Assembly (NCBI GenBank): GCA_965242965.1
Contig: OZ251518.1
Coordinates: 1,504,001 to 1,568,000 of the forward strand
Direction of reading: 5' to 3'
Length of the DNA: 64,000 nt
Source: Candidatus Poribacteria bacterium
Lineage (GTDB): Bacteria; Poribacteria; WGA-4E; WGA-3G
Program-made: the position numbers and the translations under genes
Part shown: positions 1 to 64,000 of the stretch, piece after piece
Position numbering within the stretch: position 1 is the first letter of the stretch
How the letters are laid out: the number at the start of each line of letters is the position of its first letter
Notes under the pieces: model-generated
The model's input: only the letters and a program-made list of their open reading frames with translations
Told to the model about the DNA's origin: nothing
Database searches by the model: none

Positions 1-560
1 AAGGCGTAAAGTCCGCGGGTTGTTATCGTGTAAAGTTCCGCGCCTGTCCCGATGAGCCATTCCCTTTCCAACAGGAATTCGATGGCGGAATTCACTTCAT
101 CCTCGGTAATGCGGATATCGGTGAGGAGGTGCTTCGCTACGGCGGCGTTCGGGAAAATCTTGGTGCGGCTCTTCAGCAGGGGGTAAGCCTGAACAGGTTT
201 ATCCATCGCCAGCAGTTTGATCCCAGTGGCGATACGGAAGAGGGAGACGATCGCGTCGCTGTTTTTGCGTGACATCTCATCGGCGACGAATTCTCGATGC
301 TGCGAGAAGTGTTGATTGAGTTCGTCTATCGCGCTACGGATATCGGCGTTCTCCGGTTCAAGCTGATGCGCTTGTGCGAGAAACCGTTGCGCCGCGAAGA
401 GTTCGTTCCATTCGCGGTAGATAGCACCGAGTCGGAAATTGGCGTGCGCAAGCGTCGCCGTTTCGTCAGTTGTGCCGAGAAGGGTATCGTAAGCACAAAT
501 CGCTTCGGCGAGGGATCCCTCAGTCTCTAGCGTTTGGGTGTGGTGAATTGCGTTTTGCAT
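1..560 (-). CDS. TPR-like hypothetical protein, runs off the window edge (not in the ORF track)
   Basis: Read manually. ATG at 560 gives MQNAIHHTQTLETEGSLAEAICAYDTLL...AHANFRLGAIYREWNELFAAQRFLAQAHQLEPENADIRSA, a TPR-like helix pair, open to position 1. Confidence 0.7.
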   Translation of the reverse strand, partial: MQNAIHHTQTLETEGSLAEAICAYDTLLGTTDETATLAHANFRLGAIYREWNELFAAQRFLAQAHQLEPENADIRSAIDELNQHFSQHREFVADEMSRKNSDAIVSLFRIATGIKLLAMDKPVQAYPLLKSRTKIFPNAAVAKHLLTDIRITEDEVNSAIEFLLEREWLIGTGAELYTITTRGLYA

Positions 561-565
561 ATCGG

Positions 566-781
566 TTATGACAGTTCCGGGGCAGTGAGCCATTCTTCTG
601 TCGCAGCGGCGAATGCCTCGGAAAGTTCCGTAGAGACGGTCTGCTCCAGCACCTGAACCAGGTCTTCGCGAAATTTCGCCCAATCGCTGCCGCGGCGCGT
701 ATACCGAAGCCTATCGTCAATTTCGACAAACATGGTGTCGTTTGGTGTGGACATGGATTCAAAATAACGGGTGACATTCAT
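566..781 (-). CDS. small hypothetical protein (71 aa)
   Basis: ATG at 781 (MNVTRYFESM...) with an AGGAGA RBS upstream; closely packed between the HAD gene and the TPR gene. Confidence 0.65.
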   Translation of the reverse strand: MNVTRYFESMSTPNDTMFVEIDDRLRYTRRGSDWAKFREDLVQVLEQTVSTELSEAFAAATEEWLTAPELS

Positions 782-863
782 GAATTTTTCTCCTTTAGTC
801 GGGCGGATATGAACGACATCCGCCTTTACAGTTTGGTGGTTGCATCCTACAACTAACTGCCGC

Positions 864-1565
864 TTACCATTCACGCATTTCCCATCCGGCGGCGATTGCT
901 TTCTCGCGGAGGGATTTTCCCGGGTTCACCACCACGGGATTGCCGACGCATGCTAACATCGGCAGGTCAGACTGACTATCGCCGTAGGCGTAACAATTCT
1001 CTAATGCGATGCCGTGTTCTTCGGCGAAGGCTTTCATCGCTTTCGCCTTCTCCTCACCGATGAGTGGCGGTGTTGTCAGTTCACCGGTGAACCGCCCGGC
1101 TTCTTCGCGGAGCTGCGGTGCTAACACGGAGTCAACGTCAAGGAATTCGGCAAGCGGTTGGATAATAAAATCCAGCGAACCGGTCACGAGGACGATTGCC
1201 GTGCCTTGCTCCTTGTGTTCCTGAATTTGCGATATGGCGGCGGGAAAGATTTTGGCGCGCAGATAGTCCTCAAACATTTCCTGAGATAACGCCTTCACGC
1301 TTTCCGCGTCCATCCCGCGGTAGTTTTGATAGAATACCTCGTTGAACCGCGTTCTGCTAATCCGGTCCAAAATCAGGTAATGAACGATTTTGGGGAGGAA
1401 TGCTGCCAACCACAACGGTTTCAAAAAGCGCGCCAGTTTTGCCGTGCGCAACCAGATGTAGTAATGCACAATCGTGGACTCCAAGAGCGTGCCATCTACG
1501 TCAAAGAACGCTATGGTTTTTTGTCCTTTTGCATTGCTTTCGTTAACTGTGGTTGGTGGAATCAC
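864..1565 (-). CDS. HAD-IB (SerB-like) phosphatase
   Basis: Motif I FFDVDGTL, motif II VTGS, motif IV YGDSQSD; GGAGG RBS. Confidence 0.9.
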   Translation of the reverse strand: MIPPTTVNESNAKGQKTIAFFDVDGTLLESTIVHYYIWLRTAKLARFLKPLWLAAFLPKIVHYLILDRISRTRFNEVFYQNYRGMDAESVKALSQEMFEDYLRAKIFPAAISQIQEHKEQGTAIVLVTGSLDFIIQPLAEFLDVDSVLAPQLREEAGRFTGELTTPPLIGEEKAKAMKAFAEEHGIALENCYAYGDSQSDLPMLACVGNPVVVNPGKSLREKAIAAGWEMREW

Positions 1566-1621
1566 GTCTTCCTCCGTATCTCCGCATGCGCTGTTGTTGC
1601 ATGCTAGGTTCTTGCGTTAAT

Positions 1622-2193
1622 TGAGGGTGTTTCATAAATCGCTCAACGTCGCGGTGACAGGCCCTTGCTACGGCGAAAAACGCCGCCCCTTTACGTAGGG
1701 CGAGGGCCTGTCCCTCGCCATCGTCCGCGCAATCCAACGATCGCGGGGGACAGGCCCCCGCGCTACGGTAACGGGACGGTTTCTTCACAAAACGGCCCCT
1801 TTCATCGTAGGGCGAGGGCCTGTCCCTCGCCGTGCCCCGGTCTGCGCAGCAACCATCCGGGGTCTCTGGGCTGCGGCCGTTTTCCGCAGCGGTCGAGAGA
1901 TCGCGGGGGACAGGCCCCCGCGCTACGGGTGGAGAACCCCCCTTCACCGTAGGGCGAGGGCCTGTCCCTCGCCATGCACGATCTGAGCATCAAGCATCCG
2001 TGGTACCTGGGCTGCGGGCGTTTTCCGCGGCGGTTGCGAGATCGCGGGGGACAGGCCCCCGCGCTACGGGCGGAGAAAAGCCCCCCTTCACCGTAGGGCG
2101 AGGGCCTGTCCCTCGCCATCGCTCGCGCTACGGGAACATCGAGACCAGGATAGCTCTCCTACCGGGAAGACATCGAGATATGAAACATCCTCA
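1622..2193. mobile_element. MITE-like REP cassette 1 (15-bp TIR, 6-bp TSD GTTAAT)
   Basis: TGAGGGTGTTTCATA at 1622 and TATGAAACATCCTCA ending at 2193; GTTAAT on both flanks (1616-1621, 2194-2199); interior is alternating GTAG hairpins. Confidence 0.8.
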
Positions 2194-5100
2194 GTTAATT
2201 TTTTTCCTATGCGTTGATAGGGTTGCGCCAAGTGCTGCGACTCGGCTTTGAGCCTGTTCAAGAAAAACTTGGTATTTGTCCGCGTCTCTATGCGTTTCGC
2301 GGGTGTGCATATCAAAAGTCAACGGCGCGCCGAAAACTATCCGCACGGGATGCTTTTTTGGCAGATTTTTCCCCTTCGGCAGCGCGCGATAGGTGCCGTC
2401 TATATACGCCGGGATAATCGGCACGTCAGGCGCATAAATCAGCAGACTAAGCACACCCTGTTTGAACGGCTGGAGGTTCCCGTCAAGCGAACGAGTGCCT
2501 TCGGGGAAGACGAGCAGTCCATTGTTTTGCGCCATTACCTCGTTTGCTACGCGCAAATCTTGGAGGAACTCGGTGAAGTTCCCTTCACGTTCGATCGGCA
2601 AAGCGTTGAGACAGGTGCGCGCAAACCAGCCTTGCAGACGGTTGCCGAACCAATAATCGCGCGCCGCAAGTGTCCAGAGCTGATACGCCTTCGGACCGAG
2701 GGCGGTTATCACCGCTAGCGTATCTAAATGACTGGTATGATTCGGCGTGATGATATACGGCTTCCCCTGCGGGATATGCTCCAGCCCGTGGCACTCCAGA
2801 GAGAAATAGTGCTTATAGATGCCGCGGACAATGGCGCGGAAGGCGCGCGCATACCACCGCGGCACCTGCCGAAAATCGAGTGCCTCCACAGGCTCGCGAG
2901 GTTCTGTGCCATTTTCGACATCCGAGGCGTGGAACGTCTGTGTCAATTCAACGACATCGCCGACTGTCTGTAAATTGGCGAGCATCGCGTCGGGGATGGT
3001 GTGGCCGAGGCGCGCCTCAAGCAGAAGCAGCAGATCCAAGCGCATGAGCGAATCTAACCCCAGGTCTGTATCTAAACGGCTTTCTGGGCGAATTTGGTTT
3101 ATGCCGAGGCGCGCCAACCGCGCTAGCGACGTTAAAATTTCTTCCGGAACATCCGCTGAAGGTTCAATTTCGTCATCTGCAGACGCGCTTTCTACGCGGG
3201 CAAGGTGCGCCTGAAGCATCGCCTTGACACGCTGCCTATCCGGAATGCCATCGGCAGTCTTCGGTAGTGCTTCTTCCCACAGATGCGTTTTGTGAAAGTG
3301 TTGATAACTGGGTAGCTGTTTGGCGCGCGCCTGAAGGTGTTGTTGAATTGCCTCTTCGGTTACGCGCGAGGCTGTCTCTGTAGGCACAATCACGGCGTGA
3401 ATGGCGGTATCGCTGCTGTCTTCATAAGGGATGCCGACGACGCACATCTCCGAAATCGCCGAATGATTCCGATAAAGTGCCTCCAATTCAACAGGATACA
3501 CATTTTTGCCGGCGGCCGGGACGATAATATCCTTGCAATGTCCCGTGATATAGAGGTATCCGTCCGCGTCCAGGAACCCCAGGTCTCCCGTATAGAGCCA
3601 TCCATCGCGAATGGATTTCGCCGTAGCGTTCGGATTCTCGTAGTATCCCTTCATCGTGCTGGGGCCTTTGGCGATAATCTCGCCGATGCCGTTGCTGTCA
3701 GGATCGTGGATGTGGAGTTCCACGCCTTCCACCGCCTGTCCGACAGAGCCTCGCTTGCTTTTCAGATACGGATTAACGCTGAGGACCGGGGCGGTTTCTG
3801 TCATTCCATAGCCTTGGTAAAGCGTGAGTCCAAGTGCCTGAAATTCATCGTAGATTGCGTCGGAGAGCGCGGCACCGCCGCTGACAAGCACCCGAATCTC
3901 GCCGCCCATAACGTTGCGTGCCTTCTCAGCCAAAGTTTGCCCCGGCGTTTCTGCCCGCGATGCCTGCCGTTTGATAGTGCTTTGGAGCATCTGAAAGAGG
4001 CGTGGCACGCCGATGAAGGCGGTGATTTTCGCCTCTCGCATCGTCTTGAGGAGCGTAGTCGGACGGAGCGCGTTGACGTAAATCGCCGTGGTGCCGCTAT
4101 AAAGTGCCATCAACAGACTGCACGAGAAACTCAAGGCGTGATACAGCGGGAGCGCGGAGAGGATGCGTTCGTTATCCTTCGGCGGCAGTGCCTTCGCAAC
4201 GGCGCGAACGTTAGAAATAAACCCACCGTGCGTCAACATCGCGCCTTTCGCGTCCACCGTCGTTCCCATCGTGAAAATAATCGAAGCGACGGTATCCGGC
4301 GTAATCTCCACGTTCGGGAAATCGGTAGGCATCTCCGATGTCGTTGTCAGTTCGTTGATGTTCTGCACCTGCGGTTTTGCCGATGCTAATTCGTCGCTGT
4401 ATTTCGCCAAGACGCTATCGGATACCAAAATGGATTTGGCTTCGGTGAATTCAGCGATGGCTAAGATTTCGGATGCCGGCGTTTGCGCGTCAAGTGGGAC
4501 TACTGCCGTACCGAGTTGGACAGCGGCGAGATAGGCGATGCACCACTCCGGCTGGTTCTCCGAAACGAGCAGGGCCCTGTCCCCTTTGCGGAGGCCGCTC
4601 TGCCACAATTGATACGCCGTTTGGCGCGAACGTTCGTAGGTTTCCGCGTAGGTATATTGCTCCCACTCCCCATCGTTTACCATCAGCAGCGCGATGTTGT
4701 TGGGAATGCGCTTTGCCTGTATCTCAACCAAATCGACGATGGTTTTCGGTGAAATCCGCTCGATCGGGTTCTCGGCATCCGTAGGAGAGACATCCCGCTC
4801 TTGATGGCTCCCCCGTGAAATCCTGTCAATGGGGTTTTCGGCATCCGGAGGAACTGTTTCAGTTGTTTCAGTCGATGCTTCCGCTTCATCGTCGGCATCG
4901 GATTGACTCTGTCGCGCCGAGGGAGTTTCACCTGCGGTTGGCTCTTCCAGTTTCAGCACGTGCCGCTTGATGCCGGGAATGTGGATTTCCTGGAAATACT
5001 GCTTCCAGTGGATCTGCGAGACATCAAAGTTAAAGCGTTGCTGTTCAGGCGGGGAGAGTGCCTCCCAGAGTGCCTGCGTTTTCCGCGTCTCGAATTCAAA

Positions 5101-6531
5101 GTTGGTGCGGGTGTAGGGCGCGTAAATACGGATGTAGTGGAGCAGTGCCTTGATACTGCTCTGCTTCACGACAAGTCTGCGGCGGCGGCGTTTTGCGGCG
5201 CGCAACGGCAACCGCGCGAGTGCCTGAATTGCCTTGTCAAGCATCCGCATCCGGCTGTCCAATTTCCGCTGAAATTCCGCTAAACTGGGATACTGCCAGA
5301 CAGGCACCTGAATCGGTTTGCCGTTTTCTAGCATAGGATTTTCGACAAAATAGTCGTAGGTTGCGTCAACGATGCCGCGGAAATAGAGGGGGTTCTGCGT
5401 GCCGGTAGCAACGTGATATACCTCAATCCCGCCGTTCCGCACAGTGGCTTCGGCGGCCGCCAACATGGCGTTCACAACGAAATCAACGGGGATAATATCA
5501 AGGATAATATCCGGTTCTGCCGGAAAATCAGGTAAACGTCCCTTTGCAAAACCGACAATCAGCGGTTCTGACATCCGAAACTTGCCGAGCCATCCCGGCA
5601 CGGGTTCCGCGAGACTGCTCTCAATGATGGAAGGACGGATAATCGCCGTGGGCAGTTCGCCGCGCAATTCTATCACCATCTGTTCGGCGAGGAATTTCAT
5701 GTAGGTATAGGTATCGTTCCACCCGCGCGAACGCGCATGCTTCAACCCTGCCTCTACCAATTCCGCTTCAAGCCATTCGGCTTGTGCCTCGTTAACTCGC
5801 GCTTCAAGTTTCTTGCGGCTGCCCTGTTTATTCTGCTCCGCCTCTCGTTGAAACTGCGCGCGGCGTTCCGGTGAGTCCGCCTCGGCGTGGATTGCCGCGC
5901 TCAAGGCATGCAACTCCTCAACTTCCGCCGAGAGCGTTTGCGGGATGGCAACGCCTGTTTTCTCCTGATGTTGCTTGGCGTAGACTTCATAAGGCGGCGG
6001 GAGCTCCTCCTGCACGCGCCCCGGAGTGTCACCGCAAACATACGCCGTTGAGACATGCAGAAATGCAGCGTTCTGGCAGCCCTTCGCGAAGGTGACGACG
6101 TGCTTGGCGGCCAAAGCGTTGCCCCTTAACGATTCGTCAAACGGCGGATCGAATTGAACAACACCGGCGATGTTAATGAAGAGCTCCACTTCGCCTTGCA
6201 GCCGTTGGTATTCTGCGTCGCCGAGACCGAGGCGTTCGTCCGTGAGCTCGCCTTCAACGGCGAACAACTTCTGCTTCGCCCACGCATCAAAATTTGCGCC
6301 GTGGTGTTGGCGGAGAGACGCAAACACATCCGAGGTTAACAACTCGTTTTCTAACCGTTCTTGTGCCGAGATGCGTCTCCCACTGGCATCGGCGCGGCAT
6401 CGGATGAGCAGATACATTTTATGGACATCGGGAAGCGCGGTCAGAATTTTGGCAACCATCGGCTGACCGAGGAAGGCGGTGCCGCCCGTAATGAAGAGAA
6501 CCTTCCCGCGAAAAAAATCGGCTATTGACAT
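2191..6531 (-). CDS. ElbD-like multidomain lipid enzyme: fatty acyl reductase + adenylation (ACS) + ACP + PlsC-type acyltransferase
   Basis: N-terminal FAR (ITGGTAFLG, WNDTYTYMK, IIPVDFVVNA); AMP-binding (YGMTETAP, LYTGDLG); ACP GLDSL; acyltransferase NHTSHLD and FPEGTRS. Confidence 0.9.
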   Translation of the reverse strand: MSIADFFRGKVLFITGGTAFLGQPMVAKILTALPDVHKMYLLIRCRADASGRRISAQERLENELLTSDVFASLRQHHGANFDAWAKQKLFAVEGELTDERLGLGDAEYQRLQGEVELFINIAGVVQFDPPFDESLRGNALAAKHVVTFAKGCQNAAFLHVSTAYVCGDTPGRVQEELPPPYEVYAKQHQEKTGVAIPQTLSAEVEELHALSAAIHAEADSPERRAQFQREAEQNKQGSRKKLEARVNEAQAEWLEAELVEAGLKHARSRGWNDTYTYMKFLAEQMVIELRGELPTAIIRPSIIESSLAEPVPGWLGKFRMSEPLIVGFAKGRLPDFPAEPDIILDIIPVDFVVNAMLAAAEATVRNGGIEVYHVATGTQNPLYFRGIVDATYDYFVENPMLENGKPIQVPVWQYPSLAEFQRKLDSRMRMLDKAIQALARLPLRAAKRRRRRLVVKQSSIKALLHYIRIYAPYTRTNFEFETRKTQALWEALSPPEQQRFNFDVSQIHWKQYFQEIHIPGIKRHVLKLEEPTAGETPSARQSQSDADDEAEASTETTETVPPDAENPIDRISRGSHQERDVSPTDAENPIERISPKTIVDLVEIQAKRIPNNIALLMVNDGEWEQYTYAETYERSRQTAYQLWQSGLRKGDRALLVSENQPEWCIAYLAAVQLGTAVVPLDAQTPASEILAIAEFTEAKSILVSDSVLAKYSDELASAKPQVQNINELTTTSEMPTDFPNVEITPDTVASIIFTMGTTVDAKGAMLTHGGFISNVRAVAKALPPKDNERILSALPLYHALSFSCSLLMALYSGTTAIYVNALRPTTLLKTMREAKITAFIGVPRLFQMLQSTIKRQASRAETPGQTLAEKARNVMGGEIRVLVSGGAALSDAIYDEFQALGLTLYQGYGMTETAPVLSVNPYLKSKRGSVGQAVEGVELHIHDPDSNGIGEIIAKGPSTMKGYYENPNATAKSIRDGWLYTGDLGFLDADGYLYITGHCKDIIVPAAGKNVYPVELEALYRNHSAISEMCVVGIPYEDSSDTAIHAVIVPTETASRVTEEAIQQHLQARAKQLPSYQHFHKTHLWEEALPKTADGIPDRQRVKAMLQAHLARVESASADDEIEPSADVPEEILTSLARLARLGINQIRPESRLDTDLGLDSLMRLDLLLLLEARLGHTIPDAMLANLQTVGDVVELTQTFHASDVENGTEPREPVEALDFRQVPRWYARAFRAIVRGIYKHYFSLECHGLEHIPQGKPYIITPNHTSHLDTLAVITALGPKAYQLWTLAARDYWFGNRLQGWFARTCLNALPIEREGNFTEFLQDLRVANEVMAQNNGLLVFPEGTRSLDGNLQPFKQGVLSLLIYAPDVPIIPAYIDGTYRALPKGKNLPKKHPVRIVFGAPLTFDMHTRETHRDADKYQVFLEQAQSRVAALGATLSTHRKKIN

Positions 6532-6835
6532 AATTTCCTTTTCGTGTTATCATTCATAAAAGTGATACGACATGACATGTTGCGCCAGAGCCATTTGTGT
6601 TCTCCTGCGCGGACAGTTATTGACAACTGTCCTGACAGGGACACGTCTCTAGACCCGGCGTGCATCGAGACCGGGAGGTCTCTCCTACGTCCTGACAGGG
6701 ACCCGTCTATAGGACAGAGAGCCATTTAGGTTTTCCTGCAGGCATCGGCGCGCTGAATCGCTCTGTGTTGAATCTGCGTTTTTTGCAAGAATTGTAACGA
6801 ATTTTCTCTAAAAAGTCAAGAGGACTGAATGGACG

Positions 6836-8023
6836 ATGCGAACCGAAGAAGATAAACTCCGATTTTTGCGGGAGACCGCGCTGTTTTCGGCACTCCCCCA
6901 GACAGAATTAAAGTTAATCTGCGATATCGCTCGCGAGGTAACTTACCCCGCCGAGGAAACGCTGTTTGAAGAAGGCGACCAGGGTGATTCGCTTTACCTA
7001 CTCATCAACGGCGAAGTCAGCATCATCAAGGCAGAAACCGAAGTGCTGTCCTTCGATGAAACCGGGTATTGCATCGGCGAGATAGCCCTGATTGATAACC
7101 AGCCGCGGAGTGCCACCGTCAAAACGGTAGTTCCAACGCGGTTCCTACAGATTACCCGGCACGATTTCCTGCAGGCGATGAAACGGGAGACGCTGATCGG
7201 TATCGGCATGTTTCGGGTGCTGAACGACAAAATCCGGCGCGACCTGGAAATTCAGATGGATGCTATCCGCAAGGATAGTGCGCAGGAAGAATCGATGCGC
7301 CTCGCCGCGGAGGTGCAACAATCCATTCTGCCTAACGAAGAAATTGCTACGTCGTGTTTAACCTCCGCCGGGTATTGCAAACCGACGAATAGCGTCGGCG
7401 GCGACTATTACGATTATCTCTATCTACCGCAAGACAGGGTGGCACTCTTCCTCGGCGATGTGATGGGACACGGCTACCACTCGGCGATGGTGGCGGCGAT
7501 GACCAAAAGTTGTTTGCAAACCCAAATCCGCTTTGACGCTTCGGTGCCGGAAGTCATGAAGGCTGTCAACCGCGTCGCAGAGGAAGACGCACAGGCGTTT
7601 ATATACCAGACCTGCTGTTACGTCATCGTTCATCCGGATAATCGGCTGGAGTTCGCCAACGCCGGGCATCCCGCGATGCTCCTCTTCCGTGCCGAACCGC
7701 AGACGGAGCCGCTTGAGTTGAAATCTGCCTTTACGCCGCTTGGCACCTCCAAATTCCTGTTGCAGTCAGAGACAACCTACTGTAGCACGGAGTTGGCGTG
7801 GCATCCGGGTGATTTGCTCGTCCTTTACTCCGATGGCATCACTGAAGCGTTTAACACTGCATCTGAAATGTATGGGCTAGAACGTTTCAAAACCTTGTTA
7901 TCTGAAAAGCGGCATCTATCTGCTGCCGAAATCAAGCAGGAAGTTCTGGCAGACCTGGGGGCGCATCAGCGGGGTGCCGCTGCAAACGATGATATTACGC
8001 TAATTATTGCGAAGTTCCGGTAG
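6836..8023 (+). CDS. cyclic-nucleotide-binding domain + SpoIIE/PP2C (RsbU-like) serine phosphatase
   Basis: cNMP domain (GEIALIDNQPRSATV); PP2C motifs VGGDYYD, GDVMGHG, NAGHP, YSDGITEA, DDIT. Confidence 0.9.
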   Translation: MRTEEDKLRFLRETALFSALPQTELKLICDIAREVTYPAEETLFEEGDQGDSLYLLINGEVSIIKAETEVLSFDETGYCIGEIALIDNQPRSATVKTVVPTRFLQITRHDFLQAMKRETLIGIGMFRVLNDKIRRDLEIQMDAIRKDSAQEESMRLAAEVQQSILPNEEIATSCLTSAGYCKPTNSVGGDYYDYLYLPQDRVALFLGDVMGHGYHSAMVAAMTKSCLQTQIRFDASVPEVMKAVNRVAEEDAQAFIYQTCCYVIVHPDNRLEFANAGHPAMLLFRAEPQTEPLELKSAFTPLGTSKFLLQSETTYCSTELAWHPGDLLVLYSDGITEAFNTASEMYGLERFKTLLSEKRHLSAAEIKQEVLADLGAHQRGAAANDDITLIIAKFR

Positions 8024-8048
8024 TCATACCGTACGCCGCCGCATTCCC

Positions 8049-8262
8049 GTAGCGCGGGGGCCTGTCCCCCGCGATCGTCCCTTTCACCGTAGCGCGGGGG
8101 CCTGTCCCCCGCGATCGTTGCATGGCGAGGGACAGGCCCTCGCCCTACGGTAAGACGTGGCGTTTTTTAACCGTAGCGCGGGGGCCTGTCCCCCGCGAAC
8201 GTTGGAGGATGCGACGGCTTCCCTACAACCGTAGCGCGGGGGCCTGTCCCCCGCGAACGTTG
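8049..8262. repeat. REP hairpin cluster between convergent genes
   Basis: Four GTAGCGCGGGGGCCTGTCCCCCGCGA copies plus one inverted GTAGGGCGAGGGCCTGTCCCTCGCC. Confidence 0.9.
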
Positions 8263-8280
8263 GAGGATACGACAACTGCC

Positions 8281-9483
8281 CTACATCCGTCCCACCGCAT
8301 AATGCAGCAGATTCTCCATCAACGCCTTATTCATCTTCGTTGTATAATCACTATCGTTGCGGAGACTCGTGATGATATAGTGCCCCTTGCCGTGCTTGCG
8401 CACGCCGACAACGAGTTCTTTCCCCTCCGGTGTCGTCGCCAAGATTTCATCGCGCCGCCCCCAGTCCTGCCATGCATCATCAATAAAGATTGTGCCGGAT
8501 TTAATCTTATTCGGTGTGGAGAAGAGCGAATTGCCCTTTTCTGTCACGGCGAAGTGTTGCGTCGGTGGGCTTTCTACGCCTTTCAGTTTGCCCTGTAGCC
8601 ATCCCGTGCCGCACGGGTGCGTCTCGCTGCTGTCTTGCCCGGTGACGATGACAATGCCGCCTTTCTTCACGAAGTCTCGGATTTTCTTCTCCGTTTCCGG
8701 CGAGAGATGATAGCGTCCGTAACTGGAGAGCTCCTCATATCCTATCCACAAGATATCCGCCTCGTAGAGTTTGACGAGTTGTCTGTCTTGCGTCGGTTCA
8801 TAGAATATGGGACGTTTCGCGGCTTCTTTTGTTGCGCGGAGTGCTTGATACTCATACGTCATCGTGTTGGTGTAAACCGGGACCTGGCTCCACATCGGGT
8901 TCGTGCTATTGCCGGTGAGGACGAGCACCTTCACAGCGTTTTCAGGCGCGCCTACCCACATTTTCCCGGCGAGCATATCCCGCACAATTTTTTGGAACGC
9001 CTTCGTTTTCCCATCAAACGTGCGCGACATCATCGCATCGATGTGCGTAAAACTCCACCACGAACCAGTGGCGCGTCTACTGCTAGAATAACCACGCATT
9101 TGAAACCACGTGTTATCAACAAAACACATGCTATCGATGCCATAATGTTGGCGGTAGAAAACAATGATGGGCATTCCCGGTTTCAGGATATTCGCCAGTT
9201 TCTCCGGCGAGGTGCCGCGTTTGTAGTGTCCGGTGGCGAAGTTCATATTAATTTCCTTCATACCACATTCGCCTTTGACATCTTCCTGAACGGTGACGAT
9301 ACCTCTCAGGCGGCGTTTATCAACGCTTTTGACTTCGCCGAAGACGATGTTAGTGCAGGCATCAACGACTTCGCGAATGGTATATTCCCGTTCAATAAAC
9401 GCGTCCGTTTCCACTGGTGCGAACAGCAGTCCGATGAGACAGAACGCGAGCAGCGCGGCGGTGAGGTTGTGTGTCCAATCCAC
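8281..9483 (-). CDS. secreted hypothetical protein, possible C-terminal glutamine-amidotransferase-like fold
   Basis: GTG at 9483 after GAGGAGG RBS; hydrophobic signal peptide (AALLAFCLIGLLFAP); C-terminal 'IRDFVKKGGIVIVTG' is typical of GATase-like/ThuA folds. Confidence 0.65.
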   Translation of the reverse strand: MDWTHNLTAALLAFCLIGLLFAPVETDAFIEREYTIREVVDACTNIVFGEVKSVDKRRLRGIVTVQEDVKGECGMKEINMNFATGHYKRGTSPEKLANILKPGMPIIVFYRQHYGIDSMCFVDNTWFQMRGYSSSRRATGSWWSFTHIDAMMSRTFDGKTKAFQKIVRDMLAGKMWVGAPENAVKVLVLTGNSTNPMWSQVPVYTNTMTYEYQALRATKEAAKRPIFYEPTQDRQLVKLYEADILWIGYEELSSYGRYHLSPETEKKIRDFVKKGGIVIVTGQDSSETHPCGTGWLQGKLKGVESPPTQHFAVTEKGNSLFSTPNKIKSGTIFIDDAWQDWGRRDEILATTPEGKELVVGVRKHGKGHYIITSLRNDSDYTTKMNKALMENLLHYAVGRM

Positions 9484-9575
9484 GGTAAGTTCCTCCTCGT
9501 TACGTAAGTTGGAATTTATTATAGCATATTTTGTCTGAATTTGGCAAGAAAAAAAACGCGCGGGAGCAGGAAAAA

Positions 9576-9604
9576 TTGACACAAAACCGCGCCTATGCTA
9601 ACAT
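9576..9604 (+). promoter_or_regulatory. sigma70-type promoter
   Basis: TTGACA-17 bp-TAACAT with an extended TG, 60 bp upstream of ORF 9665. Confidence 0.5.
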
Positions 9605-9664
9605 ATCCCCAAAATGCTTTTCTAGAAAAAACAGTGTTATGCGTCTTACAAGGAGACTTTCACG

Positions 9665-10771
9665 ATGAAACATTTAACGCTTTTCGCACTATTTTTCGGG
9701 ATAATTACCGTTGGAAACATTGCCGCGCACTGGGACAGCCACCCGGCAATGTCCCCCGTTTTCTTAGCCACCGCGCACGACGAACTCACGACTGATGATA
9801 AAGTCAGCGGACAAGGCGCGCTGAAGTTCAAGGTGCTTTACACCCGCGCTCACTTTCCTCCCGAAGTCGCCGCCGCGATTGACAAGGCGCATGGTGGGTT
9901 TGATGTAGACAGGCGGTCCGGCAAGGGCGAAACTTACTTCGCGCTGCCCGATGTCGGCATCATCCAAATCAGTGCGGATTTGAAAACGACGCGCCTCATT
10001 GAAACGCCGCCGGCACTGAAAGCGGCAAACGCACACTATACCACCGTCTGGACAGCCACTGATGACACGCCTTACCTCTCATTTCCGGCGAACGATGTCG
10101 GAAGAGTGTTCACGACAACGCTAGATGGCGAACTCGTCCACACGCTAGAGGCACCCGACGCGATGACTGATTTTCAAGTGCAGGTGGTAAACACCTATTT
10201 CAGTGAGGGCGGCAAGTTCGTGCCGACAGGCGTAACGCACGTTGATGGCATGCTTTACGTCACCACCGGCTACTCGAAATTGGACTACATTTTAGGGGCA
10301 AAGATTACGAATCTGGAACCGTTTGCGGCGGCGTGGCATCCGTTGGCATTCGGCGGAAAAGGCGATGCACCGGGGCAATTCGGGACAGGACATCACGTTA
10401 CGGTGCCGCATGGGACAAATCGACTGGATATTGCAGACAGGGCGAATGCGGAAGTTGAACGATATTCCCCTGATGGAACGTATCTGGAGACGCTGCCGCT
10501 CATCAAAGGCTCTTTTCCGTGTAGCATTGATTATGAGGCAGGGTATGCCGTCGTTGCGTGCCTCTACGGCCCGGATAGAAACAAAGGCGCGCCGCTCTAT
10601 ATTTTGGAAGGCAACAACCTCGTCTCAACTATTATGCCTAAGGAGGAGCTCGGGGTGGAGACGTTTCAGCATCTGCACGGTGCCGTAATTCGGCAGATTA
10701 ATGACAAGTTCTATATCATCGCGCAATCGTGGAATCCGGGGGATATTGTCATTTTGGAGCAGGTGCAGTAG
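9665..10771 (+). CDS. secreted beta-propeller (NHL-repeat-like) protein
   Basis: Signal peptide; 'GGKGDAPGQFGTGH' and 'IADRANAEVERYSPDG' resemble NHL repeats. Confidence 0.7.
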   Translation: MKHLTLFALFFGIITVGNIAAHWDSHPAMSPVFLATAHDELTTDDKVSGQGALKFKVLYTRAHFPPEVAAAIDKAHGGFDVDRRSGKGETYFALPDVGIIQISADLKTTRLIETPPALKAANAHYTTVWTATDDTPYLSFPANDVGRVFTTTLDGELVHTLEAPDAMTDFQVQVVNTYFSEGGKFVPTGVTHVDGMLYVTTGYSKLDYILGAKITNLEPFAAAWHPLAFGGKGDAPGQFGTGHHVTVPHGTNRLDIADRANAEVERYSPDGTYLETLPLIKGSFPCSIDYEAGYAVVACLYGPDRNKGAPLYILEGNNLVSTIMPKEELGVETFQHLHGAVIRQINDKFYIIAQSWNPGDIVILEQVQ

Positions 10772-10804
10772 GGAGAATGAAAATGCAAACGCGGGAGACA
10801 GGCA

Positions 10805-11052
10805 GTAGGAGAGACCTCCCGGTTTCGATGCTGCTAGCCCTAACTATACGGTGTGCCTCTCCGAGAGGACAGGCGTGCCTGAGTTTGACCCGTTCGGGTG
10901 CAGGCGCACCCGAACTACAGCGGTGGGCCCGCTGCCTTCCCAGTAGGCGGGACATCCCTGTCCCGATACGAACCACATTGAGACCGGGCGGCAGAAATCG
11001 AGACCAGGAGGTCTCTCCTACGGGGAAGCCATCGAGATATGAAACACCCTCG
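10805..11052. repeat. REP cluster ending in an orphan right TIR
   Basis: Several GTAG hairpins; TATGAAACACCCTCG at 11038-11052; no left TIR visible. Confidence 0.75.
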
Positions 11053-11302
11053 GTTAAGAATCCTTCTGATTCGGCGTGAGATAGTTGCCAGTTATCAATC
11101 ACAACAAGCAGCCCACGCAAAGACGTTCTTAATAATCCTGTCTCCCGCGATATCAAACATGCCACCGAATACCGATGTTTGGTTTTGCTTGCGTGCCACA
11201 TAACCGTCCACGGTATCCAGGCGGAAGGCGCATCGGAATTGCTTGCTTTTTCAAACCTCATGTGTGTGCCCGCCCCACCGTCGGGACGGGCAGTTATCAA
11301 GG

Positions 11303-11566
11303 TTAGAGTTTCCACGCGTCAGCTTCGTGTTTGCTCTGTTTAGCATTGTTCAGGGCTTTCTCGTGCTGCTCTTCTATCTTTGAGAGTATAACCTGGGTTA
11401 TCTTCGCGTTAATTATACTTTCAAGAGCCTCTCTGTCACGGCAATGCAATACCTCAAGGTTGGCGTTGATACTCTCAGAGTTGATCTTGAAACGCTTGGC
11501 ACTAGAATCGTCCTTACTGTATGCCTGAGCATTCATGGTTATAGTGAGCTCAATGAATTCAACCAT
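11303..11566 (-). CDS. small orphan protein (87 aa) in an AT-richer patch
   Basis: GGAGGT RBS before ATG at 11566 (MVEFIELTIT...); no recognisable motif. Confidence 0.5.
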   Translation of the reverse strand: MVEFIELTITMNAQAYSKDDSSAKRFKINSESINANLEVLHCRDREALESIINAKITQVILSKIEEQHEKALNNAKQSKHEADAWKL

Positions 11567-11762
11567 TTTTTTACCTCCATTATGGTGGTGGGCATCGCGC
11601 TCTTTCAAAAATGAACATACATCAGGAAACGAGGTGTTCATTCTTTAATTATGCCACAAAATAAACCGAAATGCAAATTTTTTTGCATTTTCTGAGAATT
11701 ATCTGCGAATTCCATTGAAAACGCAAGTTTTCTCGCGGTTGCCTGAAAATTCAGAGTTAATC

Positions 11763-12399
11763 AGAGAGTGTTTCATAACTCGTTTTCCCGGTAGGAGAGA
11801 CCTCCCGGTCTCGATGTGAGCGGTGCCCCCGTAGGCACCCTCCCGCTCTCAATATCGTCCGCGCAATCCGACACTCGCGGGGGAAACCCGCTCGGATGCG
11901 CGTGTGGCATCCGAGGGCCCTCGCGCTACGGGAAAAAACGGCACTTCACCGTAGGGCGAGGGCCTGTCCCTCGCCATGCGTTTGGCGGGCAGACCTTCTC
12001 ACCTCTGTAGGTCAGGATCGGGCGATCTTGACCCGTTTGTGATCAGGCGATCACAAACTACAGAGAGGGGAGAACGGAAAAAACGTCTCTTGTTCTCTTC
12101 AGGTCTGTAGGACCTGAATGTCTATAGCACGTGCAGACGCGAAGAATCCTAAGGGCCTTTAGGTCCTTAATGTGTTTTACCGTGCCGCGTGTTTTCTTAT
12201 TAAGGACCTAAAGGACCTTGAAAACGGGCCGACACATGCTGCTATAGACATGTAGGACCTAAAGGACCTAAAACGCCTCGGGACGATAGAGTTCGCGAGG
12301 GACAGGCAACCCCGCCCTACGATAAAAATAATGGCTTCTTTTTATCGAGACCAGGAGGTCTCTCCTACTGGGAAGCCATCGAAATATGAAATACCCTCA
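11763..12399. mobile_element. MITE-like REP cassette 2 (imperfect TSD GTTAATC/ATTAATC)
   Basis: AGAGAGTGTTTCATA ... TATGAAATACCCTCA; mosaic of five or more hairpin types inside. Confidence 0.7.
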
Positions 12400-12477
12400 A
12401 TTAATCTCTAGAGTTCAAGCTCGCTGATCCCGAACATCCCGAGGCCTGACGAAATTGGCCTACAGACGCGTGGCCGC

Positions 12478-14157
12478 CTAAAATTCCGGCGATAGACGCA
12501 TCAGACTATTCCGACGCGGCACATACAGATACGCCGCCCTACCCGTGAAATACTGCGAGTAAACCTGTTGCCAATTGCTGTTCGTCAGTTTCCAGTGAGG
12601 GGCAGGCCCCAGTTTAAAATAGACAATGTCCGCCTCTTGCAGGTTCTGAAACGGATAGTCGCCGATCGGCGCGCCGCGGTGCTCCGCAACGAAAATAACG
12701 GCGTTGTGGATATCGCGTTCGGCTACCATCGGCGGCAGTTTCTGATATACGGCACCCCAATTTTGATACACATGCCCGATGCGGACATAACTCCACGCGG
12801 TATTGACGCTGAGTAGGAGAAGCACGACACTCGCCGCTATAATCAACGGCTTCGTCTGTTTGATTCGCTCATAGACGATGAGCATCCCGCGCGCCACCAG
12901 CGGAATGAAGGCGAGCAGCGTCGTTTCAGTGTAATAACGCGCATTAACCGGTGTGAAACCCCACGTTGAACCTTCAAAATAGAAGAAGGCGTAAAGCAAC
13001 AAATTGCCTACGATGAGCGCGAGGCAGAGCCAATCGTATCGGTTGCGCGAGATGCCTTCTTCTGTAAAACGGGGACGCTTGTTCCCGTTGCTGAAAAACG
13101 GCAGCAATGCGAGGCACCACGGGAACAGTAATGGCACGAACGCGACAATGAAACCGAAGAATGAGTATCCCGATTCTCCTGTCAGTAACCGGTGGTGATA
13201 CCCACCCCAACCGAGTGCGTTGAAACTGATGCACGGTAGGATGTGTTTCCACGTCCTCTCAATTGCCCATGCCGGTGTGAAATCGAAAGCGTTTTCGAGG
13301 TTCGGTTCATAACCTTCCATCCGTTTGCCGAACCCGATTTTGTCGTAGGGTTGCGCCACGGTGTGCGTAAACATAAATGCGTCGCCGGTGAAATGCGCGT
13401 TCCACGCCATGCACACACCTACCATGAGAAAAAAGGGAATTAAGAAAACGCCGAGTCGTGTGATGAGTGGGCGAAACTCTTGTGCTTCCGTGCGCGCTTT
13501 TACAAGATGATAGAGTGCCAGCCCTCCTCCCACCACGCCGAACACCACTGCCGAGAGGGGCCGCGTATTGAAAGCGTATCCCAAAGCAAACCCCGACAAG
13601 ATCGGATACCCGAACCCCAGTAGGCGCGCTTTGGAAGTTCGCGTTCCGTTCAACGTCTTAATCAACGCGAACAGATAAAGCGCGAGGAAAAACCGACTCA
13701 CCGGCTCACTAAACCACGTCGCGCCCATCCCTAGTGTTGCCGGCGATATGAGCCCTAGCACTACGGCGATAAGTGCAACCGTTTTTCCAACAGGCGCGCC
13801 CTCCCGTTTTTGATACATCTCTTTCACGAGGAGATACAACAAAAACAGCGCGCCTCCTGTCGCCAGCGCGGGGATAAGCCAAGGCGCATTAAGCAACACG
13901 CCGAATGTCAACATCAACGCATTGCCGAACGGATATTTTGAATACCATTTGCCGTTCAGAATGTTAATGTGTGGCGATGACGAAAATCCGTGTTCTGGCG
14001 GTGCCGGCACCGAAAGTTTCCCTTCCGCGAACAACTTCGCCTGAAATAGATAGGATACGGTGTCCGGCTCAAAGTAGGAGAAATGAAAATAGATGCCGCT
14101 TAAAAGCACCGACAGCAGCACGCCGAGTATGGAAATGATAAGAACAAGTTTGCGCAT
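12478..14157 (-). CDS. polytopic membrane glycosyltransferase (GT-C, ArnT/PMT-like)
   Basis: True start likely MRKLVLII at 14157; the upstream ORF extension is repeat-derived. 'EPDTVSYLFQAK', 'SKYPFG', about 11 TM segments, 'ARYY'. Confidence 0.7.
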   Translation of the reverse strand: MRKLVLIISILGVLLSVLLSGIYFHFSYFEPDTVSYLFQAKLFAEGKLSVPAPPEHGFSSSPHINILNGKWYSKYPFGNALMLTFGVLLNAPWLIPALATGGALFLLYLLVKEMYQKREGAPVGKTVALIAVVLGLISPATLGMGATWFSEPVSRFFLALYLFALIKTLNGTRTSKARLLGFGYPILSGFALGYAFNTRPLSAVVFGVVGGGLALYHLVKARTEAQEFRPLITRLGVFLIPFFLMVGVCMAWNAHFTGDAFMFTHTVAQPYDKIGFGKRMEGYEPNLENAFDFTPAWAIERTWKHILPCISFNALGWGGYHHRLLTGESGYSFFGFIVAFVPLLFPWCLALLPFFSNGNKRPRFTEEGISRNRYDWLCLALIVGNLLLYAFFYFEGSTWGFTPVNARYYTETTLLAFIPLVARGMLIVYERIKQTKPLIIAASVVLLLLSVNTAWSYVRIGHVYQNWGAVYQKLPPMVAERDIHNAVIFVAEHRGAPIGDYPFQNLQEADIVYFKLGPAPHWKLTNSNWQQVYSQYFTGRAAYLYVPRRNSLMRLSPEF

Positions 14158-14199
14158 GTTACGTGTCCTCTGACGAAAAAATGCCTCTTCTCTCGGAGC

Positions 14200-14623
14200 A
14201 GTTCGCGGGGGACAGGCCCCCGCGCTACGGTGCGCGGGCCCCTTTGGCCCGTAGGGCGAGGGCCTGTCCCTCGCCATGCTGCGTTCGCGAGGGAGGTACC
14301 TCGCCAAACAACGTTCGCGGGGGACAGGCCCCCGCGCTACGGGACGCGGGCCCCTTTGTATCGTAGGGCGAGGGCCTGTCCCTCGCCATGCTGCGTTCGC
14401 GAGGGAGGTACCTCGCCAAACAACGATCGCGGGGGACAGGCACCCGCGCTACGGTGCGCGGGCCCCTTTGTATCGTAGGGCTTGGGCCCTCGGATGCCAC
14501 ACGCGCATGCGAGCGGGTTCCCCTCGCCATGCAACGATCGCGAGGGAGGTACCTCGCCAAACAACGATCGCGGGGGACAGGCCCCCGCGCTACGGTACGC
14601 GGGCCCCATCTGTCCCTCGCCAT
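14200..14623. repeat. tandem REP array (about 120-bp higher-order units)
   Basis: Repeated unit GTAGGGCGAGGG...CGAGGGAGGTACCTCGCCAAACAACG...GGGGGACAGGCCCCCGCGCTAC, three copies. Confidence 0.9.
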
Positions 14624-14628
14624 GCTTA

Positions 14629-16233
14629 TCACTTACCCAATTTATCGAACAACGAATCCTGCATGGGTTTGCCTGTCCACGGATTGGACAAGGCAGGCAG
14701 TTGCAATTGCGCGCGGTTTGCATAGAAGTCCGCCACCGAGAAAAACTGCAACCGCGGATATTCGCTTACCCCCATTTTGAGCGGTGCAAGCGATGCCGCC
14801 TCCCGCAAATCTTTCGGCGAGTTGTGCGGTGTCATCGTGATGAAAATGCCCATCGCCGCGTTCACTTTGTCCATCGTCCAGATGAAACTGGTGACATCGT
14901 TAGGGCCGACGCGCCCACTCTTCACCTGAATGACAATGGCGCGCGAGTCGAAATTGTCGGGCGCGTGCGTCAGCAAGCCGAATCCATCAATGCCGCCATC
15001 GCCGGATTTTTTGGCGTTGGAGGCAAACCCTTTGATAAGCGAGATGGCCCAATCCTGGAACTTATAGCGGCTTTCCAGTGCGAGGCGTTTGGCACTCGCC
15101 AGGTCGGTCGGGGTGCCGGTGATTTTCAGGGGTGCGATGCCCTTGTTCTGTGTGAGGCGTTCGGTGTTGATAATATCTAACGCGCTGGGCAACACATCAA
15201 TGCCGATGACATCGCGGCCGAGGGTGCGTGCAGCTTCAATCGTGGTGCCGCAGCCACAAAACGGATCGAGGACGAGGTCACCGGGTTTAGAGGAGGCGTT
15301 GATGATGCGTTCCAGCAATGCCAGCGGCTTCTGCGTCGGGTAGCCGAGGAATTCTTTGCCGCGGCAAGGCGAAATATCTGCCCACAGGTTATCAACCTGT
15401 TTCCCCTTGTCTTCCTCCATGTAACGAATACGATAGGGTGTCCCGGTTTTGCTAAAATAGACGCGCCCCTCTTGGAAAAGCCGCTCAACGTTTTCCTTCG
15501 TTGTCATCCACCCGCTCGGATATGGATTCTCATACCCGCGCCATTCATAACAGAGATTCGGCCGGGCATCGTGAGCCGGACGACACCAGAATGAGGTTAA
15601 CGCAAAACGTCTCCCTTGTTCGTCAATCTTCGGGTAGCGTTTTTCGGCATCCGGGTCTGGTTCATAACTGCCGTTAAATGCATGCTTGGGCATCGCGTAA
15701 AAGAAGATAGTATCCGTGCTTGCACCGAATTTCTTCGGTTTATGCTGACTGCCTTTTCCACCACCGCCGGTGCGGTGCCAGACAATCTCATTCCTGAAGT
15801 TCGCCGCGCCAAAGACGACATCCATCAGGATTTTGAGATAATGCGATGCAGTTGAATCACAGTGGAGGTAAATCGCACCTGTCGGCTTCAGGATGCGATG
15901 CATCTCCATCAACCGTTCTGCCATGTAACTCGTATAGGCGAGCATCTTGCTGTTGGGAATGAACAACTCAAACCCGGCGATGACTTGCGAAATCGGGTTC
16001 GCAATTGCCGAGGTGAGTCGGGCGACGCGGGCGGTGGCGGCTTCATCCCACCGCCACATATCATCAAACGCTTTGATCTGCGCGTCAATGTTCAGCCCAC
16101 TCTTCTTAAAAGGTGAGCTGTATCGTTCATTAGAATTAAACGGCGGATCGAGACAGATGATGTCAACGGTGTTATCGTCCCACTGTTGCATGACATTGAG
16201 GCAATCGCCGTAATAGAGGGTGTTGCGTTCCAT
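14629..16233 (-). CDS. beta-class N4/N6 DNA methyltransferase fused to a C-terminal Mrr-like endonuclease domain
   Basis: DPPF catalytic motif, YPTQKP, LDPFCGCGTT SAM motif; C-terminal DGGIDG...VIQVKSG. Confidence 0.85.
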   Translation of the reverse strand: MERNTLYYGDCLNVMQQWDDNTVDIICLDPPFNSNERYSSPFKKSGLNIDAQIKAFDDMWRWDEAATARVARLTSAIANPISQVIAGFELFIPNSKMLAYTSYMAERLMEMHRILKPTGAIYLHCDSTASHYLKILMDVVFGAANFRNEIVWHRTGGGGKGSQHKPKKFGASTDTIFFYAMPKHAFNGSYEPDPDAEKRYPKIDEQGRRFALTSFWCRPAHDARPNLCYEWRGYENPYPSGWMTTKENVERLFQEGRVYFSKTGTPYRIRYMEEDKGKQVDNLWADISPCRGKEFLGYPTQKPLALLERIINASSKPGDLVLDPFCGCGTTIEAARTLGRDVIGIDVLPSALDIINTERLTQNKGIAPLKITGTPTDLASAKRLALESRYKFQDWAISLIKGFASNAKKSGDGGIDGFGLLTHAPDNFDSRAIVIQVKSGRVGPNDVTSFIWTMDKVNAAMGIFITMTPHNSPKDLREAASLAPLKMGVSEYPRLQFFSVADFYANRAQLQLPALSNPWTGKPMQDSLFDKLGK

Positions 16234-16294
16234 AGTTTGTCCCAGGTTAGAGTTCCTGTTCTCTAGCAATCTGCAAGAGTTGCCGTAGGTTTAA

Positions 16295-16674
16295 AGAGGG
16301 TGTTTCATAAATCGCTCAACGTCGCGGGGACAGGCCCCCGCGCTACGGTGCGCGGGCCCCTTTGTATCGTAGGGCGAGGGCCTGTCCCTCGCCATGCAAC
16401 GATCGCGGGGGACAGGCCCCCGCGCTACGGTAAAAAACGGCCTCCTTCACCGTAACTGCGGTGAAAAAACGCCGCCCCTTCATCGTAGGGCGAGGGCTTG
16501 TCCCTCGCCATCGTTCGCGCTACGGAAAAACGTCTCTTGTTCTCTTCAGGTCCTAAAAGACCTAAAACGCCACTTCTTGGCGATGGAGCTCGCGGGGGAC
16601 AGGCCCCCGCGCTACGGGAACATCGAAACCCGAGATCTCTCCTACCGAACACATCGAATTATGAAACACTCTCA
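16295..16674. mobile_element. MITE-like REP cassette 3 (TSD GTTTAA)
   Basis: AGAGGGTGTTTCATA ... TATGAAACACTCTCA; GTTTAA on both flanks. Confidence 0.8.
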
Positions 16675-16694
16675 GTTTAACCCTCCCAAGAGCT

Positions 16695-17243
16695 TCATGC
16701 ACTCGGCATTTGGTTCTGTTTGAGAGCCGTCAATTCCTTTTGCATCGCTTCAAGTTGGCGTTGCTGTGCGCTTGCCGCTTCTTGCAGTTCCTTGATTTCG
16801 CGCTGTTGCACCGCAATTTTCTCTGCCTGTTCGCGTTCGTTTTTCCGCTGCTGCAAGTAAGGCAGCCCGAGGATAGCACCGAACAATCCTATCAGTGCCA
16901 GCACCAACAGGAAGTTCCAGTTGAGTTGCTCTTTGACGGCGTTGATACTAATGCCGGTTTTTGCGGTTTCTTGGGCGGGGAACTCGTTGCTCCGTTCTTC
17001 GGATGCAACGATGTCCTTACTCAGCTGTTCTTCGGATGCGACGATTTCTGCCTTCAGTCGCTTTTCGGATGCGATGATTTCCGCCTTCAGTCGCTTTTCG
17101 ACAGCAGCGAGTTCCGTGCGCACTTCTGTTGAGGATTCCTTGATAATCGCGCGGATTTTCTCGAATTCTTCTAGGCTTATCTCCCCGAGCGCCGCTGTGT
17201 TAACAAGCAAAAGTCCGAGGATAAAGAGCAGTCCTAATTTCAT
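16695..17243 (-). CDS. coiled-coil protein with signal peptide and internal TM helix
   Basis: Signal peptide; 11-aa repeats (AEIIASEKRLK); TM 'FLLVLALIGLFGAILGLPYL'; C-terminal coiled coil. Confidence 0.75.
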   Translation of the reverse strand: MKLGLLFILGLLLVNTAALGEISLEEFEKIRAIIKESSTEVRTELAAVEKRLKAEIIASEKRLKAEIVASEEQLSKDIVASEERSNEFPAQETAKTGISINAVKEQLNWNFLLVLALIGLFGAILGLPYLQQRKNEREQAEKIAVQQREIKELQEAASAQQRQLEAMQKELTALKQNQMPSA

Positions 17244-17357
17244 GATAATCTGACCCTCCAAAAACAAGGCATATCGTTGCCTTGGTTTTCATATCTGTTG
17301 ATTTGATTTGGCTTGCACGGGCGGCTCTAGCCATCCGCCCTTACAAGCCTCGTAACG

Positions 17358-17897
17358 TTACGACGGCGTGGTGTCCGGAGCCGGTTTACCTTGCCCTGTG
17401 ACAATGCCCAATTTGAGACGTTCTATCTCCGCTTGCAGTGCCACAATTGTCTTTTTCTGCGACGTAATCTTTTTGTTATCCTCGCGACGCGCATCCCACT
17501 GCTGCTTGAGCATCCACAGTAGGAACGTCACCAGAAATCCTGCCACAAGCAACAGGGTGTTCGTCTGCGAACTCAGTCGCGATTCCAGAGAGGCAATCCA
17601 ATTTCCCTGATCGGATATCCGGTCTCCTTGGACGCTGACCGCGCCTTTCAATTCGCTTACTTCGTTTTTCACAGCGGCGAGTTCCGTTTTCACCGCTGCG
17701 ACCTCGGTTTTCAACACTTGGACCTCGGTTTTCACCGCTGCGACCTCGGCCGTCAGTTCGTTGAGTTCCTTTATCACCGGTGCCAGGGCGGTGTTCATCA
17801 TTTGTTCCACCCTTTTGAAATCCGCGTCGGAAAGTGCGCCGAACGCCGGTGCCTGTTGGATAGCCAACGCCACGAGCAGAACCACAATGACTTTCAT
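17358..17897 (-). CDS. coiled-coil protein with signal peptide and internal TM helix (same architecture as its neighbour)
   Basis: AGGAGG RBS; heptad repeats EVAAVKT; TM 'LLLVAGFLVTFLLWML'. Confidence 0.75.
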   Translation of the reverse strand: MKVIVVLLVALAIQQAPAFGALSDADFKRVEQMMNTALAPVIKELNELTAEVAAVKTEVQVLKTEVAAVKTELAAVKNEVSELKGAVSVQGDRISDQGNWIASLESRLSSQTNTLLLVAGFLVTFLLWMLKQQWDARREDNKKITSQKKTIVALQAEIERLKLGIVTGQGKPAPDTTPS

Positions 17898-18061
17898 GTT
17901 CTCTTCCTCCTTTTGATATAAACGATAACCTTTTCCGCAAACGCAATCGTTTTAGACACTGAAAACTTCGCGCTTGACATTTTTTGTGAATATGATAACA
18001 TATCCACAAAAAATAGGATACCATAATTCGCGTTGGATTTGCAACGCGGGAGGAATAATTC

Positions 18062-19330
18062 ATGAATTTAACACGTCAACCCCCACGCCGCCCGACGAAC
18101 CTCGGCATCGCCGGGATTGTCGGCGCGGCACGAATGACGGATAAGGCACGCGCCGCAAACGAGGAAACCCTCGGCGACTATATCTACGGCGAAAGTTCTG
18201 GCTTGGACCAGCGCGTCTTAAGTTTTCTCGGCATCTCCGCTGATGTCTTCGCTGATGCTGTGAAAGAACACGACGATGCCACCCTCAGCGACTGGGTGCT
18301 GGAGACGAGCGGGAAAACGGCAGCGGAAATCGCGGTATTTAACGAGGAGAGGCTCACTCACATGCCGGATAGCGATGGGCACAAACGGCGACTGCAGGAA
18401 CGCATCGCCCGGTTTGCACCGGGGCGCACCGACGTTAAGACGCTGCTCCAGTCCATGGAATTGGACGATTGGGGTAGTTTCTGGCAGGTAACTCTCACCG
18501 AGCGGCCCCCGCGCAGCGCGCGGGCGAAGGACATCGGCGGTATCTGTGGTGTCGCACGCATGGCAGACAAAGCACGCGCCGAACGCGCCGGCAAAATCGG
18601 TGAGTATATCTACGGCGACGCTTCCGGACAAGATGTCCGCATCTTGAAGTTCCTCGGCATCTCTGCCGCAGATTTTCAGGAAGCCGCCGTTAACAACCCG
18701 AATAACCTTGAACTCGGTGAATGGGTTTTGGAAAACAGTGGGAAATCAGCGGCGGAGATCGACGCGTTCAATCACACGTTAGTCAACTACGCGCCTAACG
18801 ATGAGACGCGCCAACGCTTTGAATCGCGCTGCAGCGAAGTCGGCGTAAGTCCGACGGAGATTACCACCTGGGTCGCGCTTCAAGACGTTGACGATGAACG
18901 TAGTTTCGGCATCGTCGATTTGGAACGCCACGCGCCGCGCAGTCCGTTCAACACCGATATTTGCGGCATCGTTCACGTCGCGCGAATGGTGGACAAAGGG
19001 CGCGCAACGAACTCAGACTCGTTGGGACTTTACTATTACGGCGCGGATTCTGGGATGGACCGGGTCGCGCTAGAATTCCTTGGCCTCACGCCTGATGCCT
19101 TCGCGGACGCACTCAAAACGCTGCCAACCGATGCCGAGGTTGACGCATGGCTGCGGGAAAACTATCCGAAGGACGAGGCAGACATTGCGGCACATAACGA
19201 ACGACTCCTTCAAGCCGGGCCGCGCTCGGAAAGGGAGTGGGCATTTGTCAAGAATATGCTCGGGCACACGGATGCCAAGACGTGGTTTGAATTCGCGGTG
19301 ATTGATGATGAGAGGACCTTCGCGATTTAG
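18062..19330 (+). CDS. triple tandem DUF5069-like domain protein
   Basis: Three copies of PRS...GI.GVARM.DK(A/G)RA...G.Y.YG..SG.D...L.FLG; GGAGG RBS. Confidence 0.75.
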   Translation: MNLTRQPPRRPTNLGIAGIVGAARMTDKARAANEETLGDYIYGESSGLDQRVLSFLGISADVFADAVKEHDDATLSDWVLETSGKTAAEIAVFNEERLTHMPDSDGHKRRLQERIARFAPGRTDVKTLLQSMELDDWGSFWQVTLTERPPRSARAKDIGGICGVARMADKARAERAGKIGEYIYGDASGQDVRILKFLGISAADFQEAAVNNPNNLELGEWVLENSGKSAAEIDAFNHTLVNYAPNDETRQRFESRCSEVGVSPTEITTWVALQDVDDERSFGIVDLERHAPRSPFNTDICGIVHVARMVDKGRATNSDSLGLYYYGADSGMDRVALEFLGLTPDAFADALKTLPTDAEVDAWLRENYPKDEADIAAHNERLLQAGPRSEREWAFVKNMLGHTDAKTWFEFAVIDDERTFAI

Positions 19331-19339
19331 TGTGATGCT

Positions 19340-19925
19340 CGCGAGGGACAGACCCGTTTGTGATCAGGCGATCACAAACTACAGAGGGGAGGTCTCCTAC
19401 ATTCGCGGGGGACAGGCCCCCGCGATGCGGTAGGAGAAAGCCATTCCCTTCACCGTAGGGCGAGGGCCCTCGCATGCCACACGCGCATGCGAGAGGGTTC
19501 CCCTCGCCATGCCAACGATCGCGGGGGCCTGTCCCTCGCGCTGCGGCATCCGAAAGCCGCCTCCTTCACCGTAGGGCGAGGGCCTGTCCCTCGCCATGCA
19601 ACGATCGCGGGGGACAGGCCCCCGCGCTACGGGCAACAAAAACGGTTTTCGTTTACGTAGGGCGAGGGCCTGTCCCTCGCCATGCTGACGCGCTACGATG
19701 AAAAACGGCGCGCGGGCTTTTCATGTCCGTAGGACCTAAGAGCCCATCGTGACAATAGCGATCGCGGGGGACAGGCCCCCGCGCTACGGTGAAAGGGCAA
19801 GCTCTGTAGTTTGTGATCGCCTGATCACAAACGGGGGACAGGCCCCCGCGCTACGGTGCTAGGGGGCATCGAGACCGGGAGGTCTCTCCTACCGGGAGCA
19901 ATTGATACCCGGAGGGCTCTCCTAC
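19340..19925. repeat. REP cluster between convergent genes
   Basis: About 12 GTAG hairpins of several families. Confidence 0.9.
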
Positions 19926-19926
19926 C

Positions 19927-21840
19927 TCAAAACATAAACCGGTACATCGGCCGTTCTAACGCGATTCCAAGAAGCGTCCAGACTGCCCCCACGATGAACT
20001 CCCCAATGACGAGCCCGATGAAAAACGGCATCGCCCGGCGATATGTGCGCAATCCACCCGCCTGAAATAGAATCGCTTTTATCCCCCACGACAAGAAAAT
20101 CGAGAACCAATACCAACTCGTATTCCAAAAGCTGAGCGACAGCGCATAGCCAGCAGGATGAAAGGGCCACCAGATAAACCGCCTGCGCAATACCATTAAA
20201 AGTGTTGTGAGGGCAATCGCGCCACCAGACGCAGAAACCGCGCCGACATCAATGGATTGCGGGTTGATGAGCCATTGCTTCAACTGCTCGTAAGTCCATC
20301 GGCACTGCGCTTGTTCACCGTAAACTGCGCCGCCGTAATGATACCCTTGCGCATAATATGCCCACGCCGAGGAAATCGTCCCTACGATAGTCACCAAAAT
20401 CACGGCTGTAATAAAGCGGTTGTGTGATAACCCGCGCACCTGCGCTACTTTGAAACCCTCCAACATAATCGGCATTGGATGGGAACGGTAAGAGCGGTTG
20501 AACCCGTGGAACATGCTGAACGTCGTCAACCCCGCGGCACCGATGCGTCGCGTGCCAATGAAAGAGACAAGCACTTTATCCGGTCTCCACGGAACGTCGT
20601 GTGCCGGCGGGCCGACTTCTGCGCGGATGCGCGTAATCGCAATTGCCAACGCGAAGAATAGCGTGAAATAGCCGAAGATGCTGAAAATCGGCGTGCCGGT
20701 GCTTTTGAAGAAGAGGAGGATAAAGATGCCCCCTGCTATTAACCCTATGATGGCGTATCGGATGCGGGCGCGTTCTGCAGCGTCACCGTCCCCCGCGCCT
20801 TGAAACGCCGTTTTCACATGCCGCGCGATGAATTTGCGAGTGAGCCAAATCGCCGAAACCCCAAGGCAGAACCACGCGCCGAACGATTGGGCATCGAGGA
20901 ACGGAAAACCCGGCAGATGCCCAATGCCCGCCATCGTCCCCCACACGCGCATCATTTTGTGGAACAGATAGAAAAACCAGATCGAGAACGAGAGTTCCAG
21001 CGGAATAAAGAAACTCATCCCTATCGCGAACGGATAAACGGCGATGGGAAGTCTGCCGATGGCACTGAGCGGTTTCGTCTGGAAATATTGCCCTAAATTG
21101 TAAAGACTCCCGCCTAACCCCGGCACGACAGGGAAGAGGAAGTGGAGCCCATTGAGCAAATTCATCCCGCCTGCCAGCACTGCGCCGAGCAGAAACAGCC
21201 GATTTGTCAATAACACGCGCCCGCCGTTTTCGGTGAGATGCAGCGGAATCTGAATCACCGGATAACTTAACTTCTCGTGTGTTACCCACTGGTGCCGGAT
21301 AAGCAGCGTGAGGCAGAGCATCATGCACGTCAGCACGATGACCAGGGCACTCCACCACAGCACCGGTGTCATCCAGAGTTGCAGATGTTGCGCTGTGTGG
21401 AGTGTGGAGTCGCCTTGGTAGAACGCCGCCAGCGCGCTCCGTTCTTTGATAGAGAGCCACTCCGGGATATGTTGTTGAAAAACTTCACCCCATTCGTTTT
21501 CAGGACTAGCGAACCAGATTGAATAAGTTAGAAGGGGCCACAAGATCTGGAGTGTATCGTGCCCGGCGAGGGAGGAGGCGATGGAGAGAAGCAGGTAGAC
21601 TACCATCAATTCACCATCGCTGAGAGACGCGCTTTTCCGAAACGCGCGGAGCAGCGGGTTAACCCCCATCAGGAGCAACACGATAAAGATGACGTTAAAG
21701 TAGACCGTGGAGACAGTAGGGAAACTCTGGCCCGTGCTGTAACCAGAGGTCCCCCAGTTAATCATGAGCCAATAAGAGTTCGGAATAGTAAAGAGGAGTG
21801 CGAGGAGCACTGCACGCGCGCTAACGTTTTTTCTTGGCAT
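19927..21840 (-). CDS. large polytopic membrane protein (DUF6785/DUF6784-like, transporter-like)
   Basis: About 16 TM segments; 'EKLSYPVIQIP', 'TRIRAEVG', 'WWPFHPAGY'. Confidence 0.7.
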   Translation of the reverse strand: MPRKNVSARAVLLALLFTIPNSYWLMINWGTSGYSTGQSFPTVSTVYFNVIFIVLLLMGVNPLLRAFRKSASLSDGELMVVYLLLSIASSLAGHDTLQILWPLLTYSIWFASPENEWGEVFQQHIPEWLSIKERSALAAFYQGDSTLHTAQHLQLWMTPVLWWSALVIVLTCMMLCLTLLIRHQWVTHEKLSYPVIQIPLHLTENGGRVLLTNRLFLLGAVLAGGMNLLNGLHFLFPVVPGLGGSLYNLGQYFQTKPLSAIGRLPIAVYPFAIGMSFFIPLELSFSIWFFYLFHKMMRVWGTMAGIGHLPGFPFLDAQSFGAWFCLGVSAIWLTRKFIARHVKTAFQGAGDGDAAERARIRYAIIGLIAGGIFILLFFKSTGTPIFSIFGYFTLFFALAIAITRIRAEVGPPAHDVPWRPDKVLVSFIGTRRIGAAGLTTFSMFHGFNRSYRSHPMPIMLEGFKVAQVRGLSHNRFITAVILVTIVGTISSAWAYYAQGYHYGGAVYGEQAQCRWTYEQLKQWLINPQSIDVGAVSASGGAIALTTLLMVLRRRFIWWPFHPAGYALSLSFWNTSWYWFSIFLSWGIKAILFQAGGLRTYRRAMPFFIGLVIGEFIVGAVWTLLGIALERPMYRFMF

Positions 21841-21916
21841 GTTGGTTTTCCTAGGCGTATTCTATAGGAAATCTTGCAAATTGTCAATGTCGTTTTGAGT
21901 TTTTCTCGAAAAAAGC

Positions 21917-21946
21917 TTGACATTTGCACACAATTTGTGTTAAAAT
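21917..21946 (+). promoter_or_regulatory. sigma70-type promoter for the LRR gene, upstream of cassette 4
   Basis: TTGACA-18 bp-TAAAAT. Confidence 0.5.
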
Positions 21947-21962
21947 GAGTCTCATAATTGAT

Positions 21963-22647
21963 TGAGGGTGTTTCATAAATCGATGCGTTCGGTAGGAGAG
22001 ACCTCGGGTCTCGATTCCCTCGTAGGAGAGACCTCCTGGTCTCGATGTTCCCGTAGCGCGGGGGCCTGTCCCCCGCGATCGTTGCATGGCGAGGGACAGG
22101 CCCTCGCCCTACGGTGAGGGGAGCGTTTTTTATCGTAGCGCGGGGGCCTGTCCCCCGCGAGCGTTGGATTGCGCGAGCGATGGCGAGGGAAACCCTCTCG
22201 CCTGCGCGTGCGGCATCCGAGGGCCCAAGCCCTACGTTAAGAGGGGCCGTTCTGGATACCGTAGCGCGGGGGCCTGTCCCCCGCGATTATCGTCCCGATG
22301 TGTGTTTCCGCCTCTGTAGTTTGTGATCGCCTGATCACAAACGGGTCAGGATCAGGCGATCCTGACCTACAGAACTTACAGGGCCTGGTGCACGAACGAT
22401 GGCGAGGGACAGGCCCTCGCCCTACGATGAAGGGGGCGTTATTTTCCCCGTAGCGCGGGGGCCAGACCCCCGCGATCGTTGGATTGCACGAGCAATGGCG
22501 AGGGACAGGCCCTCGCCCTACGATGAAGGGGGATTTTTGCCGCCGCGCCGCCCTATTGCATCGAGACCAGGAGGTCTCTCCTACGGGGAAAATTGAGACC
22601 AGGAGGTTTCTCCTACGGGGAAACCATTGATATACGAAACACCCTCA
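21963..22647. mobile_element. MITE-like REP cassette 4 (TIR pair, flanks not duplicated)
   Basis: TGAGGGTGTTTCATA ... TACGAAACACCCTCA; flanks ATTGAT and GGTTAA differ. Confidence 0.65.
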
Positions 22648-22682
22648 GGTTAACTTTCAGTCAAAATAGGAGATAAAACCTA

Positions 22683-25088
22683 ATGAAACTTCATCACGCT
22701 ACACTCATTTTCATCTGCGCGTTCATGCTGTGCGCTACGCTACACGCAACCGCACAAGTCGTGAACATTCCCGACGCGAACCTCCGCACCGCCCTCGCCG
22801 AACACCTCGGTAAGGCGGAAGGAGCGCAGATCACGCAAGCAGAATTGGCAACGCTCACCGAATTTCACGCCGATGACCGCGGCATCCGCAACCTGACAGG
22901 TCTGGAATTCGCTGTCAATCTCGTTCGGATAGAACTGCGCCACAACGCGATATCTAACCTCGCGCCGTTTGCCAGCCTCGTCGCTTTGGATAACATCAAA
23001 CTGCGCGGGAACAATATATCCGACATCACGCCGCTCGCGCAACTCGTCAACGTCACATGGCTGGGACTGGAGGAGAACGCCATAACCGACGTATCTCCCC
23101 TCACCCGTTTAGCAAAATTGGACGGGGTAGGGCTGAGCCACAATCCGGTGACAAGCTTAGCACCGCTTTCAGGGTTAGTCCACCTGCGTCGGCTTGATAT
23201 GGAGCACTGCGAGATTTTGGATATCTCACCCCTCGCAGGGTTAATCGGTTTGGAAGAACTCAGGCTTGGTGGCAATTCCATATCGGACATCACGCCGCTC
23301 GCCGGCTTAACCCGATTGGGACATTTGGAGTTGGATGGGAATTTGATATCGGACATCACGCCGCTCGCCGGCTTAACTCGATTATGGCACTTGAGTTTGT
23401 CTGAGAATTTGATATCGGACATTACCCCACTCGCCGGCTTAGTCAACTTAGGAGGGTTAAACTTGAACAATAACGTGATATCCGACATCACGCCGCTCGC
23501 GAATCTAAGGAACCTGAGATGGTTGGCCGCGAGCGAAAACGTCGGATTCAGTCTGGCACCCTTGGCAGGATTGAACCATCTAGATCATTATAACTCGTGG
23601 GGCACCCCGGTATCTGACCTCTTGGGCCTTGCGAACTTGCCCCAACTCAGATACATAGATATCTGCGGTGGCGGGATATCAGACCTCACCCCCTTGGCGG
23701 GGGCAACCGGGTTGAGAGAGCTCTATCTTGTCGGCAATGAGATATCGGACGTTTCACCTCTTGCGGGGTTAGTCAACTTGGAACGCCTCAACCTTCGCAG
23801 CAACAACATCGCTGACATATCACCGTTGGAGGTGTTAGCGGAAAGGATACCTATCACGTGGACTGGCAACCCGGGTTTTGAAGGGGACGCTCTTCATAAC
23901 TACCACGGTTCTCCACCCGCCGGTCCCAAAATTGAGGGACCCTGGTTGTGGGCACTGGTGCCAGCAACCCAACTGGATGACAGGGATTTACTCGCCGAAG
24001 TCACTCGTGGTGCCGCTACGGAAGTGAAGGTGGCAACCTTCGGTGCGACAGAAGGAAAAGCGGTAGGGGGTGGCAAATGGCGCGCCCATACGCTATCTGC
24101 CACGGGGGATGATAACATCAACGAGATGACAGCAGCCCTCGGATGGGGAAGCCGGGACGAAATTTATGACCACGTCGTTTACGGTTCCATCTCCCTGCAG
24201 TCGCCTCGCGAACAGACGACAATGATGCTAGTCGGGAGTGACGATTCTGTCAAAGTCTGGCTCAACGGCGAGTTGGTTCACCAAGCCTTGACGGGCCGGG
24301 GTGCTGACGATTATCAAGACGCGTTCTCTGTCGCCCTGAAGAGAGGAACGAATGTCTTGTTAGTCGCTATTGACAACCACGGGCATGGAGGTTTCAGCGG
24401 CTTTTTTGGGTTTGAGGCAGGGACAGAATATACGGTGAACCGGCCGGACGCGCGCATTGTCGTGCAAGTGCCTGCCTGGGATGTGAACCGTGATGGCCAG
24501 GTGAGCGTGCTGGATCTGATTGTGGTGGGACAAGCATTTGGAAAATCGGCGGCCCTGAACCGGCACACGGATGTCAACCGCGATGGAAAGATTAACGTAG
24601 CAGACTTGGTGCTGATTGCGCAACACATTGATGCGGCATCGGCTGCCGCGCCGAGTCTTCTGGCGATGGACAGCGGGCTGACACCTGCGATGGTTCAGGC
24701 GTGGATAAAACTCGCGCAATTAGAGACCGACGGGTCCGTTGCGTTCCAAGAGGGAATCGCGAAACTTCAACAGATTCTCGCAACCCTGCGCCCGGAGCAG
24801 ACAGTGTTGCTGCCGAACTATCCGAATCCGTTTAACCCGGAGACGTGGATACCTTATCATCTTTCTCAGCCTGCGCAAGTCACGGTGCGTCTCTATGCTG
24901 TCGATGGCACTTTGGTTCGGACGTTAGACCTGGGTTATCAGACCTCCGGTCGTTATGAGGAGCGGAGTCGTGCGGCATATTGGGATGGCAAAAACGCGCT
25001 CGGTGAGCCGGTCGCGAGTGGCATCTATTTCTACACGCTCACCGCGGGCGATTTCACCGCCACGCGGAAGATGCTTATCCTGAAGTAG
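22683..25088 (+). CDS. secreted internalin-type LRR protein + beta-sandwich domain + dockerin-like + FlgD-Ig/T9SS-like C-terminal domain
   Basis: Signal peptide; about 14 22-aa LRRs (ISDITPLAGL); 'GSDDSVKVWLNG'; dockerin DVNRDG twice; 'NYPNPFNPETWIPY...TRKMLILK'. Confidence 0.88.
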   Translation: MKLHHATLIFICAFMLCATLHATAQVVNIPDANLRTALAEHLGKAEGAQITQAELATLTEFHADDRGIRNLTGLEFAVNLVRIELRHNAISNLAPFASLVALDNIKLRGNNISDITPLAQLVNVTWLGLEENAITDVSPLTRLAKLDGVGLSHNPVTSLAPLSGLVHLRRLDMEHCEILDISPLAGLIGLEELRLGGNSISDITPLAGLTRLGHLELDGNLISDITPLAGLTRLWHLSLSENLISDITPLAGLVNLGGLNLNNNVISDITPLANLRNLRWLAASENVGFSLAPLAGLNHLDHYNSWGTPVSDLLGLANLPQLRYIDICGGGISDLTPLAGATGLRELYLVGNEISDVSPLAGLVNLERLNLRSNNIADISPLEVLAERIPITWTGNPGFEGDALHNYHGSPPAGPKIEGPWLWALVPATQLDDRDLLAEVTRGAATEVKVATFGATEGKAVGGGKWRAHTLSATGDDNINEMTAALGWGSRDEIYDHVVYGSISLQSPREQTTMMLVGSDDSVKVWLNGELVHQALTGRGADDYQDAFSVALKRGTNVLLVAIDNHGHGGFSGFFGFEAGTEYTVNRPDARIVVQVPAWDVNRDGQVSVLDLIVVGQAFGKSAALNRHTDVNRDGKINVADLVLIAQHIDAASAAAPSLLAMDSGLTPAMVQAWIKLAQLETDGSVAFQEGIAKLQQILATLRPEQTVLLPNYPNPFNPETWIPYHLSQPAQVTVRLYAVDGTLVRTLDLGYQTSGRYEERSRAAYWDGKNALGEPVASGIYFYTLTAGDFTATRKMLILK

Positions 25089-25109
25089 ATGGCTGTTCGG
25101 GTAGGAGAA

Positions 25110-25850
25110 ACCGGGCGGTCTCGATGCATCCCCGTAGGAGAGACCTCCTTGTCTCGATTTTTTCCCGTAGCGCGGGGGCCCTCGGATGCCATCCGCGCAT
25201 CCGAGCGGGTTTCCCCCGCGATCTCCATCGTTCCGATGTGTGTTTCCGCATCTGTAGTTTGTGATCGCCTGATCACAAACAGGTCAGGATCAGGCGATCC
25301 TGACCTACAGAGCCTGGCGTGCTCGGACGCTGGCGAGGGACAGGCGTTTTTTATCGTAGCGCGGGGGACAGGCCCCCGCGAGCGTTGGAGTGCGCGGACG
25401 CTGGCGAGGGACAGGCCCTCGCCCTACGTGAAGGGAAGCGTTTTTTACCGTGGCGCGGGGGCCCCTCGGATGCCATCCGCGCATCCGAGCGGGTTTCCCC
25501 CGCGATCTCCATCGTTCCGATGTGTGTTTCCGCATCTGTAGTTTGTGATCGCCTGATCACAAACAGGTCAGGATCAGGCGATCCTGACCTACAGGGAGGG
25601 GGAAGCGGTCTGAAGCGAGACGCATGGCGAGGGACAGGCCCTCGCCCTACGGTGAAGGGGGATGGCATTTTTTCCCGTAGCGCGGGGGCCTGTCCCCCGC
25701 GAGCTCCATCGTCAAGAGGCCCTCTTTAGGTCCTACGGACCTAAGAACCGTTCTGGATACCGTAGCGCGGGGGCCTGTCCCCCGCGATCGTTGGATTCCG
25801 CGGACGATATCAAGACCGGGAGGGCTCTCCTACACAGATTTATGAAACAC
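25110..25850. repeat. REP cluster with a ~140-bp internal direct repeat and a truncated right TIR
   Basis: About 25170-25310 repeated at about 25455-25593; ends TATGAAACAC abutting a -35 box. Confidence 0.85.
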
Positions 25851-25892
25851 TTGACTTATCGCGCAAAATAAGGTATCCTATTCGGTTAGGGC

Positions 25893-26114
25893 ATGGGCAT
25901 TGTTGCGCCGTGTTTGGTGTGGGAGCATATCATGTATTTACGAGAAAAACGCGCGCGGGAGCGTGAACAACGTGCACGCGAGCAGGCGGAAGCTGTCGTC
26001 GTAGAACTCGAAAAAGAGGTTAGCACACTGCGGCACGAAGTCACCTACTTGCGAGGTGAATTAGATCAGTTGAAAGGACAATCGCAGCCACGCCACAACG
26101 GAGGCGAAAACTAA
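25893..26114 (+). CDS. small coiled-coil protein
   Basis: Promoter TTGACT-17 bp-TATCCT at 25851-25879; charged heptad pattern. The start may be ATG 25932. Confidence 0.5.
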   Translation: MGIVAPCLVWEHIMYLREKRAREREQRAREQAEAVVVELEKEVSTLRHEVTYLRGELDQLKGQSQPRHNGGEN

Positions 26115-26384
26115 GCCCAAAGTAGTTCGGGATCGCCTGATCCCGAACGGTTCAGGATCAGGCGATCCTGAACTACAGGGAGAGGGAAGCGGTCTGACAG
26201 CAAGACGCATGGCGAGGGAAACCCTCTCGGATGCGCGTGTGGCATCCGAGGGCCCTCGCCCTACGTGAAGGGGAAGCGTTTTTTCACCGTAGCGCGAGGG
26301 CCTGTCCCTCGCGACATCCATCTAACCTTAGTCCGTAGGGTTCAATAGGACCCTACCTACACGAATGATAAAAGGAATTTTTCA

Positions 26385-29300
26385 ATGAAAAACTTCAACT
26401 ATTGGACACTAACGATTTTGACATTGACATTCATCGCGCTCGGGGTTGGAAATGTGCAGGCGCAACAGAACCTCGCACAGCAGGCGAATGCTATCGTTGA
26501 GCAGAGCTGCGAGACTTGCCACGGCGAAAACCGCGCCTTCTCTGAGATCCTTTCGATTCAGCACCCCGCGTTGATTGCCTCCGGAGCAGTTGTTCCAGGA
26601 AATCCCGACGCATCCGAATTCTATCTCCGACTGCTGCCCAATCAGCCCAATAGAATGCCATTGGGACTCGACCCGCTCACGCCAACGGAGATTGATACCG
26701 TGCGACGCTGGATTGCGGCCGGAGCACCCAGTTGGGAAGTTGCACTCACACAACGCGACTTCATCACCCCCGATGCGATGCTTACCGCGATTCAGCGACA
26801 TGTGAATCAACTCAAGGCGTTTGACCGGCCCTTCGCGCGCTATTTCACCATGACGCATCTTTACAATGCCGGTGAGACAGAAGAGGCACTGGATGCCTAT
26901 CGCCGCGCGCTTTCCAAACTCATTAACAGTCTCTCCTGGGGACCTGATATTATTAAGCCGCAACCCATTGACGCAGCCCAAACGCTCTTCTACATTGATT
27001 TGCGCCGCTATGAATGGGATGTCCCTGACGCGTGGCCCAATATGGAAGCAGTCTATCCCTACGCCGTTGATTACGGAAACTCAGCAACGTATACCACGCT
27101 GCAGCAGGAAACGGAATCCGAGGTGCCGTTCATCGACGTGGATTGGTTCCTGGCGACTGCCTCCTTGCCGCCCCTCTACAACGACATCCTCGGTTTGCCC
27201 GAGACAGACCGGGAGTTGGAAGACCGGTTGGAAGTGGACGTGGCACGCAACATTGAAACCTCACCGGGTGTGCGCGTCTGGCGCGCCGGGTTCAATGAAT
27301 CCCGCGTCTCCGAGAATAACCGAGTCGTTGAACGGCACCGCTCACGATACGGCGCGTATTGGAAATCCTACGACTTTGCCGGGAACGTCGGCAGTCAAAA
27401 TGTCTTTACGCACCCTCTCTCTTTCACGCACGATGGCGGCGAGATTATCTTCAATCTGCCCAACGGTTTGCAAGCATACTTCCTCGTCACGGCGGCGGGA
27501 ACACGGCTAGACGATGCGCCGGTGGACATCGTCTCAAATCCCGCGGCACGCGATCCGGTGGTTCACAATGGGCTCTCCTGTATCGGATGCCACACGGAAG
27601 GAATGAAAGAGTTTAAGGACGGTGTGCGGGCAGTAGTCACCGCGCAAACGAATCATGCCTACGACAAAGACCAGGCATTGCGGCTCTATGTCGAACAAGC
27701 GACGATGGATGCGCTGGTGGCAGAGGATACGCAACGGTTCCGAACGGCATTGGAAGCCGCCGGGGGTATCTTTGGGGGAATTGAGCCAGTGGAACGCTTG
27801 CAACAGCGGTTTGAAGAACCCCTTGATGCGGCGCACGCTGCAGCCGCTGTCGGTTTCAGAACGTCTGCCTTTCAACAAGAAATTCGGAATGGCAAGTTAC
27901 AAACGTTCGGATTGCAGGGGCTGCTGCTGGACAACGGGAGCGTGCAGCGCGATACGTGGACATCGCAATTCAGCAACATAGTTGCCTCGCTGTTCTCCGA
28001 GGATAACATCGTCATTACGCCTGTTGATGATATATCAACACCGCCTGTCTCCGGTGTTCACATTCCAGACTTGCCGCTGCGCACGGCGATTCACCAAACT
28101 CTCGGCAAACCGCAAAATGCGCAACTCACGCGGGAAGACATGCAGCGGTTAACGAATCTGCACGCCGATCGCAAGGGGATTCGCGATTTGACCGGCTTGG
28201 AGTTTGCCACCAATCTTGAACGGTTAGAGCTGCGCCACAACGCGATATCCGACCTGACACCGCTCCGAAACCTCATCAGTTTGGATAACATCAAACTGGA
28301 GGATAATTTGATTGTCGACGTATCCCCACTCGCAAAGTTAATCAACGTGGGATGGTTAGGGTTGGAGGAGAATCGGATAACCGACTTATCCCCGCTCTCC
28401 GGCTTAGTGAAGTTGGATGGGTTAGGGATTAACCACAACCCGGTATCGGATATCTCGCCGCTTTCAGAGATGCTCAGTTTAAGCAACCTGCAAGCGTGGG
28501 TAACCCATATATCCAATCTCTCGCCCTTGGCGAAATTACGGAAACTGCAAACGCTGACAATCAGCGACGTGACTATATCGGATGTCACCCCATTGGCAGG
28601 ATTACCAAATCTGAAATATCTAACCCTTTACCGTTGCGGCATATCGGACATCACGGCTTTCGCTAAATTAACAGGTTTGCGAGAGTTGAGCCTTCAGCAC
28701 AACGACATCACGGACGTGTCCCCACTCGCTGGATTACGCAACTTGGAATATTTGGACCTCCATGACAACGAGATAGTCGACTTTTCTCCGTTGGAAGGGT
28801 TACATGGAGAGACAGAGATGGTTCTCCACGAAAACCCTGGGGTTCAACGACTAGGCTCTCCGAAAATAACGGGGCCGTGGCTATGGATGATTGTCTCAAC
28901 AGGCGAAAGGGGAGGTTCGGGAGCTTCTGCCGCTGGGATAGATTATCTCGCACAAGCCAGTGGCGGCACAGTGACAGAACAGCAGGTGGCTATGGAGGGG
29001 GCGACAGAGGGCGATGCTGTCGGAGATAGGGTCTGGACACCCCGCACCCTTTCTGCAACCGGGTGGAATAACATCAACGTGATTGCAAATGCTATCGGAT
29101 TTGGAAGAGGCGATATAAACAGACACGTTGCATACGGCCTGGTCTCCATTGAGTCGCCGCGAGAGCAGCAGACGCGAGTGTTTGTTGGCAGCGATGACGC
29201 TGTCAAAGTCTGGCTCAACGGCGAGTTGGTGCACGAAGAGCACGTTATTAGAGGCGCAGGCGATTACCAAAGTAATTCTCCCGTTACCCTGAAACAGGGA

Positions 29301-30443
29301 GAAAACCTTTTGTTAGTTGCTGTTTACAATGCGCATGGCGGGTGGAGCGGCTTCTTTGGCTTTGAAGAGGGCACGGACTATTCGGTGCTAACGCCTGGTT
29401 CAAGACTCGCCTATACCCCTTATGCCCCGCGCGTTTCGGTTGGCCAAACTTTCACGCTGCATCTCAGTGCGGAAGAGGTTACCGGTTTGGCAGGGTGGGA
29501 ATTCGATTTGAAATTCGATCCTGCCGCGCTCAGTGCTACGCGAGTTAGCGAAGGCAGTCTCCTGAAAACCGGCGGCACTGCTACTTTCTTCCGGAAAGGC
29601 ACTATTGACAACCAAGCAGGGACCATTACCGGGTTAAGTGGCTCGCGGCAGGCGGCAGGTGGTGTCACAGGTGCCGGCAGGTTGGTGTCGGTGACGTTCC
29701 GGGTGAAAGCAGTCGGTGAGACGCGCGTGCGGGTCCGGAACTTCCAGTTCGGTGATACTACCGGCGCGATTATTCCCACAGCGGCTCCCACTATTACCAT
29801 CAATGTAGGTGGTGCAGTAGCAGCGTACCCGGCTTGGGATGTGAATGAGGATGGCATGACGAACCTGGCAGATCTCGCGCTCGTGTCACAGGCGATGGGC
29901 AAGCCTATTGAGAACCCTCGCACGGATGTGAATGGCGATGGCGTTGTTGATGGCGAAGACTTCGCGCTAGTTGCCGGACACCTCGGTGAGGAAGCGGCGG
30001 CAGCACCATCAAACGTTGCGTTACCTGCAGGGCTGACGCTTGAAACGGTAGAGTGGGCACTGAATATCTTGCATGCAGAAAACACCGGTTCGCCTGCGTT
30101 TCGGCGTGGGATAGCGAAGTTTGAACAACTTCTGGCACTGCTAGTCCCGGATAAGACGCTGCTGCTCGCGAACTATCCGAATCCGTTCAACCCAGAGACG
30201 TGGATACCGTATCAGTTGGCAAAGTCGGCGGATGTGACGGTGTCCATCTATGCATCGGATGGGAAGTTGGTTCGGGAGTTAGACTTCGGGCATCAGTCGG
30301 CGGGAGTTTATCGTATCCGCAGTCGTGCGGCGTATTGGGATGGCAGAAACGCGGTGGGTGAGTCTGTAGCGAGTGGGGTGTATTTCTACACGTTCACCGC
30401 TGGCGATTTTACTGCGACGCGGAAAATGCTCATCCTGAAGTAG
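26385..30443 (+). CDS. secreted di-haem cytochrome c + LRR + beta-sandwich + cohesin + dockerin + FlgD-Ig/T9SS-like CTD protein
   Basis: CETCH with 'VVPGNPDASEFY...RMP...IDTVRRWIAAGA' (planctomycete cytochrome c-like); second CIGCH; LRRs; cohesin (GWEFDLKFDPAAL...GRLVSVTFRVK); dockerin DVNEDG/DVNGDG; CTD as in ORF 22683. Confidence 0.85.
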   Translation: MKNFNYWTLTILTLTFIALGVGNVQAQQNLAQQANAIVEQSCETCHGENRAFSEILSIQHPALIASGAVVPGNPDASEFYLRLLPNQPNRMPLGLDPLTPTEIDTVRRWIAAGAPSWEVALTQRDFITPDAMLTAIQRHVNQLKAFDRPFARYFTMTHLYNAGETEEALDAYRRALSKLINSLSWGPDIIKPQPIDAAQTLFYIDLRRYEWDVPDAWPNMEAVYPYAVDYGNSATYTTLQQETESEVPFIDVDWFLATASLPPLYNDILGLPETDRELEDRLEVDVARNIETSPGVRVWRAGFNESRVSENNRVVERHRSRYGAYWKSYDFAGNVGSQNVFTHPLSFTHDGGEIIFNLPNGLQAYFLVTAAGTRLDDAPVDIVSNPAARDPVVHNGLSCIGCHTEGMKEFKDGVRAVVTAQTNHAYDKDQALRLYVEQATMDALVAEDTQRFRTALEAAGGIFGGIEPVERLQQRFEEPLDAAHAAAAVGFRTSAFQQEIRNGKLQTFGLQGLLLDNGSVQRDTWTSQFSNIVASLFSEDNIVITPVDDISTPPVSGVHIPDLPLRTAIHQTLGKPQNAQLTREDMQRLTNLHADRKGIRDLTGLEFATNLERLELRHNAISDLTPLRNLISLDNIKLEDNLIVDVSPLAKLINVGWLGLEENRITDLSPLSGLVKLDGLGINHNPVSDISPLSEMLSLSNLQAWVTHISNLSPLAKLRKLQTLTISDVTISDVTPLAGLPNLKYLTLYRCGISDITAFAKLTGLRELSLQHNDITDVSPLAGLRNLEYLDLHDNEIVDFSPLEGLHGETEMVLHENPGVQRLGSPKITGPWLWMIVSTGERGGSGASAAGIDYLAQASGGTVTEQQVAMEGATEGDAVGDRVWTPRTLSATGWNNINVIANAIGFGRGDINRHVAYGLVSIESPREQQTRVFVGSDDAVKVWLNGELVHEEHVIRGAGDYQSNSPVTLKQGENLLLVAVYNAHGGWSGFFGFEEGTDYSVLTPGSRLAYTPYAPRVSVGQTFTLHLSAEEVTGLAGWEFDLKFDPAALSATRVSEGSLLKTGGTATFFRKGTIDNQAGTITGLSGSRQAAGGVTGAGRLVSVTFRVKAVGETRVRVRNFQFGDTTGAIIPTAAPTITINVGGAVAAYPAWDVNEDGMTNLADLALVSQAMGKPIENPRTDVNGDGVVDGEDFALVAGHLGEEAAAAPSNVALPAGLTLETVEWALNILHAENTGSPAFRRGIAKFEQLLALLVPDKTLLLANYPNPFNPETWIPYQLAKSADVTVSIYASDGKLVRELDFGHQSAGVYRIRSRAAYWDGRNAVGESVASGVYFYTFTAGDFTATRKMLILK

Positions 30444-30454
30444 ATGGCTTTCGG

Positions 30455-31340
30455 GTAGGAGAGACTTCCTGGTCTCGATGCAATATCCCGGTAGGAGAGA
30501 CCTCCTGGTCTCGATGCAATGTCGTATCGGGACAAGGATGTCCCGCCTACCCCGAACCTCCCGGTCTTGATTTCTACCGGTAGGAGAGACCTCCCTGTCT
30601 CGATTTTTCGTATCGGGACAAGGATGTCCCGCCTACCGGCAGGCATTGGGGCCACCTCTGTAGTTCGGGAGCGCCTGCTCCCGAACGGGTCAGGATCAGG
30701 CGATCCTGACCTACAGGGCCTGGTGCGCGAGCAATGGCGAGGGAAACCCTCTCGCATGCGCGTGTGGCATGCGAGGGCCCAAGCCCTCCGGTGAGGGGGT
30801 GGTGTTTTTTTCACCGTAGCGCGGGGGCCTGTCCCCCGCGATCGTTGGATTGCGCGAGCGATGGCGAGGGGGGCGTTTTTATCGTAGCGCGGGGGCCTGT
30901 CCCCCGCGAGCACCATCGTCAAGAGGCCATCTTAGGTCCTTTAGGACCTACATGTCTATAGAAAAACGTGTCGCTACGTTGTCAAGGTCCTTTAGGTCCT
31001 TAATAAAAACACGCGGCCCTGGCAAAACCTATTAAGGACCTAAAGGACCTTAGGGTTCTTCGCGGGCGCGCGGGCTATAGACATTCAGGTCTTACAGACC
31101 TGAAGAGAATAAGAGACGTTTTTTCCGTAGCGCGGACGCTGGCGAGGGACAGGCCCTCGCCCTCCGGTGCGGGGGGGGATTTTTATCGTAGCGCGGGGGC
31201 CTGTCCCCCGCGGTCGTTGGGATGCGCGGACGATGGCGAGGGGAACCCTCTCGCATGCGCGTGTGGCATGCGAGGGCCCAAGCCCTACGGTGAAGAGGGC
31301 TCTCCTAAGGTATTGCATCGAGACCAGGAGGTCTCTCCTA
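30455..31340. repeat. large mosaic REP cluster
   Basis: About 14 GTAG hairpins plus the 200-bp CTATAGACAT module at 30930-31125. Confidence 0.9.
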
Positions 31341-31385
31341 CGGGATGTGCCGGGGCGGAAACCATAGGAATCCGCCCTGACAATT

Positions 31386-32240
31386 TTACCGCAACACCTT
31401 CAGATTACCCCATGTCGTTGTCAACTTCCCTTCAGGTTCAACAACGAGGAACGCCGAATTCTCACCGAGGTAGTTGAGGATATTCGTCGTCAGTTTTCTC
31501 AAATTATCTCCCTCCTTAGACTTAGCATCGGTGAAAACGCCGTTGTGATGTCCGAGGGTGATGATTTTTCCATCGCCGACTTCATATTCAACGAAGGGAC
31601 GCTCGCCGCCGCCAGCACCGCCGCCTCGCGTTTTCGTGCCGAGGATAACGCCGCCCGGGTCTGCACCAAAATTGAAGAAATCCGACGTAAACCCGTCCTG
31701 TGCCATGCTGGTGAGAAAAACGGGTTTGGCGGTGTCAAAACCTTCAAAGACAGGATGGTTTTTGCCATCGGCGGTGGGGATAACACCGATTTCGGGCGGG
31801 TCCTTGCCGAGGGGCATAAAGACTCTCGGGTCGCCGCCTTTTTCAACCCCGATTTCGACAACGTAGCGGAGTCCCAAGGCTGAAAGAAACAGCGTGCCGC
31901 CTGCCTCTACATAGTCACGCACTACGTCCTTCGTCGCATCGGCAAGGAATGCGTCTGGCAACGTGTCCGTTTCCGTGTAAAAAAGCCAGAGCACAGCGAA
32001 TTGTTCAGGGGGCACGGTGGTGCCGCTTTCATTCTTGAATTTGCCGCTCTTGTCGACGAGCAACTGTGTCGTTTGGAAGTTATCGGATGCCCAGTCGTAA
32101 GCGGCTTCCTCAACTTCACCTAGTTTATTATCCGCTGCCAATACGCCGACGGTGACGTTCGCGGCATGGATTGGGAGATTCACCGCTGCCGAAAAGAGCA
32201 TCGCGAGGAATAGATAGGAAAATAGCGTTGATTTTTTCAT
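31386..32240 (-). CDS. secreted GATase-like/DUF4960-like protein with C-terminal TTTW tail
   Basis: Signal peptide; 'VRDYVEAGGTLFLS'; ends VEPEGKLTTTWGNLKVLR. Confidence 0.7.
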   Translation of the reverse strand: MKKSTLFSYLFLAMLFSAAVNLPIHAANVTVGVLAADNKLGEVEEAAYDWASDNFQTTQLLVDKSGKFKNESGTTVPPEQFAVLWLFYTETDTLPDAFLADATKDVVRDYVEAGGTLFLSALGLRYVVEIGVEKGGDPRVFMPLGKDPPEIGVIPTADGKNHPVFEGFDTAKPVFLTSMAQDGFTSDFFNFGADPGGVILGTKTRGGGAGGGERPFVEYEVGDGKIITLGHHNGVFTDAKSKEGDNLRKLTTNILNYLGENSAFLVVEPEGKLTTTWGNLKVLR

Positions 32241-32274
32241 GAGTTTCTCCTTTTTTTATTATTGCATTGGGATG

Positions 32275-32553
32275 CATGGCGAGGGGAACCCTCTCGCATG
32301 CGCGTGTGGCATCCGAGGGCCCTCGCTCTACGGTGAGGGGTGGCGTTTTTTATCGTAGCGCGGGGGCCTGTCCCCCGCGATCTCCATCGACAAGATGTGT
32401 TTTTCCACCTCTGTAGTTCGGGAGCGCCCGCTCCCGAACAGGTCAGGATCAGGCGATCCTGAACTACGGTGCCTGGTGCGCGAGCGATGGCGAGGGACAG
32501 GCCCTCGCCCTCCGATGAAGAGTATTGCATCGAGACCAGGAGGTCTCTCCTAC
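32275..32553. repeat. REP cluster; its terminal GTAG supplies the thiG stop codon
   Basis: Six hairpins; CTAC at 32550-32553 overlaps the TAG stop. Confidence 0.85.
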
Positions 32554-33332
32554 AACAACAGCGATTCTATCAGCCCCTCTTGCGGACTAGAGGCGTTCGC
32601 GTAAAGTTTGCGCGGGATGCGGCCCGCTAAAAATGCCGCTCTGCCCGCTTCAATCGCCTTTTTCATCGCCTCTGCCATGAGCACCGGACGGTGCGCCTTC
32701 GCAACCGCGGTGTTGAGTAACACGCCGTCGCATCCTAATTCCATCGCCACGGCGGCATCCGATGCGGTGCCGACCCCGGCATCCACAATGAGCGGCACCT
32801 GCACGATATCGCGGATGATCTGCAGGTTATAGGGATTCCGAATCCCCATCCCTGAGCCGATCGGCGCGCCTAACGGCATCACCGCCGCACACCCGATATC
32901 TTCCAACTTCTTACACGTAATCGGATCATCGTTGCAATAGGGCAACACGGTAAACCCATCTTTGACTAGCGTCACCGCCGCGCTGAGCAGCTGCTCCACA
33001 TCAGGAAACAGCGTCTGTTCATCGCCGATGACTTCCAGTTTGATGAGCGGTGTCTCCAATGCCTCGCGCGCGAGGCGCGCCGTGAGAACTGCATCCTTCG
33101 CCGTGAAACAGCCTGCTGTATTCGGCAGAATGGTGATGCCGCGTGCGCGGAGCAACGCAAACACATTCTCGCCGGACGAGTCAGTGAATTTCACGCGCCG
33201 CATTGAGACAGTGGCGATTTCGGCACCGCTGGCAACCAACGCCTCTGTCATCACGTGGAAATTCGGGTACCCGGCTGTCCCGATAAGCAGTCGGGAGTGA
33301 TAGGTTTTATCCGCGATTTTTAATTCTTGCAT
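32550..33332 (-). CDS. thiG: thiazole synthase
   Basis: [53 protein letters not shown]. Confidence 0.97.
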
Positions 33333-33654
33333 CTGTTTGCTCTCGATTCGTTTTTTCATATAACACTACGCCATCGCGCTGGATCTCCGCAACCATCTCG
33401 GGGTTACGAATATTCTTGAAAATGGTGAGATCGATTTTGTAGGGTAAAGGTCCTTCGTAGAAATCATTCGCAATATGAGAAACAATCGTATGTGTGAGTG
33501 CCGCGCTCCCGTTGAGCGTCACATCGATGTCAGACCCGTTTTGATATGTGCCTTTGGCGCGTGAGCCGTATAACACCGCCTCTTCCACTTCGGGATAGCG
33601 ACTGAAGACCTTGGTGAGCTCTTGGAGCGTCCGCGTTGACAAGCCGTATTTCAT
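33307..33654 (-). CDS. minimal nucleotidyltransferase (MNT) antitoxin
   Basis: [17 protein letters not shown] matches GSX10DXD. Confidence 0.9.
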
Positions 33655-34076
33655 AACGATTCTTCCTGTTTCAGCAGCGCGAGCCGAGTTAGCAATCCGC
33701 CGAATTCACCAAAATAGGTGTTGAGGATTTCTTCAACGACCGCGGCTGCAGTTTCTTCGTCATACGTATGCGGAATCAGATTGCGTTTGTCAATCATATC
33801 CATCCAGACTTCGTCGTTTTCAATGAGCCCCTGCTTAAAGGCTTCACGGGTTGTATCCCGCGAACCGTATAAATTTTGCACGCCCCGGGCTCCAAGGAAA
33901 TCCTTCAAGGTCTTCCATGCCAATTCGTGGGTATATTCAAACCCTTGGATTAATCCTTGCTGTTCTAGTTCAGAGAGTTGGCGTTGCGCCGCCAATTCAA
34001 CTGCGGCTTTCAATCGCGAAAAAGCCTTGCTAAAACTATTGGCTCGTTGTAGCCAGCGAGGCTCTTGGGTGTTCAT
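33651..34076 (-). CDS. HEPN RNase toxin (HI0074-family nucleotidyltransferase substrate-binding protein)
   Basis: GLIQGFEYTHELAWKTLKD; RNLIPHTY matches RX4HXY. Confidence 0.9.
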   Translation of the reverse strand: MNTQEPRWLQRANSFSKAFSRLKAAVELAAQRQLSELEQQGLIQGFEYTHELAWKTLKDFLGARGVQNLYGSRDTTREAFKQGLIENDEVWMDMIDKRNLIPHTYDEETAAAVVEEILNTYFGEFGGLLTRLALLKQEESL

Positions 34077-34108
34077 ATTTTTGTGGTTGTTCCTCTGTAA
34101 GGCGAGGG

Positions 34109-34760
34109 GTAGGAGAGACCTCCTGGTCTCGATGCAAGATTCTTGCTGTCCCCTGCCCTACGAGTTATTTGGCGATCGGTGCATGGCGAGGGACAGGCCC
34201 TCGCCCTACGAGTTGTTACGAGTTGTTTGGTGATCGGTGCATGGCGAGGGACAGGCCCGCGCCCTACGATATCGGGCATTTGGTGATCGGTGCATGGCGA
34301 GGGACAGGCCCTCGCCCTACGATATTCGGGGAGAGGCTATCCACCCTGAACAGCGCGGATAATTTCTACCTCGCTGTTTTCGTCAATCTTCTTCTGATGC
34401 CACGCCGCTTGCGGGACGACTTCCCGATTCACCGCGACAGCGATGCCCGGTTGCTTCGGCTCAAGCCCTATTTCAAGCAGCAGTTCGTAGAGGGTTAACT
34501 CGGCATTGACATTCTTGTCTTCGCCGTTAATGCGTATTTTCATTGTTATGGGCTGCGTTCCATTTCCTCGTAGGGCGAGGGCCTGTCCCTCGCCATGCAA
34601 CGATCGCGGGGGAAACCCGCTCGGATGCGCGTATGGCATCCGAGGGCCCCCGCGCTACGGTGAAAGAGAACCGTCCGCGGACCCCGTAGGGCGAGGGACA
34701 GGCCCTCGCCATGCAACGATCGCCAAACGACTCGTAGGGCGAGGGCCTGTCCCTCGCGAT
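34109..34760. repeat. REP clusters flanking thiS (34109-34320, 34569-34760)
   Basis: Three tandem GATCGGTGCATGGCGAGGGACAGGCCC(T/G)CGCCCTAC units, plus further copies. Confidence 0.85.
34337..34543 (-). CDS. thiS: sulfur carrier protein ThiS
   Basis: MKIRINGE...IAVAVNREVVP...VEIIRAVQGG, with C-terminal GG. Confidence 0.95.
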   Translation of the reverse strand: MKIRINGEDKNVNAELTLYELLLEIGLEPKQPGIAVAVNREVVPQAAWHQKKIDENSEVEIIRAVQGG

Positions 34761-34762
34761 CC

Positions 34763-35962
34763 CTAGACGGTTAAAAAACGTTCAATTTGAAAAGGCGCGA
34801 TTGTCGGCGACAGTTCGCCTGTTAAAATCAGTTTCGCTATTTCATAGGCGGTGACAGGCGTGAGCAGGATGCCGTTCCGATAATGTCCCGTCGCCACGAT
34901 GAGATTGTCGATCGGCGTGTGCCCGAGGATGGGGGCATTGTCTCGGCTTCCTGGCCGTAAACCTGTCCACGTCTCCAAAATCGGCAGTTCGTAAACGCCC
35001 GGGACTGCCTCCCATGCGCCGCGGAGAAGCTCAAACATGCCGCCCGCCGTCAGGCGAGTATCAAACCCCATTTCCTCACTTGTCGCGCCAATGATGAGTC
35101 TGCCATCGGTTCGCGGCACGAGATATACCGACATCGGATACCGTGCCCGCACCGTGCGGATAACCGTTTCAACAGCGATGCCTGCCTCCATCTGGAGTGC
35201 CAACATCTGTCCTTTAACCGGACGCACCGGCGGACGGATGGCATCGGGAATGCCCGCAATTTGTGAAGACCAGGGCCCCGCCGCGAGGACTATCACGTCA
35301 GCCGTGTGCAATTGAGTATTGCATCGAGACCGGGAAGTTTCTCCGGCGGTGTTGCATCGAGACCGGGAGGTCTCTCCTACTGATACTCCGATTGCGGCAC
35401 CGTTTTTCACCTCAATTCGTTCCACGCAACTATTTTCATGCAACACGCCGCCGCGTGCCTGATAAGCACGCTGCAAGGCGGTAACCATGCGGCGGTTGTC
35501 CACCTGATGGTCTGCTGCACAATGGATTGCTGCCGTGACGCGCGGTGAGAGCGCGGGTTCAATCTCACGCGCCTCTCTTCCGGTGAGCCATTCAGCGTCC
35601 AATCCCAACTGCTGTTGCGAATCATATAAATGGCGGAGTTGATGCGTATCGTCAGGCTCCAATCCGACGATGAGCGTGCCTTCGGCGCGATAGCCGATGG
35701 ACATGGCTGCATCTGCTTCCAATTCCTTCACCCACTGCGGATAGCGTGCCAAACTGTGGCAGCCTAACTTCAAGAGTTCCGGCTCTTCGGTGTGTGCTTC
35801 GGCGAGTGGCGCGAGCATTCCGGCGGCAGCCCAAGAGGCAGCGCGCCCTGCACGTTCGCGTTCATAAAGCGTGACAGAAGCACCTGCCTTCGCCAGCTGC
35901 CACCCGATGCCGAGTCCGATTACGCCGCCACCGATGATAATAACGTTTCTGTTTTCCGCCAT
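34763..35962 (-). CDS. thiO: glycine oxidase
   Basis: IIGGGVIG FAD motif, ASWAAAGML, PVKGQML, GLRP, GHYRNGILL. Start MAENRN at 35962. Confidence 0.95.
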   Translation of the reverse strand: MAENRNVIIIGGGVIGLGIGWQLAKAGASVTLYERERAGRAASWAAAGMLAPLAEAHTEEPELLKLGCHSLARYPQWVKELEADAAMSIGYRAEGTLIVGLEPDDTHQLRHLYDSQQQLGLDAEWLTGREAREIEPALSPRVTAAIHCAADHQVDNRRMVTALQRAYQARGGVLHENSCVERIEVKNGAAIGVSVGETSRSRCNTAGETSRSRCNTQLHTADVIVLAAGPWSSQIAGIPDAIRPPVRPVKGQMLALQMEAGIAVETVIRTVRARYPMSVYLVPRTDGRLIIGATSEEMGFDTRLTAGGMFELLRGAWEAVPGVYELPILETWTGLRPGSRDNAPILGHTPIDNLIVATGHYRNGILLTPVTAYEIAKLILTGELSPTIAPFQIERFLTV

Positions 35963-36016
35963 AGATTTGTCCGGTCCGCGCGTCCTCTTCAGGGTGTAAG
36001 GACAGCTATCTATATC

Positions 36017-36287
36017 TGAGGGTGTTTCATAACTCAAGAAACCGTCCGGTTACCGTAGCGCGGGGGCCTGTCCCCCGCGAGCGTCCCCTAGTCCACCTCT
36101 GTAGTTCGGGATCGCCTGATCCCGAACGGGTCAGGATCAGGCGATCCTGACCTACAGGGGTGACGCGGTCTGACAGCCGAACGCGTGGCGAGGGACAGGC
36201 CCTCGCCCTACGTGAAGGGGCGGCGTTTTCTTCACCGGCGCGCGGGGACTGGCACCGCGACGTGGAGCGAGTTATGAAACACCCTCA
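36017..36287. mobile_element. MITE-like REP cassette 5 (perfect TIRs; TCTATA on both flanks, offset 2 nt on the left)
   Basis: TGAGGGTGTTTCATA ... TATGAAACACCCTCA. Confidence 0.75.
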
Positions 36288-36302
36288 TCTATAAGTTAGA
36301 AC

Positions 36303-37289
36303 TTACTCCTCCAATAGGTTAATAAAAAGTGCCTCTGTCGCCACCGTTTTGGAAATCAACCCTTTTTCATGGGCGAACTTCACGAACGCCGCCCACTTCT
36401 CAGCGGATTGCACCTGCGTTGTGGCGAATACCTCCAACGTATCCCGAAAAGCGAGTTCATCTAACTCCTTGCGGACATCCGGATTCGCCTTGAAATAGAG
36501 TGCCAGTGCCTCGTCCGGGTTCGCTTTAGTGAATTGAATCGCCTCGCGAATCGCCAGCATCAGTTTTTTGGCAGTCATCGGATTCTCCTTCAAAAACGCG
36601 TCGTTGGAGATGATGACGAGTTCGTAATAGTCGGGGATGCCGTGTTCTTCCAGCGGGAAATAATCTGCCGCCGCACCCTCCAATTTCAGTTCGTTAATCT
36701 CGTAATTCCGAAACGGCCCGATAACAGCATCGATTTTGCCTGTCATCAGGGAGGACGAGATATTCGTGCTGACGTTTATCAACTCGTAATCGTCTTCCGC
36801 TAATCCTGCCGCCGCGGCGATAGCATTAAAGAGGAGGACATCCAGCGGTGCGACGGTGTAGCCGATCTTCTTCCCTTTGAAATCTGCAGGCGTTTTAATG
36901 CCGGATTTCTTAAGGAAACTGATGGTGTTAAGCGGCTTTTCTACGAGCAGCCCGATTGCCTTGACAGGCAAGTCCGCCGCACGCGCGATTGTCACACCGT
37001 GTTGGTAATCAATAGCGAACGGGTATTTCCCGGCGGCTACGAGTTTAATCGGCGCGCTCGGGTCGCCGCCCCAGTGGAGTTCCACCTCCAACCCGTGCTT
37101 GGCGAACAGTTTGTTCTCCTGGGCGACGTAGAGTGGGACGTGGTCTGCATTCGGAAACCACTCCAGCAACAGCGTCACTTTCTCTAGTTCACCTTCCGGA
37201 TGGCCATCCGCGTGGATATCAAATTGTCCTATCAATAGGATACCACAACTGATGGCAAAAATCAAACAAATTATAGTTTTCATGAGCAT
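36303..37289 (-). CDS. NMT1/THI5 (ThiY-like) ABC substrate-binding protein
   Basis: LEWFPNADHVPLYVA, GIKTPADFKGKKIG, GIPDYYEL; lies in a TPP-regulated operon. Confidence 0.88.
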   Translation of the reverse strand: MLMKTIICLIFAISCGILLIGQFDIHADGHPEGELEKVTLLLEWFPNADHVPLYVAQENKLFAKHGLEVELHWGGDPSAPIKLVAAGKYPFAIDYQHGVTIARAADLPVKAIGLLVEKPLNTISFLKKSGIKTPADFKGKKIGYTVAPLDVLLFNAIAAAAGLAEDDYELINVSTNISSSLMTGKIDAVIGPFRNYEINELKLEGAAADYFPLEEHGIPDYYELVIISNDAFLKENPMTAKKLMLAIREAIQFTKANPDEALALYFKANPDVRKELDELAFRDTLEVFATTQVQSAEKWAAFVKFAHEKGLISKTVATEALFINLLEE

Positions 37290-37473
37290 TCTCCTATTTT
37301 CTTACTCTTATCGTTTGTGTGACTGTGTTTGGACTTGTCCTTTCACAGTCCGTAGCGCGAGGGCCTGTCCCTCGCGACCGTTGTTTACTAACTTACCTTT
37401 TCACAGTCCGTAGCGCGAGGGCCTGTCCCTCGCGCCCCTTGTTTACTAACTTGCCGTGTTTCAACATCCGCGC

Positions 37474-38274
37474 TTATTCTCGCGTTCGGGATTGTCGGGA
37501 TGACGCGCGTCGCCACGGCATGGCGTATGCCTCTATCAGCGTCATCAACCCGAAAAGGCCCACGCCTAAAAACGTTAGACAAAAAATTGCGGCAAAAACC
37601 AGTGAGACTTGGAGTCTCCCGTTGGCATACAACATGAGGTATCCCAAGCCCGCGCTCGCGCCTGCCCATTCGCCGATGACGGCACCGATAGTTGAGACAG
37701 AGATGCCGATTTTCGCACCAGTGAAGATAGAGGGAAGTGCCGAGGGCACATGCACCTTCCACAGAATCTGCCATCGACTCGCTTGCAAAATCCGGAAGAG
37801 GTTCACCGTATCCGGGTCTGACGATTTTAATCCGTCCAACGTATTCAGCACCATCGCGAAGAATACGATGAGCGCAGCCATGATAACTTTCGGCGCAATC
37901 CCGTAGCCGAACCACAGCACCAATAACGGGGCAATCGCGAACACCGGCACCGCCTGTGAACCGATGACATAGGGGTAGAACGCCTTCTCTAGCACCGGGA
38001 ATTCAAACATCAGCACCGCTAGCGGGATACCGACACCCGTGGCGAGGGCAAAGCCGAGCAACATTTCTTGAAGCGTCACCAGCGTATGTTTCAGCAACAA
38101 TGCCCGTTTCTCAAAGAGCGTCACGACGATGTCCGAGGGCGCGGGTAAGATGTAGTGCGGTGTGTTGAAAATATGCACCCATGCCTCCCACGCCCCGAGG
38201 ATGCCGAAAAGGATTGCCCACGGCAACACCGTGGTGACGCGCCTCGCGAACCTTCCCATAATTGCCCATCCCAC
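37474..38274 (-). CDS. ABC permease, SsuC/ThiX-like
   Basis: ILPAPS, PVFAIAPLL, AVIGEW, GLGYLM. Confidence 0.9.
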   Translation of the reverse strand: MGWAIMGRFARRVTTVLPWAILFGILGAWEAWVHIFNTPHYILPAPSDIVVTLFEKRALLLKHTLVTLQEMLLGFALATGVGIPLAVLMFEFPVLEKAFYPYVIGSQAVPVFAIAPLLVLWFGYGIAPKVIMAALIVFFAMVLNTLDGLKSSDPDTVNLFRILQASRWQILWKVHVPSALPSIFTGAKIGISVSTIGAVIGEWAGASAGLGYLMLYANGRLQVSLVFAAIFCLTFLGVGLFGLMTLIEAYAMPWRRASSRQSRTRE

Positions 38275-38462
38275 AGAAAAAGCCGCCTCCTGTTTCTACC
38301 TGCGAGGAAAAGGAGACGGCGTGAGATGTGCAATAAGGGATGCCATGGCAGTGGGAGATACCTCCCGGTTTCAATGCCTTCCCATATTGCTGCAAATCAG
38401 TTTTCTGTCGTTCGCAATGCGTTGTTCAGTAACTGCAAGGATAACGCTTGCGCTGTCCAGAA

Positions 38463-38548
38463 ATTTCCCTACGCTGGCATAACCCAGATCAGGTTCAAAG
38501 GGTGTTTTCTCAGCTCTTTGTAGGCGTGAACCTAAATTGAGCACCCCA
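38463..38548 (-). ncRNA. TPP riboswitch
   Basis: GGGGTGC...GCTGAGAAAACACCCTTTGAACCTGATCTGGGTTATGCCAGCGTAGGGAA, upstream of the thiamine genes. Confidence 0.95.
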
Positions 38549-38628
38549 TAATGTCATTGAAAAAATTATATCATAATTTCCAAAATAGTTGCAACAAATT
38601 TTTTTACGGTAGAAACCGCCGTGATACC

Positions 38629-38867
38629 GTAGCGCGGGGGCCTGTCCCCCGCGATGCCCCAGTTTCATCCGAGCATGGCGAGGGACAGGCCCTCGCCCTA
38701 CGGTATAAATAACCGTCTACGGTGGAAACCGCCGCGATACCGTAGCGCGGGGGCCTGTCCCCCGCGATGCCCCGGCTTATCCAAGTCTGGCGATGGACAG
38801 GCCCTCGCCCTACGGTGGAAATAACAAACCGCCCCGATACCGTAGCGCGGGGGCCTGTCCCCCGCGA
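38629..38867. repeat. tandem REP doublets
   Basis: Three GATACCGTAGCGCGGGGGCCTGTCCCCCGCGATGCC copies interleaved with inverted A-type hairpins. Confidence 0.9.
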
Positions 38868-38879
38868 TGCCTCTAATCT

Positions 38880-39980
38880 TTATTCAATCGACACCGCCTG
38901 TGCCGGAATTTCCACACCCTGCTCGTTCCAAAATTTATAGGCACCGGAATGGAGCGGCGTGACGAACGCTTTTGGTGCGTTTTCTACCGTCATATCCGCA
39001 GCGGCACCTTGCGTCGCTGTCATAATCGCTTGCATTCCTTCCGCTGCGTAAACGTTCGTGAGGAAATTATAGACGATTTCCGCTGACACATCTTTGTGCG
39101 CGATGAGGAGCGTCGGCATCAGAATCGTATTGACAGCTTCCTCCGGTTGCGGCCGAGTGATACTCGTGAGTGCATCGGCATCTGGTGTCGCCTCGCCGCC
39201 GTATGCGCCTGCAGGAATTGTCCCAGAGAGGTAGAACGGATACTGTTCATAGAAACCTGAGGCTTGAGCAGGCGCGTCCAAATCCAGCATTCTGATGGGC
39301 GTATTCGCTGCAAGTTCACGAATCGCATCGTTTGGAATCCCGACGAGCCAGAGGAACGCGTCTGCTTCGCCACTTTGGAGAGCCATCGCGCCCTCTGTGC
39401 CACCTTTGTAAACCGGCGTAATCTGTCCCCAGATGCCCGCCGCTGTCGCGAGACGTTCCAGTGTTTGTGCCGTGCCGGAACCGAGTCCGCCAGTCGCCAC
39501 ATTTTTACCCGCCAGATCTGCGAATTCCTGAATTTCGCTAACTTCGGTAACTACCAATTGCGCGTACGCGATATAGAGCAGCGTTACGACGCGGACATTC
39601 GTTTTCGCGCCTTCTTCGGCGAAAATTTCCGTGCCGTTGTAACCTAAATATGTCTCGGCGGCGAACGCAAGCCCGAAGGAATTCGGGTTGTCATGGACGC
39701 GGCGCGTGTTTTCGACAGAGCCAGGTGAAGGTTCAGTAACGACTTCCCGGCTCGGCTCCTGTTGCGTCAAAATTCCTGCAATCGCGTTGGCGAACGGTTC
39801 AAAACTGCCGCCCGGAGTCCCCGCCGCAATTGTCAAACGAGGCGCGGTTTCTTCTGACGTTACTGATGTGGTCGGCAGCAGTTCCTTCTGAACCCTATCG
39901 CATCCACTGACGGCGAGAATGAACGCCAACATAATAATAGCGAGGGCTTGCGCGGAGCAACGCCCTAAGTTCATCTGCAT
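38880..39980 (-). CDS. TAXI-family TRAP solute receptor (lipoprotein)
   Basis: Lipobox VSGC; GTPGGSF, GSVEN, GGLGSGT, PLHSGAYKFW. Start about 39980; the upstream extension is repeat-derived. Confidence 0.88.
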   Translation of the reverse strand: MQMNLGRCSAQALAIIMLAFILAVSGCDRVQKELLPTTSVTSEETAPRLTIAAGTPGGSFEPFANAIAGILTQQEPSREVVTEPSPGSVENTRRVHDNPNSFGLAFAAETYLGYNGTEIFAEEGAKTNVRVVTLLYIAYAQLVVTEVSEIQEFADLAGKNVATGGLGSGTAQTLERLATAAGIWGQITPVYKGGTEGAMALQSGEADAFLWLVGIPNDAIRELAANTPIRMLDLDAPAQASGFYEQYPFYLSGTIPAGAYGGEATPDADALTSITRPQPEEAVNTILMPTLLIAHKDVSAEIVYNFLTNVYAAEGMQAIMTATQGAAADMTVENAPKAFVTPLHSGAYKFWNEQGVEIPAQAVSIE

Positions 39981-40029
39981 TTTAGCATTCCTTTCGTGTT
40001 TTTTACGTAGGATAAACGCACCACTAATT

Positions 40030-40294
40030 TGAAGGTGTTTCATAAATCGCTTAGCGGGGCGGGGACAGGCCCCGCGCTTCGGTGAAAAAAACGCCTTCCC
40101 TTCAAGTAGGGCGAGGGACAGGCCCTCGCCATGCGTTTGGCTGTCAGACCGCATCACCTTTGTAGGTCAGGATCGCCTGATCCTGACCCGTTCGGGATCG
40201 GGCGATCCCGAACTACAGAGGGGGCAGATACCTGCCGGTAGTCGCCCGCCTCCATGGGCGATAACTACCGAAACGGATTTATGAAACACCCTCA
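40030..40294. mobile_element. MITE-like REP cassette 6 (TSD CTAATT)
   Basis: TGAAGGTGTTTCATA ... TATGAAACACCCTCA; CTAATT on both flanks. Confidence 0.8.
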
Positions 40295-40304
40295 CTAATT
40301 TGCG

Positions 40305-41333
40305 TTAATCCTTTGGTTTAGCATGTTCGGGAATTTCCACTCCCTGCTCACTCCAAAACCGATAGGCACCGGCATGTAGCGGAATGAGAAACGCTTTTGG
40401 GCCGTTTTCTACCGTCATATCTGCAGCCGCCTGATTGAGCTGGAGCATCGCCTGATGTCCCGCCGGCGCATACACATGCTTGAGGAGCGCGTAGATAGTT
40501 TCTTCCGATACATCTTTATGCGCTATCAGCACCGTCGGCATCAAAATCGTCTTCACCGATTCAACTTTTCCTTCGTAGGCTCCCTCCGGCAATGCCCCCG
40601 ATAGATAAAACGGATACTTTTCATAGAATCCGTATTTTTTGGCGGGTGTGTCCAGATCGAGCATCCGAACGGATTTAATGGTTGTCAGTTGAATGATGGC
40701 GTTATTCGGGACGCTGACGAGCCACTGGAAGGCGGCAACTTGGCCATCTTGGAGTGCCTCGGCGGCGGCGGTGCCGCCCTTGTAAATCGGCGTGAACTCC
40801 CCCCAGATACCTGCTGTCCGCGCGAGCCGTTCTAACGTCTGTGCTGTGCCGGAACCGCTGGGACCGCTCGCAACCTTTTTGCCGACAATGTCCTCAAATT
40901 GATGCACATCGCTATTCGCGAGCGTGGAGAGCTGATCATAGGCCATAAAGAGCAGTGTCACCATCCGGATGTTGGTTTTCGGTCCCTCTTCGGCGAAAAT
41001 CTCTTGGCCGTGATAACCTAGATAACTTTCAGAGGCGAAGACAACGCCGAGTGTTTCGGCATCGCCATTGACGCGGCGCGTATTTTCAACGGAACCCGCG
41101 GATGCCTCCACCGATATTTTGAGGTGCGGTTCATGTTGTGCAACGACGCGGCTAATGCCGCCTGCAAACTGCGAGAAACTGCCGCCGATGGAACCGCCCA
41201 TGATGGATAGCCATTCCGTTTTGCGCGTCTCGGAACTTTCTTTTGGGGTATTTTTCTTATCTCCACATCCGCAGAACGCGCTGAGTCCTATTAGGACGAG
41301 AAATATCCACAAAGCGTGAGGCTTTTTTGGCAT
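40305..41333 (-). CDS. TAXI-family TRAP solute receptor (paralog)
   Basis: GSIGGSF, AGSVEN, GPSGSGT, PLHAGAYRFW; collinear with ORF 38880. Confidence 0.9.
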   Translation of the reverse strand: MPKKPHALWIFLVLIGLSAFCGCGDKKNTPKESSETRKTEWLSIMGGSIGGSFSQFAGGISRVVAQHEPHLKISVEASAGSVENTRRVNGDAETLGVVFASESYLGYHGQEIFAEEGPKTNIRMVTLLFMAYDQLSTLANSDVHQFEDIVGKKVASGPSGSGTAQTLERLARTAGIWGEFTPIYKGGTAAAEALQDGQVAAFQWLVSVPNNAIIQLTTIKSVRMLDLDTPAKKYGFYEKYPFYLSGALPEGAYEGKVESVKTILMPTVLIAHKDVSEETIYALLKHVYAPAGHQAMLQLNQAAADMTVENGPKAFLIPLHAGAYRFWSEQGVEIPEHAKPKD

Positions 41334-41496
41334 AATTGCTCCTTCCGAATGAGTTATGCAGTAATTATACCACGAAAGAAGCGCGATTGCAAATAAAATT
41401 AATTTAGCAATTTGGGTTTTTTGTCAACGTTTTTTAGAGATATTTAGTTTTCGGTTTTGCTATCAATGTTGAAAATGGATAACGGTTCTCCTTTTT

Positions 41497-41975
41497 GTAG
41501 TGCAGGATCGCCTGATCCTGCCCGGTTTGAGATCAGGCGATCTCAAACTACAGAGATGGGAGGACTGATACCCGTTTGAGATCCGGCGATCTCAAACTAC
41601 AGAGGTGGCGAGGGACAGGCCCTCGCCCTACGGTGAAGCGGAGGCGGCCTTGACAACCGTAGCGCGGGGGCCTGTCCCCCGCGATGCCGCTAGTTGTCTG
41701 AATCAGGATTTACAAGATTATAGGATTTGCCGGATTATCTTCTTTGAGTTCTACGATAACGGAAACGCCTCGGGCACGGCGAGTGACAGGTCCAGGCGAT
41801 TCCGTTCTCCTATTCTATAGTTCGGGAGCACCCGCTCCCGAACGGGTCAAGAGAAGACACGCCTGCCCGAGAGAATAAGCCCACCGCTGTAGTTTGTGCG
41901 TGGTTGAAGGTCTGGCAGCATCAAGACAAGGAGGTCTCTCCTACAGGGAAGACATTGAGTTATGAAACACCCTCA
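41497..41975. repeat. REP cluster ending in an orphan right TIR
   Basis: Hairpin variants GTTTGAGATC/GATCTCAAAC; TATGAAACACCCTCA at 41961-41975. Confidence 0.8.
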
Positions 41976-41982
41976 TTTTAAT

Positions 41983-42011
41983 TTGACAAACAATGTGTTT
42001 TGTGATATTCT
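41983..42011 (+). promoter_or_regulatory. sigma70-type promoter
   Basis: TTGACA-17 bp-TATTCT with TG extension. Confidence 0.6.
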
Positions 42012-42360
42012 TAATATCAGCCTGTTGGCTGAGAATACCACCAACAGCATCCCATCGCTTCAGCGTTGGGAGTATGTTAAAGGTTGAGACGTTCTCAACC
42101 GAGAATAACCTCTTTTTTCACGTACATCGGGTGCGGTGATGATTTTATCAATTCAACATTTCATCACCACTCTCCGATGTCAAATCCCGACCTATTCTTG
42201 AGATGGGTAAACGAGAAAAGGGAACCTTGACAAGAACCGCGCCGTTCCGATAAACAGATCGGATATAGGGGTTCCCTGCAAGGGAGTCCCTATACCCCAT
42301 CGCTTACCGCAATCAGAATTTGCGATACAGCGTCTTTTTTCCAAAAGGAGGCATTGCCCA

Positions 42361-43032
42361 ATGCGAAAAATAGCGATTTTCACGCTAATAATAGTTGTTG
42401 TCATAGCGGGTTGGATGCTTTACCTAGAGCATGATAAAAAGACTTTTATGGAAAGTCTGCCGAAACCACCCGAGCCAGTGAATCCCCGTGTGAACAATTC
42501 TGCCACAGCGGATTCGCCGCCGTTCCAGACCGGCACCAGCACCGGCGAGACTAGCACCGACACTGGCGAAGTCTCATCGGCTGTGCCGCAGGAATCGGTT
42601 CCAGCGAACAGTGACACCCCTGTCCAAGAGAACGAGGACATCACGGTGGGTGATGAGTGGAGAATTGACGATTCACTCCCGCGCGACGAGCCGTCCGATC
42701 TGTGGCAACAACCAGAGAAGTCGGTGGACAGAACGCCACATTTAGAATGGTCTCCAGACGAGCGAGCCGATGCGATGCGAGATTCGTATCTTGAAATGTT
42801 CGGCAATATTCCGCAAGTTTATGTTGCATCCGAATACCAGCGAAAACTTTTCAAAAACGAACGGATGACTATTGACGAACATATTGCTGGCAAAGAGGCC
42901 CTCTTCTACCTCTATCCTCAGCAAAATCAACTCATGTTGGAATTGCTCAGGACGATGAAGGCAGCGGGTATCACTCACTTGGACTACGAGGTTGAGTTTA
43001 ATATATCAGAGTTCGCTGACGACGAAGACTAG
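42361..43032 (+). CDS. hypothetical protein with N-terminal membrane anchor and low-complexity linker
   Basis: AGGAGG RBS; N-terminal TM; P/S/T-rich linker; helical C-terminal domain. Confidence 0.75.
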   Translation: MRKIAIFTLIIVVVIAGWMLYLEHDKKTFMESLPKPPEPVNPRVNNSATADSPPFQTGTSTGETSTDTGEVSSAVPQESVPANSDTPVQENEDITVGDEWRIDDSLPRDEPSDLWQQPEKSVDRTPHLEWSPDERADAMRDSYLEMFGNIPQVYVASEYQRKLFKNERMTIDEHIAGKEALFYLYPQQNQLMLELLRTMKAAGITHLDYEVEFNISEFADDED

Positions 43033-43176
43033 AACGCTTATGCCACGGTACCGTAGGAGAGACCTCCTGGTCTTGATGCAATACCGTAGGCGCGCCCGCC
43101 CGGTCTCTCCTACTGGGAAGACATTGAGATATGAAATACCCTCAGATGAAATAGGATGGCCGCAGAAAATGAACCC

Positions 43177-43207
43177 GGTATGCGCGGTTTTCAACCGCGC
43201 ATACCGG
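43177..43207. terminator. long palindrome between convergent genes
   Basis: CCGGTATGCGCGGTT-TTC-AACCGCGCATACCGG. Confidence 0.45.
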
Positions 43208-43324
43208 GGGATTCTGGTGTTTCTGTCCTGTAAAATTTGAAACCAGCAAGGAGAATGTTCTGTTTCACCTGCTTCACTCGTTTCACACAACCTGTAGGAC
43301 AACTCTAGACATCCGTTCTTACAA

Positions 43325-46135
43325 TCACGCGGTATACTCCTCCAACTCGCTCCCCAGCGCATTTGGCTTTCGGCACACGTGAAATTTCCACGTGCCATAC
43401 TGTTTGGCATGATTGACGGCCTTCACCCACCGTTGTGCCGCCTGATGCTTCGCTGCGTCTCGCGGTCTTTCCCTTCCTTTGATTTCCACGATGATCTTCA
43501 CGCCGTTCGTTAAGACAACGATGAAGTCCGGAACGTAGTCCCGCGAGGCATCCTCAAAATAATAGGGGATAGTGAACCCGAGCCCATCATTGCGGACATA
43601 ACTTTTAACAAGGGTAGAGCGTTCCAGTTGAACCGCCGCGCTTCCCTCCCACGTGCTATCCATCGTTACGAAGTTGACGTGACTCTTCTCAGTCGGCTGG
43701 CAGTCTTTGGTGGTACTGAAATCGACATCCGCCGAGCTGCCCGATGGCTTATTTGGGTTGATGCTAGGCAGAAGCGTTGTCTCGCCAGCCTTTTCGTTCG
43801 GGTGAATCGCGTTGAGGAAAAGGTTGACAACCTGCTCCTTATACGTCACGTTTCCTAATTCGCGTTTGTCAGTGTAGCCAAACTTTATCTTCGTGCGTGT
43901 ATAGTCATCTACCAACCGGTAAACCTGAGGGAATAACTGACAGCGAGACAAAACCGGTTTCTCCTGCCACTGAGCTATCGGCAGTCTCTCCAAAATTCGC
44001 TTGACGATGTCAAACTGAATCGTCTGAAAGTGATTGGCATCGTAATACGCCTGCCGGCTCTGTTCAAGGAGTTCGCCGAGATAAATAGGGTTTCCTTCGC
44101 TCAACGTAATGCCACCGGAGAAGACCTCGGGGGCACCTTCAAGGCGGAGTTCCTCCATGTTTGCTACATCCGCCGTGATAGCATCGTGGTGAAGGTTAGG
44201 GTAGCAGTTTTCAACGTTGGGAAACCGAATCTCATGCTGGTGCCGTTCTGGCAAAGCACGGACGCGAGTGGTGGGTTTATCAACACGCACATCCGATTTT
44301 TTCTTCCCTTTGAACGGGATGAGCGTGAACGGGATACCGTAAATGTCAACGTATTCGGCGGGCAGAAGCCCTGTCTGCGCATCGATGTCGTAGCTCATAC
44401 GGCGGAGCCCACGTCCGACAACCTGTTCGCACAGTAGCTGACTCCGAAACGCGCGCAACCCGATAATCTGCGTGACGTTGTTGGCATCCCACCCCTCGTT
44501 GAGCATCGAGACAGAAACGACACACCGAATCTGCTCACCCGGCTGTCCCTCCTTTCCTATCGTGCTGACTACCTTACGGAGGGAATCGGCATCGGCCCCC
44601 TCTTCCGTAAGCCGCTTGCTATCGATGCGGAACGTCTTCACGTCGCCTTCGCTGTTTTTCAGTGCATCAAAAATGTCACTGTGCCCATAAACGACGCGTT
44701 TGCCATTTTCGTCTGCAATCACCTGCTCCCCCGAGATACGGCGATGGAATTCTTCCGCAACCTTCGTCGCTGGACAGACGACAATCATGCAATTCGGTGT
44801 CTTGGATGGGTTTTCATTGAACTGCCGTTTCCATTGACTAGCCAGTGTGATGAGCGCGTCGTTTGCCGCCCGATAAATTTCTTCGGGTGTGGGCTGTTTG
44901 CCTACCTTGGCCGTGATGTGCTCCCACAGGCGGAAATAGTGTGGTTCCGGTCTGCCAGTGCTATCGCTGATGGGGATGCGCGGGATTTTGGTGATGCCGC
45001 TCTCAATCGCATCGCCGAGCCCGAAGTCGCTCACCAGCCACTCAAACGGCTTTCCTTCCGGATGCCCACTGCCGCGCAGATAAAAGGGGGTTGCGGAGAG
45101 ATCTATGGCGAACCGAATGCCGCACGCCTGCTGAATCAGGTCCAACCCCTGAATCCATACGGTGGCAGTCTGCCGTTCCGCCGATTCTTCCCGGTTAAGT
45201 GTTGTCTCAGGTTCAAAGGGGCGATAGGCGTGGTGCCCTTCATCGTTCAGCACCATAATTTCGCCGCGTCCGGCGAGTTCGCCTAAGATGCGCGCAGCAT
45301 AAGCATCCGCTGTTTCCTCCCCCTTTTGCACGACACGGTGCGCCGTGCCGCCCTCTGCATGTTCCGATGCCTTTTCTAGTTGGTGCCAGTTGGTAATCTT
45401 CACCTTCCCGCGCCGGAGGAACGCCTTGAGCATCGGCGGCACTAAGTCAAACGCATCGTAATAGTTGTCCGGCGCGTCCGGACGCAAGACCTGGAGGCGT
45501 TCCTTGATTGTGAGGTTCGGGCAAATCGCCAGCACTGCAGATGGAAACCGCGTATCGGAACGCACCTTCCCACGATTACAAAATGTCCACGCGATGAGCA
45601 TCGCCATGACGACTGTTTTCCCGCTCCCTGTCGCCATCTTACACCCGTATCGGATGAGTTCGCCATCGCGGAGTTGCGCGAAATCTGCATCGCCGAATGC
45701 CGGGGTGAATCCGACGCGATGCTTCGGCCGGCGTATCTCAGCAAGGTAGATAACAGTTTCCACCGCTTCCAACTGACAGAAAAAGAGCGGACGCTGCCTA
45801 TTTTCACGCTGCCAATATCGCAAGAGTTGTCGAGTAACGTGCGTGGCGTTCCGATAGTTGGAAGCACGCCACCGCCGTACATCTTCACGCAGCGCGTTCA
45901 CTAACTGCAAGGTACTCCAGCCTTCTTCCTGCACGAGGCCGAACTGCAATTGTTCATCGGCGGTCGCGTGCTGTTCCACCCAATAACCGGCGGCACGGCG
46001 GCCGCTCAGTTTGCTCGGCCTGCCGGTATCCTTATCGTAAACCCAATGTGCATCTGGTTCAGCGTAAGGCGAACACAGAATCGGTTCGTCAACTGGTTGA
46101 ATCGGGATTTCTTGTTGTTTTTGGTTTTTAGGCAT
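43325..46135 (-). CDS. res: type III restriction endonuclease Res subunit (SF2 helicase + PD-(D/E)XK nuclease)
   Basis: KMATGSGKT, DEGHH, SATP, EQVVGRGLR, YVPDF...VEIKG. Start MPKNQK at 46135. Confidence 0.9.
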   Translation of the reverse strand: MPKNQKQQEIPIQPVDEPILCSPYAEPDAHWVYDKDTGRPSKLSGRRAAGYWVEQHATADEQLQFGLVQEEGWSTLQLVNALREDVRRWRASNYRNATHVTRQLLRYWQRENRQRPLFFCQLEAVETVIYLAEIRRPKHRVGFTPAFGDADFAQLRDGELIRYGCKMATGSGKTVVMAMLIAWTFCNRGKVRSDTRFPSAVLAICPNLTIKERLQVLRPDAPDNYYDAFDLVPPMLKAFLRRGKVKITNWHQLEKASEHAEGGTAHRVVQKGEETADAYAARILGELAGRGEIMVLNDEGHHAYRPFEPETTLNREESAERQTATVWIQGLDLIQQACGIRFAIDLSATPFYLRGSGHPEGKPFEWLVSDFGLGDAIESGITKIPRIPISDSTGRPEPHYFRLWEHITAKVGKQPTPEEIYRAANDALITLASQWKRQFNENPSKTPNCMIVVCPATKVAEEFHRRISGEQVIADENGKRVVYGHSDIFDALKNSEGDVKTFRIDSKRLTEEGADADSLRKVVSTIGKEGQPGEQIRCVVSVSMLNEGWDANNVTQIIGLRAFRSQLLCEQVVGRGLRRMSYDIDAQTGLLPAEYVDIYGIPFTLIPFKGKKKSDVRVDKPTTRVRALPERHQHEIRFPNVENCYPNLHHDAITADVANMEELRLEGAPEVFSGGITLSEGNPIYLGELLEQSRQAYYDANHFQTIQFDIVKRILERLPIAQWQEKPVLSRCQLFPQVYRLVDDYTRTKIKFGYTDKRELGNVTYKEQVVNLFLNAIHPNEKAGETTLLPSINPNKPSGSSADVDFSTTKDCQPTEKSHVNFVTMDSTWEGSAAVQLERSTLVKSYVRNDGLGFTIPYYFEDASRDYVPDFIVVLTNGVKIIVEIKGRERPRDAAKHQAAQRWVKAVNHAKQYGTWKFHVCRKPNALGSELEEYTA

Positions 46136-46229
46136 TGTTTTCTCCTTAAGAGTGCAGTGGCGAGGGACAGGCCCTCGCCCTACGATGAAAAGGGAAGGCT
46201 CGGTATATCGCGAGGGACAGGCCCTCGCC

Positions 46230-49100
46230 CTACGATGAAGTCGGAAGTTTCTCAATCTTCATCAACTCATTCCCGCGCCGATCGATGACCTTCACGGCGA
46301 TGCGGTTGTGATTGCCCGCCGAAAACGGCAGCGACTCTGTCCCCGAAAACGCCGCTAGACTCTCCTCATCAACCACCGTCTTTAGCGAGCGCGCGATGTT
46401 AGTCCACGCTTTTTTATTCGGGAAAAATGACTGCGTGGGACAGAAAGTGCGGCCGTCGTAATCCGTGTCCAAAAACCACGCCGCGACTTTATCCGCCTGC
46501 GTCGGTTCAATTGTGTTATCGACAGGATCGTAGGTATCCACGCCTTCCATCTTGACGAAGAACTGCTCATCATCAGTCTTCATTACCTCCATTCGTGGCG
46601 CGCCGATGACGGTGAAGAGCTGATCGCTGTGCGTCTGCCGCAGCAGGTCTTCCATCGCGACATCCGGCGTAATCTGCACGAGATGCGTTTGCACGCGCTT
46701 GTGCTCGTCCTGAATAATCGCCTGCGCCTCCGCCTCAAAGTGAAAGCCGGCGAACAACAGGACATCATAATGGCGACGCGCTTCGCTCAGGCACTCTTCC
46801 ACGAGCAAAGCACTTACCGGCCCGTGCTGCGGCCCGAACACAACCCCTACATCGCGTTCATCGTCCTCAAACTGTCCTTCCGCGTGGAAGAGATCGTCGC
46901 CCGGCAGTAGTTCAAACCGGGCAAAATGCTTGCGCCCACCTTCAAAGTGGACACCGCCTATTTTGAGCAATTGCGCCATCCGTTCCAGATACGCGGTGGC
47001 GTTCGCAGGCTCCCTATCCACTTCAACAGATACCGCTTCCACGTCTAACGACTCCGCTGGTGGTTGCACTCCTTCCACGGTGAAGGGACCGCTTACGCGC
47101 ATCAGGCCCTTCTGCACTTCCGGCTGATCGACGAGCTCCTCCTGCTTTGCGGATGCAGCGATACAGTCATTAACCTCCTTCATCTTGGCTTGCCACGCTT
47201 TCCGGAACCCGATTACTGCCTTTTGCAACGCCTCGGGCCAGTCTGCATCGGTATCAAACGGCACCTCCCATTCTTCCCATGCCGTTTCAGGCAAATCCCA
47301 TCGCCGCCGGTCTGCCTCTGTTACATCACGCCTCCTTTTCTGCTGCAACTTCAGTTTGAGTTGCTTCCTTAGCGGAGGCGTGACGGTTTTCAGCGCGGTG
47401 TTGAGAGCGGCTAACTTCTCCGCGATTATCGGTTCATGCTTCTCGAAAATGGGGTCCAGCGCGCTGTTGTTCGCTATGTCCCTGAGTTGGATGTGAGGAA
47501 TCTGCTCAAGGACAAACCCGCCGCCGACACCTTCCGATGCGTCCTTGAGTTTGTAGTAGTCAAACGTCGCTGTGAGGAGGCGGGTCCGCGCGAGGGTAAT
47601 CGCGATGCGAGAGGTATCAATGGTTATCCAACGCCGTCCCCACTGTTCTGCAACGTAAGCAGTGGTACCGCTGCCGCACGTCGGGTCTAAGACGATATCC
47701 CCCGGGTCTGTGCTCATCAGAATGCAACGCTGAACGGCAGTTGTGTTGGTTTGCACCACATAAACCTTGTTTATTTCGGAGAGTTGCTCACGCCAAAAAT
47801 TGGTGACTTCCGTGTAAGGAGCGTCGGCAAAGTAGTACTTATAGCTTAGATTAGTCTCAAGCGGGATTAACCTGTTCGCTCTTGCGAGTTTCTCTAACCC
47901 CTCAAGACTACACCGCCAGCCTCGCCCATGTTTGGGCCTGTATTCCTTACCGCGGAATGCAAAAACCTGATTCATGGCATCTCCACCGGAAGCAGAAAAC
48001 AGACTGCTGGTTGTGAAAAGTTCAGCGTTTCGGGATAGATTTTGTCCAGCAGAAGCCGAAACTACCTCGCCCGTTGGCAATTCGGCTTTTGAGAATCTGT
48101 TTCTGTCGGACATCTTCTCCAAGAACAGTTGACGAAACTTCAACTGCTCCCGATCCTTGGCATACCAAAGGATAAAGTCGTTTAGGGTTGATAGATACTT
48201 ACTTGTGGAGGTGCTTCGTGTTCTTAACACAATCTCCGCCACAAAATTGTCCGCCCCGAACACTTCATCAAGCAAGCAACGCACCTGATGGACATTCTTA
48301 ACGCTTATCTGCACGAAGATGCTCCCTGAATCCTTGAGCAGTTCGCGAGTGACGACGAACCGTTTTCGCAAATAGGAGAGATAGGAGTGAACTCCGAGTT
48401 CCCACGTATCACGATACGCCTTGATCTGTTCAACTTCGCGCGAAAGGTGCCTATCGCTGTCCCCGCCGCTTGTATCAAACACCTCCGGTTGGAAGTTGGA
48501 GCGGAAGTTGATGCCGTAAGGCGGATCGATGTATGCCATCTGCACCTGGCCTGCCAAACCTTCGCGGTGCGCGAGCGAATCCATCACCATCAGACTATCG
48601 CCGAGGATGAGCCGGTTGGACCACGGGACATCGTGCTCGTAGAATTTCACTGCCTCGCGATATTTCTGCTGCGGATCAGCGAATAAGTCGCGTTGGACAT
48701 CGTTCCGCTTGGCGGTTTCAAGAATGGCTTGCGCGCTGAGCCGTTCGTGAATGAAGAGCGCGACCGGATCGACGGTAAAGGACGTGCCTTCCTCGCGTTT
48801 GTTTGCCCATTCTAGCCACGGCTGCGCGTGGAGTGCGTCCGCGAGAGACTGCGCCTCTTCAGCGGTTAGGGGCCGCTCCTGCGATGCAGTTATAAGACTA
48901 CAGATTTGTGAAGGGGGGGGCTTATAGTCCGAATCGAACCGGAGGATGGGTTGGAGATGCGGGTTGTAGTAGTATTCTATCGGTGGCATTTCAGCGATAT
49001 CTCCTTCGGCACCGAGCCCAACAGGTGGGTTGTTCGTTCGGGTTTTGGTGTCGTGATGGTATGTCCGCGTTTGCGGTGTGTTCCTATTATTTCGTGCCAT
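46230..49100 (-). CDS. mod: type III DNA methyltransferase Mod subunit
   Basis: YIDPPYG, LDPTCGSGTT; long C-terminus ending IAVKVIDRRGNE; directly upstream of res. Confidence 0.9.
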   Translation of the reverse strand: MARNNRNTPQTRTYHHDTKTRTNNPPVGLGAEGDIAEMPPIEYYYNPHLQPILRFDSDYKPPPSQICSLITASQERPLTAEEAQSLADALHAQPWLEWANKREEGTSFTVDPVALFIHERLSAQAILETAKRNDVQRDLFADPQQKYREAVKFYEHDVPWSNRLILGDSLMVMDSLAHREGLAGQVQMAYIDPPYGINFRSNFQPEVFDTSGGDSDRHLSREVEQIKAYRDTWELGVHSYLSYLRKRFVVTRELLKDSGSIFVQISVKNVHQVRCLLDEVFGADNFVAEIVLRTRSTSTSKYLSTLNDFILWYAKDREQLKFRQLFLEKMSDRNRFSKAELPTGEVVSASAGQNLSRNAELFTTSSLFSASGGDAMNQVFAFRGKEYRPKHGRGWRCSLEGLEKLARANRLIPLETNLSYKYYFADAPYTEVTNFWREQLSEINKVYVVQTNTTAVQRCILMSTDPGDIVLDPTCGSGTTAYVAEQWGRRWITIDTSRIAITLARTRLLTATFDYYKLKDASEGVGGGFVLEQIPHIQLRDIANNSALDPIFEKHEPIIAEKLAALNTALKTVTPPLRKQLKLKLQQKRRRDVTEADRRRWDLPETAWEEWEVPFDTDADWPEALQKAVIGFRKAWQAKMKEVNDCIAASAKQEELVDQPEVQKGLMRVSGPFTVEGVQPPAESLDVEAVSVEVDREPANATAYLERMAQLLKIGGVHFEGGRKHFARFELLPGDDLFHAEGQFEDDERDVGVVFGPQHGPVSALLVEECLSEARRHYDVLLFAGFHFEAEAQAIIQDEHKRVQTHLVQITPDVAMEDLLRQTHSDQLFTVIGAPRMEVMKTDDEQFFVKMEGVDTYDPVDNTIEPTQADKVAAWFLDTDYDGRTFCPTQSFFPNKKAWTNIARSLKTVVDEESLAAFSGTESLPFSAGNHNRIAVKVIDRRGNELMKIEKLPTSS

Positions 49101-49271
49101 GGTTGATGACTCCTTTGGATGCGCGTTGGGCGGATAGAGACATCCGCCCTGACAAAGTTGCTGCGCTGGGTGGCGATAGACAATCGTCCTGGCAATTGGC
49201 TCGGGTTTCGACAGTTACGGAAATCCGGCTTGATGCCTGGGGCGTTGTTTTGCGCGCCGCCCGCGCGGTTG

Positions 49272-51095
49272 CTAAAAGAGGGTTTTCAGATACTCAATGA
49301 CTTCGGCTCCGAGCGTCGTCAAGATGAGCGTAGATGTCACGGTGGCAAGCATTCCGAGGAGGAGTTTCCAAGGGCTCAGGGCTCCCCTGAGTTCGGCGAA
49401 TTCCTGTCGGGCTTTTTCGTTATCCTCAAAGAGTTTGTCAAACTTCTTGTCGAATTCCTCGTGACGCTTGGCATTTTCCTGCACGAATGCCTGAAACAGT
49501 GCTTCGTTACGCGCGTGGCTTTCGCGAAGTTTTGCCATTTCTCGTTCAGCGTTTTCGCGGAGCACTGCGTATGCCTGATCGGCTTTCTCGCGGTCTTGCT
49601 CGGTTTTCTCAAATCGCCGGTTAAATGCCGCGTCTCGTTCGGCATTCTCTTTGGCGTTTGCTTCGATGAGTGCCTTGGTTCGCGCGTGGCTTTCGGCAAA
49701 TTGCCGGAGTTGCCTGTCAATGTCTGTGCTGCGCGCTGCTTCCTGTTTTACGCGTTCCGCATCGTGTTGCGTCAGTGCCTCCACCGTCGCTTCCAAGCGT
49801 GTGAGGTTTTCACTGTGCTTGGCCTGTTCGCCGATTTGCTGTTCAACTCGTGCGTCGCGTTCGGCATTCTCCTTGGCAAGTGCTTCCCAGAGCGCGTCGG
49901 TTCGCGCCTGGTTTTCGGCAAGTTGCTGGAATTGCCTGTCAATGGCGGCATCTCGCGCTGCCTGCTGTTTTGCGCGTTCGGCATCACGTTGTGTAAGTGC
50001 CTCCACCGCCGCTTCCAAGCGTGTGAGGTTTTCACTGTGCTTGGCCTGTTCGTCGGTTTGCCGGTCAACTCGTGCGTCTCGTTCGGCATTCTCCTTGGCA
50101 AGTGCTTCCCAGAGCGCGTCGGTTCGCGCCTGGTTTTCAGCGAGTTGCCGGAGTTGCTTGTCAATGGCTGCGCTGCGCGCTGCTTCCTGTTTTGCGCGTT
50201 CGGCATCGCGCTGGGCAGCTGCTTCCAAGAGAGCGTCAGTTCGTGCTTGACTTTCTCGGATTTTCGCCATTTCTCGTTCGGCGTTTTCGCGGAGAGCTGC
50301 GTATGCCTGATTGGCTTTCTCGCGGTCTTCTCCAAGTTTATCAAGTCGGCTGTCAATGGCTGCATCTCGCGCTGCCTGCTGTTTGGCACGTTCGGCATCG
50401 TGTTGCGTCAGTGCCTCCACCGCCGCTTCCAAGCGTGTGAGGTTCTCATTGTGCTTGGCCTGTTCGTCGGTTTGCTGTTCAACTCGTGCGTCTCGTTCGG
50501 CGTTCTCCTTGGCAAGTGCTTCCCAGAGCGCGTCAGTTCGTGCTTGGTTTTCAGCAAGTTGCCGGATTTGCCGATCAATCGCTGCGCTGCGCGCTGCTTC
50601 CTGTTTATCTCGTTCTGCCTCGCGCGTGGCGAGTGTTTCGACGAGTGCGTCGGTTCGCGCCTGGTTTTCAGCGAGTTGCCGGAGTTGCCGGTTAAGTGCC
50701 GTGTCTCGGGCTTCTTGCTGTTTATCTCGTTCTGCCTCGCGCGTGGCGAGTGTTTCGACGAGTGCGTCGGTTCGCGTCTGGTTTTCGACGAGTTGCTGGA
50801 GTTGCCGGTTAAGTGCTGCGTCTCGTTCTGTCTCGCGATTAGTGAGTGCTTCAAAGAGGCCCGCTTGACTTTCACGGAGTTCTTCAACGGTTCGCTCTTG
50901 GCTCTTGGAAAGGGTGCCAATAACTTGGACGATTTGCCCTAGCTGCTGCACAACCACCTGAGCCTTCTGATCGCTTTTCACGTAGTTTTCTGAGAGGGCA
51001 GCGGCGTTCGCAGCAAGTTGCTCCAAAAAGCCTTCTACCCGTTCAACCTGCTCCTCAAGTGTGTTGTTCTGCTCAACGTTAACTGTATCCATCAT
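49272..51095 (-). CDS. long internally repetitive coiled-coil protein with C-terminal TM anchor
   Basis: Nested repeats (RQLAENQARTDAL; AKHSENLTRLEAAVEALTQ); AGGAGA RBS; TM 'LLLGMLATVTSTLILTTLG'. Confidence 0.8.
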   Translation of the reverse strand: MMDTVNVEQNNTLEEQVERVEGFLEQLAANAAALSENYVKSDQKAQVVVQQLGQIVQVIGTLSKSQERTVEELRESQAGLFEALTNRETERDAALNRQLQQLVENQTRTDALVETLATREAERDKQQEARDTALNRQLRQLAENQARTDALVETLATREAERDKQEAARSAAIDRQIRQLAENQARTDALWEALAKENAERDARVEQQTDEQAKHNENLTRLEAAVEALTQHDAERAKQQAARDAAIDSRLDKLGEDREKANQAYAALRENAEREMAKIRESQARTDALLEAAAQRDAERAKQEAARSAAIDKQLRQLAENQARTDALWEALAKENAERDARVDRQTDEQAKHSENLTRLEAAVEALTQRDAERAKQQAARDAAIDRQFQQLAENQARTDALWEALAKENAERDARVEQQIGEQAKHSENLTRLEATVEALTQHDAERVKQEAARSTDIDRQLRQFAESHARTKALIEANAKENAERDAAFNRRFEKTEQDREKADQAYAVLRENAEREMAKLRESHARNEALFQAFVQENAKRHEEFDKKFDKLFEDNEKARQEFAELRGALSPWKLLLGMLATVTSTLILTTLGAEVIEYLKTLF

Positions 51096-51158
51096 ATCTC
51101 CTTTGTAAACTCGCGTAAGGACAAAACTTGCAAATCTGAAGTCCTCCCCTCAGTTAAA

Positions 51159-51479
51159 TGAGGGTGTTTCATAAATCGCTGTAGGAGAGACCTCCCGGTC
51201 TCGATGCAATAGGGCGGTGCACCTACCGGGGCAGCGGCGGCAGAAAGTCCCCCTTCATCGTAGGGCGAGGGCCTGTCCCTCGCCATCGCTCGCGCGCCGG
51301 GTCCTGTAGTTCGGGATCGCCTGATCCCGAACCGTTTGTGATCAGGCGATCACAAACTACAGAGAGGGAAACACACATCGTGACGATGGAGATCGCGGGG
51401 GACAGGCCCCCGCGCTACGGGAACATCAAGACCAGGAGGTCTCTCCTACGGTATTGCATCGAAATATGAAACACCCTCA
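51159..51479. mobile_element. MITE-like REP cassette 7 (perfect TIRs, TSD GTTAAA)
   Basis: TGAGGGTGTTTCATA ... TATGAAACACCCTCA; GTTAAA on both flanks. Confidence 0.85.
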
Positions 51480-51510
51480 GTTAAATGACTCGTTTGAACT
51501 TTCCAACGTA

Positions 51511-51540
51511 AGTTTACCATATTTTGATAGTATTTGTCAA
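51511..51540 (-). promoter_or_regulatory. sigma70-type promoter facing cassette 7 and the coiled-coil/mod/res genes
   Basis: TTGACA-18 bp-TAAACT with TG extension. Confidence 0.5.
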
Positions 51541-51648
51541 GTTTTTTATGAAAAAATCTGACAAAAACGAATTTTATTGCATTAAAACCCACCCTGTGGT
51601 AAACTAAATAAGCAGATAGCCAAAACGAAATGTTTATAGGAGACCGAA

Positions 51649-52974
51649 ATGAAACGCTTTTTCGCATATCCACTGTTAGGCGCGCTCAGCTTGTGCCTCA
51701 TGATAGGTGTTATCGCTAATAGCGGCGCGACTTCGGAGTCGGAAGAGGCGGCGCACCCGGCAGGGAAACGCATCGCTGTCCTCTACTTTGAGGACCACAC
51801 CAACTTCGATTCCTCCACAGGATGCGGCTGTATTCCCGGCTTCATCGGCAGAATCTTCGGCACCAAAAAGCGGTGGGACCTGGAATCTGGCTTCGTCACC
51901 ATACTCAACCGGAAACTCGCCGCAACCGGTGTCTATCGTCCGGTGAGTTGGGACGAATTGCTGGATGCTATGGCGCAGATGACGCTCTCGCGGGATACAC
52001 TGAGGAAACTGAGCACCGTCCAGCGGGCAAAACTTGCCCAACTGCTCAACGCCGATGTCCTCGTTACCGGTGATATCCGACATTTTAATCAGGAACGTTT
52101 GAGAGCCAATGCTTCACGCACACTGAGGGAAGGCGGACGACAAGCCAATCAAACCAGCGCGAGTTTCATGACTGGCTTTCAAGTCATGGGGCATCTACAC
52201 CGCGCCACTGTGAAATTGGACATGAACTTTTACGATAAATACGGCGAAAGCATCAAGGTTCACGATAAGAAGGAAAAGATAATGGTGTCACAACTCCGGA
52301 TTGTAGCAAGCCGGGACCACTCTCTCGCAGGGACAAGAGCCGCCGCCCTGGAAGCCAGTGTGACCGAACAAGGAACCAATCTCTCCTTTGGACAGACGCG
52401 GGCAACGCAACAAAAGTATCCAAACCCAATTGTGAACCCAACGAAACTCAACGAAATTCAGTTTGCTACCACGCAAAGAGATGTTGACGAAGAAAATCCT
52501 CACCATTACGATGAAACACTCCTCGGTATGGTGACGAACGAGGCATTAATCAAAGTCGTGCTCGCGCTCCGTGATAACGTCGGACCGAATTTCATCACGC
52601 CGTGGGAGACGCAAGCTGCAACTGACGAAGAGGATACGGAGCCATCGAAAACGGTATCGGCTGGCCCCATAAAAGGGAAAATCCAACACGTGGAGAACAA
52701 GGACATCTACGTCACTATCGGCTCTGCCCAGGGCATCGCTATCAACCAGCGGTTCGCTGTCTATACCAAAGGCAAACCGATTCGCGATATAGACACGGGT
52801 GAAATCCTGACATACGTGCCTCGCAAAATCGCTATTATCACTGTCGTTGACATCCAGACTGATAAAATCTCGGTTTTCCGCCTCGTTGAAGGAACCGATA
52901 CGCTGAAGCCAGGTGATGTCGTGCAGGAGATAACCGCCGAGGAAGAGGAATCGACACCACCTGAATCGCAATAA
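51649..52974 (+). CDS. secreted CsgG/TolB-N-like protein with FlgT-like C-terminal domain
   Basis: RIAVLYFED, LNADVLVTGDI; C-terminal 'IGSAQGIAINQRFAVY...IRDIDTGEIL...KPGDVV'. Confidence 0.65.
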   Translation: MKRFFAYPLLGALSLCLMIGVIANSGATSESEEAAHPAGKRIAVLYFEDHTNFDSSTGCGCIPGFIGRIFGTKKRWDLESGFVTILNRKLAATGVYRPVSWDELLDAMAQMTLSRDTLRKLSTVQRAKLAQLLNADVLVTGDIRHFNQERLRANASRTLREGGRQANQTSASFMTGFQVMGHLHRATVKLDMNFYDKYGESIKVHDKKEKIMVSQLRIVASRDHSLAGTRAAALEASVTEQGTNLSFGQTRATQQKYPNPIVNPTKLNEIQFATTQRDVDEENPHHYDETLLGMVTNEALIKVVLALRDNVGPNFITPWETQAATDEEDTEPSKTVSAGPIKGKIQHVENKDIYVTIGSAQGIAINQRFAVYTKGKPIRDIDTGEILTYVPRKIAIITVVDIQTDKISVFRLVEGTDTLKPGDVVQEITAEEEESTPPESQ

Positions 52975-52984
52975 GGAGGACACT

Positions 52985-54037
52985 ATGAACCGCACATTCA
53001 TCGTTTTATTTCTCACGTGTTGCGCCGTGCTTTGGGGATGCGCAGACCCTTCCGCACCCAAAAAGAGCGAACAGGCGACTACGACTCCCGCCAAGAAGAT
53101 TAAAATCGGGCTCTCCATGGATTCACTGCGAGTGGAACGGTGGCAGAAGGACCGGGACATTTTCAAGGCGGAAGCGGAAAAACTCGGCGCGGAAGTTATC
53201 GTGCAATCCGCTGATGGCGACGAACGACGACAGAACGAACAGGCAGAAAACATGATTACGCAAGGCGTAGATGTCCTCGTCGTCATCCCGAAGGATAGCG
53301 TTGCCGCCGCCCAAATTGTCCAAGCGGCGCACGCTGAAGGAATAAAAGTCCTTGCCTACGACAGACTCATTCGTGAGAGTGAACCAGACCTCTACATCTC
53401 TTTTGATAACGAGCAGGTGGGCTATTTGCAGGCGGAATACCTCCTCCGCCAAAAGCCAAACGGGGATTATTTCCTACTCGGCGGGGCACCGACAGATAAC
53501 AACGCGCAACTCCTCCGCAAGGGACAACGCCGCGCCTTGCAAGGGGCTATTGATGCAGGCGACATTCGGTTGGTGGCGGACGGGAAACACTGGGCAGTCA
53601 ACTGGGATGCGCGCGATGCACTGAAGAAGACAGAGCAGGTACTGACGCAGACGAACAATCGCATCGATGCCGTTGTCGCATCCAACGATGGCACGGCTGG
53701 CGGCGTTATCCAAGCCTTGGAAGGACAGAACCTCGCCGGGAGAGTGCTGGTATCAGGGCAAGATGCAGAGTTGTCCGCGTGCCAACGGATTGTCAAAGGC
53801 ACGCAAACGATGACTGTCTACAAGCCGATTCACCTCATCGCAACGAAAGCGGCGCAAGCCGCTGTCGCACTCGCAAAGGGAGAACAGATCTCGGAAGCCA
53901 CTCAGACTGTCAACAACGGAAAAGTTGATGTGCCATCGATTTTGCTCACCCCCATTCAGGTGGACAAAGCGAACCTTGATGAGATTGTCATCAAAGACGG
54001 TTTCCACTCGCGCGAGGCGGTTTATCAGACAGAATAA
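52985..54037 (+). CDS. xylF: D-xylose-type ABC transporter substrate-binding lipoprotein
   Basis: IGLSMDSLRVERWQKDRDIF, AYDRLI, ISFDN, GAPTDNNA, SGQDA, MTVYKPI. Confidence 0.85.
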   Translation: MNRTFIVLFLTCCAVLWGCADPSAPKKSEQATTTPAKKIKIGLSMDSLRVERWQKDRDIFKAEAEKLGAEVIVQSADGDERRQNEQAENMITQGVDVLVVIPKDSVAAAQIVQAAHAEGIKVLAYDRLIRESEPDLYISFDNEQVGYLQAEYLLRQKPNGDYFLLGGAPTDNNAQLLRKGQRRALQGAIDAGDIRLVADGKHWAVNWDARDALKKTEQVLTQTNNRIDAVVASNDGTAGGVIQALEGQNLAGRVLVSGQDAELSACQRIVKGTQTMTVYKPIHLIATKAAQAAVALAKGEQISEATQTVNNGKVDVPSILLTPIQVDKANLDEIVIKDGFHSREAVYQTE

Positions 54038-54057
54038 GTGGGCGGTTCATCAGCACC

Positions 54058-54268
54058 CGTAGGGCGCGGGCCTGTCCCGCGCCATCGTGCAACTCTCAAA
54101 AGAATCGTAGGGCGCGGGCCTGTCCCGCGCCATCATGCAATTCTGGTCAGCATTCGAGACCGGGAGGTCTCTCCTACTGTTCGTCAGCACCCGTAGGGCG
54201 CGGGCCTGTCCTGCGCCATCGTCCAACTCTCAAAAGAATCGTAAGGCGTGGGCCTGTCCCCCGCCATC
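54058..54268. repeat. tandem REP variant GTAGGGCGCGGGCCTGTCCCGCGCC
   Basis: Four copies with duplicated spacers (CAACTCTCAAAAGAATC). Confidence 0.85.
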
Positions 54269-54289
54269 GTCCAACACTCGGAAAAATAA

Positions 54290-55453
54290 ATGCCCATTTT
54301 TCTTTTCGGCATAGATTCAGGCGGCATTGGCATCGCCGACCGGATTAGCTGGATGTGGGGCTCCGATGCGTATCAGAGTCTCCTCGTCATCGCGTGCCTC
54401 GCCGCTGGCGGGTGGCTCATCCGATACGCCGCTCGGCGTGAATACTGGCGGAACGCGGCAAGACAAATCCGCAGCAACCGTCTCGCGCTCGTCTGCCTCG
54501 GTATTCTCACCCTCTATGTGCTGATTGGCGTGTTGGATAGTATCATCTGGCGCGACCCGGTTGTCGGCAAAGATGGCACGCTGACACGAAACGAAAGCGG
54601 CAGCGTCGTTTACAGACCGCGGGGGTTGAGCATTTTGGACAGACTCTGCACACCGCTTCGGGAAAGGACAGAGAGAACCTATTCTGCCCCTTTCGCCACG
54701 CATCTGTATGCGAAAAGCACCTCACCGGAAACCGGCAGACGGGAATATCCATCGCTGAACCATCCCCGAAGCCATTGGCTTGGCACGGACAAAGTCGGAA
54801 ACGATGTCCTCTATCGCGCGCTGAAAGGCATCCGCACCGGGCTAATTATCGGCGGATTTACGACGCTGATCGCCGTGCCGTTTGCGATTTTATTCGGTGT
54901 CGCCGCCGGTTACTTCGGCGGCTGGGTAGACGATGGCGTGCAATACCTCTACTCAACGCTCGCCTCTATTCCCAGTATCCTGCTCATCGTCGCCTTCATG
55001 TTGATATTCGGACAAGGACTCTTCAACCTCTGTCTCATCATGGGGATTAGCAGTTGGACAGGTTTGTGCCGCATCTTGCGCGGCGAGACGTTGAAACTCC
55101 GTGAATTGGAATATGTCCAAGCCGCCGAGGCGTTCGGTGTCAACCGCGCTGCGATTATCCTGAAGCATCTCATTCCCAACCTGATGCACATCGTGCTTAT
55201 CTCCGCCATTTTGCGATTTAGCAGCTTGGTGCTGACAGAGGCACTGCTGAGTTATCTCCAAATCGGTGTGGAACCGACGACAGGGAGTTGGGGTAATATG
55301 ATTAACACAGCGCGTTTGGAACTCGCCCGCGACCCGATTGTGTGGTGGAATTTAGCGGCGGCGTTCACGTTTATGTTTGGATTAGTGTTGCCCGCGAATC
55401 TATTTGGCGATGCTGTCCGTGATGCCTTGGACCCGAGACTGCGGACAGAGTAA
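54290..55453 (+). CDS. peptide/nickel ABC permease (OppC/DppC family)
   Basis: HWLGTDKVGNDV, EYVQAAEAFG, KHLIPN, SWGNMI, GDAVRDALDPR. Confidence 0.92.
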   Translation: MPIFLFGIDSGGIGIADRISWMWGSDAYQSLLVIACLAAGGWLIRYAARREYWRNAARQIRSNRLALVCLGILTLYVLIGVLDSIIWRDPVVGKDGTLTRNESGSVVYRPRGLSILDRLCTPLRERTERTYSAPFATHLYAKSTSPETGRREYPSLNHPRSHWLGTDKVGNDVLYRALKGIRTGLIIGGFTTLIAVPFAILFGVAAGYFGGWVDDGVQYLYSTLASIPSILLIVAFMLIFGQGLFNLCLIMGISSWTGLCRILRGETLKLRELEYVQAAEAFGVNRAAIILKHLIPNLMHIVLISAILRFSSLVLTEALLSYLQIGVEPTTGSWGNMINTARLELARDPIVWWNLAAAFTFMFGLVLPANLFGDAVRDALDPRLRTE

Positions 55454-55465
55454 TCCTCAATTCAA

Positions 55466-56848
55466 TGAGGGTGTTTCATAACTCGCTCAACGTCGCGGTG
55501 ACAGTCCCCCGCGCTGCGGTGAAAAATGGGGAATTGCCGGTAGGAGAGACCTCCTAGTCTCGATTTCTTCCGGTAGGAGAGACCTCGGGTCTCGATGTTC
55601 CCGTAGCGCGGGGGCCTGTCCCCCGCGAGCGTTGGGCCCCATTCTGTAGGTCAAGATCGCCTGATCTTGACCCGTTCGGGATCAGGCGATCCCGAACTAC
55701 TTTTATAGGGTCCGGGCATGGCGAGGGACAGGCCCCCGCCCTACGGTGAGGGGGACTGTTTTTTCCCGTAGCGCGGGGGCCTGTCCCCGAGATCGCAGCA
55801 TGGCGAGGGACAGGCCCTCGCCCTACGATGAAGGGGGACCTTCTAGTGCCGCGGCCCGGTAGGCGCGCCGCCCTATTGCATCGAGACCGGGAGGTCTCGC
55901 CTACGGGGACATCGCTCGCATCGAGACCGGGAGGTCTCTCCTACCGGGGAAACGGAATCGTTCGGGATTTCGCTAAACCATTTTTACAAAACGTTGATAG
56001 GAGGCGGAGAAGTGATTGGGAAAAACGTTGTCATAGCGGTGCTGCTTTCTTGTCTAATGCTGGCAGTCGTGCTAATCGGTTGCGGTGAAGATGCCGATGA
56101 ACCGTCTGCGGAAGACCTGGTCGGCACATGGGAACCCGTTGTGCATAGTGACGAAACGCCGAACGACGCGGTCCAGTTGACTGAGGTTGTTTTTGGTGCC
56201 GATAGCGCATTGTTCTGGAAAGTCCACGTGAAAGGGGAAGAGGATGGCATTGCTTTCAAGATTGATGTGACGATGAAAGGCACTTATGTTGTGTCGGGCT
56301 TGAGTTTGACATTCGTGGGTAAATCTGTGGAGACAAAAGCGGATTTTACTTTCCCACCGCCAGCTGAAGAAATTGAATCCGAAGTGCTTATTGGGCTTAC
56401 TAGAGAGTTGTCCAATCAGGCGAGGACAGATCTTGAACAAGACTTTGAATCAGAAAACTGGAATGGCACATGGCGTTTGGCAGGAGACATCCTCACCTTA
56501 ACTCGCGATGATGGCACCGAGATTGTCTTGAGAAGAAAATAAATTGGCTCTCGGCGGTGGTTAAAAACGAACAACGGGCATCGCTGCCCGTTGTCCACCG
56601 TCGCCCTCGCCCCACGGGAAAAAACGGCACTTCCCCGTAGGGCGAGGGCCCTCGGATGCCACACGCGCATCCGAGCGGGTTCCCCTCGCCATCGTCCGCG
56701 CGCCAGGCCCTGTAGGTCAGAATCGCCTGATCCTGACCCGTTCGGGAGCGGGCGCTCCCGAACTACAGAGATGGGCCCGATGCCTGCCGGTATTCGCCCG
56801 CCTTCCAAGGCGGGATAACTACCGAAACGGAGTTATGAAACACCCTCA
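55466..56848. mobile_element. TIR pair enclosing REP arms and a lipoprotein gene (possible cargo-carrying cassette)
   Basis: Left TIR at 55466, next right TIR ending at 56848; flanks ATTCAA and AATAAC do not match. Confidence 0.45.
56012..56542 (+). CDS. lipocalin-like lipoprotein
   Basis: AGGAGG RBS, lipobox LIGC, 'LVGTWE', 'GTWRLAGDILTL'. Confidence 0.7.
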   Translation: MIGKNVVIAVLLSCLMLAVVLIGCGEDADEPSAEDLVGTWEPVVHSDETPNDAVQLTEVVFGADSALFWKVHVKGEEDGIAFKIDVTMKGTYVVSGLSLTFVGKSVETKADFTFPPPAEEIESEVLIGLTRELSNQARTDLEQDFESENWNGTWRLAGDILTLTRDDGTEIVLRRK

Positions 56849-56943
56849 AATAACGTAGTGCGGGGGCCTGTCCCCCGCATGCCTCAACTGTTCCGAATAG
56901 CGTAGTGCGGGGGCCTGTCCCCCGCAGGGCCCAGAATCAGTCT

Positions 56944-57399
56944 TTACTCGTATTCCTTGAGGAACCCGACAAACTCGCGCCGGTGCTTTTCCTCATCGGC
57001 GAGGAGCCGGATGCAGAGGTCTTGCGTGACGTAGTCAATGCCATCGCACAACCGAATAATTTTGTTATACTGATCGATTGCGAGGTTTTCGGCTTTGATA
57101 ACACCGTGGATAGTCGTCACAAGATCGGTGGAATCTTCCGGCGGCTGAAGCGATGCCTGTTCCGGTTTAAAGGCGAACGAGCCCGGAACCCGACCGCCGA
57201 GCTCCTTCACACGATTTGCCAACTCCTGGGCATGCGTTAATTCCACTTGGATGTCTGTCGCGAGAGATTTTTTGATCTCCTCGGCGCGAATGCCATCCAA
57301 ATCGACAGAAATCGCCAAGTAGTTAATCGTGGCTTCCAACTCTAGCCAATAAGCACACGTTAACTCTTTGATGATAATGTCCGTTTTTTCCTGAGTCAT
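56944..57399 (-). CDS. ferritin-like diiron protein (bacterioferritin/Dps/rubrerythrin superfamily)
   Basis: ELEATINY, ELTHAQELANRVKELGG, AENLAIDQY, DEEKHR; GAGGAG RBS. Confidence 0.88.
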   Translation of the reverse strand: MTQEKTDIIIKELTCAYWLELEATINYLAISVDLDGIRAEEIKKSLATDIQVELTHAQELANRVKELGGRVPGSFAFKPEQASLQPPEDSTDLVTTIHGVIKAENLAIDQYNKIIRLCDGIDYVTQDLCIRLLADEEKHRREFVGFLKEYE

Positions 57400-57423
57400 G
57401 ATGTATCTCCTCTTGTAGGTTAA

Positions 57424-57711
57424 TGAGGGTGTTTCATCTGCCATCGTCCCGATGTGTGTTTCCCCTTCTGTAGTTTGTGATCGCCTGATCACAAACGGGT
57501 CAGGATCAGGCGATCCTGAACTACAGAGTCTGGCGCGCGGACGCTGGCGAGGGCCTGTCCCTCGCCCTACGGGGAAGTGCCGTTTTTTCCGTAGCGCGGG
57601 GGCCTGTCCCCCGCGATCGTTGGATTGCGCGGACGATATTGAGACAGGGAGGGCTCTCCTACTGCATTGAGATAGGGAGGACTCTCCTAACAGATTTATG
57701 AAACATCCTCA
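57424..57711. mobile_element. MITE-like REP cassette 8 (TSD GGTTAA)
   Basis: TGAGGGTGTTTCATC ... TATGAAACATCCTCA; GGTTAA on both flanks. Confidence 0.8.
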
Positions 57712-57743
57712 GGTTAATAAACTTCAATTTCAATACGTTTAAT

Positions 57744-57772
57744 AGTATACCACAAGTGGAGACGAATTTCAA
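57744..57772 (-). promoter_or_regulatory. sigma70-type promoter of the ferritin-like gene
   Basis: TTGAAA-17 bp-TATACT with TG extension. Confidence 0.6.
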
Positions 57773-57814
57773 GTTTTTTTGCATTTTAATCGTTTTTTCT
57801 CCGTTTTTCTCCAT

Positions 57815-58582
57815 CTAATGCGCTAAACTTGGCATCACCCACGGATATCCACCCGGATGTGACAAAACCTCAAACGGAATGCCGTAGACTTCTGATAACT
57901 GCTCCAGCGTTAGCACGTCCCTCGGTGAGCCACATGCAACCGGCTCTCCGTCTTTTAGCATCAGCAGCCGGTCTGCATACATTGAGGCGAGATTCAAATC
58001 GTGGATGGCGGTGATAACCGTTTTCCGCTGACGACAGAGAGTTTTGCACAAGTTGAGGATCTGCACGTGATGCCTCGGGTCGAGATGGTTTGTCGGTTCA
58101 TCTAATAAAAAGAGTTCCGGTGTCTGCGCGAGGATCCTTGCAATGTCAACACGACTTGCCTCGCCGCCGGATAATGTCGGATAGAGCCGTTCCGCGAAGA
58201 TGTCCGCCTCAACCTTTCGCAGTGCTTCTTGCACAATGTGCAGGTCGCGAGCTGTCTCCTTTGCTCCGTTCAGATACGGATACCTCCCGAACAGCACGAT
58301 TTCCATGCTGGTAAACGGAAAGTTCACATCGCGTTTTTGTTGCAGGTAAGCGCGAAGGCGCGCGAACTCGCGCGGTTCATAGGTGTCAATCGGTTTCCCG
58401 AACAAGCGAATATTCCCTGTCGTGGGAGTGAGTTCGCCTGAAATCAGACGCAGCAGGGTGGATTTCCCGGCACCGTTAGGTCCGACAAGACACCACAAAG
58501 TGCCTGCTTCAATGGTGAGGGTGATGTCCCGGACGAGCCAGTTTCCACCAATTCGGTAACCGACTTGGTTTAATTCAATCAT
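57815..58582 (-). CDS. hmuV: haem ABC transporter ATPase
   Basis: GPNGAGKST, LSGGE, LDEPT, HDLNLA. Confidence 0.9.
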   Translation of the reverse strand: MIELNQVGYRIGGNWLVRDITLTIEAGTLWCLVGPNGAGKSTLLRLISGELTPTTGNIRLFGKPIDTYEPREFARLRAYLQQKRDVNFPFTSMEIVLFGRYPYLNGAKETARDLHIVQEALRKVEADIFAERLYPTLSGGEASRVDIARILAQTPELFLLDEPTNHLDPRHHVQILNLCKTLCRQRKTVITAIHDLNLASMYADRLLMLKDGEPVACGSPRDVLTLEQLSEVYGIPFEVLSHPGGYPWVMPSLAH

Positions 58583-58615
58583 ATTGTCCTCTGAATTTTT
58601 CGGTAAGTAGTTTGA

Positions 58616-58995
58616 TGAGGGTGTTTCATAAATCCCTCGCCATGTGTTTTGCTGTCAGACTTCATCACCCCTGTAGGGCAAGATCAGACGATCTCGACCT
58701 GTTCGGGTGCAGGCGCACCCGAACTACAGAGGTCTGCCCGGTGCCTGCCGGTAGGCGGGACATCCTTGTCCCGATACGGTGGGCATCGAGACCGGGAGGT
58801 CTCTCCTACCGGGGACAAGGAAAGGTGCACCCGAACTACAGAGGTCTGCCCGGTGCCTGCCGGTAGGCGGGACATCCTTGTCCCGATACGGTGGGCATCA
58901 AGACCAGGAGGGCTCTCCTACCGGGGACATCGCTTGCATCGAGAACGGGACAGCGCGCCGACTGGAAGCAATCGAGACCGGGAGGTCTCTCCTAC
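58616..58995. repeat. orphan left TIR + REP cluster with internal duplication
   Basis: TGAGGGTGTTTCATA at 58616; duplicated GCACCCGAACTACAGAGGTCTGCCCGGTGCCTGCCGGTAGGCGGGACATCC unit. Confidence 0.8.
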
Positions 58996-59035
58996 CGGGG
59001 AGGAGGAAAACTGAATCGTTCTGGAGATATTCCTC

Positions 59036-60031
59036 CTACAGAAAGACTTCGCGTTTAAATCGAAGCAGCAGCCATAGAAAAAACGGTCCGCCGATGAGCG
59101 CAGTCACGACACCGACAGGCAATTCGGCAGGCACGACAACGGTTCGGGAGAACAGATCCGCGAGGACTAGCAGTATCGCGCCGCCCACGGCTGAGCCCGG
59201 TAGAACATACCGATGGTCTGCCCCACCTATCAGTCGTATGAGATGCGGCACAACGAGCCCGACGAAGCCAATGCCGCCCGCGGCCGATACCGCTGCGCCT
59301 ACCATCAGCGCGACACCGAAGATTGCCCACCGTTTCAAAGAGTCCGTTGAAACACCGAGGTGGTATGCCTCGGATTCGCCTAGACTCATCGCATTCAACG
59401 CGGCCGCGAGGCGTAGTAGCACAAACATCCCTATAACCGCTATCGGCAGTGTGATGAAAACGACAGGCCACGTCGCGCCGCCAAAGCCGCCGAGCAGCCA
59501 GAAGGTGAGACTGCGCAGCTGCTCATCATCGGCAAGGAATGTCATCACGCCTATACCTGCGCCTGCGAAACTGTTGAGTGCGATACCTGCCAGGAGCAAC
59601 GTCACCGTGCTAACGCTACCCTGTGATTCCGCAATTTTCCAGACACCGATAGTGACGAGCATCCCACACACGAAGGCGGCGAGAGGTAACCCCCACACCC
59701 CTAATGCCCCACTGCCTATTAACACAATCCATAGCGTCGCCCCGAGGCCCGCGCCCGCTGTCACGCCTATTAAACCCGGGTCTGCCAGCGGGTTTCGGAA
59801 GATGCCTTGTAGCGTTGCCCCCGAAATCGCCAACATCGCGCCGACAACGGCAGACAAGACGACGCGCGGAAACCGGACATAAATGAGCACGGCGAAACCA
59901 TCTTCCCTGAAAAGAAGAACTTGTGGAATTCGCCATGGCAGAATCTGATACGCACCTACCCCCGCGGCGATGCTGATGGAGAGGGGTAGTAAACCGCTCA
60001 GGATAAAAAGAATCTTTGCACGTTTTTGCAT
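59036..60031 (-). CDS. hmuU: haem ABC transporter permease (FecCD family)
   Basis: VRFPRV, QGIFRNPLADP, IGFVGLVVPH, ELPVGVVTALIGGPFF. Confidence 0.9.
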   Translation of the reverse strand: MQKRAKILFILSGLLPLSISIAAGVGAYQILPWRIPQVLLFREDGFAVLIYVRFPRVVLSAVVGAMLAISGATLQGIFRNPLADPGLIGVTAGAGLGATLWIVLIGSGALGVWGLPLAAFVCGMLVTIGVWKIAESQGSVSTVTLLLAGIALNSFAGAGIGVMTFLADDEQLRSLTFWLLGGFGGATWPVVFITLPIAVIGMFVLLRLAAALNAMSLGESEAYHLGVSTDSLKRWAIFGVALMVGAAVSAAGGIGFVGLVVPHLIRLIGGADHRYVLPGSAVGGAILLVLADLFSRTVVVPAELPVGVVTALIGGPFFLWLLLRFKREVFL

Positions 60032-60079
60032 GGAGAAAGATGTTGGGCTCAGACTAGCCCAACCTACCCTACCTAAGGG

Positions 60080-61048
60080 TTATTCGCCTGTCGCCTCGAA
60101 ATGTCCATCAGCCTCATAGATGCCGTGGAACAAATCCAGAGCCGCACGGCCGCAGCGAGGACCGAATCCGGATAAATACTGTCCACTCATCGTCACGATG
60201 CGTCGGTTGCGTCCAGCCGGTGTGTGCGCCAAACCCGGCAATTTAAGCAGTCCGTCTACGCCGCCGAGCGACTCCAGTCCCGTTGTAAATAGCACATAGA
60301 CATCGGGTTGCGCCGTAATCACTGCCTCCGCAGTCATCGATTTACTGCCTTTGATGTCACCCGCGGCGTTTTCTGCGCCAACAATTTCAAGCATCGCACC
60401 TGGCGCGGAATCTTTGCCGAGCACAAAGGCGGTTTGCGGGCCTCGCAGATAGAGAAATAGCACCTTCTGTCCTGTCCAATCTGCCCGAGCAGCCTTGAGT
60501 TTTTCCTCCAATTTTTCGATGTCCGCGTCTAAAGCAGTTATTAATTCTGCAGCCTGTTTTTGGCATCCGACTGCTGCGCCGATGGTGCGCAAGCGTTGCT
60601 TGGCTGCTTCAAAACTTCGCGGCTCTTTCAGTAGTAGGACGGTTACACCCGCCATGCGAAGTTGTTCGATGACTTGCGGCGGTTTCACGTCATCTCTTCC
60701 GATAACGAGCGTCGGTTTCAAGGAGAGAATGCCTTCCACGTTGAGCCGATACTGATACCCGACACTCGGCAGTTTCTCTCTGACATTTTTAGGATAGGTT
60801 GACGAAGCATCACAGCCGACAACGTTCTCACCGACACCCAGCGCGAACAGGATTTCGGTGGTGCTGCCGTTCAGACTCACGATACGTTCCGATGACGTGA
60901 TAACGATGCTTTCGCCTGCGGCATCAGTCACCGTCGTCGCCATTGCCTGAAGCGGGATTAACAGGATTGACAAGAGGGACAGGATAAGCGGGAACCCTGC
61001 TGTCCCGGAACGCTTTTGATGTGCGGCGAAAGAAGTATGCCTTTTCAT
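60080..61048 (-). CDS. hmuT: haem ABC transporter periplasmic binding protein
   Basis: RIVSLNGSTTEILFALG, VGYQYRLNVEGILSLKP, TPAGRNRRI, GFGPR. Confidence 0.88.
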   Translation of the reverse strand: MKRHTSFAAHQKRSGTAGFPLILSLLSILLIPLQAMATTVTDAAGESIVITSSERIVSLNGSTTEILFALGVGENVVGCDASSTYPKNVREKLPSVGYQYRLNVEGILSLKPTLVIGRDDVKPPQVIEQLRMAGVTVLLLKEPRSFEAAKQRLRTIGAAVGCQKQAAELITALDADIEKLEEKLKAARADWTGQKVLFLYLRGPQTAFVLGKDSAPGAMLEIVGAENAAGDIKGSKSMTAEAVITAQPDVYVLFTTGLESLGGVDGLLKLPGLAHTPAGRNRRIVTMSGQYLSGFGPRCGRAALDLFHGIYEADGHFEATGE

Positions 61049-61145
61049 TTTTCACTCCTCAGGAGATGAGTCGTCGGGCACAGAGCAGATTGAAAATAAG
61101 GAGATTCTGATGCGTCCTGCCCCATGCCCAACGATTCATTCAGCG

Positions 61146-61808
61146 TTAAAACCTAGGACTTCCATCCGGCTGATGGACGTATTCAAACGTCACGAAGCCG
61201 CTGTCCTGCTTGTTCTCATTATCCTTGTAATATCCGACGAAGCGGAGTTTGGCGAACGTTCCATCCGCCGCCTTCACAACAAACACCCTGTCTTCCAAGG
61301 GTAAAATCCAGTGTGTCGGCGGGCCCGTGTAGAGATACCATCCCTTCTCGCTTTGCGGCACGATGGCGAGCGTATCGGCAGTGTCAGCGACGTAACCGTC
61401 TGCCGGTGCAGTCGCGACTGCCGCGAACGTCGTCTCGGTAAGCATCACAACGCTGCCCGCGCCGGGGCCGCTGATGCCGCCGTTAAGTTTGACCTGGGTT
61501 CGCTGGAAGCCGATGTCCCACGCCTCCGACGTGGCGGCATCTTCAACGTCCACAACATCACCGGTAGCAAAGGCGAAGTATGTCCACGCCTCCCTATTCG
61601 TTGCGTCAATTGTGAACGTCACCGCTTCCAGCATCTCAATGGGTTCCGCAAGCGGTTCTTCTGCCTCTGTGGTAACCGTCTCGGTAGTTCCCGGTTCCGC
61701 GAGGAGGTGTTCAAGGGTTTCCTCATCAGCCGAGTTGCAACCGAAAAGGATGCACAACCCCAACCCGATGAGAACCTGCCAGTTAACAAAACCTCTGACT
61801 TTTTCCAT
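61146..61808 (-). CDS. hmuY: HmuY-family haem-binding lipoprotein
   Basis: Lipobox LFGC; WTYFAFATG, WDIGFQR, NGGISGPG, GWYLY, FAKLRFVGYY. Confidence 0.8.
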   Translation of the reverse strand: MEKVRGFVNWQVLIGLGLCILFGCNSADEETLEHLLAEPGTTETVTTEAEEPLAEPIEMLEAVTFTIDATNREAWTYFAFATGDVVDVEDAATSEAWDIGFQRTQVKLNGGISGPGAGSVVMLTETTFAAVATAPADGYVADTADTLAIVPQSEKGWYLYTGPPTHWILPLEDRVFVVKAADGTFAKLRFVGYYKDNENKQDSGFVTFEYVHQPDGSPRF

Positions 61809-61933
61809 CGTAATTCTCCTTATGATGAGCGGCGCGGTTTGGAACCTCGCCGCTCTGTAGCGAATGCGCGCTTGGAGAGCGCGCCTGCAGGAAATAGAGG
61901 ACGCGCGCGATGCCGCGCCCTACAACGTGCGAA

Positions 61934-62167
61934 TCAAACCTTGATTGACACGTCCATGTTCTCCAAGTTGAGTTCCTCAGTCACCGGCTTTTCTGCCTCC
62001 TGCAGAATGCGCACGGCTTCGCTGAAAACATCGGCGACTTGGAAGAAATCGTTGGCATCCATGGCGATGTCCAAGGTGCGGTAGCGGAAATGGATGTGCC
62101 CTTCAAGACATTGATAAATGGCACACACATCGCCTTGCGATAAGAATTCGGTTCTATAACGACTCAT
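61934..62167 (-). CDS. small Cys/His-containing hypothetical protein
   Basis: GGAGG RBS; CAIYQCLEGHIH motif; lies within the haem operon. Confidence 0.65.
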   Translation of the reverse strand: MSRYRTEFLSQGDVCAIYQCLEGHIHFRYRTLDIAMDANDFFQVADVFSEAVRILQEAEKPVTEELNLENMDVSIKV

Positions 62168-62199
62168 TTCAAACCTCCCATAATTTCGGGGGTAGTAGC

Positions 62200-62835
62200 C
62201 TACTGGCGGTGTTTAATCGCCGCCCACGTCGTTGTTGCCTTTTGGCGGACATCAACGCTAGTAGGTTCGGATTCTGCTTCAACGAGATTGCGGCTGCCAT
62301 CGTCTTGCAAAGCATATTCGATGCTGATGTGCGCCGCGCCCTCTTTGGCTTCGTTGTTTGCGTAATAGCCGATGAAGCGGAGTTTCGCAAAATTGCCGTC
62401 TGCTGTCTGTAAGACATAGACTTTGGGGTTCGGCAAAACCCAGTGATTCGGCGGTCCGGTATAGGTATACCATCCATCGCCTCGCGCGAACGTTGCAATC
62501 TGCTCCGTATCGGCGACATAATCGCCTTCTGGAGCCTCAAGGACATCTTCATAAGCGACATCCTTCACTGCGATTGCGCCGCCTTCGCCGGGACCGCTGG
62601 TACCGCCGTTGATGATAACCTCGGTTCGCTTGCAACCGAGGTCCCACTCCATCGCAGTCTCGGCATCGTCTACTTCGACTACCTCGCCTGCGAGGAGATT
62701 TACATACGCCCAATTGTCGCGGCTAGTCGCGTTAATCGTGAGCGTGTTTTGGTGAATTTCAGCGTGCGCGCCCAAAAGCACGCAGCTGAAAGCGAAAAGG
62801 ACAAGTGAAGTTGTGAAAAACGTGTGCCTTTTCAT
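62200..62835 (-). CDS. hmuY: HmuY-family protein with signal peptide and C-terminal TTTW tail
   Basis: WDLGCKR, NGGTSGPG, GWYTY, FAKLRFIGYY; ends VDVRQKATTTWAAIKHRQ. Confidence 0.8.
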   Translation of the reverse strand: MKRHTFFTTSLVLFAFSCVLLGAHAEIHQNTLTINATSRDNWAYVNLLAGEVVEVDDAETAMEWDLGCKRTEVIINGGTSGPGEGGAIAVKDVAYEDVLEAPEGDYVADTEQIATFARGDGWYTYTGPPNHWVLPNPKVYVLQTADGNFAKLRFIGYYANNEAKEGAAHISIEYALQDDGSRNLVEAESEPTSVDVRQKATTTWAAIKHRQ

Positions 62836-62852
62836 CTCAAATAACTCCTTTG

Positions 62853-64000
62853 TTAGTATGATAAGGAGAGGCCGCCATAAAATGAACGGCCGACAAACGT
62901 GTAAAATGTCGGAATTTTGAAGTCGAAAATGTTATTGCACCCGAACACGGCTTTGAACGATTTGAAGAGCGTCTTGGAGACGCGGACGTTCCAAATCCAG
63001 TAACTCGGCGCGAATTCGTCCGGCTCAAGCACTTTGTCTCCATCGTCAAAAAACCCCCATTGACTTGCGTATCGCCCGCGCAGACCGGCGTGGAAACCGC
63101 TGTTGTCATGCCAATACGCTAGTTTCAGCGTGCCGCTATGCGTGGAACGGTTCAGTAACGGTAATCCGCTCGCCTTGTCCGCGCCGCGCAAGTAGGCATA
63201 CCCGACTGTCGAAGTGAAACCGCCGATTGAACCGATAACGGCTTCAACGTCAAACCCCTCCGTGAACGCCTCGCTGATGTTCTGGTATTGGAACTTACTG
63301 CCGCCCGCCGCACTTCTCCCGATGCGCTCCGCCTCAATCAGATTGCTCAGATCATTGCGATACAGGTGAATCCGCCCAAGCAGACCCTCGGCTACCTGAT
63401 ATTCCACGCCGAAATTCCAACTATGTGAGGATTCAGGCTGAAGTGCTGGATTGCCCAAGACCTGGTATCCGGAAGTAACGTTCGTGAAATCGAGATAGAG
63501 GTTCTTGAAATCGGGCGCGCGGAACCCTTGGCCATACGAAGCCCGCACCCGCAAATCGTCTGTTATCCGATACAGCGTGCTCACCTTTGGACTCAGATGC
63601 ATGCCAAATTCGGAATGATTGTCCAAACGGCCGCCTACTACAAGCGCGATGGCTGCAATGGGCCGGAACTCGTTTTGGAGAAAGAACGAATTGGTAACGA
63701 GCCCGCGCTCCCCGCTGATGATGCGTTGAGATTGCAGGTTTTCAAGGATAACCTCCCCGCCAAGACTCAGGTGATGCTTCTCCCGAAGAACCGTGTTGAA
63801 TTGGACTTCGCCTTTCCCCAAGTCTTGGATATTCAGGTTCCGGGAAGTCGTCCTGCCGGTGCTTCTGTCAAGGACGGTGGATTCGTCATCGTATCGGGTT
63901 GCGTAGAGTTTGCCTATCAACTTTGCCTGCGGGTTAAACGTGTGTGCCACGCCAAAACTGCCGCTAAAATTCTCAATGTCGCCGAGCCGGTCAAACGCGA
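62853..64000 (-). CDS. TonB-dependent receptor (5' part outside the window)
   Basis: GGRLDNHSEFG, RASYGQGFRAP, GNPALQPE, NNIFD, terminal aromatic residue (GLSLSY). Confidence 0.92.
   Translation of the reverse strand, partial: AFDRLGDIENFSGSFGVAHTFNPQAKLIGKLYATRYDDESTVLDRSTGRTTSRNLNIQDLGKGEVQFNTVLREKHHLSLGGEVILENLQSQRIISGERGLVTNSFFLQNEFRPIAAIALVVGGRLDNHSEFGMHLSPKVSTLYRITDDLRVRASYGQGFRAPDFKNLYLDFTNVTSGYQVLGNPALQPESSHSWNFGVEYQVAEGLLGRIHLYRNDLSNLIEAERIGRSAAGGSKFQYQNISEAFTEGFDVEAVIGSIGGFTSTVGYAYLRGADKASGLPLLNRSTHSGTLKLAYWHDNSGFHAGLRGRYASQWGFFDDGDKVLEPDEFAPSYWIWNVRVSKTLFKSFKAVFGCNNIFDFKIPTFYTFVGRSFYGGLSLSY

Follow-up and report, generated by a model that had tools for sequence, protein, structure and literature searches.

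How do GTAG-headed REP hairpins come to lie, in ever different arrangements, between inverted repeats that look like the ends of a DDE transposon? The question is raised by a window of 64,000 nt from the 5.7 Mb genome of a Candidatus Poribacteria sponge symbiont (G000). The TIR TGAGGGTGTTTCATA has 22 matches in this window at up to two mismatches, against a chance level of 0.08 (none of 100 shuffles reached 22). A preliminary description had listed eight TIR-bracketed REP clusters, and all 16 of their ends lie at the positions it gave; the five perfect 6-bp TSDs it reported (GTTAAT, GTTTAA, CTAATT, GTTAAA and GGTTAA) were borne out as well.

The cassette at 1622..2193 (572 bp, TSD GTTAAT; like the other seven, without assigned strand) is filled with REP doublets of the A/B type, among which a 141-bp unit is present in 2.3 copies. 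The next one, 11763..12399 (637 bp), has a near TSD, GTTAATC/ATTAATC, with 6/7 matching positions, and is followed by 16295..16674 (380 bp, TSD GTTTAA). The richest REP mosaic of the window is found at 21963..22647 (685 bp), which has no TSD (ATTGAT / GGTTAA). Two cassettes, 36017..36287 and 40030..40294, are mutually inverted copies of one 269-bp core MITE. The former has no exact TSD, only a TCTATA shifted by 2 bp; the latter has the TSD CTAATT and shows the order TIR, B'-A REP pair, F-E' REP pair, GTAG-headed hairpin arm, TIR. The last two are 51159..51479 (321 bp, TSD GTTAAA) and 57424..57711 (288 bp, TSD GGTTAA). All window cassettes are intergenic, and they often abut stop codons.

The remaining six TIR ends of the window (11038-, 41961-, 43130-, 55466+, 56848- and 58616+) had not been listed before. 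All of them are solo: the REP array lies on the inner side only. On the minus strand, the end at 11038-11052 belongs to an array (10790..11052) extending to the upstream gene's stop codon, the end at 41961-41975 to the array 41497..41975, and the end at 43130-43144 to a short array (43050..43144). A solo right end (56834-56848, minus strand) closes 56600..56848, where one REP carries a nested hairpin in its loop. The two solo left ends on the plus strand are 55466..55990, whose far arm retains IS-derived subterminal sequence while the second TIR is cut off, and 58616..59030, with a 112-bp unit present twice (96% match). We considered whether 55466-56848 might be one gene-carrying cassette, but it has no TSD, and the lipocalin-like gene inside it (55994-56542) occurs at this position in the congener G002 with no TIRs around it and has been lost from the congener G001. 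The gene is ancestral, not cargo, and the stretch was taken as two solo ends.

Genome-wide, we counted 983 TIR ends (15-mer, up to two mismatches), 450 of them perfect. The consensus reaches about 22 bp, beyond the 15 bp first described, and the true TIR length is about 18-22 bp. The ends form 283 complete pairs, defined as TIRs less than 1 kb apart (median size 391 bp), and 417 solo ends, for about 700 sites in total; solo ends thus outnumber complete elements. When degenerate partners of the 417 orphan ends were sought at 3-4 mismatches, inward candidates exceeded outward ones by only about 25, which indicates that most orphan ends are truly one-ended. The elements are small and encode no transposase of their own.

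A perfect 6-bp TSD flanks 75 of the 283 pairs, whereas 1.5 would be expected with permuted partners. Chance similarity of AT-rich targets, which the preliminary description had named as a possible objection to its reading, does not account for this figure, since the control dealt right flanks to other elements and so preserved the AT bias. Another 32 pairs have a perfect 7-bp TSD, and 176/283 lack any perfect TSD. The TSD rate is alike for long and short elements (25 of 73 pairs above 500 bp; 40 of 102 pairs of at most 300 bp). The target motif is A-nTTAAn-T. Its outer signature is common to both kinds of end, paired and solo (T 73-76%, T 62-66%, A 74-76%, A 59-62%), and 53-54% of each have A at position -7.

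Empty sites had been suggested as a further check. The genes of G001 and G002 are 80-90% identical to those of the source genome, and their intergenic DNA is too diverged for most exact single 6-mers. No TIR-bounded element was found at the matching sites in G001 and/or G002 for the seven readable window cassettes; the flanks of the eighth, 11763-12399, are not placeable in either genome. For example, 1622-2193 is missing between the same flanking genes, which are separated by 51 bp in G001 and 46 bp in G002. The site of 16295-16674 is a 122-bp gap without TIR in G001, that of 21963-22647 carries different REPs and no TIR in both congeners, and 40030-40294 and 51159-51479 are missing from both. 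Only two sites are readable at the level of the TSD: G001 has a single GGTTAC, without TIR, at the point matching 57424-57711, and the G002 site of 51159-51479 can be read as a length match. Other REPs occupy several of the sites.

Contigs of a strain about 96% identical (X5) bridge two of the window cassettes. In one of them, 18 letters separate 40004 from 40293, in agreement with an empty site that has a single copy of the TSD; in another, 7 letters separate 51161 from 51495. Deduced from the coordinates only, the arithmetic agrees within 1 bp with the absence of the element and one of its two TSD copies. Contigs of runs X1, X8 and X11 end or run on unlike at the cassette borders and are uninformative on presence, and an 18-mer from the flank of 40030-40294 hit 27 metagenome loci, none of them orthologous. 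Elsewhere in the genome, a MITE with the TSD CTTAAC splits a REP doublet; more than 200 other copies of this doublet are uninterrupted.

These comparisons also bear on the idea that the host retains the cassettes as functional spacer modules (for example terminators, mRNA stabilisers or nucleoid-protein sites), with TIRs and TSDs as a historical accident that means little today. Their intergenic position against stop codons would suit such a role, and REPs elsewhere have been reported as terminators or binding sites (PMC2817692, PMC3733652). However, their presence differs both from the 96%-identical strain and between congeners, and their interiors are unconserved, so we regard this explanation as very unlikely.

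The TIRs do have an autonomous partner. In the related genome G022 we found an IS of 1,109 bp with the same ends as the cassettes and the TSD GATAAT. Its 332-aa transposase matches Pfam DDE_Tnp_1_3 (PF13612; 39.3 bits, cut-off 27), and residues D150, D213 and E269 are invariant in six homologues with 40-48% identity; by their position within the Pfam match, they are the putative catalytic triad. A TIR pair of 1,108-1,139 bp surrounds the ORF at 27 of 79 related loci, 14 of which have a perfect 6- or 7-bp AT-rich TSD (flanks judged by eye). With a length of about 1.1 kb, a single ORF, a DDE triad and a Pfam hit above the cut-off, the element resembles the IS982 family, for which ISfinder describes TSDs of 3-9 bp, a range that includes the short AT-rich TSD seen here. 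Nevertheless, the transposase scores only 55.2 bits with the NCBIfam IS982 equivalog NF033520 (cut-off 130), so that the family assignment is a loose one. Its homologues are unnamed or recorded as "hypothetical protein" in public databases, and the IS probably represents a separate unnamed clade that occurs in Poribacteria and Chloroflexota.

The intact IS is confined to other Poribacteria genera, and the source genome has decayed remnants only. The transposase is represented by just two fragments, with a stop, at C1:2371353-2371663, and a tblastn search of the genome with three transposases found nothing beyond this remnant. The first ~138 bp of the IS are retained at seven loci, and 37 ends carry about 15 bp of IS-derived sequence beyond the 18-22 bp. 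Four TSD-flanked TIR pairs lying 900-3,500 bp apart were inspected as autonomous candidates and rejected, as their ORFs encode an ankyrin/dockerin-like protein and a methylase-Mrr fusion and not transposases. Long multi-copy repeats were likewise dismissed; they proved to be LTD, WD40, TPR and type ISP restriction genes.

Taken with the TIRs, the 6-7-bp TSDs and the empty sites, the intact IS with identical ends in relatives upholds the earlier reading of the cassettes as non-autonomous elements moved by a DDE enzyme. The search for an autonomous IS with the same ends, also proposed there, led to this IS982-like element, present in related genera only. It has been described that RAYT-like genes can be flanked by long TIRs, and that families of such TIRs exist (Di Nocera et al. 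2013, PMC3733652). The ends could on this model belong to a tyrosine (HUH) "TIRtron/TIRYT" system that places REPs and ends under one chemistry. We find this hardly credible, because the RAYT gene of this genome is flanked by E-type REP arrays with no TIR end within about 4 kb, HUH/Y1 transposition gives no fixed-length duplication (PMC2817692) whereas the elements here have 6-7-bp TSDs, and an ORF with a DDE domain lies between such ends and TSDs at the 27 related-genome loci.

The interiors are more diverse than the ends. The preliminary description saw different mosaics rather than copies of one element, which is true of 202/283 interiors, all of them one-offs, but not of the 81/283 elements in multi-copy families. 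The largest family, a component of 53 elements, has a fixed sequence: 40 of its members, at different sites, align to a 269-bp consensus made up of the TIRs, four REPs in constant order and one hairpin arm. Since the copies occupy different sites with different TSDs, REP-bearing cassettes have moved as units, and at least 160 REPs (four per copy in 40 aligned copies) are carried inside DDE cassettes. The core copies have a median identity of 87% (91% to the nearest neighbour), and the closest siblings of the eight window cassettes are only about 72-83% identical over most of their length. Yet two cassettes are missing from a 96%-identical strain, a difficulty for the explanation favoured below, which would need either old copies to move by cut-and-paste or REPs to evolve fast. 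We counted distinct architectures only, as REP orientation calls at three mismatches are unreliable for palindromic stems.

It might be argued that the shells arrived nearly empty and were preferred by RAYT-driven REP insertion, for example because a long inverted repeat can extrude as single-stranded hairpin DNA, so that all cargo would be post-insertion. REPs do start 4-12 bp past the 18-22-bp TIR in most arm classes, most interiors are one-offs, and small hairpins do insert into existing REP loops (321 nested copies, 76 of them inside TIR pairs). In addition, the REP types most associated with TIRs, E and F (46-64% within 300-600 bp of an end), are those that flank the RAYT gene. On the other hand, the constant order of four REPs in core copies at different sites means that this cargo was aboard before the jumps, and no REP-free shell was seen in the genome, where 872 of the 983 ends have an inward REP within 150 bp and 83 an outward one. 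Moreover, the same arrays and tandem units occur in spacers without TIRs, and no preference beyond that for any spacer is evident. Colonisation as the only source of cargo is therefore unlikely. Tandem REP units, present both inside and outside cassettes, and a TIR fragment that serves as linker in one such unit point, like the nested hairpins and the similar TSD rate of long and short elements, to turnover in place.

In one case an insertion site is shared between genomes, with GTTAAT on both sides of the comparison (C1:3012250-3012736 in G000, C102:11325-12189 in G001). The two elements differ even in the arms beside the TIRs, and they may represent two independent hits on a perfect target. 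We found no case of the same insertion with different interiors in two genomes, a point against turnover in place.

The cargo consists of GTAG REPs, as first described, and the genome does encode a RAYT. We identified 7,555 GTAG-headed, GC-rich hairpins of 20-30 bp, which fall into six families and form 2,085 arrays (393 kb). They are extragenic and laid out as doublets and tandem mosaic arrays. Only 12-27% of each family lies inside cassettes, and about a quarter to two-thirds lies within 300-600 bp of a TIR end; 1,378 of the 2,085 arrays have no TIR nearby. REPs and TIRs are also distributed independently among genomes: G001 and G002 have 454 and 175 copies of REP-A and 43 and 219 of REP-C, with eight and one TIR ends, respectively, while the IS-bearing G022 lacks REP-A and REP-C, and G024 and G019 lack REP-A. 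Arrays without TIRs, and the same REPs in TIR-poor congeners, indicate that the shell is not needed for REP spread.

Two Y1_Tnp matches were found in the genome, one RAYT and one broken IS200/IS605 tnpA next to tnpB. The RAYT (PF01797, 47.5 bits, cut-off 23) is flanked on both sides by E-type arrays, and its ORF contains an HLH motif as well as a tyrosine region, YCYQ. No RAYT proper to families A-D is among these matches, which leaves one RAYT for six or more REP families. An Rfam search assigned the hairpins to no family, the sole hit being a TPP riboswitch. Replication-strand bias, meant to separate carried-in cargo from insertion in place, proved uninformative: no family showed any, and the cumulative GC skew has no clear origin or terminus.

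The suggestion that the shell spreads REP modules holds for the core family (40-53 copies), which moved as units, but REPs can spread without the shell. Functional coupling between the two mobility chemistries is unsupported, and ordinary turnover of REP arrays in old cassettes gives a simpler account of the mosaics. The cassettes are thus probably MITEs of the 1.1-kb Poribacteria IS with a cargo of REPs, their mosaics arising mainly by turnover in place after insertion. The distantly IS982-like DDE transposase would recognize the 18-22-bp ends TGAGGGTGTTTCATAAAT and cut A-nTTAAn-T targets with a stagger of 6 or 7 bp. Of the IS, the source lineage keeps only the ends, around an interior of GTAG REPs from families already in the genus. 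The transposase would have moved any DNA between two ends, which would place REP-laden cassettes at about 700 sites. Divergence of the mosaics would follow mainly later and in place, as in the other REP arrays of the genome, by tandem duplication of REP-doublet units, by insertion of small hairpins into REP loops and by recombination or deletion between REPs, which could also remove one TIR. Such turnover is the likely cause of the differing mosaics, with the single RAYT perhaps driving REP gain.

The cassettes share many features with bacterial MITEs derived from DDE insertion sequences, such as Correia/IS630 and RUP (PMC2817692) or MITEAba12 (PMC6382973). They are short, non-coding, intergenic and numerous, their ends are those of an autonomous IS, their TSD length is set by the parent transposase, and they show presence/absence polymorphism. 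In contrast to these MITEs, they owe no more to the IS than the 18-22-bp ends, extended by about 15 bp in 37 cases, their interior belongs entirely to another class of mobile repeat, with unique mosaics in 202/283 elements, and solo ends outnumber complete elements. IS1397, ISKpn1 and ISPpu9/10 are also associated with REPs, into which they insert, so that the REP is outside the element. One MITE here does sit in a REP doublet, but the REPs of the cassettes are inside, the target is nTTAAn, and an outer REP within 150 bp is the exception (83/983 ends).

The REPs themselves resemble the REP/BIME/REPIN and RAYT systems, or REPtrons (Nunvar et al. 2010, PMC2817692; Bertels and Rainey, "Curiosities of REPINs and RAYTs", PMC3337134), with GTAG hairpins in thousands, doublets and tandem mosaics, and one RAYT within arrays of its own REP type. 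They differ in that one RAYT faces six or more families, a quarter to two-thirds of each family lies near a DDE end, and at least 160 REPs were moved in cassettes. The preliminary description knew of no comparable arrangement, but a similar one is in print: GTAG-15 dimers lie in long palindromes in Anabaena variabilis, as do CGTC-1 dimers in 41-bp palindromes in Halothiobacillus neapolitanus (Di Nocera et al. 2013, PMC3733652). In both cases REP dimers are bracketed by a conserved long inverted repeat, and, as here, the REP-free form, the palindromic "target" alone, is absent. The passages of that paper on these repeats take the palindrome for a target of insertion; mobility, TSDs and an autonomous IS are no part of their analysis. 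The bracket of the cassettes, in contrast, is a DDE end with TSDs and empty sites, and their cargo is long and variable. Our literature searches found nothing joining Poribacteria with REPs, Poribacteria with MITE and transposase, or IS982 with MITE and TSD, nor REPINs or RAYTs with DDE MITEs in the present sense; a term search of Delihas 2011 (PMC3184786) yielded nothing on MITEs that carry REPs.

The arrangement, in which one known kind of selfish DNA rides with another, is unusual but not fundamentally new. The spread of REPs and mosaic arrays is still argued mostly from genome patterns, and RAYT movement has little direct support. A TIR-rich genome and TIR-poor congeners with the same REPs provide a natural comparison of hitch-hiking and RAYT-driven dispersal. 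It is conceivable, though we consider it doubtful, that REPs were amplified in this lineage mainly by way of the DDE shell, that RAYT-less families multiplied several-fold over the congeners via cassettes, and that many TIR-less arrays are cassettes shed of both ends. If so, dispersal of the sort usually credited to RAYTs would have been the work of a cut-and-paste DDE enzyme. The cassettes illustrate how strongly a MITE can be pared down, to two 20-bp ends around arbitrary, fast-changing cargo, and annotation that expects MITEs of fixed sequence will overlook them. In Poribacteria, they account for much of the intergenic DNA and for assembly breaks there.

The window contains 22 copies of the 15-base terminal inverted repeat (TIR) TGAGGGTGTTTCATA at up to two mismatches, compared with 0.08 expected occurrences, and none of 100 shuffles of the window attained this number. 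Sixteen of these ends are the termini of the eight pairs listed in the preliminary description, all of which were found where it had placed them. The other six lie at 11038 (-), 41961 (-), 43130 (-), 55466 (+), 56848 (-) and 58616 (+). On reading the sequence, the DNA between or beside the ends is occupied by GC-rich, GTAG-headed hairpins. A search of the genome (5.70 Mb in two contigs, with the window at C1:1504001-1568000) yielded 983 TIR ends, of which 450 match perfectly, 377 carry a single mismatch and 156 carry two, and the conserved part of the end spans 18–22 bp. The sole Rfam match of the window is a TPP riboswitch at 38449-38559 (-) (RF00059, 61 bits, gathering score 54.3). At 49119-51095, long ORFs of 607 aa each overlap on both strands; they have no Pfam match and contain 222-bp and 117-bp tandem repeats of 2.6 copies each.

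Defining a pair as a plus end directly followed by a minus end at most 1 kb away gave 283 pairs, i.e. cassettes. Perfect 6-mer target-site duplications (TSDs) flank 75 of them, versus 1.5 when right flanks are permuted among elements, a procedure that preserves the AT-rich target bias. With the same permutation, 13 pairs are expected to have 6-mer flanks with one mismatch, and 36 were observed. Another 32 pairs show a perfect 7-mer TSD, and 176 have no perfect duplication. It had been considered that matching flanks might be no more frequent than chance at AT-rich targets, but the excess of 75 over 1.5, with the bias retained, argues against this. A is favoured one base outside the duplicated sequence n-T-T-A-A-n, so that the target is the palindrome A-nTTAAn-T. 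Perfect TSDs are similarly common around elements longer than 500 bp (25 of 73) and those of 300 bp or less (40 of 102), which indicates that the long mosaics are single elements and not chance neighbours. Among the listed window pairs, the five perfect 6-bp repeats are correct as described; of the other three pairs, one shows a 6/7 match, one an offset match and one no match. Paralogous genes at window 14629-16269 (-) and C1:3389913-3391499 encode a fusion of an N6/N4 DNA methylase with a nuclease domain of the Mrr type; two TIR ends, flanked by a near TSD, enclose one of the paralogues. Other paralogues, with 85–93% identity, are those of a type ISP restriction enzyme (six) and a lamin-tail-domain protein (about ten).

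Stem patterns identified 7,555 hairpins in six REP families (A 1,840 copies, B 2,256, C 1,692, D 799, E 570 and F 398). They form 2,085 arrays that occupy 393 kb, or some 7% of the genome. Of the 983 TIR ends, 872 are followed by a REP no more than 150 bp inward, compared with 83 that have a REP outward of them, so the REPs are part of the elements rather than mere neighbours. When the 283 pairs were clustered by full-length similarity, 202 remained single, and the others fell into one family of 53, three of 6, 5 and 3 members, and seven of two. The view that the interiors are different mosaics instead of copies is too strong in the face of these multi-copy families, the largest of which includes 36017-36287 and 40030-40294 in opposite orientations. 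The consensus of this core family, derived from 40 aligned copies, is 269 bp long and is organized as TIR, inverted B-like REP, A REP, linker, F-E' doublet, GTAG-headed hairpin arm and TIR. Since its copies occupy different sites, REP-bearing cassettes have moved as units.

No transposase was found between any TIR pair of this genome. A pattern search of 40 relatives revealed two genomes from another genus with TIR ends about 1,109 bp apart. The element in one of them, G022, measures 1,109 bp, has the same ends as the cassettes and a GATAAT TSD, and contains one ORF of 332 aa. This ORF matches Pfam DDE_Tnp_1_3 with 39.3 bits (cut-off 27) and, weakly, the NCBI IS982 model (55 bits, cut-off 130); residues D150, D213 and E269 are invariant across six homologues with identities down to 40%. 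A scan of species-representative genomes yielded 79 related loci, nearly all from Candidatus Poribacteria and a few from Chloroflexota. In 27 of the 79, a TIR pair 1,108–1,139 bp apart encloses the ORF, and 14 of these 27 display perfect 6- or 7-bp AT-rich TSDs when the flanks are read by eye. Public records leave the transposase unnamed or call it 'hypothetical'. Four IS copies in one Poribacteria MAG (L038-L041) have swapped 6-bp flanks, the right flank of one being the left flank of another, a pattern that marks inversion or recombination among the copies. The autonomous IS with cassette-like ends, a search for which had been proposed, thus exists in other genomes, whereas in the genome under study it survives only as decayed pieces. 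Two transposase fragments, with a stop, lie behind one TIR end at C1:2371353-2371747, and seven loci retain the first ~138 bp of the IS. In addition, about 15 more bases of the IS subterminal region persist at 37 cassette ends, a link of descent between the cassettes and the IS.

We could also observe sites without the cassettes. Contigs of a public run from a close strain (X5), which diverge from the window by about 4%, link 40004 to 40293 across 18 intervening letters and 51161 to 51495 across 7. Judged by contig coordinates alone, both joints correspond within 1 bp to the loss of the cassette and one TSD copy, in an arithmetic that allows for 2–3 bases fitting on either side. Genes of two genomes of the same genus, G001 and G002, are 80–90% identical to window genes, and no TIR-bounded element was found at the sites of the seven window cassettes readable in one or both; for the eighth, 11763-12399, the flanking sequence could not be located in either genome. 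The empty sites anticipated in the preliminary description are supported by the X5 joints and by a single GGTTAC in G001 at 57424; elsewhere, the spacers of these two genomes have diverged too far to give clean ones. Paralogous empty sites are provided by a REP doublet with more than 200 unbroken copies, which one cassette (TSD CTTAAC) splits. The cassettes at 40030-40294 and 51159-51479 are missing from the 96%-identical strain X5, even though window cassettes have no sibling above ~72–83% identity and core family copies are 87% alike. We infer that cut-and-paste transposition of old copies would reconcile these observations.

Most of the differing interiors probably result from turnover in place, by processes that affect REP arrays within and beyond cassettes alike. 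REP-doublet units are duplicated in tandem, as at 1796-2119 and 58711-58929 inside cassettes or solo arrays and at 14201-14488, 34159-34325 and 38605-38871 in TIR-less arrays. A hairpin of ~33 bp is nested in REP loops. This GC-rich hairpin, found in A/B loops, has 321 genome copies (e.g. window 56640-56695); at least 197 of them have a recognisable A or B REP as host, and 76 lie inside TIR pairs. It represents a third layer of nesting. One end of a cassette can also be lost. The 417 TIR ends without a partner match paired ends in their outer target signature and are therefore genuine insertion ends that have lost their counterpart; in the case of 55466, truncation of the far arm is visible. 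A small lipocalin-like lipoprotein gene (55994-56542 (+)) lies between two solo ends, is present in G002 and is deleted in G001. Finally, in one group of ends a TIR fragment has been recruited as a linker within a tandemly repeated REP unit. The variant end GGACGGTGTTTCATAAC (about 23 ends, among them C1:189252, 1355991, 1787948, 2729094 and 2796519) has no nTTAAn flank. It joins B-type to E-type REPs as an invariant linker, and the composite unit so formed is in turn repeated in tandem. We found no insertion common to two genomes that shows in-place remodelling directly. At the single shared site, the interiors differ even in the arms adjoining the ends, and it may reflect two hits on a perfect target.

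REPs and TIR ends are independent in origin. The genome under study has 827 TIR ends with at most one mismatch, about 1,800 REP-A and 1,565 REP-C; the respective numbers are 8, 454 and 43 in G001, 1, 175 and 219 in G002, and 15, 0 and 0 in the IS-bearing G022. Two further genomes, G024 and G019, were checked for REP-A alone and have none. In the genome under study, 1,378 REP arrays lack a TIR end at a distance of up to 150 bp, 511 are accompanied by one and 194 by two, and 26%–64% of each REP family lies within 300–600 bp of a TIR end. The suggested search for RAYT genes (REP-associated Y1 transposases) revealed one intact gene, located within E-type REP arrays with no TIR nearby. The sole other Y1 match is a broken tnpA adjoining tnpB in an IS200/IS605-type element (C1:3123891-3127127), in which tnpA has two TGA breaks and a 408-aa TnpB-like ORF is intact. 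The C-type REPs of G002 form long same-orientation runs that switch along the chromosome; REPs of the genome under study show no replication-strand bias, and the curve of its cumulative GC skew is nearly monotonic.

MITEs, REP/BIME/REPIN arrays and RAYTs are each known already. According to Di Nocera et al. 2013 (PMC3733652), who did not analyse mobility, REP dimers in Anabaena variabilis and Halothiobacillus are regularly bracketed by long palindromes. The literature searches yielded no paper on Poribacteria REPs or MITEs and none on DDE MITEs with REP cargo. Taken as a whole, the preliminary description is confirmed as an observation and borne out in part as an interpretation. It is conceivable, but rather unlikely, that the several-fold expansion of REPs in this lineage was carried mainly by the DDE shell.
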